Origin: Chthoniobacterales bacterium
GTDB lineage: Bacteria; Verrucomicrobiota; Verrucomicrobiia; Chthoniobacterales; UBA10450
Direction: 5' to 3'
NCBI GenBank assembly: GCA_038253875.1
Contig: JBBSGS010000001.1
Location: forward strand, 1 to 40,129
DNA length: 40,129 bases
The notes under the pieces were generated by a model that had not been told where the DNA came from, did no database searches, and saw nothing but the letters and a program-made list of their open reading frames with translations. Each line of letters begins with the position of its first letter. Position 1 is the first letter of the stretch. The position numbers were made by a program, and so were the translations under genes. Positions 1-40,129 of this stretch are shown one piece after another.

Positions 1-1735
1 CGGGAGTCGAGTGGCGCGTTACCTCACGATGCAGTTGCTGGTCAATGTCGTTTACGGAACGTGCGTCGCGGTCGGGCTCTATTTTATCGGAGTGCCGAAC
101 GCCGCGCTCTGGGGCGTGCTCTCGGCCATCCTGCGTTTCATTCCCTATATCGGCCCATGGATCGGCGCGGCGCTGCCGCTCTTTCTCTCGCTCGCCGTCT
201 CGACTTCGTGGCTCGGGCCGCTCCTCACTCTGGGAATGTTTCTCACACTCGAGTTGATCAACGCCAATGCGGTCGAGCCTTGGCTTTACGGATCGAGCAC
301 CGGCGTGTCCTCGATCGCCCTGATTGTGGCCGCGGTTTTCTGGACCTGGCTCTGGGGACCGCTCGGGTTGGTTCTCTCGACGCCGTTGACCGTATGCCTT
401 GCGGTCATGGGCCGGCATGTGCCGAAGCTTGAATTCTTGAGCGTGCTCCTAAGTGAAGAGCGCGCCCTCACCCCGGACGAGGAATGTTATCATCGCCTTC
501 TCGCGGGCGGATTCGATGACGCGAGCGAGCTGGCGGAAAATTATCTGCAGGAAAATTCGCTCACTGCGCTCTACGACTCGGTTCTTATTCCAGTGGTGAC
601 GGCGGCTGAGACAGACGCGCAACGCGACGCCTTGCAACCCGAGGAACGCACCGCCGTTTTACAAAATGTGCAGGACGTGATCGAAGATTTCGGCACGCGC
701 CCTCTGCCCGAATCGAAAGTGGAAGCGGACATCGCGGTAGCCGAACAGACGCCCGCTCTCGCGCTCGCGCCCACCTGCCGCGTGCTTTGCCTCCCGGCGC
801 GCGCGCTCCGCGATGAGATCGCAGGCGCGATGCTCACCCAACTGCTGCGCCAGCAAGGATTCGAAGCGGAGAATGCGCCGGCCGAGCTCGCGAGCAGCGC
901 GCTGGTCGATCTCGCGGAAAAGACAGCGCCCGAAGCCGTCTGCATTTCGGTCGTGGCGCCTTCCACTTCCATTCAAGCCCGTCATCTCACCGCCAAACTG
1001 CGTGACCGCCTTCCCGGTCTAAAAATCGTTGTCGGTTTCTGGGGCGCGACGGAAAAACTGGCCGATGCCGCGCAACGCTTGCGCGCTTCCGGGGCGAATG
1101 AAGTGGTCACTTCCCTCGCTGAAGCGGTCGTGCAACTCGCGAAATTTGCCCTCCCGCTCGGCGACGAAATGGAAAACGCGCCGATCGGAGAAAACGAAGA
1201 TGCGCGGCTGGCGGAATTGCAAAGCCTGAACTTGCTCGAGCCCGGACCCGACAAAGCATTCGACCGCGTGACTGCGAAACTGGCGAAGATTTTTCAGGTG
1301 CCGATCGCCCTGGTTACTTTTATCGATCGCGACCGGCAGTGGTTTAAATCACAAATAGGATTGCCCGAGGATCTGGCGCGGGAACGCTCAACCCCGCGCT
1401 CCGTTTCGGTCTGCGGTCATGTCGTGGCGAAAAACGAAGTGCTGGTGGTCGAAGACTTGGCGCGTGATCGCCGCTTCGCCAACAATCCGCTTCTGAAATC
1501 GCGCGGTCTGCGATTTTACGCGGGCGTGCCGCTGCGCGGTCCGAGCGGTCTGGCGATCGGCTCGCTCTGCCTTCTCGATACCAAACCGCGCAAGCTGAGC
1601 GAACACGACCGGCGGCTCCTGGAAGTGTTCGCAGACGATCTTTCCGAAGAAATCAAAAGTCGCGTGCCGGAGAAAGACGGCGCTACTGCACCTGGGGCAG
1701 CTTCTGAGTTCGCCCCCACGAGCGTGGCTGGGTGA
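1..1735 (+). CDS. AI-2E family (PerM/UPF0118-type) transporter, C-terminal membrane core fused to a cytoplasmic Rossmann/B12-binding-like module and a C-terminal GAF domain; 5' end runs off the window
   Basis: ORF 11..1735 stays open back to base 1. The membrane part (ALWGVLSAILRFIPYIGPWIGA...EPWLYGSSTGVSSIALIVAAVFWTWLWGPLGLVLSTPLTVCL) is typical of AI-2E permeases. The C-terminus (FDRVTAKLAKIFQVPIALVTFIDRDRQWFKS...RFYAGVPL...IGSLCLLD) is GAF-like. Confidence 0.75.
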   Translation, partial: GSRVARYLTMQLLVNVVYGTCVAVGLYFIGVPNAALWGVLSAILRFIPYIGPWIGAALPLFLSLAVSTSWLGPLLTLGMFLTLELINANAVEPWLYGSSTGVSSIALIVAAVFWTWLWGPLGLVLSTPLTVCLAVMGRHVPKLEFLSVLLSEERALTPDEECYHRLLAGGFDDASELAENYLQENSLTALYDSVLIPVVTAAETDAQRDALQPEERTAVLQNVQDVIEDFGTRPLPESKVEADIAVAEQTPALALAPTCRVLCLPARALRDEIAGAMLTQLLRQQGFEAENAPAELASSALVDLAEKTAPEAVCISVVAPSTSIQARHLTAKLRDRLPGLKIVVGFWGATEKLADAAQRLRASGANEVVTSLAEAVVQLAKFALPLGDEMENAPIGENEDARLAELQSLNLLEPGPDKAFDRVTAKLAKIFQVPIALVTFIDRDRQWFKSQIGLPEDLARERSTPRSVSVCGHVVAKNEVLVVEDLARDRRFANNPLLKSRGLRFYAGVPLRGPSGLAIGSLCLLDTKPRKLSEHDRRLLEVFADDLSEEIKSRVPEKDGATAPGAASEFAPTSVAG

Positions 1736-1947
1736 CGCCGCCTCCGTCGTTAGCGCGTGCCGTGTCTTTGCGACAGCTGGAGGGACGGGCGCTGTCCCGC
1801 CCGAGTTCGGTTGGCCCGCCGCGCAGGCCGACTAAATAGAGACGACACCAAGGTCGCCCCTCTCTATCCAGGGAGGCCGGGTTTTTAACCCGGCAGACGG
1901 CTTGCAAAGCCGTCCTCCGCCTGCACGCACTCAAGTTCATGACACCT

Positions 1948-3027
1948 CTAGGGCGCTTTTGTCGAGGCGGTTTTCTGCAGCAGCTCTTCCAATTGATCCT
2001 TCCAGAGCGCCGCGACCGTGTGGCTGCCGTGACCGCGCGTTTTGTCGCTCAAGGGAAGCACGATCGCGCGGCCGTTAGGCACGCGCTTGATCTCGCGCTC
2101 GAGGATGCCGAGTTCCGGCGGATTGATCAGGTCATCGGCGGAATTGATCGCGAGGAGCGGCGCGCGAATCTTCTCCAAGTCCCGGCCGGGATCGTAATCG
2201 CGCGACGCTTCCACGGCATAGAGGACGTCATTCGCGTCGCCAGTCTTGACGTAATCGTCGACAAATTTGTCCAGCACCGCGTCGGTCCTGGCGAGCGTTT
2301 CCGCCTCTTTCTGACGCAACACGGGATTGCTGCTCATGAACCAGAGCATCTCCGCGGCGGTGCGCAGACTCGGCGGCTGGGTTTTGTAATCGCCGCCATT
2401 CCACGCCGGATCGTTGCGGACCGCGTCGATCAAGAGGCGGCGCCAGGCACGGTTGCGGCCGGAAATCTGCGTTGGCAAACTCGCCAGCGGGAGGAGCGCG
2501 TCCATGAACTCCGGATGCAGTTCACCCCAGAGCCAGGTGTGCATGCCGCCCATCGAGGTGCCCATGACGAGGCGCGCGTGATTGACGCCGAGGCCTTCCG
2601 TTAACAACAGGTACTGCGCCGCGACCATGTCGCGGTAGCCATAGCGCGGGAATTTGGCGTGCAACCCGTCGCTCGGTTTGCTCGATTGGCCGTGGCCGAT
2701 CCCATCCGGCAGGACGATGAAAAACGTCGTCGCGTCGAGCGGCTGGCCTGGTCCGAAAAGTTCGCCGGCGAACTCCGGCCGAATAAACTGCGCGCCGCTC
2801 CCGGTCGTTCCGTGAGTGATGAGGACGGCGTTCTGGGTCACGCCTTTCACGTCCTTGACCGGCTTGCCTAACGAGCGGTAATGCAGGCGCAGCTCGGGAA
2901 GGGTTTCGCCGGAGGTGAATTTGAAATCGCGCGCGATGAAATCGCCCTCGTTAGGCGCGGGGTATTCCGCTGCCGCAAGCGAGCCGGAGAACGCGAGGAA
3001 AAGAAGGAGCGGCCAGATTCGGTTCAT
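1948..3027 (-). CDS. secreted alpha/beta-fold hydrolase (homoserine O-acetyltransferase/MetX-like fold)
   Basis: 359-aa ORF with an N-terminal signal peptide (MNRIWPLLLFLAFSGSLAAA). It has a nucleophile-elbow-like GTSMGG motif and alpha/beta hydrolase-like spacing. Confidence 0.7.
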   Translation of the reverse strand: MNRIWPLLLFLAFSGSLAAAEYPAPNEGDFIARDFKFTSGETLPELRLHYRSLGKPVKDVKGVTQNAVLITHGTTGSGAQFIRPEFAGELFGPGQPLDATTFFIVLPDGIGHGQSSKPSDGLHAKFPRYGYRDMVAAQYLLLTEGLGVNHARLVMGTSMGGMHTWLWGELHPEFMDALLPLASLPTQISGRNRAWRRLLIDAVRNDPAWNGGDYKTQPPSLRTAAEMLWFMSSNPVLRQKEAETLARTDAVLDKFVDDYVKTGDANDVLYAVEASRDYDPGRDLEKIRAPLLAINSADDLINPPELGILEREIKRVPNGRAIVLPLSDKTRGHGSHTVAALWKDQLEELLQKTASTKAP

Positions 3028-3098
3028 CGCGCAACTTCGGACGAGCGCGCTATTTCGCCATAGTTCTCGTAAGAGTGAGCGCTGTCTCCGAGTCTGGG

Positions 3099-3249
3099 GA
3101 GCACGGGCTGGCAGCCCGTTGTTCGGCGCAGGTTGCGCCGAACATCCCCCAGCGTCCTGCTCCGCGCATCGTTCCCCTCCCCGGTTGCGCTACGCGCAAA
3201 ATGCATGGGGCGAGACTCGCCCCCTGCGACGGGCTTGCAGCCCGTGCTC
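3099..3249. repeat. about 150-bp multi-hairpin element in a divergent promoter region
   Basis: The outer arms are GAGCACGGGCTG (3099-3110) and CAGCCCGTGCTC (3238-3249). The inner hairpins are ACGGGCTGGCAGCCCGT, GTTCGGCGCA-ggt-TGCGCCGAAC (3121-3143, perfect 10 bp), TTGCGC-tac-GCGCAA, GGGGCGA-gac-TCGCCCC and ACGGGCTTGCAGCCCGT. Confidence 0.65.
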
Positions 3250-3323
3250 CTCGGAAAAATCGCAACCCCAGTTGCCGCGCGAAATTTGAATCCAAAACCG
3301 ACGCGTCCCGCATCCCACCCTCG

Positions 3324-5864
3324 ATGTTACAGGATTTTCGTTTCGCTCTCCGCCAGCTCGCGAAGTCGCCGGGCTTTACTACCATCGCCATCCTCACTCT
3401 CGCGATCGCGATCGGGGTGAACTCCGCTATTTTTGCGCTCGTCAACAGCGTCATCCTCAAGCCGGTCGTGCCTTTGCGCCCGGCTGAGGTGGTCAATGTT
3501 TTCACCGCCCGGCAAAACGCCTCGCACGATTATCGGCAATTTGCCTACAACGAATTCAGCACCCTGCGCGAGAACACCGAGGTCTTTGCGGAGGTCGCGG
3601 CGATGCAGTTCGCGCTCGCTGGGATCGGGCGCGACGAGAGCATGCGCCGGAGCTTCGTCTTTCTGAGTTCGGAAAATTTCTTCTCGCTCATGGGAGTGAA
3701 ACCGGCGCTCGGCCGTTTTTATGGCGCCGCCGAATGCCAGCCAAACGCCAACATCCCCGTGGTCGTGGCGAGTTACGCGTTCTGGAAACGCCTCGGCGGG
3801 CGGGCCGAACTTATCGGCAAACCACTGACCGTAAACGGCCAGGCCTTCACATTGATCGGGGTGACGCCGGAAGGTTTCTCCGGGGTGAGCGCGTTGCTTG
3901 CGCCGGATCTTTGGCTGCCGCTCGGCGTCTATTCGCAGCTCAGCTCGGCCTTCAGCGATTCGACTCTGATGGACCTGAACGCGCCGAAAAATTACACCCT
4001 CAACTTGGTCGCGCGACTGCATTCCGGCCTAACGATTGAAGCTGCAAAATCGCGGCTGCCCGCGCTCGCGCAACGGCTGACGGCCATCCAACCGTCGGAT
4101 TCCGGCGGCAGCCGCGAGCTGCAAATTCAGAAGCCGGCACGCTTCAGCATTAGCACGTCGCCGGAAGATGATGGTCCGCTCGGCCTCGTCGGCACCTTGC
4201 TCATGGCGATGGCCGCGGCGGTGCTCTTCATCGCCTGCCTCAATCTCGCCAACATGCTGCTGGCGCGGGGAGCCAATCGCGCCAGGGAAATCGCGCTCCG
4301 CCTCGCCTTGGGCGCGAGCCGCTGGCGGATCGTTAGGCAACTGCTCTGCGAAGGTCTGCTCCTCGCGCTCGCCGGCGGTGTGCTCGGGTTGGTCATCAGC
4401 TATTGGAGCAACGACCTCCTCCTGGGATCGTTAGGCGGGCTTTTCAGCTCGATGAATTTTTCCCTCGTCGTCCATCTGCGCCCGGACCTGACCATCCTCG
4501 CGGTAACCTTCGCCGCATGTCTGCTGGCGACCCTTCTCTTCAGCCTCGGGCCGGCGCTGAAGGCGTCGCGGGCCGACCTGGTGAATGACTTGAAACAGCA
4601 GGTCGGCGAGCCGGCGCACGTCGGACGGCTCAATCGCTTCTTCGCCCCGCGTCATTTGCTCGTGATGGCGCAGATCGCACTCTCGCTCATGCTCCTCTTC
4701 AGCGCGGGCTTGTTCCTCCGGGGTGCGATGAAGGCGGGCGGTTTAAATCCGGGATTCGATCGGCGCGGCGGCATCTCGACGGAGATGGACTTCACCTTGG
4801 GCCGGCAGAACGACGCGGCGGCGCAGCGGACCATGTTTGCCGCGCTCCATCGGGTGCGAGAGCTGCCCGGCGTGCGGGCCGCCGCGCTCACGACGATGCT
4901 GCCATACGGCAACATCACGAACTCACGCCGCCTCATGCGCCTGGACGAGGCGGCGGTAGCGAAGACGGATCCGAAGGCGGCGGAGGCGGGCGCCGGTGGA
5001 TTGTTCACCGCGATCACCCCGGGGTGGTTCGATGCAATCGGCGTGCGCATCCTGCGCGGGCGGGATTTCAGCGAGAACGAAGCGGAACACAAGGAGACGC
5101 CCCGGGTCATGATCATCGACGAGTTGATGGCGAAAAAGCTCTTCCCGAAAAGCGACGCGCTCGGGCAGCACGTGCGCTACAGCCAGGCCCCGAGCGACGG
5201 TTCGCCTAACGACTTCCTGATCGTGGGGATCGTGAGCCAACATCGGCACGAGGTCATCGGCGACGAGCGCAGCCGGATTTTTGTGCCGCTCGCGCAATCC
5301 TACAGCGGCGGCGTGACCCTGGAAGCGCGCCTGACGCGGGACGATCGGGCCGCGGTCGCAGCCATGATTCCGACTGTGCGGCAGACCTTGCGCAACATCG
5401 ACGCGACCATGCCGATTCTGCAGATCCAACCTTTCGAAAACCTCGTGGACAAAAACGTCGGCCTTTGGGCGGTTCGCTTCGGCGCGGTCCTCTTCGGAAT
5501 TTTCGGCGTGATCGCGCTCTTGCTCGCGGCGGTCGGCGTCTACGGAGTGAAAGCCTACGCGGTCGCGCGCCGGACGCGGGAGATTGGCATTCGCATGGCG
5601 CTTGGGGCGGATCGCCGCGACGTCTTCGCGCTCATCATGAAACAAGGCGCGCTGCAAACCGCCTTCGCGCTCGGTCTCGGGTTATTGCTCGCGCTCGGAC
5701 TCGGGCGGGTGCTCGCGCAGATGCTCTATCAAGTGAGCCCGACGGATCCGTTGGTCCTCATCCTCTCGAGCGTGATGCTCGGGGGCGCCGCCCTGCTCGC
5801 GTGTTTCCTCCCGGCGCGCCGCGCAATGCGGGTGAGCCCGATGACGGCGCTGCGCGCGGAATAA
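3324..5864 (+). CDS. ADOP-family / MacB-like ABC transporter permease (duplicated FtsX-type permease with periplasmic core domains)
   Basis: The canonical family N-terminus MLQDFRFALRQLAKSPGFTTIAILTLAIAIGVNSAIF starts at ATG 3324. There are two FtsX-like C-terminal modules (REIALRLALGASRWRIVRQLL... and REIGIRMALGADRRDVFALIM...). The 83 codons the ORF track adds upstream (3075-3323) cover hairpin repeats and are not credited. Confidence 0.85.
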   Translation: MLQDFRFALRQLAKSPGFTTIAILTLAIAIGVNSAIFALVNSVILKPVVPLRPAEVVNVFTARQNASHDYRQFAYNEFSTLRENTEVFAEVAAMQFALAGIGRDESMRRSFVFLSSENFFSLMGVKPALGRFYGAAECQPNANIPVVVASYAFWKRLGGRAELIGKPLTVNGQAFTLIGVTPEGFSGVSALLAPDLWLPLGVYSQLSSAFSDSTLMDLNAPKNYTLNLVARLHSGLTIEAAKSRLPALAQRLTAIQPSDSGGSRELQIQKPARFSISTSPEDDGPLGLVGTLLMAMAAAVLFIACLNLANMLLARGANRAREIALRLALGASRWRIVRQLLCEGLLLALAGGVLGLVISYWSNDLLLGSLGGLFSSMNFSLVVHLRPDLTILAVTFAACLLATLLFSLGPALKASRADLVNDLKQQVGEPAHVGRLNRFFAPRHLLVMAQIALSLMLLFSAGLFLRGAMKAGGLNPGFDRRGGISTEMDFTLGRQNDAAAQRTMFAALHRVRELPGVRAAALTTMLPYGNITNSRRLMRLDEAAVAKTDPKAAEAGAGGLFTAITPGWFDAIGVRILRGRDFSENEAEHKETPRVMIIDELMAKKLFPKSDALGQHVRYSQAPSDGSPNDFLIVGIVSQHRHEVIGDERSRIFVPLAQSYSGGVTLEARLTRDDRAAVAAMIPTVRQTLRNIDATMPILQIQPFENLVDKNVGLWAVRFGAVLFGIFGVIALLLAAVGVYGVKAYAVARRTREIGIRMALGADRRDVFALIMKQGALQTAFALGLGLLLALGLGRVLAQMLYQVSPTDPLVLILSSVMLGGAALLACFLPARRAMRVSPMTALRAE

Positions 5865-5915
5865 ACGCGCGCGGTGATTCCTGGAGACGCCCGCGAGAAG
5901 AGGTTGTCAGAGCGG

Positions 5916-5940
5916 ACATGCCGCTCCTATGGAGCTTGGG
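5916..5940 (+). repeat. dispersed copy of the 25-nt unit ACATGCCGCTCCTNTGGAGCTTGGG
   Basis: It matches 11778-11802 at 24 of 25 positions. A third copy lies inverted at 11741-11763. Confidence 0.7.
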
Positions 5941-6057
5941 ACATTTACCATGGCCAGACTTAGACATTTCGCGCCTACGGCGCTGTTAGCCGCGTCCTTC
6001 GTCGCGCTGAACGGCGGCTGCGCACAGCCACGCGCTTGCACGTTTCGATTCCAAGAT

Positions 6058-6885
6058 ATGGAACGACCGCGCGAACGCAGCGTCCCTGGCTGGCTGGGGG
6101 CACTCCTGACCCTGGGCACTTTCGCCGCTCTCGTCTGGCTGGAAAACCGCCGCCCGTTACGCGGGGCGGTGGAATCCAAATTTCGTCGCAACGTGCGCAA
6201 CCTCGCGGTGGCGACACTCGGGGCGCTGAGCGTGCAGCTTGCGGAACAACCCGTCGTGAGGCCGTTGACCCGTCTGGTCGAGCGCCGCCAGCTCGGTCTG
6301 CTCAAACTCGTTAGGCTGCCGGCTTGGCTGGAAATCCCGCTCGCACTCGCGCTCCTCGATTACACGCTTTATCTCTGGCACGTCCTCACTCATCAGGTGC
6401 CGTTTCTCTGGCGTTTTCATCAGGTCCATCACGCCGATCTCGACATGGATGCCTCGACCGCGTTGCGTTTTCATTTCGGCGAACTGATCCTCTCGGTTCC
6501 GTGGCGCGCGGCGCAGATTCTCGGGATCGGAGTGTGCCCGTCTGCGCTTTCGCTCTGGCAAACCGCGCTTCTGCTCGAAATCATGTTTCACCATTCCAAC
6601 GTCGAGCTCTCGCCCGCCTTCGAAGCGCGCCTCGCCAAAGTGATCGTGACCCCGCGTCTCCATGGGATTCATCACTCGATCGTCGAGGATGAGGTGAACT
6701 CGAATTGGTCGAGTGGCCTGACGATTTGGGATTGGCTGCACCGGACCCTGCGGCTCGACGTGCCGCAGAGCGCGATCACCCTCGGGGTGCCGGCCTTTCT
6801 CGATCCGGCGGAAGTGGAGTTGGGCGAAGTGCTGGAGATGCCGTTCGTTAGGCAGCGCGACCCGCAGTTTCTCCCGCCGCGGTAA
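6058..6885 (+). CDS. fatty acid hydroxylase / sterol desaturase family membrane protein
   Basis: His-box motifs are present: HVLTHQ, HQVHHAD and HGIHHS. I prefer the start at ATG 6058 because the ORF-track ATG at 5929 lies inside a dispersed repeat copy (5916-5940). The start remains uncertain (5929, 5950 or 6058). Confidence 0.7.
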   Translation: MERPRERSVPGWLGALLTLGTFAALVWLENRRPLRGAVESKFRRNVRNLAVATLGALSVQLAEQPVVRPLTRLVERRQLGLLKLVRLPAWLEIPLALALLDYTLYLWHVLTHQVPFLWRFHQVHHADLDMDASTALRFHFGELILSVPWRAAQILGIGVCPSALSLWQTALLLEIMFHHSNVELSPAFEARLAKVIVTPRLHGIHHSIVEDEVNSNWSSGLTIWDWLHRTLRLDVPQSAITLGVPAFLDPAEVELGEVLEMPFVRQRDPQFLPPR

Positions 6886-6959
6886 CTCAGGATTCCAGCC
6901 TGGCGCAGCAACCGCCATGCTGGAAGCATGCGGGACCTGTCAGGCTGGAAGCCTGAGTT
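6884..6959. terminator. long hairpin between convergent genes (possible bidirectional terminator), engulfing both stop codons
   Basis: 19-bp arms AACTCAGGATTCCAGCCTG (6884-6902) and CAGGCTGGAAGCCTGAGTT (6941-6959) pair with 1 mismatch. An inner hairpin CATGCT-gga-AGCATG is present. Confidence 0.45.
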
Positions 6960-8226
6960 ACCGCACCGGACCGGTCCCGCGAATGAGGTATTTGTAGGTC
7001 GTCAGCTCTTCCAATCCCATCGGACCGCGGGCGTGCAACTTCTCGGTACTGATCCCAATCTCCGCGCCAAAACCAAATTCGGCGCCATCCGTAAAACGAG
7101 TGGAGGCGTTCCAATAAACCGTCGCGGAATCGATCTCGCGGAGGAAGCGTTCCGCCAGTTCCGGATCGCGGGTGACAATGCAATCGCTATGGTGCGAACC
7201 GCAGCGCTCGATGTGCTCGATGGCCTCGTTAGGCGAATCGACCACTTTCACGGCGAGAATGAAATCGAGATATTCCGTCGACCAATCCGCCTCGCTCGCG
7301 GCGACGAGCAGCCGGTACTCGAGCGACACCAACTGCGAGAAAGACTCTGCGTCCGCGCGCAGTTCGACCTTCTTTTCCTCCAGACGCGGCGCGAGTTTTG
7401 CGAAGAGCGCCGGCGCGATCGCGCGATGCACGAGCACGGCTTCGGCTGCGTTGCAGACGCCGGGCCGCTGGGTTTTTGCGTTCACGATGATCTCGACTGC
7501 CATCTCCAGATCAGCCGCTTGATCGACGTAAATGATGCAAACGCCATCGGCATGTTTGATCACCGGCATGCGCGCGTGGCTGACGACGGCTTCGATGAGC
7601 GCGTGCCCGCCCCGCGGAATGATCAGGTCGATATAACGATCCATCTCCGCCATGTGCCGGACCGCTTCGCGGTCGGTCTGCGGAATGAGCAGGATGCTGT
7701 CGGGCGGCAACCCGGCTTTGGCGCCGCCCCGTTGCAACGCTTCGGCAATGGCGACGTTCGAACGAATCGATTCCGAGCCGCCGCGCAAAATCACCGCGTT
7801 GCCCGTTTTCGTGGAGAGGACGGCGGCGTCGCTGGTAACGTTAGGCCGCGATTCGTAAATGATCCCGATGACGCCGATCGGAACGCGCATTTTGGAAATT
7901 TCGATTCCGTTAGGCTGGGTCCAGGCCCGGAGAACTTCGCCGACAGGATCGGGTAGCGTCGCCACCTGGCGGATGCCCTCGGCCATCTTCGCGAGCCGCT
8001 CTTCGTCCAACGTCAGGCGATCGATCATCGCGCCGGGCAGGGCGTTTGTCTGAGCGTGGGCCAGGTCTTTTTCGTTGGCCGCGAGAATGGCCGCAGCTGA
8101 GGCCACGACCTCATCGGCCATCGCTCGCAAGGCCGCGTTTTTCTGCTCACTTTCGAGTTTCGCCAGAGCGCGGGCGGCCTGGCGGGCGCGCTTGCCGAAG
8201 TCGAGAATTTGCTCGCGCAGATCCAT
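6958..8226 (-). CDS. proA: gamma-glutamyl phosphate reductase
   Basis: 422-aa product from MDLREQILDFGKRARQAARAL... It has ProA-typical blocks (VIGIIYESRPNVT, AVILRGG, NAKTQRPGVCNA, GSHHSD, ASTRFTDG). The ORF-track N-terminal extension to 8583 overlaps proB and is rejected. Confidence 0.9.
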   Translation of the reverse strand: MDLREQILDFGKRARQAARALAKLESEQKNAALRAMADEVVASAAAILAANEKDLAHAQTNALPGAMIDRLTLDEERLAKMAEGIRQVATLPDPVGEVLRAWTQPNGIEISKMRVPIGVIGIIYESRPNVTSDAAVLSTKTGNAVILRGGSESIRSNVAIAEALQRGGAKAGLPPDSILLIPQTDREAVRHMAEMDRYIDLIIPRGGHALIEAVVSHARMPVIKHADGVCIIYVDQAADLEMAVEIIVNAKTQRPGVCNAAEAVLVHRAIAPALFAKLAPRLEEKKVELRADAESFSQLVSLEYRLLVAASEADWSTEYLDFILAVKVVDSPNEAIEHIERCGSHHSDCIVTRDPELAERFLREIDSATVYWNASTRFTDGAEFGFGAEIGISTEKLHARGPMGLEELTTYKYLIRGTGPVR

Positions 8227-8236
8227 GGTCAAGTGC

Positions 8237-9038
8237 CTAACGAGCTTGCGATGCGCGGGAACGTTTCTTCGTGACGAAATGCGTCCCCGCCGCTTCTCCC
8301 GCGACAACCGTGGCGATTCGTCCCGGCTGCCGGCCGTTGATGATCGCCGTGGTAATGCCGGCATCGATCGCCCTCTGCACGGCGTCGAGTTGGAAATCAT
8401 TCCGCCAACCGAGAATCGCCCTTTCTCGGCGTTGACCAGGCCTTTCACCCGCGCGATATCGCGCACCCCGCCTAACGATCTTACCCTGGCCGTCGAGAAG
8501 TCCATCGACCTGGGTGAGAAGGATGAGGAGATCCGCGCCGGCCAGCACCGCGACATCGACGGAAAGGAGATCGTTATCGCCAAACTTCAATTCCACCGCT
8601 ACGGAGTCGTTCTCATTGATGATGGGCACGACGTTGCCGACGGCGAGGAGGCGTTCGAGGGTGCTTTTGGCGTTGGTCCGCCGCATCTGGCTGTCGAGAT
8701 CGCCGTGGGTAAGGAGGAGCTGGGCGACGTTCAATCGGTAGCGCGCAAAAGCGGTTTCGTAGGCGCGCATCAGTTTGGATTGACCGATGGCTGCGCTCGC
8801 CTGGGCGGTTGCGAGGTCGGTCGGGCGTTCCGTCAGGGAGAGCGCCTTCATCCCGGCGGCGACGGCGCCACTGCTCACGGCGACGCATTGATGGCCCGCG
8901 CGCACGAGGGCGGCGACTTCCGCGGCGAGGCGCGCGAATTGTTTCGGATCAAGCCCGGGCGAATTCGTCCGGGTCAAAATGCCGGGAACCAAATTTGAGG
9001 ACGATGCGCTTTTTCTTTCCCACGGTTTTTTTGAGCAC
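8237..9038 (-). pseudogene. proB: glutamate 5-kinase (short form, no PUA domain) whose frame is broken by three single-base homopolymer indels (true pseudogene or assembly errors)
   Basis: The conserved N-terminus KKRIVLKFGS is in one frame. GILTRTNSPGLDPKQF...VAVSSGAVAAGM...VVPIINENDSVA follows in another, after an extra C in the ggttCCCggc run (plus-strand 8984-8986). The conserved VRDIARVKGLVNAEKGRFSVGGMIS block is out of frame between 8466-8469 (extra G/C) and 8390-8391 (missing A/T). The frame then returns for LDAVQRAIDAGITTAIINGRQPG. Confidence 0.7.
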
Positions 9039-9111
9039 GATGAAAATGGCGCGCGGTCGTTAGGCACGATCACTGCCCGACGCGAAAAGCCCGCGGGACC
9101 AAGGGCGGCGG

Positions 9112-9387
9112 CTATTCGACTTCTGGTGTCTGGAGGGAAGCGACCGCGATCCCGAGCGCCGCTTCCGCGAGATAAATGCTGCGGGCGGTTTTCGGATGGT
9201 CCGCCAGCTCTTCGGTCGCGGCGCGCGCCAGCTCCGGTCCAAAATGCCAGAGGAGCGAATGCCAACGCGGCTTGAGCAAGCCCATTACTCCATCGCCAAT
9301 GAGGAAAAGCGCGCTGAGCTGGAGGAAACGTCGCACGATCAAATTGTTCATGAGGAAGTCTATGGCGCGGGCCTTGAGAAGTTTCAA
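9112..9387 (-). CDS. small hypothetical protein (91 aa), upstream of proB on the same strand
   Basis: The ORF has coding-like codon usage and a hydrophobic segment (FLQLSALFLIGDGVMGLL). I recognise no family. Confidence 0.45.
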   Translation of the reverse strand: MKLLKARAIDFLMNNLIVRRFLQLSALFLIGDGVMGLLKPRWHSLLWHFGPELARAATEELADHPKTARSIYLAEAALGIAVASLQTPEVE

Positions 9388-9529
9388 ATGTTAGGTTCGG
9401 CGAGCGCGGCGCGATGCGAGCTCGCTCGATCGAATTGCTGGCGCTTGAAAGCAGAGCAGGCCGCACGGCCTCGGCGCTCGCGTTCGACAGCCGGGCCGCA
9501 CGGTTGCATCATGCACCTGAGTTTACGCT

Positions 9530-10643
9530 ATGAAAATGAATCGCCGCGATTTCGTCCGCACCACTGTCGGAGCCGGTCTAGCCGCGGCTGCGCCGCGTGC
9601 TCTCTCAGTGCAGAGTCCCAACATGATGACTTCCAATTCGATCAAGCCAGTCGTGATCTCGTCGGCGAACGGCAACAAATTCAAAAACGGCGGCGAGATG
9701 ACCTGCGTGGAGAAGGCCTGGAAGCAGATGACCCAAGGCGGCGATGTCCTCGATGCGCTCATCGCGGGGGTGAATATCGTCGAGCTCGATCCGCTCGATG
9801 ACAGCGTCGGCTACGGGGGCCTGCCGAATGCCGATGGGGTGGTGCAGCTCGACTCGTGTTGCATGCACGGGCCGAAGCAACGCGCCGGCGGGGTCGCCTG
9901 CATCGAAGGCGTGCGCACTCCCGCGAATGTGGCGCAGAAGGTGATGGAGATGACCGATCATCACCTGATTGTGGGAGCGGGCGCGCAGGCTTTCGCGCGC
10001 TCCATGGGATTCAAGATCGAGGACGATTTGAATACGGAAAATTCGCGCAGGCTCTGGCTCGATTGGAAACGCCGGATCGATCCCGAGCATTATCTCGATC
10101 CGCAAAAACGCGCGGAAGCAGGCCATCGCGCGATGATGGCAATGGTGGCGGAAGGGCTGATCGACCGTCAGCACATTCACGGCACGATCAATTGCAACGG
10201 AATCAACGCACAGGGCGAGATCTGTGGGGTGACGACGACGAGCGGACTGGCCTGGAAAATTCCCGGGCGGGTGGGCGATTCGCCGATCCTCGGTGCCGGG
10301 CTCTACGTCGATGGAGAGATCGGCGCGGCGGGATCGACCGGCCGGGGCGAAGCCAACCTTTATGCCTCAGCTCATTCCTCATCGTCGAGAGCCTGCGGCG
10401 GGGGATGGCGCCGAAGGACGCCGGGATCGAGGCCTGCAAACGGATCAAGGCGCACACGGTGGAGAAACGTCTTTTGAATAGCCGGGGCGATCCGAATTTT
10501 AATGTGAACTTCTACATCCTGAACGCGAAAGGCGAATACGCCGGCGTCGCCCTCTATCCGGAAAGCAAGTTGCCGTTTGCACGGAGAGCGGGCCGCAAAC
10601 GCTTGCTTCCGAGCGGTTGCTCTCAGGTAAACCGACAGACTGA
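9530..10643 (+). pseudogene. Ntn-hydrolase isoaspartyl peptidase / glycosylasparaginase-type L-asparaginase with Tat-like signal; frame broken by two single-base deletions
   Basis: The N-terminus is MKMNRRDFVRTTVGAGLAAAAP. The conserved blocks are HGTIN...TTTSGLAWKIPGRVGDSPILGAGLYVD...GAAGSTGRGEANLY. The sequence continues in a second frame as LSSFLIVESLRRGMAPKDAGIEACKRIKAHTVEKRLL...NFYILNAKGEYAGVALYPES (shift at about 10364-10366). It continues in a third frame as KVAVCTESGPQTLASERLLSGKPTD-stop (shift at about 10567-10569, TGA at 10641-10643). Confidence 0.75.
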
Positions 10644-10690
10644 CGCGGGTGCAACTTTGAAGTGCTCTCTGGCGTTGCGGAAATCACCGG

Positions 10691-10780
10691 CTCACGCCGT
10701 TGTAGCCGGGGGCGGTGACCCCGGCAGGGGCGTGAGTGGTCAACCTGGGTCCGGCCGGGGTCAACGCCCCCGGCTACAAC
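10691..10780. repeat. long hairpin element downstream of the asparaginase gene
   Basis: 27-bp arms GTTGTAGCCGGGGGCGGTGACCCCGGC (10699-10725) and GCCGGGGTCAACGCCCCCGGCTACAAC (10754-10780) pair with 1 mismatch. An alternative pairing is CTCACGCC (10691-10698) with GGCGTGAG (10729-10736). Confidence 0.65.
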
Positions 10781-10811
10781 CGCCGCTCGATCGGTTCCTC
10801 CTCGCCGACAG

Positions 10812-11675
10812 ATGCGCCTAAGGATTCTCTGGCGGGCGACACGCTCCTATTCGCTCCCGGCGAGCGTGGTGCCGGTGTTGCTCGGCACCGTGTTGGCGGC
10901 GCGCGGCTTCGGCAACGGCGGGCGCGGGCATTTCGAGCTCGGGAGTTTCTTCTGCGTGCTCCTCGGCGCGATGCTCGCGCACGTCGGGGCCAACATCTTG
11001 AACGATTATTTCGACTTCGCGCACGGGGTGGACACGCGGCCGGAACATGGCAGCGGCGTCCTCACCCGGGGCGAACTCAGTGCGCGACAGGCGCTGGGAT
11101 TGGCGCTCGGTTTTCTGGCGGCGGCATTCGTCTGGGGCGCGCAGCCGGCTTTCGTGGGGTGGTGGGTCCTGATCGGCCTCGGTTGTGCAGTTCTGTATTC
11201 TGCGTTGCTGAAAAGGTTTGGGTTGGGCGATCTGCTCATCGTTCTTTCCTTTGGGGTCGGACTTACGGTCGGCGCCTACGGCGTGCAAATCCGCCCCCTT
11301 ACTCCGCACGGGTGTCTCCTCGCCGCGCTCTATTCCGTTCCGATCTGCCTGCTCGTCGACGCCATTCTGCACGCCAATAACCTGCGCGACGCGCCTAACG
11401 ATCGCTCCGCGCGAGTGCGCACGATCGCGACCGTGCTGTCGCCCGCGGGCGGAGAACGTTTTCAGCTTTTTTTGCTCTTCGGTCCGCTCGCCTTTGTCCT
11501 CGCGGCGGTGGGCAGCGGCTGGTTGCCGCTCTGGAGTTTGGCTACCCTGGCGGCGACGCCGCTGCTCTGGCGCGCCGCCCGGACCGGAAGCGTCGAGGGA
11601 ACAGCGCAGACCCATTTGGTTTTCGGGTTGCTCTATATCGGCTCGCTCCTCCTCCGGCCGGTTTTTATTGGCTAG
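10812..11675 (+). CDS. UbiA-family aromatic prenyltransferase (MenA-like)
   Basis: 287-aa polytopic ORF. It has the NDYFDFAHGVD motif (an NDxxD-type Asp-rich motif) and a second DAxxxANNLRD motif. Confidence 0.8.
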   Translation: MRLRILWRATRSYSLPASVVPVLLGTVLAARGFGNGGRGHFELGSFFCVLLGAMLAHVGANILNDYFDFAHGVDTRPEHGSGVLTRGELSARQALGLALGFLAAAFVWGAQPAFVGWWVLIGLGCAVLYSALLKRFGLGDLLIVLSFGVGLTVGAYGVQIRPLTPHGCLLAALYSVPICLLVDAILHANNLRDAPNDRSARVRTIATVLSPAGGERFQLFLLFGPLAFVLAAVGSGWLPLWSLATLAATPLLWRAARTGSVEGTAQTHLVFGLLYIGSLLLRPVFIG

Positions 11676-11693
11676 CGCGGGTCGAGTCTCCGA

Positions 11694-11849
11694 GCGCCAG
11701 AGGCGCGACATGTCTATAGATCGCATCAAGGATATCGACCAAAGCTCCGTAGGAGCGGCATGTGCCTTTCCGCGATTACATGCCGCTCCTCTGGAGCTTG
11801 GGCCAATTCATTTATCGATTGGCCTATAGACATGTCGCGCCTCTGGCGC
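11694..11849. repeat. 156-bp nested-hairpin (MITE/REP-like) intergenic element
   Basis: The terminal inverted repeats are perfect over 26 bp: GCGCCAGAGGCGCGACATGTCTATAG (11694-11719) and CTATAGACATGTCGCGCCTCTGGCGC (11824-11849). Inside is a 23-bp imperfect inverted pair, 11741-11763 and 11778-11800. Confidence 0.75.
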
Positions 11850-11899
11850 TTTGGGAGGGCGCAGTAGGGCCAGTCTTGGGGCTGGCCTAACGAAATGAG

Positions 11900-13633
11900 C
11901 TAAACCGCCGCGGGCGTTTCCTGCTGGTGGTAGGTGACAAGGCGAAAGCCCCATTCGATCAAGGTCGCGATCTCCGGGTCGGCCGCTTTTCGCGCCTGGA
12001 GGAATTGCGCGACTTTTTCCTGAAGCGTCTTTTGTCCTTCGACTTCGTCGAGCATCTCGAAGATCTCCATCGAGAGGAGCCAATCATTCGGGTGCTCCGC
12101 CTGCTGCGTTTCCCAAATCTCGCCGAGACGTTCGGAGCCGGTTTTGCCCAGCCGGATCTCTCGCACCTGGCGATACAAGCTCTCCAATTTCCGACGTTGC
12201 GCGTTGGAAGGGTTCTTGATCGTGCGCGTCTTCGGGATGAGCGCGACCTGGTTGAAGGCGTCCTTGTCCGCGGCGCCATTAAAGACCGAAACGATTTTCT
12301 CCCCAACCGCCATATCGTAGACGCCCCAGGCCGGCTCGAAGAGCACGCGCTCGCCAAACTTTACCGTGCAAGCGGAGAAGGTAATGACGAGCAAGCGGCC
12401 TTCCCGGCGCAAGAGCCGCTCGACTTTGCCCGCGACCACGACGCCGTTCTCGAATTCCAGCGTCGCCATTTCGCGCTCGCGAATCTCGGTTTCCTTCCAC
12501 CGTCCGATGGGCGAGCCGAAGCCCTCGGCGTGATGATCGCGTCCGTGGCCGGGTAACTCTTTATCCTGGAAGGCGAGGGCACTCGGGCCAGTCGTGCGCA
12601 GGTAGGCCGGCTCGTCGTTAGGCCCGGTGATCACTTCGCTGACCGTCCCGGAAACCTGGAGGCCGGATTCGTATTCGCAGGTGGCGGTGTTGTTGCTGGC
12701 AATCGCTTTGCGGAGGCCTGCGAGTCCGCCCACCCGGAAAGCCATTCGGCTGGCAAACTGCTCGAGGACTCGCGCGAGCTGCGGGAAATCCTCGGTCACG
12801 AAGAGCTGCGGTTGTTTCGTGGTGATGTCGAAAGCAGTCTCGGTCGCGCCTAACGAATAGGGCACCTTCCGCACTTGTTCTCCGAGGCAGGAAACCGATT
12901 CCCCGATCGAAGAGAGCAGACCGGCTCCGTAGATTTTCGGGTTCTCGAGCGGGCCGATGAGACCGTACTCGACCGTCCACCAATGGAGGCGCGAGAGCAG
13001 CGCCATCTCCGAGGGGTCGCCCAGGTCGCACTGCCGTTCCTCGACCAGTTTGGTCGCGGCCGTGAGTTCGTTCGGATCGGGCTGCGGTTGCTCCTTCAAA
13101 ATCGAGAGATGGCGGATCGCCTCGTAGAGCTCGAAGTCTTTTTTGGAAGACATCGCTTTGGCGCCAACTTCGCCGAAGCGCTGCAAATAATCAGCGTACT
13201 CCTGGTCGACGATGATGGGGGCGTGCCCGGCCGCCTCGTGCACGATGTCGGGCGCGGGGGTGTATTCGATGTGATTGATCTGGCGCATGTCGCAGGCGAT
13301 CACGAGCACGCGATAGGCTTGGAATTCCATGAACGCAGCGGGCGGGATGAAGCCATCCACGGCCACGCAACCCCAACCAATACGCCCAAGAATTTCGTTC
13401 ATCTCCTCGATTCGCGGGATGCGGTCGAAGCTGATGCCGGTGTCGAGCAAGCCCCGGAAATAAAGCTTGTGGGCGTATTCTTTCAGGAAGAAGACGTTCT
13501 GCCGCATGATGAAACGCCAGACCGCGTGATCGACCGGAGTGTAATCGTCGTAACGCTGATCGACCGCGAACTGGAGCAGATGCTTCGGCAGTGCGGCGAC
13601 CGCGGTGTTGCTGGATTTGGTTGGTGCTTTCAT
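11900..13633 (-). CDS. aromatic amino acid hydroxylase (phenylalanine-4-hydroxylase-like catalytic domain) with a roughly 300-aa C-terminal extension
   Basis: The N-terminal half carries the iron-ligand motif PDIVHEAAGHAPII and downstream WWTVEYGL. The C-terminal half has no family I can name. Confidence 0.75.
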   Translation of the reverse strand: MKAPTKSSNTAVAALPKHLLQFAVDQRYDDYTPVDHAVWRFIMRQNVFFLKEYAHKLYFRGLLDTGISFDRIPRIEEMNEILGRIGWGCVAVDGFIPPAAFMEFQAYRVLVIACDMRQINHIEYTPAPDIVHEAAGHAPIIVDQEYADYLQRFGEVGAKAMSSKKDFELYEAIRHLSILKEQPQPDPNELTAATKLVEERQCDLGDPSEMALLSRLHWWTVEYGLIGPLENPKIYGAGLLSSIGESVSCLGEQVRKVPYSLGATETAFDITTKQPQLFVTEDFPQLARVLEQFASRMAFRVGGLAGLRKAIASNNTATCEYESGLQVSGTVSEVITGPNDEPAYLRTTGPSALAFQDKELPGHGRDHHAEGFGSPIGRWKETEIREREMATLEFENGVVVAGKVERLLRREGRLLVITFSACTVKFGERVLFEPAWGVYDMAVGEKIVSVFNGAADKDAFNQVALIPKTRTIKNPSNAQRRKLESLYRQVREIRLGKTGSERLGEIWETQQAEHPNDWLLSMEIFEMLDEVEGQKTLQEKVAQFLQARKAADPEIATLIEWGFRLVTYHQQETPAAV

Positions 13634-13831
13634 CGGCTAACTCCTCGGCTTCCAAGCTAAGACTGATCGCGCCCCGGGCAAGATCGAGATGGCGGAACAT
13701 TCCTGCCTAACGAAGTTGGAAACCGGCAATACTGACCCTGTCCAGTCTGATATCCGTCCGCAGCGGCCGCGAGAGCGTCGTCTTCAAAACTTGCAAGCTA
13801 TGCTAGGCTGAGGCCGATCCAGTTTTCCTCG

Positions 13832-14842
13832 ATGCAAATCACACCTTCATCCGGCTCCTCGGCATCGCCTTTCCCGCCCGGTTTTCATTTTCGTCCCTTC
13901 CGGTTTGTGCTCGGAATCATCGGTCTCATTGGAATCATTATCACGCTTTTTTCGCTTCTTTTTGGCTTCGTCTCCATCCCGACAAACTCGGTCGGAGTGA
14001 AACTGCGCTTCGGCGCTTTCCAGAGCACGGAAGGGCCCGGACTCGCCTACGCCATTCCTTATTTGGATGAGATCCTGATCGTGCCGACCCAGCGTTTGTT
14101 GAAACTCGAATTCGGATTTACGACGCCGCAGGCTACGAATGGATTCCAAGGCGACAGTCAGCCTGAGGATACCGAGACGATGATCACGGGCGACCTCAAC
14201 ACCGCGCTTGTCCCGTGGGTGGTGCAGTATCGGATCACGGATCCGAAGCAATATCTTTTCGGCGCGCGCGAGCCGGAGCAGACTCTGCGAGATCTCTCGG
14301 AAAGTGTGATGCGCGAGGTGATCGGCGATCGCACGGTGGATGAAGTGCTGACGATCGGGCGCCAGGAAATCGAAACGGCGACGCTCGAGCGACTGGCGAA
14401 ATTGTCCTCGGAGTACGGCCTCGGCTTGCAGATCCAACAGGTGCAGCTCTCGACCGTGCGCCCGCCGCCGGCGGTGCAGGCGGCTTTCAATGAAGTGAAC
14501 CAGGCGCAGCAGGAAAAGCAGACTGCGATCAATCAAGCGTGGGCTATTTACAACGACGCGGTGCCAAACGCGCGCGGCCAGGCGAAGGAGCGCCAGAAGC
14601 AAGCCGAGGCTTACGCCTTTCGGCGAGTCAATCAGGCGAAAGGTGATGCCGAGAAATTCACTCTTCTCCTCACCGAATATGCGAAGGCGCCGGAAATCAC
14701 GCAGCGCCGCCTTTATTTCGAGTCGATGCAATCAATCCTGCCGGCACTGGAGCGGAAGGTGATCGTGGACGAGAGCGTGAGAGGAATTTTGCAGACGTTG
14801 CCGCTGCTGCCGACAACGCCCGCGCCTACCTCGCAGCCCTAA
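13832..14842 (+). CDS. hflK: SPFH/band-7 protein, FtsH protease modulator HflK
   Basis: It has an N-terminal TM segment and an SPFH core (VGVKLRFGAF...GPGLAYAIPYLDEILIVPTQ). The coiled region is rich in Q/A. It is followed 2 nt later by hflC. Confidence 0.85.
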   Translation: MQITPSSGSSASPFPPGFHFRPFRFVLGIIGLIGIIITLFSLLFGFVSIPTNSVGVKLRFGAFQSTEGPGLAYAIPYLDEILIVPTQRLLKLEFGFTTPQATNGFQGDSQPEDTETMITGDLNTALVPWVVQYRITDPKQYLFGAREPEQTLRDLSESVMREVIGDRTVDEVLTIGRQEIETATLERLAKLSSEYGLGLQIQQVQLSTVRPPPAVQAAFNEVNQAQQEKQTAINQAWAIYNDAVPNARGQAKERQKQAEAYAFRRVNQAKGDAEKFTLLLTEYAKAPEITQRRLYFESMQSILPALERKVIVDESVRGILQTLPLLPTTPAPTSQP

Positions 14843-14844
14843 CG

Positions 14845-15879
14845 ATGGCCACCATTTATCGTCCGCATTTTTCCACCCGCTTCGTGGGCTTCGTGCAGAA
14901 TCGCACCCTAGCAATCTTCGGGCTCATCTTTCTGCTTACGGCTTTGAAATGGGGGGCGCTCTTATTCACCGTGCGCCAGTACGAGACCGCAATCGTCACT
15001 CGCTTCGGGAAAGCCATTCGCGTGGAAAAAACCGCCGGCCTGAAATTCAAATTGCCGTTCGTCGACGCGGTCCATCGTTTCGACAATCGCATTCTCGCCT
15101 GGGATGGCCCGCCCACCGAGACCCCGACCAAGGACAAGCTTTATCTCATCGTCGATTGTTTTGCGCGCTGGCGAATCAGCGACCCGCTTCTGTACTACAA
15201 CCGTCTCAACGACGAACGGAGCGCGCTCTCCCGCCTCGACGACATCCTGGGAAGCGAAACGCGCACGGCCGTGGCATCGCACGACCTGGTCGAAATCGTT
15301 AGGGTGACGAAGGGCCGCAAGCCGGTGCGCGACGCAGAACTGGAGAAAAGCGGCACCATCCTGCCGAGCAATCTGCCCGAGATCGAGCTGGGTCGCAGCG
15401 CGATCGAGCAACAGATCACACAACGGGCGCGACAGAAAATCGAGGGGTTCGGGATCGAGTTGCTCGACGAGCGTTTCAAGCGCAGCAAATACAATCCCGC
15501 CGTCGCCGAAAAAATCATCGAACGCATGTCGAGCGAACGGCACCAGATCGCGTCGAAATTCCGCTCCGAAGGACGCGGCGAAGCGGCCAATATCAGCGGC
15601 CAAAAAGAAAGCGACGTCGCCTCCATCCAATCGGCCGCGACGCGCGATGCGCTGAAGACGGAAGGCGAAGCCGATGCGGAAGCCGCGCGGATTTACACCG
15701 CCGCCTACGGCTCACCCGAAGCGCAGGAACTTTACTCCTTCAATCGCCGCCTCGAAGTCGCAGGGGCTGCCTTCGCCCGCGATACGACGGCGGTTCTCTC
15801 GACCGATAGCGAAATCGGTTTTCTCCTCAAGGGTATGGGCCCGATCCGGCCAGCTGCATCGCCGCCTCCGGCGCGCTGA
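14845..15879 (+). CDS. hflC: SPFH/band-7 protein, FtsH protease modulator HflC
   Basis: It has a TM segment plus an SPFH core (YETAIVTRFGKAIRVEKTAGLKFKLPFVDAVHRFDNRIL) and is tightly linked to hflK. Confidence 0.85.
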   Translation: MATIYRPHFSTRFVGFVQNRTLAIFGLIFLLTALKWGALLFTVRQYETAIVTRFGKAIRVEKTAGLKFKLPFVDAVHRFDNRILAWDGPPTETPTKDKLYLIVDCFARWRISDPLLYYNRLNDERSALSRLDDILGSETRTAVASHDLVEIVRVTKGRKPVRDAELEKSGTILPSNLPEIELGRSAIEQQITQRARQKIEGFGIELLDERFKRSKYNPAVAEKIIERMSSERHQIASKFRSEGRGEAANISGQKESDVASIQSAATRDALKTEGEADAEAARIYTAAYGSPEAQELYSFNRRLEVAGAAFARDTTAVLSTDSEIGFLLKGMGPIRPAASPPPAR

Positions 15880-15953
15880 CGCGGCGGAGGGACGTGCTTC
15901 CGCACGTTCAGGATCTAAGATCTAAAACCGCCCATTGAATCTCACGCGAATGC

Positions 15954-16982
15954 TTGAAGTCGAGAAACTGGATAGGCGGAAGCATGTCCCTCCCGGCCGC
16001 ACCATTTGATATTGTTCCGGTTTTCGCCCAACTTCCGATCGCCCCTTCTATGACCCCTGACCCCATCAAAGTCGAACGCGTCTCGACCGACTCGAAACTC
16101 TTTGCGCACACCCGCTGGGACGCGATCCCGACGCTGGCCGCTCTTTTCCATCTCGCTTTTTTCTTCGCGCTCTTCTCCCTCTACCCGCATACTCCGCTCT
16201 GGCTGATGCTTCTTCTCGGACTCACCTATTCTTTAATGGTGAACGCGAACATCAACGGCGTGGCGCATAATTTTATCCACAATCCGTTCTTCCGTTCGCC
16301 GCTGCTCAATCGTCTCTTTGGCATCGTCGAATCGGTCGCGTGCTGTTTTTCACAGACGTATTACGACGTCGTGCACCTGCAGCATCACAAAGGGAACAGC
16401 GACAGGAAGGACGAGAACGGCGAGACGATCGACTGGCTTTCCATCTACCGCCACGGGCACGATGACGAACCAGAGAATCCGTGGAGTTACGTCTTTCTCA
16501 GTTTTTTCCGGGACAATCCGGCAGCGATCAACCGCGAACTGAAAAAGCGAGGGAGCGCTGAAGTGCGCTGGGGAAACATGGAACTGGCCGCGTTCGCGAC
16601 CACGCTCTTCGTCATGTTCTGTTTCAACTGGCGCTACATCATTTTCTTTTTCCTACCGTTCTTTTACCTTGGTCATTGCTTCAGTTATTTAAACGGCTAT
16701 TTCCGGCACTACGGGGCGAATCCCGACAAGCCGATCGCCTGGGGCGTGAGCAGCTATGGTAAAATTTACAACTGGATTTTCTTCTACAACGGCTACCACG
16801 CCGAACACCATTTCCGGCCGAAAGTGCACTGGACGAAGATGGAATCCTTTCACCAACAGATCGCCGAGTTGCAGCGCCAGGAAGGCGTGCGCGTGATCGA
16901 ACATGCGCACATGCTGGGCTTCCTCGATCCGAATATCCCGCCGCGGAAACAGAGCGGCGAGCCCGCGACGGCCGTCTCATAG
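15954..16982 (+). CDS. membrane fatty acid desaturase family protein
   Basis: Three His boxes are present: HNFIHN, HLQHHKGN and HAEHHFRP. The exact start is uncertain because several in-frame Met codons lie near the N-terminus. Confidence 0.8.
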   Translation: MKSRNWIGGSMSLPAAPFDIVPVFAQLPIAPSMTPDPIKVERVSTDSKLFAHTRWDAIPTLAALFHLAFFFALFSLYPHTPLWLMLLLGLTYSLMVNANINGVAHNFIHNPFFRSPLLNRLFGIVESVACCFSQTYYDVVHLQHHKGNSDRKDENGETIDWLSIYRHGHDDEPENPWSYVFLSFFRDNPAAINRELKKRGSAEVRWGNMELAAFATTLFVMFCFNWRYIIFFFLPFFYLGHCFSYLNGYFRHYGANPDKPIAWGVSSYGKIYNWIFFYNGYHAEHHFRPKVHWTKMESFHQQIAELQRQEGVRVIEHAHMLGFLDPNIPPRKQSGEPATAVS

Positions 16983-17015
16983 CCCAATTCGTTAGGCTAT
17001 CGAGAGCGCGGACCG

Positions 17016-17040
17016 CGCTTCGCAGAGCGAAGCGTCTACA
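17016..17040 (+). repeat. 25-nt hairpin repeat CGCTTCGC-AGA-GCGAAGCG-TCTACA (family copy 1)
   Basis: It has an 8-bp stem and a 3-nt loop. It sits inside a larger structured spacer (ATCGAGAGC at about 16999-17007 pairs with GCTCTCGAT at about 17078-17086), between the convergent desaturase and gpmI genes. Confidence 0.7.
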
Positions 17041-17085
17041 GGCTTCTGCAGACGCCCCTTGGACGACGCGGGGATTGGCTCTCGA

Positions 17086-18618
17086 TCAAATCTGGGTAAG
17101 CAGGTTATGGCCCGTCATCTCCGCGGGTTGCGGCAGGCCGAGAAGAAAGAGCAGGGTCGGCGCGATGTCGGCCAGAATTCCGCTCTCCAAGCGAAAGCGC
17201 GGGGCGTCGTCTGCCACGTAAATAAGGTGAACCCAATTGGTGGTATGCGCCGTATTTGGCGAGCCGTCGGCGTTCCGCATCTGCTCACAGTTTCCGTGGT
17301 CGGCCGTGAGAAGGAGCTTTCCGCCTAACGAGAGCACAGCAGGCACGAGCCGCGCCACGCAGGCATCGATCGTTTCGACCGCCGTCACTCCCGCCTCCAC
17401 CACACCGGTGTGACCCACCATGTCCGGATTCGCGTAGTTCAAAATGATCAGATCGTATTGCGCGAGCCGGCTGAGCACTTCATCAGTTACCTGCGCTGCG
17501 CTCATCGCGGGCTGCAAATCGTAGGTCGCGACTTTCGGCGACGGAATGATTTTGCGGTCTTCGCCGGGCGAGGGCTGCTCGACGCCGCCGTTAAAAAAAT
17601 AGGTGACGTGCGGATATTTTTCCGTCTCCGCAATACGCAGCTGTTTTTTGCCGGCTGCGCTCACGACTTCGCCGAGAATTTTCTCCAGGGTTTGCGGGCC
17701 AAAGATGACGGGACATTCGTAGGTCGCATCGTACTCCGTGAGCGTGACGAAATGCACCCGCGGCCAGACCCCCCGATCAAATCCATCGAAGTCCTGAAGA
17801 AGAAACGCCTGCGAAAGCTGACGCGCGCGATCGGCGCGGAAGTTAAAGAACAGAACCGTATCGCCATCGCGAATGCGTTGTTCGTTAGGCTGAGAAAAGA
17901 TCAGCGGCAGCATGAACTCGTCCGTCCTCCCGCTCATGTAAAAGCGGCTGACCGCGGCTGAAGGCGTCTCCGCGCAGACTTCGCCACGACCGAGCACGAT
18001 CGCATCCCAAGCCGCCTTCGCTCGATCCCACCGGCGGTCGCGATCCATCGCAAAATAGCGGCCGACGACCGTGATGATCCGCGCGCCGCTCGTCGCCAGC
18101 TGCTCGGTGCAAGTCGTCAGGTAAGCCGCTCCTCCGGTTGGTGAAGCATCGCGTCCGTCGGTGATGGCGTGGACGAGGATCTCTTCGACCCCGGTTTCTT
18201 TCGCCGACCGCGCGAGTGCGAGAAGGTGCTCATAGTGACTATGTACCCCGCCGTCTGAGACCAGGCCGATGAGATGCAGACGCCCCGTCCGCGCCTGCCG
18301 CAAAGTCGATTGCAGCACTTTATTTTGTTTAAGATCGCCGTCGGCGATGGCTTTGTTGATTCGGGTTAGATCCTGATAAACGATGCGCCCGGCGCCGAGG
18401 TTGAGGTGCCCGACCTCAGAATTGCCCATCTGCCCTTCCGGCAACCCGACGTCGCCCCCACTCGCGCTCAAAGTGGAGTTTGGGTAATCGCGGTAGAGCT
18501 GATCGTGAAACGGCGTCCGCGCGAGAAGCGTGGCGTCGCCATTTTTTTCGCGATCTCGAATGCCGCCGGGATTAATGCCCCAACCGTCTCGAATCACCAA
18601 CAGCACCGGCTTAGACAT
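17086..18618 (-). CDS. gpmI: 2,3-bisphosphoglycerate-independent phosphoglycerate mutase
   Basis: The product is MSKPVLLVIRDGWG...NSEVGHLNLGAGRIVYQDL...GLVSDGGVHSH...ITDGRD...ADHGN. I prefer the start at ATG 18618 over the ORF-track 18654. Confidence 0.9.
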   Translation of the reverse strand: MSKPVLLVIRDGWGINPGGIRDREKNGDATLLARTPFHDQLYRDYPNSTLSASGGDVGLPEGQMGNSEVGHLNLGAGRIVYQDLTRINKAIADGDLKQNKVLQSTLRQARTGRLHLIGLVSDGGVHSHYEHLLALARSAKETGVEEILVHAITDGRDASPTGGAAYLTTCTEQLATSGARIITVVGRYFAMDRDRRWDRAKAAWDAIVLGRGEVCAETPSAAVSRFYMSGRTDEFMLPLIFSQPNEQRIRDGDTVLFFNFRADRARQLSQAFLLQDFDGFDRGVWPRVHFVTLTEYDATYECPVIFGPQTLEKILGEVVSAAGKKQLRIAETEKYPHVTYFFNGGVEQPSPGEDRKIIPSPKVATYDLQPAMSAAQVTDEVLSRLAQYDLIILNYANPDMVGHTGVVEAGVTAVETIDACVARLVPAVLSLGGKLLLTADHGNCEQMRNADGSPNTAHTTNWVHLIYVADDAPRFRLESGILADIAPTLLFLLGLPQPAEMTGHNLLTQI

Positions 18619-18701
18619 AAGGCGCACTCTGCCGGGGAGGGCGCGAGGCCTCAAGCGGTTCTTTCGTTGACAACCCCAGCACCGCTCGCTCTATCGAGAG
18701 G

Positions 18702-19985
18702 ATGCGATGGCGCAACCAAATCCTGGCGCTTATTTGCCTAACGGTCTTTTTCGCGCTCGGCGTTCTCTATTTCCAACATTGGGTGGTACAGAAGCCATTT
18801 GGTGTTGTTCTCTTCATCGGAGAAGGGCTCACCCCGGAGCGGATCGCCGCAACGCGACTCTACACTGGAGGTGCTCACGCAAAGCTGGCCTTGGAAACGC
18901 TTCCCGCGATGGCTCTGCTCTCGAATTATTCGCAAGACTTCGCCGCGCCCGACGAAAGCGCCGCGGCGACAACGATCGCTGCCGGTGAAAAAGTCAACAA
19001 CCGCAGCAGTGGAACCAACCCCGCTGCGGACGCGCTGACCACGATCATCGATCTCGCTCGGGAAAAGGGCCGGACGATTGGCCTGGTTGCAAATACTCGC
19101 CTAACGAACCCGACGGTAGCTGCATTTTACGCTGCCGGCAAAGCACCACCCGAGGAGATCGCGCAGCGTTTCGTGGAGGGCCATAAGATCGACATCGCTC
19201 TCGGTGGCGGAGGCTCGGATTTTCTGCCAGAGTCAAAAGGAGGGCAGCGGCACGATAGCCGCGATCTCGTTCTCGAGCTGCGTCGCGATGGTTTCGAGAT
19301 CGTCCGCACAAAGGCCGAGCTCGAAAATGTTCCGCGCTGGCGTCGTCCCCGTTTGCTCGGTCTTTTTAGCAGCGGCGAGATGGCGTATGTGAATGAGATC
19401 GCCTCAGGCAGTGAACAACCCTCTTTGTCGGACATGACGCGGCGCGCAATCGAGTTGCTGCAGTGGAATCCGGGTGGCTACCTTCTGATTGTCGATGCCG
19501 GCCTGATGGGAACGGCGGCGCGCCGAAATCACGGCGAACAGACGCTCGCGGAGACGGTCGAACTCGACCGCGCGATCACGGTGGCAAACAGTTATCTTGG
19601 CAAGAATTCGACGCTTTTGGTGGCGGGTAATCTCGGCATTGGCGGACTCACGCTCAATGGATCGCCCTTTCGACGCGATAGCGGTATCGCGGTGATTGGC
19701 GTGAACGCCGCCGGCGAGCCCGCCCTGACGTGGGCGACGGGACCAAATGGTCCTCAAGACCCGACGAAACAGTCGCAGGCTGAAGACGCTGAATCTTTCC
19801 CCGCGGCGGAGATCGATGGTCGCGCAAGAACTGGTCTCAGGCAGGAGCCGGCGGCCTCTTATGCCGCGAGTGCGCGCGCTACGGTTACCGATGTTCTGGC
19901 GGTAGGTCGCGGGCCGGGGAGCGAACGCCTCCGCGGCTTTCTCGATAACACTATCCTCTTCAAGATTATCCAGGACCAGTTATAG
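18702..19985 (+). CDS. membrane-anchored alkaline phosphatase-family homologue with substituted catalytic/metal-ligand positions
   Basis: An N-terminal TM segment is present. The blocks align to E. coli PhoA motifs but with replacements (FIGEGLTPERIAATRLY, PDESAAATTIAAGEK, NTRLTNPTVAA, LLVAGNLGIG). Confidence 0.65.
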   Translation: MRWRNQILALICLTVFFALGVLYFQHWVVQKPFGVVLFIGEGLTPERIAATRLYTGGAHAKLALETLPAMALLSNYSQDFAAPDESAAATTIAAGEKVNNRSSGTNPAADALTTIIDLAREKGRTIGLVANTRLTNPTVAAFYAAGKAPPEEIAQRFVEGHKIDIALGGGGSDFLPESKGGQRHDSRDLVLELRRDGFEIVRTKAELENVPRWRRPRLLGLFSSGEMAYVNEIASGSEQPSLSDMTRRAIELLQWNPGGYLLIVDAGLMGTAARRNHGEQTLAETVELDRAITVANSYLGKNSTLLVAGNLGIGGLTLNGSPFRRDSGIAVIGVNAAGEPALTWATGPNGPQDPTKQSQAEDAESFPAAEIDGRARTGLRQEPAASYAASARATVTDVLAVGRGPGSERLRGFLDNTILFKIIQDQL

Positions 19986-20010
19986 ACCACGTCCCTGAAA
20001 AACGAAACCC

Positions 20011-20038
20011 GCCCACCGGTTTGCGCCGGTGAACGGGC
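20011..20038. terminator. hairpin between convergent genes
   Basis: The sequence is GCCCACCGG-tttgcg-CCGGTG-aac-GGGC. It sits between the phosphatase-like gene (ends 19985) and the minus-strand gene ending at 20062. There is no clear T-tract. Confidence 0.35.
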
Positions 20039-20061
20039 ACTCGCATTCGAAGTTCGGTTCG

Positions 20062-21432
20062 TTAGGGGCTGGTCGGCGGCACCTCAGGAACATTAGTGGC
20101 CTGCGGGATGAAGGTGAATGGCGGCACCTCAGGAAGAGCTGGGGGTGGTCCTTCACTGGGAGACTCCGCCCCCGGCCCCTCGGCCGGGATGTCCTTGTTA
20201 TCAAGAATGCTTTTGCCGTCAGCGAAATCTTTTCCATTCGAGGAATCGTCGTTGGTCGTTTGGTTGCGGCCCGCATCCTGGGCGTTCCGGTTATGGAGCG
20301 AAGTGCCGAAAGCGGCAACTTGCGCTACTGAGAAGGCCTCGCCCTGCAGACTGGCCGGATGCCACTTTAACATCAGGTAACGGCCGGCGGTCGCGGGGAA
20401 ATCAACTGACGCGCGACCCTTTCCCGTGCTAACAACCGATCCGACCGGCTTGAGCCGCGCAAAATCCGTCTCGCTGAGTTTGATGCTTCCCGGCAGATCC
20501 GCGGTTTGGGCGACGTTCGCAATTCGTTGGATGGCTGGCTGGTCCGTCGCGCCCTCCAACGGGTTATCAACCGGCAGACTGCTGAGCACGTAGAAATCAA
20601 CGCTCCCCGGCTGAGTCGCGTAGACTGCAGAGATACGGCTCAAGTTACGTTCCCGCCCTAGATCGATAACCGCGGTCGGCGCCGTATCGTTCGCAGCGAA
20701 CTGGTAGGCGGAATCCGGCTGATCGTCGATCATCTTGTTGACCTGCTTAAGATTGCCGGAGCTGGCATAGAGGGCACGGGCCCGCACGTGCAGGTCGGTG
20801 AAATTGTAGTTGATGAGAGCAAAGCTGGCGGACTTATTTTCAAAGCTGACTTTCCGCGGTCGCGGCATCGTGAAATCAGACACGGCGGGCGTGGCATAGA
20901 CTCCGAAGGCCGCAATGCGGCCGGCTTCGGTGATATCGAAGGTCAACCTGATGTATTTCGCTTCGCCAAGACCAACTTTCGCGGTGATGGGTCCGTCAGC
21001 CAGCTGGCGCGTTTCCACTTCTCGCCATTCAGGACTGCGGCTTGGGACATTGGCGTTGGAAATTGCGATCGTCAGGCGGCCCTTTGCCCCATCATTTGAG
21101 AGCGCGACGCTCTGGATATTATCAATGTTGGCAAGCGAGACGAGAATGCTGGATTTCCCGGTCGGCACTAGATAACCCGTGGTCGGGTCATCGCAGAGGA
21201 GGGCAGCCTCCGAAGTATTGAAATCCTCCCCATTCGAGCTCAGTTCCAATTTCGCGGTGGCTTTGTTCTGGGGGAGCGCTTCTACTTCCGCGCCAAAATG
21301 ATAACGGGCGAGATTTTCCGGGTAGGCAGGCGCTTCCTCAACGGTGAGTGGCGGCGCTTTCTGCAAGACTACCTCGGATGCAATCATGAGGGAGGGCGTG
21401 GCCAGCGCGGCGCAAAAAATAAGGGATTTCAT
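20062..21432 (-). CDS. secreted hypothetical protein with two galactose-binding/discoidin-like beta-sandwich repeats and a Pro-rich C-terminal tail
   Basis: The signal peptide MKSLIFCAALATPSLMIASE starts at ATG 21432 (alternative 21456; the ORF track starts at 21546). There are two repeats of about 150 aa ending ...RLTFD...IAAFGVYA and ...YLMLKW...VAQVAAFG. The domain call is from pattern memory only. Confidence 0.5.
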   Translation of the reverse strand: MKSLIFCAALATPSLMIASEVVLQKAPPLTVEEAPAYPENLARYHFGAEVEALPQNKATAKLELSSNGEDFNTSEAALLCDDPTTGYLVPTGKSSILVSLANIDNIQSVALSNDGAKGRLTIAISNANVPSRSPEWREVETRQLADGPITAKVGLGEAKYIRLTFDITEAGRIAAFGVYATPAVSDFTMPRPRKVSFENKSASFALINYNFTDLHVRARALYASSGNLKQVNKMIDDQPDSAYQFAANDTAPTAVIDLGRERNLSRISAVYATQPGSVDFYVLSSLPVDNPLEGATDQPAIQRIANVAQTADLPGSIKLSETDFARLKPVGSVVSTGKGRASVDFPATAGRYLMLKWHPASLQGEAFSVAQVAAFGTSLHNRNAQDAGRNQTTNDDSSNGKDFADGKSILDNKDIPAEGPGAESPSEGPPPALPEVPPFTFIPQATNVPEVPPTSP

Positions 21433-21505
21433 GCGAAAGGCCAATACGGGTTTCATAATAATTTCCATATTTACAAAAACGAGAGTAAGGAATTGGTCCC
21501 CGCCT

Positions 21506-21523
21506 GGCAATACAAATATTGCC
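21506..21523. promoter_or_regulatory. 7-4-7 inverted repeat upstream of the secreted beta-sandwich protein gene (candidate operator)
   Basis: GGCAATA-caaa-TATTGCC lies 74-91 nt upstream of ATG 21432 (minus strand) in an AT-rich leader. Confidence 0.3.
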
Positions 21524-21768
21524 TGGTTCGAATCTTTTTCGTCCAACCGAAAAAAGCAAGCAAATCTGCGCCGCAGGTTTGCTAAAAAAATAGACTGTCC
21601 ACCGTCGCCGGGAGACGAGGCTATCAGTCTGCCGAACGCGTTTCAAGGCGGTTCAGCCATTCTTGAAGGCTCTTTTGCAAAGCGCCGCGTGGCCGCACGA
21701 AGAATGAGGCCCGTTTGCTAGCTTCTCTTAAAGAAGAGAGCCCCCGGGATCGATTCGATTATCGCAGA

Positions 21769-22353
21769 TCAATTCTGGGCGACCAGAGTTGACGAGGCCG
21801 CGCGATACTTCCGGTTTTCCGCGAAGGCGTAGTAAGGCACATAAGCGCGCGAACCGAGATCGCTGCTCCGATACGCCACCCAGTTAATGGTCGGATCGAG
21901 AACGTAATTGCAGCTTTCGGTTTCCCATTCCACCCAGGCATGGGTCGATCGGCTCGTAGAGGTGCGTCGACCGATGACGAGACGCACATTGTTTGCGCCG
22001 TTTTCTTTCATTCTTTCATAAAGCGCCACAGCCTTTGCTTTGCAATCCGCTGGCTCTCCCGACTGAGTTTCGGCTGGTGTTTTCCACTCCGTCGTGAATC
22101 CATATGGGATTGATCGAAGACCGCCGATCCACTGATTCACTAATCGCAAAGAGATCGGAGCGCGACCGGTGTGACGGTCGGCACCCAAGACCGGACTGAT
22201 ACGAGCCATCTGGCGATCGTAGGGGGTCGATTTCACGGTTATCAGGAGCGATTCACCGTGCCCCGAAACGCAGGAGAGGCCGAGGCCGACCAGAGCGAGC
22301 AGGACAAACAAAACGCGTCGCAGAACGAACGGGTGGAGACTTATTAGTAGCAT
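21769..22353 (-). CDS. periplasmic transglutaminase-like cysteine peptidase (BTLCP / LapG-like fold)
   Basis: 194 aa with a signal/anchor segment. It shows the pattern W-K-T-P-A-E-T...G-x-x-A-D-C-K-A-K-A-V-A-L-Y...T-H-A-W-V-E-W...Y-V-L-D-P. This matches the Cys-His-Asp arrangement of that family. Confidence 0.55.
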   Translation of the reverse strand: MLLISLHPFVLRRVLFVLLALVGLGLSCVSGHGESLLITVKSTPYDRQMARISPVLGADRHTGRAPISLRLVNQWIGGLRSIPYGFTTEWKTPAETQSGEPADCKAKAVALYERMKENGANNVRLVIGRRTSTSRSTHAWVEWETESCNYVLDPTINWVAYRSSDLGSRAYVPYYAFAENRKYRAASSTLVAQN

Positions 22354-22836
22354 AGCGAGTGCAATTACTAAAAAGCAATGAGCGTGCCATTTGCTTCTCC
22401 GAGTGGAGCCCGACCGAACCGGTAGTTTGCACGTCGATCGGCGGCGGACGATCGCCAGAGCGAATGTCGCGAGATCAGAGGAGGGGCCTCTTTGGTGCGC
22501 CTGTTATCACGCGAAAGTTGAGGCTGCGCGATTGGATCCCGGGCGCGCTAACCCCGGGCCGGCTGCGTCGATCCCTGCGCGCTTCTGGCGCGGGTCGCCC
22601 ACCCGACTACGAGCGGGTCCGACCCTCAGCCTTATTTCAGATGATACCCCGCAGTTAAAGCGGCCAAGGGAAGAAGGCTTGGAGCGCAGTTCCTCCCCAA
22701 CCCCGCGACGTCTGAATGAGAGAGACAGGCTGCCCTCAGCGCGCTTTCGAGATAGCGTGCGTCAACAGGAGCAGCAGCGTTCTCCAAGCCAACAGAAAAG
22801 GCCATGGCGCGGGCGCGGCGTGGCCCATAAACCGAT

Positions 22837-24591
22837 CTAACGCCCAGCGCGGGAGCGGGCGACGCTCAAGCTTTGCTCCGCCGCCTTGAAATCCGGCCGG
22901 AGACGCAACGCTTCTTGGTATTGTGCAACCGCCGCATCGAATTCGCCCACGTCGCAAAGCAAATCCCCGAGCACCTGATGTGCCAGGAACATGCTCGGGT
23001 CGAGCGTAAGGCTATGCTCAAGCCGACGGCGGGCTTCAGTGCGTTGGCCCAGACCCTTCAGCAGACTGGCAAGATTGAACTCGGCTTTGACGTATTTCGG
23101 ATCGAGCGAAAGTGCGCGTTCGTAATGTTCGACGGAGTGATCATATTCTCCCCGATCCTTGTATGCCAGCCCGAGAAAAAATTCCGCCTCGGCCAGAGAG
23201 GGATCGCGCTTGATTGCGGACTCATAAAGACCGACCGCCTCCTCGACGCGCCCTGATTCATGCAAGGCTTTGCCGTAGTTCAACTGCGCCTGCGCGTCAT
23301 CCGGCAAAACTTCTGCAACTTTCGCAGTGCGCTCCAGTGGCGGCACGACCCGGCCCACCAATTGCGCGCTGCAAAGCGCGGCAAATGGGATAGCGAGCAC
23401 GGCCCAGCGCAAACTGTGGCGCAGCCACAGAGGCCAGCCGAGGCGAGCGCCGGCTGACGTTACGCCTCCTCCCTCGATTCCAAGCATGCTCCTGGTTTGA
23501 GTTTCCCGCACCTTCCAAATAAAACCATCATAGTAAAAGTGCAGTAAGGCAGAAGCAGTTACCACGCCGATCAGGGCATGGCGAATCCAAAGTGTTGAGG
23601 CCCCCGAAGTGGTAAAAGCGATCGAGCCATAGAGCAGAACAAGGCCGACATAGACCCCGATAAGCGATCCGCTTTTCCGGAAAACGAAGCGCATGAAGCC
23701 ACGGATGCTGTTGTCACGCTCGACCCGGCTTCGATTATAGATCCAGACTATCGCGAGGTACTGGACGTCGTGAAAAACCTCAAAGAGAGCTATCCCTACA
23801 AGGATGTTCTGGACGCCGTTGTTACAATACCACCAAAAGGCAATGCTACTTGTGAGGAGAGTTAGTTTTATGGGACTCGCCCAGTGCTTACTCCGCCAAT
23901 GGTTCCATTGTTGCCAGGCGAAAAAAACGGTCACGATCGCGAGCACGCTGATTATACCCGTCCGTAGTAGGGAGACGGCTGCAGCCGGAATGACCGGCCC
24001 TCCACTTTCGTAATAGAGATCCAGAAACGTGCGGAAGCGCATATGGGAAAGCAACACCGCAGCAACGAACCAGGTGAAACAGAGCGCTAGATCCGCGCGC
24101 GCGCGCGCCGCGCCGCTGGCAGACGCTTTGCCATCATATATTCGGCAGAATCCATAAGTCTGCATCATGCCGTGCCAGATTCCCCAAGCTAGAGCCAGCA
24201 GTTGAATCGCCTGAATATTGTACCACGATCCCCAGATGGAGACAGCGAGGAGGAGCACCGGCGCAACGAGGAAGCGCGTCCTGAATCGGGTAAACAGAGC
24301 GCGGTCGCCGTAGGCCCGAATCATCCCTGGAAGGTGATGACCCATCGCCCCGAAAGCGCCGACAAAAAGAAAAATATCCTGAGCGCTCCACCGTGCTTGC
24401 GCAGCTGCGAAAAGCGGGATTAGCAGCGCAGGTGTGCCGACAAAAAGACAGAGATCGCGCCAACGGTCGAGAATCCACGGGGATGATTTCGCCGGATTCG
24501 ATGCAGGGCGACCGGGCTGGCTCTTTTGAGACCGACCTCGGGACGACTGCGAGCGCCCTATCGAGCGGCTCAGCGTGGATGAAGCAGCCAT
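22837..24591 (-). CDS. polytopic membrane protein (about 9-10 TM, conserved His motifs) fused to C-terminal TPR repeats
   Basis: The hydrophobic N-terminal 400 aa carry GHHLPGMIRAYGD, GIWHGMMQTYGF, FEVFHDVQYLAIVW and LLHFYYDGFIWK. The C-terminal 160 aa hold about 4-5 TPR units (e.g. AEFFLGLAYKDRGEYDHSVEHYERALSLDP). Confidence 0.7.
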   Translation of the reverse strand: MAASSTLSRSIGRSQSSRGRSQKSQPGRPASNPAKSSPWILDRWRDLCLFVGTPALLIPLFAAAQARWSAQDIFLFVGAFGAMGHHLPGMIRAYGDRALFTRFRTRFLVAPVLLLAVSIWGSWYNIQAIQLLALAWGIWHGMMQTYGFCRIYDGKASASGAARARADLALCFTWFVAAVLLSHMRFRTFLDLYYESGGPVIPAAAVSLLRTGIISVLAIVTVFFAWQQWNHWRSKHWASPIKLTLLTSSIAFWWYCNNGVQNILVGIALFEVFHDVQYLAIVWIYNRSRVERDNSIRGFMRFVFRKSGSLIGVYVGLVLLYGSIAFTTSGASTLWIRHALIGVVTASALLHFYYDGFIWKVRETQTRSMLGIEGGGVTSAGARLGWPLWLRHSLRWAVLAIPFAALCSAQLVGRVVPPLERTAKVAEVLPDDAQAQLNYGKALHESGRVEEAVGLYESAIKRDPSLAEAEFFLGLAYKDRGEYDHSVEHYERALSLDPKYVKAEFNLASLLKGLGQRTEARRRLEHSLTLDPSMFLAHQVLGDLLCDVGEFDAAVAQYQEALRLRPDFKAAEQSLSVARSRAGR

Positions 24592-24707
24592 CGCGTTTGA
24601 TTAAAGCAGATCGCCAACCATGGCAAGTCCGATGTCACAAAACCCGTTCTCCGTCCTTTTTTTTCCACATTTACCTGAACAGTTATTCGCGCACTCCACC
24701 CCCGCCC

Positions 24708-24744
24708 GAAAAGCAAAAGGCGGGCGGCATTGCTGCCGCCCGCC
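24708..24744 (-). terminator. rho-independent terminator of the TonB-dependent receptor gene
   Basis: There is a perfect 11-bp stem, GGCGGGCGGCA (24719-24729) / TGCCGCCCGCC (24734-24744), with a 4-nt loop. On the minus strand it is followed by TTTTGCTTTTC. It lies 28 nt past the stop codon. Confidence 0.7.
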
Positions 24745-24771
24745 GATGCAAGTTCTATCCTAATTAACTGC

Positions 24772-27700
24772 TTAGAACTTCTTCGTCAGGCTGACGTAGT
24801 AGTAGCGGTTACGAATGCTATAGAGCGACGTATCGTAGTTATCGTTAAACGCTCCCAATACTGTGGGCGGGTTGCGATCGAACGCGTTGTTTACGCCGAC
24901 CGTAATCTTCGTATCCCAAAGGATTCGATCGAAGATTGAAGCCGACGTCGCCGCCGTGCTGACGGCCGCCTGCTGCTGGACTATTCCTTTGCCGTCCTTC
25001 GCGTCTTTGGAATAACCAGGCGCCGGAGCCGCTTCCACTGGAGCGGGTTTCGGGAAGGTGTAGGCCAACTGCATGTCCAGCGTGACATAGGATGTGATAC
25101 GACGATGAAATGCGAAGTTCGGGTTCGCAGCGGTCCCGCCGATTATACCACCATCGTCTCGGTTACTGTTAGCCAGAAGGAAGCTCGGATCGTCTTCGAA
25201 TTCGCCGATGTAGTTTCCCGTCGCGACAAAGTCGAAACCCTTGAATTCCCATTCTCCTCGCAGAAAAGCCTTGTTAAAGGGAATCGCGCCAGGAGCCAGC
25301 GGCAACGTGCTGTTGTTGTAGTTGCCGAGGAAGTTGGTGTACCCGCCACCTGGAATGGCTTCAATCTTATAGGTAAAGAAGTGATTCAGACCTCCGGAGA
25401 CAGTAAAGGTTCCAAGGTTCTGCGTCGGAATCTGATAGACTGCCGTGATGTCCAAACCTTGGACGTTGCGCCGGCCAGCGTTGCCGGCGGCGGAGTCGAC
25501 CGCGAGGAGGTTGCCTTGCGCGTCCCGGGTGATACCCAGCCCGGGACCACCATTACCGAAGTCGGTATTACCTTCGCCAAAGCCATCAGGGTCAACGACG
25601 CCATTGGTTAGAAGGACCTGAGCGAAGCTGGCCGGGTCGATGATGAGGTTTGTCGTGAACAAGTTGTAGTAGTCAGCAGTGAGCGTCAACCCCGGCACGA
25701 ACTTCGGTGAATAGACCACGCCAGCAGTGTAGGAATCAGTTGTTTCCGGTAGCAGAGCTGGATTTCCACCTTCAAAGACCCCAAGCGACGGCTGCAGAGT
25801 GGTCCTCGCGACCGGATCAAATAGGACCGGGAAGTCCTGAATGATCGGACCAAACAGTTGAATAGGGCGCGGTGCCTGGAAGGATTGCGACGCCGTCGCG
25901 CGCAAGGTGACGTCGGCGATCGGCTGGTAACGGATCGCGATGCGCGGGCTGCCGCCAAAATTTTCAGCTGGATTCGAGTTGTCAAACGTTGAAGAGAAGC
26001 CCTTCCTCAGATTGTCATCCTCGGTGAAGTTTTCATAACGATAGGCGAGAGAAATCTCGAAAGCGCGGACGCCCGGGATGTTCATCGTCGAGGTTACGAT
26101 CGGAACGGACAATTCGGCAAAGACCGAGTCGACTCTTTGGGTGAATTTGCTGTCGTTCCCGCCGTTGAAGCCAAGCTGGTCGTTTTGTTTTTGAATCGCA
26201 TCGGCAATCGTCTGGGTGCGGATTTCGCGATGCTCATAGCCGGCGGCGATATCGATGCCGCCGTTGTAGAGATTCGGGAAGAGGTGCGCGTTGACCTTGG
26301 CATCAACCAAGAAGTCCCGCTCGAGGAATTGCGACGTGGCAATGAAGGCGGCACGCTGGGCGGCCCCCGCATTGTCGTAGGGCGCGGTCCCAATCGAGAC
26401 GCCATCCTGAAAGTGGGGCGCGGCTGGGTTGGTATTATTGTAAATGGGAGCGACGCCTGCGACAGGCGCGGTCTGACCAATGAAGATATCGAAATTTCCA
26501 GCTAAAATTTCATTATCGATTCCACTTTCGGTGGCATCGCCGCTGTCGGTTTCGATCTCGTCAAATCTTTCATAGACGATGCCTGTGTCATAGCCAAAGT
26601 GACTAATGAATCCATTGTCCTTAATATTAAAGTCGCCTTTGATGGCGGCGACATAGCGCCATTCATCCTTGTCAAAGAAGGAGCGGCGGTTGGCGAGTTC
26701 CTGCTGCAGACGGTATCTTACTTCAGTCACGCGAGTGCCAAAGGGATTGAACTGCGACTGCTGCACAATCGGAAGGTCTCCCGTGGTGCCATCGAAAGTG
26801 GTGTTTGGGAAGGCTTGGCTGCCGGTAAATCCGTTGATCGCAAACGGGGCGCCAGCGAGTCCGTTATCCTGAGTCAGGTGAGTGTACATTATGTCGCCGT
26901 AAATCTGGAGGCCGTCGCCGAACACTTTATAATTTGCGGTGACATAGTAGTCGAATCTTTCCTGCGCAGGAATGGCAGGCGTAAATGCGCGGAAGTTGAA
27001 ACGAGCGGGATCGGTTCCAGCGGGAACGTCGAAAGGCCGGTAGTCGGCAAGGCTGGTCGGCGCATTGTTGGATAGGTTCTGCAGGACCCTTACCGTCCCA
27101 TCGATAGTGGCGCGTCCGGCGAAGGTGGGGCTGTCGCTATTTTGGCCTCCCAGTCCCAAGCCCGTCGCATCGTTGGAGGCATCTCCAGTGGTGGCTATGG
27201 TGCGATCGCGGGAAAAAAGGTTTGCTCGCACGTAATATTCTGCAGCCGCCGCGACCGAGAATTTGCCGTCGAGCCCGGTGACACCACCACGTACATAAAA
27301 CTGGCGGACATTTGCGTCCCTGTCGGTGGTGTTACCATAAAGGGCAAAGATTTCGCCACCCTCGAGAGGAGCTTCATTCGGACCGTCGAGAAGGATGAAG
27401 TTCACCACACCGGCTACGGCATCAGAGCCGTAAACCGAGCCGGCGCCGTCTTTCAATATCTCCGTGCGCGAAAGCGAACCAAGACCGATCAGGTTGATGT
27501 CGCTGCCCAGACCCAGACCAGTTGAGAGGAACGCGCGACGACCGTTGATGAGGGTCAAGGTGTTGCCGGCGCCGAGAGCGCGCAGATTGATCTGCGCCGT
27601 TCCGTCGCCGCCGTTGGAATCATTTTCCGTGGCCGTGTTGCCGACGAAGGAGGGCAACTGGCGCAGGCCTTCAGCGGGCGTCTGCGCACCTTGCTTGGTT

Positions 27701-28005
27701 ATGACTTCCGCCGTGTAAACGGTGACTGGGAGAGCCGATTCGGTTTCCGCAGTCGGGATATAGGAACCGGTTACGATGATGCGTTCAGCGGTGGCTTCGC
27801 CGCCGCCAGCGCTTGTGCCTTGTTGCTGCTCCGCCGCAGGCGCTGCCTGGACGGGAGCATTCGGCACATTGGAATTCGCGCTTGATGCTGTTGGATCCTG
27901 AGCGAAGGCGCTCGAGGCGATGAGGAATGGAATTCCGACGCCAGCAAGGGCTGAGCGAACGAAACCCAATTTCGTGAATACTGTTCTGTTCATTTGTTTC
28001 TCCAT
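24772..28005 (-). CDS. TonB-dependent outer-membrane receptor (plug + 22-strand barrel type)
   Basis: 1077 aa with a signal peptide. The plug region contains ERIIVTGSYIP...TPAEGLRQLPSFVGN...INLRALG...TLTLINGRR. The barrel is rich in Gly/Asn/Tyr/aromatic residues and ends in a C-terminal aromatic residue (...YYYVSLTKKF). Confidence 0.9.
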   Translation of the reverse strand: MEKQMNRTVFTKLGFVRSALAGVGIPFLIASSAFAQDPTASSANSNVPNAPVQAAPAAEQQQGTSAGGGEATAERIIVTGSYIPTAETESALPVTVYTAEVITKQGAQTPAEGLRQLPSFVGNTATENDSNGGDGTAQINLRALGAGNTLTLINGRRAFLSTGLGLGSDINLIGLGSLSRTEILKDGAGSVYGSDAVAGVVNFILLDGPNEAPLEGGEIFALYGNTTDRDANVRQFYVRGGVTGLDGKFSVAAAAEYYVRANLFSRDRTIATTGDASNDATGLGLGGQNSDSPTFAGRATIDGTVRVLQNLSNNAPTSLADYRPFDVPAGTDPARFNFRAFTPAIPAQERFDYYVTANYKVFGDGLQIYGDIMYTHLTQDNGLAGAPFAINGFTGSQAFPNTTFDGTTGDLPIVQQSQFNPFGTRVTEVRYRLQQELANRRSFFDKDEWRYVAAIKGDFNIKDNGFISHFGYDTGIVYERFDEIETDSGDATESGIDNEILAGNFDIFIGQTAPVAGVAPIYNNTNPAAPHFQDGVSIGTAPYDNAGAAQRAAFIATSQFLERDFLVDAKVNAHLFPNLYNGGIDIAAGYEHREIRTQTIADAIQKQNDQLGFNGGNDSKFTQRVDSVFAELSVPIVTSTMNIPGVRAFEISLAYRYENFTEDDNLRKGFSSTFDNSNPAENFGGSPRIAIRYQPIADVTLRATASQSFQAPRPIQLFGPIIQDFPVLFDPVARTTLQPSLGVFEGGNPALLPETTDSYTAGVVYSPKFVPGLTLTADYYNLFTTNLIIDPASFAQVLLTNGVVDPDGFGEGNTDFGNGGPGLGITRDAQGNLLAVDSAAGNAGRRNVQGLDITAVYQIPTQNLGTFTVSGGLNHFFTYKIEAIPGGGYTNFLGNYNNSTLPLAPGAIPFNKAFLRGEWEFKGFDFVATGNYIGEFEDDPSFLLANSNRDDGGIIGGTAANPNFAFHRRITSYVTLDMQLAYTFPKPAPVEAAPAPGYSKDAKDGKGIVQQQAAVSTAATSASIFDRILWDTKITVGVNNAFDRNPPTVLGAFNDNYDTSLYSIRNRYYYVSLTKKF

Positions 28006-28075
28006 TGGTTTGGTTAGGTTTGGCGGTGAGGATTAAAGAAGAAATTCAACCCTCGCAAGCGTTTTTTTCATTTTT

Positions 28076-28091
28076 TTCAAAATATTTTGAA
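28076..28091. promoter_or_regulatory. perfect 16-bp AT-rich palindrome upstream of the TonB-dependent receptor gene (candidate operator)
   Basis: TTCAAAATATTTTGAA lies 71-86 nt upstream of the receptor ATG (28005, minus strand). It sits in an AT-rich stretch of otherwise GC-rich DNA. Confidence 0.4.
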
Positions 28092-28241
28092 CGCTCTTCG
28101 ACTTCACTGTGTCGTTAACAAGCAATTTTGGAGCCACCCCCTCATTTTTTGAGGGGTGCTCATCTGGCTGCCCGTGCCGCTGCCTGGCGTGTTCATTCGC
28201 CGCGGCCATCGTTCCCTCATGACCAGCTCTCCTGCTGTCGG

Positions 28242-28278
28242 CCTAACGTTCGCCTAACGCTCTTGAGTTTCGTTAGGC
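28242..28278. repeat. cluster of three copies of the over-represented word (two direct CCTAACG 11 bp apart, one inverted CGTTAGG) forming an 8-bp-stem hairpin
   Basis: The sequence is ggCCTAACGttcgCCTAACGctcttgagtttCGTTAGGc. GCCTAACG (28252-28259) pairs with CGTTAGGC (28271-28278). The cluster lies in the spacer between the TonB receptor and the antiporter. Confidence 0.8.
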
Positions 28279-28465
28279 AGGCTCTTGCCACGAGGAAGGA
28301 AATCGTAAACTCTCGTTGAGCAGTGCTGCTGCGCACAGCGCGGGGCGATTCGCGAAATTCGCTCTGACGATGGGCGACAACAGCTTTTCGTTAGGGAAGA
28401 CGGCCGCCGGGCCAAATCATTCTTGACTCGGAGGGCGCCAGGTTTTCCCGTCGGGACTCGCTCAA

Positions 28466-29752
28466 ATGAATTTCTTCGCTTTCGCCGTTTCGCATGATGA
28501 GCCCACTCCGCTCATCATGTTTCCTTTTGCCGCGTTGCTTTTTTGCATCGCCGTCGCCCCGCTGATCCTGAAGCATCATTGGGAGCGGTTTTACCACCTC
28601 GTTTCCCTCGGCCTCGCTGGCTTCACGACTTCTTATTACCTCTTCGTTTTGCATCGGGGGGAACAGATGCTGCACGTCGGATTCGAGTATTTCAGCTTCA
28701 TGGCGGTGGTGGGGTCGCTCTACGTCGTGACCGGGGGGATTCATATCGTGGTCAAAGGCGAGGCCAAACCCTCAGTCAACACGCTCTTCCTCGCTTTGGG
28801 CACGCTGCTTGCGAATTTCATCGGCACCATTGGCGCCTCAATGCTTCTGATTCGCCCTTGGATTCGGATGAACAAATATCGCTTTACCGGGATGCATACG
28901 GCGTTCTTCATCTTTCTCGTGAGCAACATCGGAGGCGCGCTCCTCCCCACGGGCCCTCCGCTTTTTCTCGGCTATCTGCGCGGCATACCGTTTTGGTGGA
29001 CGCTGCGCACTTGCTGGCTGCCGTGGGCAATCATTTTGGCGACTGTGCTCGCGGTCTTCTACCTGCTCGACCGGCACAACTACCGCCGCGCACCTGAAGA
29101 AGTCCGCGACGCGCAGACCGCTGGCGAAGAGTGGCGCTTCGAGGGTTTGCGCAACATCTGGCTCATGCTCGTAGTCCTCGCCGCCCTCATCTTCGTGCCC
29201 GCAGGGTGGCGGGAGATGCTCATGATCGCCGCGGCGCTGCTCGCCTATTTCTGGACGCCCGGCTCGATTTATAGAGGGAACGACTTCGCCTTCGCGCCGA
29301 TCAAGGAACTCGGCTGGCTCTTCCTCGGGATTTTTGGAACGATGGCGCCGGTGCTCGAATACATGCAGCGCCACGCGGCTGACCTCGGCCTCCACTCCGA
29401 TCTGCAATTCTTCTGGTTCACCGGCCTTCTCTCCGGGCTGCTCGATAACGCGCCGACTTATCTCACCTTCCTGGCCGGGGGTCTCGGGCTCGAAGGTTTC
29501 CACCTCGATCAAGCTGCGGAGGTTAACCGCTTCGCCACCGAGCACGGTCATTATCTGGTCGCGATCTCGTTAGGCGCGACCTGCTTCGGCGCCCTCACCT
29601 ACATCGGGAATGGGCCGAACCTGATGGTCAAGGCAATCGCCGACCACGCGAAATTGCACCCGCCCAGTTTCTTTGGCTTCGTTTTTAAATTCGCGCTTCC
29701 CGTCCTCTTGCCAATTTTCGCGGTGGTTTCGCTTTTGTTTTTTTGGCGATGA
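28466..29752 (+). CDS. ArsB/NhaD-superfamily ion transporter (sodium:proton antiporter / citrate-transporter-like)
   Basis: 428-aa polytopic ORF with motifs such as NIGGALLPTGPPLFLGYL and LDNAPTYLTF...GNGPNLMVKAI. The start is uncertain; an in-frame Met lies at codon 18. Confidence 0.65.
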   Translation: MNFFAFAVSHDEPTPLIMFPFAALLFCIAVAPLILKHHWERFYHLVSLGLAGFTTSYYLFVLHRGEQMLHVGFEYFSFMAVVGSLYVVTGGIHIVVKGEAKPSVNTLFLALGTLLANFIGTIGASMLLIRPWIRMNKYRFTGMHTAFFIFLVSNIGGALLPTGPPLFLGYLRGIPFWWTLRTCWLPWAIILATVLAVFYLLDRHNYRRAPEEVRDAQTAGEEWRFEGLRNIWLMLVVLAALIFVPAGWREMLMIAAALLAYFWTPGSIYRGNDFAFAPIKELGWLFLGIFGTMAPVLEYMQRHAADLGLHSDLQFFWFTGLLSGLLDNAPTYLTFLAGGLGLEGFHLDQAAEVNRFATEHGHYLVAISLGATCFGALTYIGNGPNLMVKAIADHAKLHPPSFFGFVFKFALPVLLPIFAVVSLLFFWR

Positions 29753-29781
29753 CTTCCGGCCGCATCGCTTCAGGTTAAAAG

Positions 29782-30387
29782 ATGTTCACCGGTCTAATTG
29801 AAGAAGTCGGCAGCGTGCTGTGGATCCGCGCGAGCAAAGGCGGCACGCAACTGCAAATCGCCGCGCCGCTCATCGCGCAGGATTTGCGGCAAGGCGACAG
29901 CGTCTCGGTGAATGGCTGTTGCCTAACGGCGGAAACAATTGGTGACGGCAACCTTACTTTCGATCTGCTCAAAGAGACGCTCGCTCGCACCAACCTGCGC
30001 GCCCTTGGCCGAGACAGCCCCGTAAATCTCGAGCGCGCCCTCGCCGCCAGCGGTCGTCTGGGCGGTCATTTTGTGCAGGGCCACGTCGATTGCGCGTTGC
30101 GCGCGATTAGTTTCACGGAGAGCGGAGCCGACGTGCGTCTCGCGGTTGAGTTACCCGCCGCATTCGCGCACTACGCCGCCTGCAAGGGCTCGATCGCGCT
30201 CAACGGCATTAGCCTAACGATTGCCGAACTGCTCCCCGCCAGCTTCGCCGTTTGGATTATTCCGCACACCCGGCGTCAAACTAATCTGGAAAAATTGCAG
30301 ATAGGCGATTTGCTGAATGTCGAGTTCGACATCCTCGCGAAATATGTCGAGCGGATGTTGCCTCGCATAATCGTGGCCCCGGATTAA
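29782..30387 (+). CDS. ribE: riboflavin synthase alpha chain
   Basis: It begins MFTGLIEEVG... and has an internal duplication with two GDSVSVNGCCLT / GSIALNGISLT lumazine-binding repeats. Confidence 0.9.
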   Translation: MFTGLIEEVGSVLWIRASKGGTQLQIAAPLIAQDLRQGDSVSVNGCCLTAETIGDGNLTFDLLKETLARTNLRALGRDSPVNLERALAASGRLGGHFVQGHVDCALRAISFTESGADVRLAVELPAAFAHYAACKGSIALNGISLTIAELLPASFAVWIIPHTRRQTNLEKLQIGDLLNVEFDILAKYVERMLPRIIVAPD

Positions 30388-30428
30388 GGGCCACTCCAGC
30401 GCCGAATCCGGAAGCAGATCCACACCAT

Positions 30429-31118
30429 ATGATTGCGCACAGCACGGTTAAAAGCACCGGCCGGGTCGTCGGCGTCATCGCTGATCGCGCGGCTTTGCGA
30501 AAGGCCACGCGCCTGCGCCAGCCACCAGACTTATTCGAGCTGCGCCTCGATGCCCTGTGCGCTTGCCTGGAGGAAGTCGACGATGCGCTTCCAAAAATGT
30601 GCGCTCCTTTCATTCTCACCGCGCGCCATCCAGCCGAGGGCGGCCGGCACGCGCTTCCCGCTTCCGCCCGCCGCGCTCTCCTTCGGCGCTTTCTCGATCG
30701 CGGGGCCGTTATCGACATCGAGCTTCGTTCCGCGCGCGAGATGCGAACGCTCATCGTCGAAGCGCGCCGCCGCGAAATCAACGTCATCATCTCCAGCCAC
30801 CATCTACGCGGCACCCCGCCAGCCGTTGTTTTGCGCGACCGTCTAAAGGCCGCGATCGGGTGCGGAGCTGACGTTTTTAAAATCGCCACTCTGACCGAGA
30901 GTGCCGCCCAACTCACCCGGCTCTTTTCCTTCTTCGAGGAACATGCCGGTTCTTTTCCCGTCGCCGCGATGGGCATGGGAAAACTCGGGGCGGAATCGCG
31001 CCGTCGCCTCCTTCGTCTGGGGTCGGTTCTCAACTACGCGTCGGTCGGTGAGGCCAATGCCCCGGGCCAGCCAACTCTTCAACAACTCCGCCGCGACCGA
31101 GCCGCGTATATCTTTTAG
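30429..31118 (+). CDS. aroD: type I 3-dehydroquinate dehydratase
   Basis: 229 aa. It contains ELRLD, HH..GTP and the Schiff-base lysine context DVFKIATL. Confidence 0.75.
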   Translation: MIAHSTVKSTGRVVGVIADRAALRKATRLRQPPDLFELRLDALCACLEEVDDALPKMCAPFILTARHPAEGGRHALPASARRALLRRFLDRGAVIDIELRSAREMRTLIVEARRREINVIISSHHLRGTPPAVVLRDRLKAAIGCGADVFKIATLTESAAQLTRLFSFFEEHAGSFPVAAMGMGKLGAESRRRLLRLGSVLNYASVGEANAPGQPTLQQLRRDRAAYIF

Positions 31119-31133
31119 AGAATCGCACCGCCG

Positions 31134-31763
31134 ATGCCGCACAGCGTCCCACTGCCAGCCACCGTCCCCGTTATGCCGCTGCCCGGCGTCCTGCTCTTCC
31201 CGAATGCCCTCCTCCCGCTTCACATTTTCGAGCCGCGCTTTCGCGAAATGCTCGACCACGCTTTACTCGCCGATCGCATGCTCTGCGTCGCCCTCGTTAG
31301 GCCGGAGAGCCCTCACTGGCGCACCAGCGCGGATTTTTTTCCAGTCAGTACCGTGGGTCTGATTCGCGCCTGCGTCGGGCGTGGCGACGGCACTTCCGAT
31401 CTCATTCTCCAAGGAATGCGGAGGGTAAAATTCGACGGCTTCACCCAGGAGGCGCCATATCCGATGGCACGAATCAAACCCCTGAAAACTCGCACCAAAC
31501 TCACCGTCGAGACAGACGCCCTCGCGGCCAAAGTGCTGGAATTCTACGGGCAACTCAAAAGCGACGGCCGCGAGTTGCCGGAAAAAATCGACCGCTACCT
31601 GAGCGAGATGTCCGACCCTGAAATGCTCGCCGATTTGATTGCCTCCACATTCATCAGCGACGCCACGCGGCGGCAGCAGTTACTCGAAGAGCTCGACCTC
31701 AACTCGCGGCTGCGTCTACTCATCCAATACCTGCGCGAAGAAGATGGCAGCGCCGCGGCCTGA
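31134..31763 (+). CDS. LON N-terminal (substrate-binding) domain protein
   Basis: 209 aa. It has the typical LPVMPLPGVLLFPNALLPLHIFEPRFREML opening of stand-alone Lon N-domain proteins. Confidence 0.8.
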   Translation: MPHSVPLPATVPVMPLPGVLLFPNALLPLHIFEPRFREMLDHALLADRMLCVALVRPESPHWRTSADFFPVSTVGLIRACVGRGDGTSDLILQGMRRVKFDGFTQEAPYPMARIKPLKTRTKLTVETDALAAKVLEFYGQLKSDGRELPEKIDRYLSEMSDPEMLADLIASTFISDATRRQQLLEELDLNSRLRLLIQYLREEDGSAAA

Positions 31764-31765
31764 AC

Positions 31766-31840
31766 TCCTAACCTGCTCCCGCTCCTAATCGTTGCGCGCG
31801 AACCGGAGGATCAGGAGCAGGAGCACGAGCAGGATTAGGA
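31766..31840. terminator. imperfect long inverted repeat between convergent genes
   Basis: TCCTAACCTGCTCCCGCTCCT (31766-31786) pairs with AGGAGCACGAGCAGGATTAGGA (31819-31840). About 19 pairs form, with a bulge and mismatches. Confidence 0.35.
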
Positions 31841-33010
31841 AGCAGTAACGGAAAGCCGCGCGTGTTCCTCGAGCAAATAGCGATCGGTCATCCCCGCAAT
31901 GTAATCGCAAATCGTCCGGTGCAGCCCCTCCCGCTCCAGCCGTCGGGTCGCGGCATCCCCGAGCCGCTCCGGCTCCCGCACATACCCCTCGAAGACCACA
32001 CGCAACATTTCGCACGCCCGCTGATTCACCTCCGCCACCCGCGGATCATAATAAACATTCTTGTAAAGAAATCGCCGCAGCTCGCGATTTGCAGCGCTCA
32101 ACTCGTCGCTGTAGCGGATCAGTTCCTGTTTCTGCGACCGTACTGCTTGTGCGCTCGCTGGCCTGGCCGCGGCGATCGCCGACGCACTCGTCGCCACGAC
32201 GTCGCGCACCTGCAGGTCGATGATATCGCGAATAATATTCTTCTGCAGTTCCGCGCCTAACAACTCCGGATCCCGCGCCAGCACCCGTTCGTGGCTGCGC
32301 CGCCAGATCGCGCTTTCGTCGAGCTGATCGGAATCGAGAATCGCGAAATCAAGCGCGTCATCGAGATCGTGACTGTAATAGGTTATTTCATCTGCCAGAT
32401 CGGCCACCTGTGCCTCCAGCGACGGAACCGGGCCCTCGTTAGGCGGCCGATGCTTTCGCAAACCCTCCAGCACCTCGAAGGTCAGATTCAATCCCGGGAA
32501 CGCTGGGTAGGCCGCCTCCAGCAACTCGACCACACGCAAGCTCTGCCGGTTATGCTCAAACCCGCCGTGTTCCCGCATGCATTCCGCCAGCATTTCTTCT
32601 CCGGAATGTCCGAAAGGCGAGTGCCCGAGATCGTGCGCCAGCGCGATCGATTCTGTCAGATCCTCGTTCAACCCCAAGGCGCGTGAGATCGTCCGGCTGA
32701 CCGAGGCGACCTCGCAGGTATGCGTCAGACGCGTTCGCAAATGATCCGCGGTGCCGTTGAGAAAGACCTGCGTCTTGTATTCCAGCCGGCGAAACGCGCG
32801 CGAATGAATGATCCGCGCGCGGTCACGCTGAAACTCCGTCCGATAGAGATGCCGCGGCTCGGGAAATTTGCGTCCTCGCGAGTCGCCTGATTTCTGCGCA
32901 AAGGGCGCCAGCGTGCGCTGCTCATCCGCCTCCATCTCTTCGCGCCGCTTCCATCCGGCTGGCGGCAACTCCGGACCATCACAAAAATCGAGTTCGTTAA
33001 GCATAAACAA
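31835..33010 (-). CDS. dGTP triphosphohydrolase-like HD-domain protein
   Basis: It contains FQRDRARIIHSRAFRRLEYKTQVF, HLRTRLTHTCEV and AHDLGHSPFGHSGE (HD motif). Confidence 0.85.
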   Translation of the reverse strand: MFMLNELDFCDGPELPPAGWKRREEMEADEQRTLAPFAQKSGDSRGRKFPEPRHLYRTEFQRDRARIIHSRAFRRLEYKTQVFLNGTADHLRTRLTHTCEVASVSRTISRALGLNEDLTESIALAHDLGHSPFGHSGEEMLAECMREHGGFEHNRQSLRVVELLEAAYPAFPGLNLTFEVLEGLRKHRPPNEGPVPSLEAQVADLADEITYYSHDLDDALDFAILDSDQLDESAIWRRSHERVLARDPELLGAELQKNIIRDIIDLQVRDVVATSASAIAAARPASAQAVRSQKQELIRYSDELSAANRELRRFLYKNVYYDPRVAEVNQRACEMLRVVFEGYVREPERLGDAATRRLEREGLHRTICDYIAGMTDRYLLEEHARLSVTAS

Positions 33011-33032
33011 CGGAGCGTCCGCGCCAGAGACT

Positions 33033-33185
33033 CCGGGTAGCGCATGCGTCCCGCGTGCTGGCGACGGCGTTCCACCGTCGCGAACTTTTCTGGCAGCGGG
33101 ACGCGCAGCAGGACCGCCAGACCGTCAGCAAAGTTCGTCGCCGCGAGACGCGTCGACCAGCACGCAGGACGCATACGCTACCCGG
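33033..33185. repeat. 153-bp nested-hairpin intergenic element
   Basis: 29-bp arms CCGGGTAGCGCATGCGTCCCGCGTGCTGG (33033-33061) and CCAGCACGCAGGACGCATACGCTACCCGG (33157-33185) pair with 2 mismatches. Inner hairpins are present, e.g. CGACGG-cgttcca-CCGTCG. Confidence 0.65.
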
Positions 33186-33199
33186 AATTGGGCGGCGGC

Positions 33200-33550
33200 T
33201 CACGCCTTCTCCTCGATCTTCAACTTCTCCGCAAGCGCGCGGCGCACCACGCGCGCCTGCATCCGCACGAGCAAAAGATCGAGAACCGCGAGCAGCGCCG
33301 CCGTCACCGTGACCCAGGCGCAGACCGCCCAATAAAAAATAAACCAGCGGGGGCGAGCGTGCGGGTCGAGCACCGGCGCCAGGAAAGTCGCGCCGCAAAA
33401 GAGAAGCAGGAGCGCGATAATCACGATCGCGAACATCGTCTTGCGCCGCGCGTTTTGATCGCGCAGCAGCCCGCGCGTCACGTGGGTCGCGAAGGAGACG
33501 AAACGCAACTTTTTTTCGTTAGGCGGCGGGGCGTCGTTAGGGGAAATCAT
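33200..33550 (-). CDS. small membrane protein (2 predicted TM), hypothetical
   Basis: 116-aa ORF with coding-like codon usage and two hydrophobic spans. It lies 86 nt downstream of the histidine kinase on the same strand. Confidence 0.5.
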   Translation of the reverse strand: MISPNDAPPPNEKKLRFVSFATHVTRGLLRDQNARRKTMFAIVIIALLLLFCGATFLAPVLDPHARPRWFIFYWAVCAWVTVTAALLAVLDLLLVRMQARVVRRALAEKLKIEEKA

Positions 33551-33562
33551 TTGCGCCTAACA
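33517..33562. repeat. cluster of two direct CGTTAGG copies plus an inverted one-mismatch copy (CCTAACA)
   Basis: The sequence is ttttttCGTTAGGcggcggggcgtCGTTAGGggaaatcatttgcgCCTAACAaaa. It spans the start of the small membrane-protein gene. Confidence 0.7.
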
Positions 33563-33636
33563 AAATCCACCCGGCCCCGCAGAACGCAAACGCTCAGCCT
33601 GGAGCCAGCGGCGGCTCCCGCCGGGCTGCCCGATAC

Positions 33637-35649
33637 CTAGGCCATCACTTCCAGGAGGGCCTGCTCCAATTGCGCGAAATCCACCGGCTTGATTAGATGG
33701 GCTGCGAAGCCCGCTTCCTGCGAGTGGCGGATATCCTCATCCATCCCATAACCGCTCAGAGCGATGGCCGGTATCGGGCGGGTGGCCCGCAGTCTTTTCA
33801 CCAAATCGAAACCGGTCCCATCGGGCAACCCGAGATCGCTGATCACAACGTCGAACGTTTTCTCCTTCGCAGCCTCGAATGCATTGGCCACGCTCGCCGC
33901 GGTCGTCACTTCGTGGCCCGCGCGCTGGAGCAGTCTGGCCAATACCTCTACGGTGGCGTGATGATCTTCCACCAGGAGGACGCGCAGCGAAGCGACCTGC
34001 GCCGGCGTCGTGCCTGTCTCCACGCGCGCGGGCGCGGCCTCGGCTGCGCCTAACGAGTGCTCTGTTGTCGGCAATTCTACCGTGAGGGTGGCGCCTCGCC
34101 CCGGGCCCCCGCTCTCAGCCCGGATGATGCCGCCATGCAATTCCGTAATGGTTTTTGCGATCGCAAGCCCCAGCCCAAGGCCGCCGAAGCGATGCTCGGC
34201 GAAGGGTCTGGCCTGCTCGAAGGGCAGAAAAATCCGCTCTAGCGCCTCGGCGGCGAGGCCGACGCCCGTGTCACTAATTTGGAAAACGATTCGCTCGCCG
34301 AGATTGAACGAGCGCACCGTCAGATGCCCGCCGGTCGGGGTGAACTTGACTGCGTTCTTGAGCAAATTCCAGAGGACCTGCTCGATCCGCGCGGGATCAC
34401 CGGAGAGCTGGGAGCGCTCGGCCGCGAGATCCACTTCCAGGGTTAATTGTTGGTTCGCGACATCGTCTTGAACGATTTCGAGCGCGGACTGCAGCAGCGA
34501 ATGTCCGTCGCAGTTCTGGACCTGGAGACGCAACTTGCCATGCGTAATCCGGGTGATATCGAGCAGGTCGTCGATCAATCGAGCCTCCAGTTCGACGTTG
34601 CGCTGGATCATGGCGAACTGGGCGCGGACGTCCGCGGCAAACCGCTCCTCGTCGCGCCCCGCGGCGGCGATCATGAGCACGGGGGTAAGCGGCGTGCGCA
34701 GCTCGTGGGAAAGGGCGGCGAGAAATTTGTCCTTCGCCCTGGAGGCGCGCTCCGCTTCCTCTTTGGCCTGGCGCAGTTCTTCGATGTCGGTGTTTGAGCC
34801 GATCCACATCGCCACCCGATCCTCCGCGTCGCGCATCGCCCGGGCACGGCTGAGGTGCCAGCGATACTCGCCATCATGGCGGCGGACACGATGCTCGAAC
34901 TCGAATGGCTCGCCCGTTTGAAGGGATTGGCGCCATTGCTCGAGATTGTCTGCGAGATCGTCGGGATGAATGAACTGCTGCCAGCCCCAATCCTTCATCT
35001 GCTCAAAACTCATCCCGGTAAATTCCATCCATTGCCGGTTGAAGTAATCGATGTCGCCATTCGCTTGCGCGGTGAAGATTTTTTGCGGCATCGATTCGGC
35101 GAGGAAACGAAAGCGTTCCGCGCTCGCGCGCAATTCGTTCTCCACCTCTCGGCGCTCGGCGATCTCTTGCTGCAGGCGCGCATTCAGTTTCTCCCCCACC
35201 TCGGCGAGTTCGTGCTGGTGCAAGCCAGCGATGAGCAGGGCTTCGTTGATGGCGGTAGCGTTGAGGCTAAAGCTGGGTGCCTTGGTCAACTGGATGATTG
35301 CTCCCACCGGAGATTGATTCGCGTCCAGCGCGGGCCAGATCGCGTACAACCAGTGCGCGGGCTCGGAGTCGTGCTCATGCGCGTGGGTTGCGGCTTCTCC
35401 AGTCTCGTAAACCTGATCCAGAATCGCCGCGCACTCGCCGCCTCCCGGCACGATTTCGGCAAAGGGATTGCCAATCAAATCCGTTTTGCTCCTCCCGAGC
35501 AATCTGCAGAAGGCGGCGTTGACGTAGAAGACACGGTGCTCGCTTCCCCGCACCTCAACAATTGGCAAAGGCGCACGCTCGATAATCGGCGCTACCTCGC
35601 TCCGCGCCTCGGGGATCGGGTCCACTCTTCCAGGTCTACCCGTCCTCAT
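33637..35649 (-). CDS. hybrid sensor histidine kinase (2x PAS - HisKA - HATPase_c - REC)
   Basis: The H-box is LSHELRTPLTP. N/G boxes are present (LLKNAVKFTP, DTGVGL, GGLGLGLAI). The C-terminal receiver is LRVLLVEDHH...VISDLGLPDGTG...KP. Confidence 0.9.
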   Translation of the reverse strand: MRTGRPGRVDPIPEARSEVAPIIERAPLPIVEVRGSEHRVFYVNAAFCRLLGRSKTDLIGNPFAEIVPGGGECAAILDQVYETGEAATHAHEHDSEPAHWLYAIWPALDANQSPVGAIIQLTKAPSFSLNATAINEALLIAGLHQHELAEVGEKLNARLQQEIAERREVENELRASAERFRFLAESMPQKIFTAQANGDIDYFNRQWMEFTGMSFEQMKDWGWQQFIHPDDLADNLEQWRQSLQTGEPFEFEHRVRRHDGEYRWHLSRARAMRDAEDRVAMWIGSNTDIEELRQAKEEAERASRAKDKFLAALSHELRTPLTPVLMIAAAGRDEERFAADVRAQFAMIQRNVELEARLIDDLLDITRITHGKLRLQVQNCDGHSLLQSALEIVQDDVANQQLTLEVDLAAERSQLSGDPARIEQVLWNLLKNAVKFTPTGGHLTVRSFNLGERIVFQISDTGVGLAAEALERIFLPFEQARPFAEHRFGGLGLGLAIAKTITELHGGIIRAESGGPGRGATLTVELPTTEHSLGAAEAAPARVETGTTPAQVASLRVLLVEDHHATVEVLARLLQRAGHEVTTAASVANAFEAAKEKTFDVVISDLGLPDGTGFDLVKRLRATRPIPAIALSGYGMDEDIRHSQEAGFAAHLIKPVDFAQLEQALLEVMA

Positions 35650-35663
35650 GAAATTTTATCCAC

Positions 35664-37217
35664 CTACGCTTTCGCCTTCGGTTCGGGCGCTATATCCTGC
35701 AGCTGGCCGATTCGTTCCGGCAGCCCGGTAGTCAAACGCACGTAATCCGTCTGGCGCGGCCCGATCACGACCACGCCTTCGTTGGTGATGACATATTCGC
35801 GGATGTCTTTGCTGTGATTGCCGCCACGCATTTTGATAACGACGAGAACTTTGCGCAGTTGACCATCGATCTCCACGTAGCGCAGCCGGATAATGTCATC
35901 AGTCAGAAACGAAATGGCGTAACGACTGAACTCCATCGCCGTAAATGAATCCTCAACCTCGACGGTGGTGAAGATCGTCACGCCGGCTCCGGTCAACGCC
36001 GCAATCATGCGATAGAGCGATTCACGAAAGTCTTCCCGAAAACCAGGAGCGAGCGCCATCTCAAAGCCCACCAGAGAGTCGATCACCAGCCGTTTGGCAT
36101 CCACCCTTTTCACCGCATCGAGAATCTCCTGCATCGTTTCGTCGACGGAGAGGTCCAATGGACGGAGGTAGAGCAGCTCGAGCTTCCCTTTTTTTAGCGG
36201 CCCCTCCAGATCCAGACCAAAACCCTTGGCTCGCGCCGCGTAGCCTAGGGGACGTTCCTCGAAGATCGCCGCAATGCCGGGTTCCCCGTTACGCAGGCCT
36301 TCGGCGAGAAATTGGGTCGCGAGGGCCGATTTGCCCGTTCCAGATGGGCCGGACACGAGCACGCTGTCGCCTTCTCGGATGCCACCGCCCATCATCTTGT
36401 CCAGCTCGGGAATGCCGATGGAAAGACGCCGCGGCCGGGCCGGTCTCTCCTTTTTTTTCCCGGCCAGGCCCAAGGTGCGTGAGAATGCTTGCAGCCCGTC
36501 GCCGCTGATGCGGATGGTGTGCAGGCCCGGGACCGATTCCTGCCCACGCAGTTTCATGATCTGGAGCTTCCGCACCACGGAATTGCGTTCCACATTTTGC
36601 GTGAGCCAGAAGAGGCCATCGGCCACCGTGAACACGGGATTGTCGCGCATCTCGGATTCCATATATTCTCCGATCAAAAATGTGGTGGCCTGCCAGGCGG
36701 TTAATTGCAGGGCGAGGCGCTGAATGAAGCCTTGCAGTTCCAGTTCCGTGGTATTGCCCATCGCTTTACGCACCACGGTGCGAAAAGAGTCCACCACCAC
36801 CATGCTGGGATTGGATGCCTGCACTTCCCGGTCGATTTCATCCAGCACCCCGCCCAGATCTTTCTCCATGACCACGTGGCTCAGGTTGACGAAGCGGATG
36901 GATTTCCCCAACTTCGCCGGATCGAAGAAGGAATATTGCTGCTGGTAACGCAGCATTTTCAGGGCGGGTTCGCCGAGCACGGTGAAATAGAGCGCGGGCT
37001 TCTGCGGGGTCGCATTGGCAAAGAGGATCTGATGTGCCAGCGTCGTTTTCCCGCAACCCGGCGCGCCCGCGATGATGTTGAAGGAGAATTCCGGCAGCCC
37101 ACCACCCATGATCTCATCGAGGCCGCGAACGCCGGTCGGCAGTTGGCGGATTTTCACTTTCTCCAGCGGAGTTGCTTTTGGGGAGGGCTCGCGTGACACG
37201 ATTTTTTTTCTCTTCAT
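35664..37217 (-). CDS. KaiC-like double RecA-superfamily ATPase (orphan; no KaiA/KaiB nearby)
   Basis: There are two domains with Walker A motifs GAPGCGKT and GPSGTGKS. KaiC-like GLDEIMGGGLP and ELDKMMGGGI openers are present, and IMKLRG / VIKMRG motifs. I prefer the start at ATG 37217, which overlaps the stop of the upstream ORF as ATGA. Confidence 0.85.
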   Translation of the reverse strand: MKRKKIVSREPSPKATPLEKVKIRQLPTGVRGLDEIMGGGLPEFSFNIIAGAPGCGKTTLAHQILFANATPQKPALYFTVLGEPALKMLRYQQQYSFFDPAKLGKSIRFVNLSHVVMEKDLGGVLDEIDREVQASNPSMVVVDSFRTVVRKAMGNTTELELQGFIQRLALQLTAWQATTFLIGEYMESEMRDNPVFTVADGLFWLTQNVERNSVVRKLQIMKLRGQESVPGLHTIRISGDGLQAFSRTLGLAGKKKERPARPRRLSIGIPELDKMMGGGIREGDSVLVSGPSGTGKSALATQFLAEGLRNGEPGIAAIFEERPLGYAARAKGFGLDLEGPLKKGKLELLYLRPLDLSVDETMQEILDAVKRVDAKRLVIDSLVGFEMALAPGFREDFRESLYRMIAALTGAGVTIFTTVEVEDSFTAMEFSRYAISFLTDDIIRLRYVEIDGQLRKVLVVIKMRGGNHSKDIREYVITNEGVVVIGPRQTDYVRLTTGLPERIGQLQDIAPEPKAKA

Positions 37218-37705
37218 ACCTTTTCCTCTGTCAAACTTGATATCTCCCATTTCGGCCAAATCTCGTAGACCAACTGCATCGTTAAAGCCGGGCCAATGAA
37301 AATCACGAGCAAGCCGAGCAATTGCCCCACGAGGAAGACTTCGCCCTCAGCGATAGCGTCCGCGCCGAGCGCCGCCTCCAGCCCGTCCAGATCCCAACAG
37401 CCGCCCGCCTTGATCTTGAGTGTCAGGAGCCAGGGAAGCTCCGCGCCGGCGAGCGACTGGGCGCGCGAGAGAAGCGAGCGAAAGCCGTCGACGCCCAGTA
37501 ATTTGCCGAGCGGCTCGCGCAACTTCTCACAGACACGAAAGGCCCCAGAATCCTCATCTACGGAGGGGTTGTCCGCTGTCACCTCGAAAGCCAGCAAGCG
37601 TCGCGCGAATCCCGTCGGCATTGCTGGGGTGGTGTCGAGCATGGGTTGCAAAATAAATGTCGCCGTCTGTTGCACCGTGAGCGGGAGAGGCATTATCCCC
37701 ATCAC
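37214..37705 (-). CDS. hypothetical 163-aa protein translationally coupled to the KaiC-like gene
   Basis: Codon usage is coding-like. Its stop overlaps the KaiC-like ATG (plus-strand tcat at 37214-37217). I recognise no family, and it is not KaiB-like (no thioredoxin-like pattern). Confidence 0.5.
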   Translation of the reverse strand: MMGIMPLPLTVQQTATFILQPMLDTTPAMPTGFARRLLAFEVTADNPSVDEDSGAFRVCEKLREPLGKLLGVDGFRSLLSRAQSLAGAELPWLLTLKIKAGGCWDLDGLEAALGADAIAEGEVFLVGQLLGLLVIFIGPALTMQLVYEIWPKWEISSLTEEKV

Positions 37706-37824
37706 CGACTCCGATTCAACCGGAAACGCAACCCTCCCGGCGGTGAAGGCCTATCTCGGCCAGTCGCCGCCTGAACTGCTGGCCAGCCACACTCATCGTG
37801 GTTCTGGGACCCGCTCAGCCCGCG

Positions 37825-38826
37825 CTAAGACGACAGCTTCCTCCGCAAAGAATGATACTTGGTACGGAGGCGGTGCCGAAAATGGAATGGCCGCAGATAC
37901 TGCAGATAGGGCGGCAGGTGCGCCCATTTTTCCGGGAGCCGGCGCAGGGTTTTGATTTCGAGACACCACTCGACTACGCGGTGGAAGCAGGCCCGCTCTG
38001 CAAACCAGTCGTCCCAAGCCGCACGCGCCCGCCGGCCCATCGCGACCGCTTCGCCTTCCCGTTCATCAAGAATTGGGAGAATGCGCTCAAGCTCGCTCTC
38101 CCCGATGCGGATGCTGAATTGATCCCAGGCCGGTCCACTCGGCTCCACCCATTGATCGGAAAGAATCACCGGCACCCGGCCCATTCGCATGACGTCGAAA
38201 AGACGCACGCTCGAGGGCGAAAGACCTCGCGGGCAAAGGACGAACTTGCTCGCCCCTATACTCTCGGCGTAGCGCTGCCAGTAGGCGCGCATCTCCGTCG
38301 CTCCCCATTCTCCCCCCAGAACGCGAGTCTGATCGCTCGCGGTGTCCCGGAAAAACCCGCGCGGGTGCTCCAGCCCGCGCAAGCGCCGCCGCACCGGCGC
38401 AGTCGCGATCGAGCCCAAAAAACTGTAGAGCCAGGGCAAGTCGTCGGCTGGCTCCGAGAAAGCGACAAACTCATTCTCCGAGACGCCAAGATAGGAGCCG
38501 GCGCGCGTGCGATCTGTCGCCCAGCGGCGCTCGATCGAAGTGTACACTCCGGGCAAAAACGGAATCGCGTAGGGCGTGGAGGAAAAAAGAAAGCACTTTT
38601 CCCGATAGTGCCTAACGAGTGGATGCTTTCTCACTTTCTCAAAATAGGGACCGGCGCCGTGCAGCTCGGCGAAGAGAATGATCTCAGCTGCCGCCGGGTC
38701 GTTAGTCAGTGAATGAATTTGAAACGCGTCGGCCTGCGCGCTTCGCTTTAATCCGCGGTAAGCGCCGCCGTTGAAGTCACTGTCGCCATCGCCGCTGGCG
38801 ACAGAGAGGAGGAACACTTTAGCCAT
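37825..38826 (-). CDS. exostosin-family (GT47-like) glycosyltransferase
   Basis: The C-terminal block SKFVLCPRGLSPSSVRLFDVMRMGRVPVILSDQWVEP is characteristic of exostosin-type GTs. Confidence 0.75.
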   Translation of the reverse strand: MAKVFLLSVASGDGDSDFNGGAYRGLKRSAQADAFQIHSLTNDPAAAEIILFAELHGAGPYFEKVRKHPLVRHYREKCFLFSSTPYAIPFLPGVYTSIERRWATDRTRAGSYLGVSENEFVAFSEPADDLPWLYSFLGSIATAPVRRRLRGLEHPRGFFRDTASDQTRVLGGEWGATEMRAYWQRYAESIGASKFVLCPRGLSPSSVRLFDVMRMGRVPVILSDQWVEPSGPAWDQFSIRIGESELERILPILDEREGEAVAMGRRARAAWDDWFAERACFHRVVEWCLEIKTLRRLPEKWAHLPPYLQYLRPFHFRHRLRTKYHSLRRKLSS

Positions 38827-38847
38827 TGGATACCGCGGGGCGCCCTT

Positions 38848-38937
38848 TGTAGACGTTTCGCTCTGCGAAACGCGAGGGAATAGATTGCTCGATTATTGCA
38901 CCGTTGTTCCCACGCATCGCGGAGCGAAGCGTCTACA
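38848..38937. repeat. two inverted copies of the same hairpin-repeat family flanking about 50 bp
   Basis: 38848-38872 is the reverse complement of CGTTTCGCAGAGCGAAACGTCTACA. 38922-38937 (GAGCGAAGCGTCTACA) is identical to 17025-17040. Confidence 0.7.
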
Positions 38938-40129
38938 ATAAGAGCAGCGACGGATTTTCGAGCAGATGCCGGAGCGCCTTGAGATAATGGGCCCCGATCG
39001 CGCCATCGACGACCCGATGGTCGCAGCTCATCCCGATCTTCATCTGGTAACCGGGGACAATCCCGCCGCGGTCGTCCACGACTGCTTGCCTAACGATCGC
39101 GCCGATCGAGAGAATGATCGCCTGCGGCGGGTTGATGACCGCGGAGAAATAATCGATGCCGTAGCTGCCGAGGTTCGAAACGGTGAGGGTGCCGCCCTGG
39201 AATTCCTCCGGTTTCATCCGCTTGTTGCGCGCGCGATGGGCGAGATCTTTGACCGCCGCGCTGATCTCGCGGAGGGACTTATTTTGCGCGCCGCGAATCA
39301 CCGGCGTGACGAGACCTTCCTCCATCGCCACGGCGACAGCGAGGTTGATGTCGCCGTAGTGGATGATGGCGTCGCCGTCGAAAGCGGCGTTCACTTTCGG
39401 CTCGCGCAAGGCCGCGACGACCGCGCCTTTGAGGATGAAGTCGTTGACCGTGATCCTGGTCGCATCCTCCTCTTCACCGCCGGATTTCAATTCGGCGCGA
39501 ACGCGCATGAGGGCGTCGGCGTTGATCTCGATGTTGAGGTAAAAATGCGGGACCGGACCGAGACTGGAGACGAGGCGTTCGGCAATGATTTTGCGCATGC
39601 CAGTGAGGCTGATGCGAGCGGTCTCGCCGGCGCTGATTTCTGGAACTGCAGCAACGGTTTTTTTCGCGGGCGCGGCTTTGGCTTCGGCGGGCGACGCCGC
39701 GGTTCCTGCGGCCGACACGGCTGCCTCTACATCTTTCTCGACGATTCTTGAGCCGGGGCCGGTGCCTTTGACGTTCGTTAGGTCGACGCCTTTTTCCGCC
39801 GCGATTTTGCGCGCGAGCGGCGAGGCTTTCACACGTTGCGTCTCGCCGTCATTCACGATCTCTTCCGTGGCACCTTTTTCCTTTGCGGGCGCCACGCCCG
39901 CCTCTACAGGCTCCGCCTTCTTTGGCTCCTCGGTTTTTGCGGGAGCAGTCTCTTCGCCTTTCGATTCCTCTTCCGCCTCTTTCTGTGATTCGGCCGGCGC
40001 TTCTTCGCCTTCGCCGGCGATGAAGGCGATCCGGTCGCCCACATTTACCTTGCAGCCTTCCTCGACGAAAATTTCCTTGAGCACGCCGTCGTCGGTCGCT
40101 TCCCACTCCATCGTTGCCTTGTCGGTCTC
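38933..40129 (-). CDS. dihydrolipoamide acyltransferase (E2 of a 2-oxoacid/pyruvate dehydrogenase complex); N-terminus runs off the window
   Basis: The lipoyl-lysine motif ETDKATMEWEA sits at the window edge. An Ala/Pro/Glu-rich linker follows, then the E3-binding segment SPLARKIAAEKGVDL. The catalytic domain ends in the ...DHRVVDGA motif. Confidence 0.9.
   Translation of the reverse strand, partial: ETDKATMEWEATDDGVLKEIFVEEGCKVNVGDRIAFIAGEGEEAPAESQKEAEEESKGEETAPAKTEEPKKAEPVEAGVAPAKEKGATEEIVNDGETQRVKASPLARKIAAEKGVDLTNVKGTGPGSRIVEKDVEAAVSAAGTAASPAEAKAAPAKKTVAAVPEISAGETARISLTGMRKIIAERLVSSLGPVPHFYLNIEINADALMRVRAELKSGGEEEDATRITVNDFILKGAVVAALREPKVNAAFDGDAIIHYGDINLAVAVAMEEGLVTPVIRGAQNKSLREISAAVKDLAHRARNKRMKPEEFQGGTLTVSNLGSYGIDYFSAVINPPQAIILSIGAIVRQAVVDDRGGIVPGYQMKIGMSCDHRVVDGAIGAHYLKALRHLLENPSLLLL

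Follow-up and report, generated by a model that had tools for sequence, protein, structure and literature searches.

The genome of an uncultured soil Chthoniobacterales bacterium (Verrucomicrobiota) carries the short asymmetric word TCGTTAGGC approximately once per kb, far more often than expected by chance, on both strands and in a form that related genomes conserve. The word could plausibly serve as a genome-wide, DNA-level "self" tag of the kind represented by the DUS of Neisseriaceae and the USS of Pasteurellaceae, and this analogy is the best lead available to a putative function. To our knowledge, uptake sequences, by which certain bacteria recognise DNA as their own, have been described in two proteobacterial families only. 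We found no earlier description of this word in the literature.

Abundance and placement of the word in the window

The window, that is, the whole stretch of 40,129 nt analysed here, contains 43 exact copies of the 7-mer CGTTAGG/CCTAACG (23 as CGTTAGG and 20 as CCTAACG on the + strand), 30 of which match the extended 9-mer. Every coordinate and strand given in a preliminary description of this DNA proved exact on recount, as did its number of 9-mers. Dinucleotide-preserving shuffles of the window yielded a mean of 2.2 7-mers (maximum 7) and 0.23 9-mers, and Markov models of order 1-4 with the word masked predicted 0.9-2.3 7-mers; overall, chance would place ~1-4 7-mers and ~0.2-0.4 9-mers in the window. 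Based on the shuffle and Markov expectations, enrichment is ~19-48-fold for the 7-mer and ~70-130-fold for the 9-mer, such that the claimed excess holds against a higher-order Markov null and the hyper-abundance of T-CGTTAGG-C is confirmed. Enrichment is also specific to the exact word, as the only strong outliers in an unbiased k-mer screen of the window were this word and its sub-words. Across the whole window the 7-mer occurs once per 0.93 kb, rather than once per ~0.65 kb as first estimated, a density that is approached (~1 per 0.69 kb) only when an empty 8.2-kb stretch is left out. Six one-mismatch sites previously listed as decayed copies are real, but the window holds 44 such sites, about the chance number, and they are hence not evidence of decay.

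The copies and the empty stretch are listed below (7-mer coordinates; +, CGTTAGG on the + strand; frames are given by the residues read).

2073-2079, +, CCGTTAGGC; abhydrolase gene, antisense, P-N
2867-2873, -, TCGTTAGGC; abhydrolase gene, sense, S-L-G
2949-2955, +, TCGTTAGGC; abhydrolase gene, antisense, P-N
4028-4034, -, TCGTTAGGC; MacB-like permease, antisense, L-T; kept in L003, L005
4331-4337, +, TCGTTAGGC; MacB-like permease, sense, V-R; point variants in relatives (TCGTCAGGC etc.)
4429-4435, +, TCGTTAGGC; MacB-like permease, sense, S-L-G
5205-5211, -, TCGTTAGGC; MacB-like permease, antisense, P-N; kept in L003, L005, L006
6309-6315, +, TCGTTAGGC; fatty-acid hydroxylase, sense, V-R
6846-6852, +, TCGTTAGGC; fatty-acid hydroxylase, sense, V-R
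7227-7233, +, TCGTTAGGC; proA, antisense, P-N
7839-7845, +, ACGTTAGGC; proA, antisense, P-N; identical in L005
7908-7914, +, CCGTTAGGC; proA, antisense, P-N; identical in L005
8236-8242, -, TCGTTAGGC; TAA within is the proB stop codon
8471-8477, -, TCGTTAGGC; proB, sense, V-R
9058-9064, +, TCGTTAGGC; intergenic, divergent spacer proB / asparaginase-like
11394-11400, -, TCGTTAGGC; UbiA prenyltransferase, antisense, P-N
11886-11892, -, TCGTTAGGC; intergenic, convergent spacer UbiA / aromatic amino acid hydroxylase
12616-12622, +, TCGTTAGGC; aromatic amino acid hydroxylase, antisense, P-N; kept in L003, L005, L006
12849-12855, -, TCGTTAGGC; aromatic amino acid hydroxylase, sense, S-L-G; kept in L003, L005, L006
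13706-13712, -, TCGTTAGGC; intergenic, divergent spacer aromatic amino acid hydroxylase / hflK
14838-14844, -, TCGTTAGGG; TAA within is the hflK stop codon
15297-15303, +, TCGTTAGGG; hflC, sense, V-R
16990-16996, +, TCGTTAGGC; intergenic, convergent spacer desaturase / iPGM
17324-17330, -, TCGTTAGGC; iPGM, sense, S-L-G; kept in L003, L005, L006
17883-17889, +, TCGTTAGGC; iPGM, antisense, P-N; kept in L003, L005, L006
18737-18743, -, CCGTTAGGC; alkaline phosphatase, antisense, L-T
19100-19106, -, TCGTTAGGC; alkaline phosphatase, antisense, L-T
20060-20066, +, TCGTTAGGG; overlaps stop codon of a 494-aa ORF (20062-21546, -)
20067-28241, no strand, word-free stretch of 8.2 kb; two unknown ORFs, TPR protein, TonB-dependent receptor
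28242-28248, -, ACGTTAGGC; intergenic, divergent spacer TonB receptor / CitMHS
28253-28259, -, GCGTTAGGC; also in this spacer; left arm of an inverted pair with 28271, the only close one
28271-28277, +, TCGTTAGGC; also in this spacer; right arm of the pair with 28253, loop of 11 nt
28389-28395, +, TCGTTAGGG; same spacer
29568-29574, +, TCGTTAGGC; CitMHS transporter, sense, S-L-G
29922-29928, -, CCGTTAGGC; riboflavin synthase, antisense, L-T
30213-30219, -, TCGTTAGGC; riboflavin synthase, antisense, L-T
31295-31301, +, TCGTTAGGC; LON N-domain protein, sense, V-R
32437-32443, +, TCGTTAGGC; HD phosphohydrolase, antisense, P-N
33517-33523, +, TCGTTAGGC; in or adjoining an ORF of doubtful status (116 aa); direct pair with 33535
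33535-33541, +, TCGTTAGGG; direct pair with 33517
34049-34055, -, TCGTTAGGC; PAS histidine kinase, sense, S-L-G
38611-38617, -, TCGTTAGGC; GT47 glycosyltransferase, sense, V-R
39089-39095, -, TCGTTAGGC; E2 acyltransferase, sense, V-R
39776-39782, +, TCGTTAGGT; E2 acyltransferase, antisense, L-T

Thirty-two of the 43 copies lie wholly within genes (14 sense, 18 antisense) and eight are intergenic, in agreement with the described occurrence in spacers and in every stop-free frame (V-R 8, S-L-G 6, P-N 12, L-T 6). A further claim, that the embedded triplet is at times a real stop codon, was borne out for all three copies concerned (proB, 8237-8239; hflK, 14840-14842; and the ORF ending at 20062). 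The word thus occurs in either orientation and in each of the four stop-free frames, as a DNA-level signal would. An ORF at 6928-7956 (+) was rejected as a gene, being a shadow of proA on the opposite strand.

As first described, the word shows no strand or gene-orientation bias: the pooled strand count was 74:72, no locus was skewed, a Chi-like skew of 75% was rejected (p = 0.002), and no orientation pattern was detected. A logo of 121 independent sites ends at T-CGTTAGG-C, with uninformative flanks beyond; the word is hence not a mobile element, and no dispersed repeat family accounts for the excess. The inverted pairs reported as occasional come down to a single close pair in the window (28253/28271), located in a divergent promoter spacer, and no terminator-like hairpins built from the word were found.

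A gap as long as the word-free block has a probability of P = 0.0023. GC3 is 0.61-0.65 in this block versus 0.70-0.81 in the rest of the window, and word density increases with both GC and GC3. The orthologous block in the relatives L003 and L005 likewise contains zero copies, which means that the empty block did not arrive recently in this genome only.

Conservation among Chthoniobacterales relatives

In each Chthoniobacterales relative sampled (protein identity 76-87%), the word ranked first among the outliers, with densities of 0.3-1.3 copies per kb; it was absent from unrelated controls. Orthologous copies were kept in 13/22, 15/22 and 10/16 cases, versus background rates of 0.34, 0.19 and 0.20. 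Identity between species at third-codon (silent) positions was 0.83-0.89 within the word versus 0.55-0.69 outside it, showing conservation beyond that of the surrounding codons, a check that the preliminary description had proposed. Relatives without a given copy carried point-substituted versions at that site, with zero indels, and copies thus originate by point substitution in situ.

Such an origin is also what a repair or mutational bias would produce, whereby very-short-patch-type mismatch repair or context-dependent mutation turns near-matches into a functionless word; a mutational force could also override codon bias and leave the word in phage DNA (both described below). Nonetheless, we consider this highly improbable. 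Known very-short-patch repair corrects a single position of its site and gives less than ~2-fold enrichment, whereas all 8-9 positions are fixed here, and under a proper null the number of one-mismatch variants deviates in neither direction. The 8.2-kb block was already present before the species diverged and has zero copies. Moreover, copies persist at orthologous sites instead of being formed over and over at new ones, an observation likewise used to argue against biased repair for HIP1 (PMC5861425).

Hyper-abundance together with above-background conservation is the exact pattern of HIP1, the function of which is still open (PMC5861425). By analogy, T-CGTTAGG-C might be recognised by an orphan DNA methyltransferase or an abundant DNA-binding protein that acts across the whole genome, for example in organising the nucleoid, in bookkeeping for replication or repair, or in recognising own DNA by its methylation; the sites would be kept by per-site selection and the gene would have moved between phyla. 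In keeping with this, two methylases have been linked with HIP1, and a 2024 preprint connects it with a transformation efficiency that depends on methylation. We regard a HIP1-like role as unlikely, as the word is non-palindromic, unlike HIP1, and no regular spacing of copies was seen at this scale. Restriction-linked methylase sites are also normally avoided rather than enriched, and for selection to maintain thousands of individual sites, each would need to bring a plausible benefit.

Occurrence in Gemmatimonadaceae and phage contigs

The core CGTTAGGC is as abundant in a clade of Gemmatimonadaceae, members of another, unrelated soil phylum. Locus L353 contains 20 copies versus 0.42 expected and L350 contains 16 versus 1.1 expected, whereas L354, a syntenic sister of L353 with equal GC, contains none. 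We know of no precedent among uptake sequences for one core common to two phyla. The flanks differ as dialects, with T at position -1 in 103/121 Verrucomicrobiota sites versus 10/45 in Gemmatimonadaceae. The word also overrides codon bias, forcing the otherwise unused Leu codon TTA in L353: this codon is absent from the 587 Leu codons of L354, while 14 of the 26 TTA codons in L353 fall within the word, where L354 has CTC or CTG.

As 14 of the 19 coding copies in L353 share a single frame (x-Leu-Gly), an ordinary cause might be suspected: the excess could stem from the usage of certain codon pairs or peptides, from one dispersed repeat family or from faulty assembly. These causes were refuted by frame, flank and assembly tests. 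Copies in the window occupy four frames and both orientations, with 11 outside genes or at gene edges, and the L353 frame requires a codon that its sister never uses, such that codon or peptide usage does not account for the excess; flanks are unconserved and a repeat family is absent; and identical sites recur in independent ENA, JGI and NCBI assemblies.

Host-like word density and the matching dialect were seen in three phage contigs, all chosen for holding one close pair of the word: L134 (head module), L035 (terminase and DNA polymerase A) and L204. Both dialects are represented among them. Uptake sequences are generally said to be scarce in mobile DNA. For a HIP1-like site, phage carriage would fit a benefit to any replicon in the cell, and the patchy spread across phyla would fit a mobile specificity gene; methyltransferase genes often move between phyla.

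The phage contigs, in their presumed hosts' dialect, are also consistent with a self marker resembling the Chi sites of RecBCD/AddAB but independent of orientation, where word-less DNA would be degraded or restricted and word-bearing DNA spared or recombined, so that the chromosome and the phages surviving in these hosts would both accumulate the word. Chi sites are likewise asymmetric and 8-9 bases long; depletion in the compositionally atypical block and the lineage specificity, with the word clearly present in one genome and missing from its sister, would also fit. However, such a marker appears quite unlikely, given that Chi and KOPS are strand-skewed, unlike this strand-balanced word, and that known Chi words are sparser and only few-fold enriched, versus 20-100-fold at 1 per kb here.

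A putative role in DNA uptake

Under the uptake reading, a DNA-import component (e.g., a minor type IV pilin or periplasmic DNA receptor) would prefer double-stranded DNA with the exact word, and word-bearing fragments from relatives would be imported and recombined more often. Copy-creating point mutations would then spread and copy-destroying ones would be replaced, with molecular drive, possibly aided by selection, as the driving force. Native DNA would saturate at ~1 copy per kb on both strands wherever coding constraints permit, and recently arrived DNA would stay word-poor. From the patterns observed we infer an uptake bias, a receptor, and recombination as the force that fixes copies. 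The core shared with Gemmatimonadaceae may reflect transfer of the recognition protein between co-resident soil lineages, or convergence on the word. If the reading is true, import or binding should favour CGTTAGGC over CGTCAGGC or scrambled DNA.

This reading had been put forward in the preliminary description, and the Markov, repeat, codon, skew and conservation tests all came out in its favour, whereas terminators, phage and the two phyla differ. The word resembles DUS and USS in its density (~1 per kb) and 9-mer core (10.1101/2025.10.24.684340). About half of DUS and USS lie within terminators, often as inverted pairs (10.1101/2025.10.24.684340); in contrast, this word is associated with neither, occurs in phage contigs at host-like density and has the same core in two phyla. 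No competence or pilus genes were found in ~0.3 Mb of word-rich DNA, a sample too small to mean much; ComEC homologs have been tabulated for abundant MAGs from soil, in both Verrucomicrobia and Gemmatimonadetes (PMC7305173).

Abundance and placement of the word in the window

An exact search of the window recovered 43 copies of CGTTAGG/CCTAACG, of which 23 run along the + strand and 20 along the - strand; this reproduces the number, positions and strand split reported in the preliminary description. Dinucleotide-preserving shuffles gave an expectation of 2.2 copies (maximum 7), and the extended 9-mer TCGTTAGGC, likewise found as often as reported, accounted for 30 of the 43 copies (0.23 expected by shuffling). 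Markov nulls of order 1-4, run with the word masked to keep it out of its own expectation, predicted 0.9-2.3 copies of the 7-mer, and hence the reported excess persists against higher-order expectation. When every 6- to 10-mer in the window was screened without bias, the word and its sub-words were the sole strong outliers. Aligned copies read T (36/43), CGTTAGG and C (37/43) with unconserved flanks, and 121 independent sites pooled from eight sequences yielded the same 9-mer, together with a slight deficit of T at positions two and three downstream. By direct reading, the 8-mer core CGTTAGGC differs from its own reverse complement and is thus not palindromic. Copy density (43 per 40 kb versus 1-4 expected in the window, and 0.3-1.3 per kb at loci of relatives) resembles that of the DUS and USS uptake sequences.

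The preliminary description had named a dispersed repeat family as a possible source of the excess. This was rejected, as the flanks carry no information, no Rfam family matched the window, and no repeat family accounting for the copies was found there. REP/BIME elements and MITEs are also scattered over genomes in many copies, but they are longer, structured, intergenic and inserted as blocks, whereas the word is mostly genic, has unconserved flanks and appears to arise by point substitution. A longer repeat that includes the word, GCTCAGCTCAAC-CGTTAGGC (or GCTGAAC...), was observed in two metagenome contigs (L297, 947-4498; L276, 12996-13912) and is a different, REP-like phenomenon.

Based on a gene table compiled from ORFs, codon-position GC and Pfam/NCBIfam matches, approximately 89% of the window is coding. 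One ORF (6928-7956, + strand, 342 aa) was discarded as a shadow of proA, the Aldedh match lying at 6958-8583 on the - strand. Thirty-two copies fall wholly within genes (14 sense, 18 antisense) and occupy all four stop-free frames, read as V-R (8), S-L-G (6), P-N (12) and L-T (6). Eight are intergenic, four of which share one divergent spacer (28006-28465). In three cases, the embedded stop triplet is the actual stop codon, as first noted by eye (proB, hflK and a 494-aa ORF). Frames appear to be limited by coding cost, with stop-containing frames avoided in the window and mostly x-Leu-Gly readings at the Gemmatimonadaceae locus L353. Occurrence in both orientations, in four frames, and in genes as well as spacers places the signal in DNA rather than in peptide or RNA, and explanations based on a peptide, codons or a repeat family were rejected.

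The reported lack of strand bias also holds across the loci sampled. Strand counts of 23/20, 14/15, 9/10, 7/10, 8/8 and 13/9 were pooled to 74:72, orientation runs were random, and within word-bearing stretches neither spacing nor orientation order could be told from random. A Chi-like strand skew of 75% was rejected (P = 0.002), and with it a polar word of the Chi/KOPS type. Chi (RecBCD/AddAB) and KOPS (FtsK), 5- to 8-mers read by a DNA-translocating machine, are similarly asymmetric, over-represented and lineage-specific, but they are replication-skewed, sparser and enriched only a few-fold, whereas the word is unskewed and 20- to 100-fold enriched.

Inverted pairs had been put forward as a trait shared with DUS and USS. 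One close inverted pair does exist in the window, within the divergent spacer, but it is the only one, and the habit of DUS and USS of lying frequently in transcription terminators, commonly as inverted pairs, was not found. Terminator-like hairpins are roughly as common in the window as in its shuffles, and the word does not form any of them. Other spacer repeats were observed as follows:

11693-11719 and 11824-11850: perfect 27-nt inverted repeat, enclosing the next
11734-11763 and 11778-11807: second inverted repeat
5916-5946: inner arm sequence, found again
17014-17040 and 38848-38874: 27-nt element CGCGCTTCGCAGAGCGAAGCGTCTACA, in inverted orientation, in two convergent spacers
10696-10783 and 6874-6969: further spacer hairpins

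The repeats at 11693-11850 and 5916-5946 look like a small spacer element of the REP/MITE kind, unrelated to the word. The CGCGCTTCGCAGAGCGAAGCGTCTACA elements and the spacer hairpins, rather than the word, may serve as terminators.

Conservation among Chthoniobacterales and the copy-free block

The closest named relatives of the aromatic amino acid hydroxylase encoded in the window are found in MAGs of Chthoniobacterales, an order of Verrucomicrobiota; an exact look-up of the hydroxylase itself gave no recorded contig. The orthologous locus was taken from relatives at 87, 84, 83, 79, 77 and 76% protein identity. CGTTAGG was enriched in every case, with 24 (L003), 29 (L005), 19 (L006), 17 (L007), 9 (L008) and 6 copies (L009) in approximately 21.7 kb each, versus 1-2.4 expected per locus, and the word was the top outlier in all relatives except the most distant one. 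A further locus (L004) was 100% identical to L003 and was counted as the same genome, and hence this pair carries no within-species information. As negative controls, two unrelated loci (Peptococcaceae and Lysobacterales) contained zero copies; both came from a contig scan with the proA shadow ORF, which is why only two unrelated loci were returned. The words TGTCATCCCG and GGGGTCCCTCGCC, unrelated to CGTTAGG, were over-represented in L009.

Many window copies occupy orthologous positions in L003, L005 and L006, and a relative without a given copy has at that site a sequence that differs by one to a few substitutions and not by indels. The whole 7-mer was kept in 13/22, 15/22 and 10/16 aligned cases, respectively, versus background 7-mer conservation of 0.34, 0.19 and 0.20 (P = 0.013, 6e-7 and 3e-4). 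Comparison with related genomes, which the preliminary description had proposed for separating the word from its surrounding codons, came out in favor of the word, as third codon positions were 83-89% identical inside it versus 55-69% elsewhere. Together, these results indicate that some force acts on the DNA word itself, in addition to protein constraint. Hyper-abundance thus coincides with conservation beyond that of control words, as for the cyanobacterial word HIP1.

Copies are not evenly distributed, and one long stretch of the window has none (P = 0.0023 for such a gap):

20067-28241: copy-free stretch
20062-28005, - strand: genes of the copy-free block, comprising two unknown ORFs, a TPR protein and a 1077-aa TonB-dependent receptor

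GC3 in these genes is 0.61-0.65, versus 0.70-0.81 elsewhere in the window. Copy density was correlated with GC (rho = 0.52, P = 9e-5; 2-kb bins from four genomes) and, taken gene by gene, with GC3 (rho = 0.54, P = 0.0025). The orthologous block is likewise empty in L003 and L005, which points to an old atypical block rather than a recent arrival in the window genome alone. Elsewhere, a KaiC-family ATPase adjoins a PAS histidine kinase with a receiver domain (33637-37259). This 3.6-kb pair contains one copy of the word, and 4.6 kb at 34056-38610 is empty.

Gemmatimonadaceae and phage contigs

Metagenome sequences were scanned for the 8-mer as an inverted pair. Most of the matches listed were chance pairs, and they also included higher-GC contigs in which CGTTAGGC is scattered and T is not preferred upstream. 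Three independent markers assign these contigs to Gemmatimonadaceae, phylum Gemmatimonadota: an HtpX-type peptidase (83% identity to a named MAG protein), AnmK (86% identity) and a TonB-dependent receptor (clustering at 90% identity with NCBI HZI43086.1). Loci were then fetched around markers; they are therefore free of the ascertainment of the pair scan, and they confirm the enrichment.

Table. CGTTAGG copies at Gemmatimonadaceae/Gemmatimonadales loci
Locus; description; copies; expected
L350; HtpX ortholog, 87% identity; 16 (8 +, 8 -); 1.1
L351; from GCA_036280115.1; 7 in 15 kb; ~0.7
L352; more distant HtpX ortholog; 2; -
L353; AnmK ortholog, GC 0.714; 22, of which 20 are CGTTAGGC; 0.42 (8-mer)
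L354; syntenic to L353, same family, GC 0.714, 69% marker identity; 0; -

The word is thus lineage-specific, with the sister loci L354 and L352 scored as lacking it. Across both phyla, word-rich records are ENA ERZ25039552 contig_29679 (1.45 Mb), ERZ25071726 ctg274314, ERZ25039538 contig_26142 and ERZ28493434 ctg4075242 and NCBI GCA_036280115.1, and GCA_036378095.1 and ERZ28493185 ctg4075593 are controls free of the word. It also has a flank dialect: the 5' T is present in 103/121 sites in Chthoniobacterales, where it is required, versus 10/45 in Gemmatimonadaceae, where it is not. Fourteen of the 19 coding copies in L353 read NCG-TTA-GGC, where L354 has CTC or CTG. TTA encodes none of the 587 leucines in L354 and is used 26 times in L353, 14 of them inside the word, so that the word is installed in the face of a strong codon bias. 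An earlier indication that one-mismatch variants are depleted in the window (44 versus ~76 by shuffles) was withdrawn: word-masked nulls of order 3-4 predict ~55, L005 shows no depletion, in L353 the 8-mer variants are in excess, and L354, the control that lacks the word, gives the same apparent depletion as the window. The enrichment itself is sharply specific to the exact core and is relaxed only at the two flank positions.

Other words were over-represented at these loci. CGTCAGGC, one base off the word, was the top outlier in L352 (1-21056; 12 copies versus 2.4, fivefold; Gemmatimonadales). It was not accepted as a one-base dialect, because 10 of the 12 copies share the strand on which most genes are found, and at no orthologous site is CGTCAGGC exchanged for the word; its excess may be a codon effect. 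Words unrelated to CGTTAGG were GGGAAGAGGGAAG in L350 and AGCTATCAGC (7 copies) in L351. A further metagenome contig, L273 (GC 0.615), has six copies in 3.7 kb with mixed flank usage, and may represent a third word-bearing lineage. One of its copies (1450-1460) abuts a candidate ATG of a glutamyl-tRNA synthetase gene (CCTAACG-ATG), which differs from the start on record in the protein collection.

Close-pair scans of viral (IMG/VR) and metagenome sequences returned mostly chance pairs and tandem arrays among the matches listed. Few of these matches were truly word-rich contigs, three of them from IMG/VR.

Table. Word-rich IMG/VR contigs (two copies per contig are forced by selection for one close pair)
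Contig; region; GC; genes; copies
L134 (IMGVR_UViG_3300036819_000104); 1-12120; 0.61; lambda-type terminase, portal, S49 protease, major capsid protein; 12 in 12.1 kb, nine as TCGTTAGGC
L035; 2483-10295; 0.66; terminase, family-A DNA polymerase, NT5C; 9, eight within 3 kb
L204/L030; L204 1571-8993; 0.71; full-length match to phage protein family phrog_13692 (L204); nine evenly spread CGTTAGGC

Each carries the word at approximately one copy per kb, and its flank dialect is that of the lineage presumed to be its host. A search with the L134 terminase for related sequences matched only L134 itself. As to scarcity in mobile or recently acquired DNA, the observations point both ways: the 8.2-kb low-GC3 block is empty and density follows GC3, yet L134, L035 and L204 carry the word.

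Comparison with known genomic words and possible function

In most traits that can be read from sequence, the word agrees with DUS of Neisseriaceae (core GCCGTCTGAA, ComP receptor) and USS of Pasteurellaceae (core AAGTGCGGT), although its own sequence is unrelated to either. As in DUS and USS, it is a non-palindromic word of 8-10 bases, present at roughly one copy per kb and equally on both strands, in spacers as well as within genes, where it takes the cheapest frames. It likewise appears to originate by point mutation, is common to related species with flank or base dialects, is scarce in compositionally atypical DNA, and is sharply specific to the exact word. The likeness to uptake sequences first proposed therefore stands for most sequence-level traits and fails for the terminator and inverted-pair trait. 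Further differences are that phage contigs carry the word, that one core occurs in two phyla, and that the hosts are uncultured soil Verrucomicrobiota and Gemmatimonadota rather than host-associated Proteobacteria. Moreover, uptake bias and a receptor are features of DUS and USS, whereas here the resemblance is read from DNA sequence.

HIP1 (GCGATCGC), a hyper-abundant 8-mer enriched 15- to 300-fold in cyanobacteria, offers a second comparison. It is also conserved between genomes, within and between genes, has variant words in some lineages, and is not explained by peptides, RNA or promoters. Unlike this asymmetric word, HIP1 is a palindrome with methylase sites and has been reported to be periodic at 10-90 kb. 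The word appears to belong among the known hyper-abundant, conserved genomic words, its cross-phylum core being unusual and its uptake role putative.

Among established processes, biased uptake with subsequent homologous recombination is the only one we know of that favors an intact word at thousands of sites irrespective of polarity. The explanation we tentatively favor, at somewhat less than even confidence, is a genome-wide self-DNA tag, in which the word would be kept by sequence-biased DNA uptake and then homologous recombination. Such molecular drive has been discussed as a model for USS and DUS (10.1101/2025.10.24.684340). A survey of a grassland soil lists ComEC homologs for every abundant population of Verrucomicrobia and Gemmatimonadetes, and also reports recombination in these populations (PMC7305173; these genomes differ from those analyzed here). 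An import channel is thus at least not foreign to either phylum. In the small word-rich sample screened here, signatures of pilin, PilT/PilB, DprA, ComEA, ComEC and ComF gave no match.

The lack of a terminator habit, carriage by phage contigs and a core in two phyla speak against carrying the DUS/USS model over unchanged, and strengthen three alternatives. The word could be a HIP1-like site for a protein or methylase. Alternatively, a nuclease or a recombination machine might read it as a marker of self DNA, irrespective of orientation. Biased repair is the least likely of the three.

If the word does act in uptake, it would give the first example of an uptake-signal-type sequence outside Proteobacteria, shared through the core CGTTAGGC by two lineages, of different phyla, that rank among the most abundant uncultured ones in soil; we consider this reading rather doubtful. 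Full-text literature searches (journal coverage incomplete) returned no prior description of the word or its complement, or of uptake sequences in Verrucomicrobia or Gemmatimonadota, and no report on uptake-sequence-like motifs in general that describes this word. On the uptake reading, the shared core would imply either transfer of a sequence-specific DNA receptor from one phylum to the other, or a common tag by which each preferentially imports the DNA of the other; gene exchange between phyla in soil would then have a built-in channel.

To our knowledge, sequence-specific DNA uptake is confined to two families of host-associated Proteobacteria. It is still debated whether uptake sequences result from selection for "safe sex" or are a product of molecular drive alone. 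Free-living, uncultured soil bacteria would offer an independent case and thereby a natural comparison against which to test both ideas; their word is different, lacks a terminator habit, and is present in one sister genome and absent from another. If the word is not an uptake signal, a force strong enough to introduce, thousands of times per genome, a codon that is otherwise unused would still call for an explanation. Given the contrast between L353 and L354 and the sharing by two phyla, the putative recognition protein should be findable by phylogenetic profiling. For these lineages, the word also provides a short tag that can help in binning and in recognizing foreign DNA, and it could inform DNA design when genetic tools are first developed for Chthoniobacterales and Gemmatimonadaceae.
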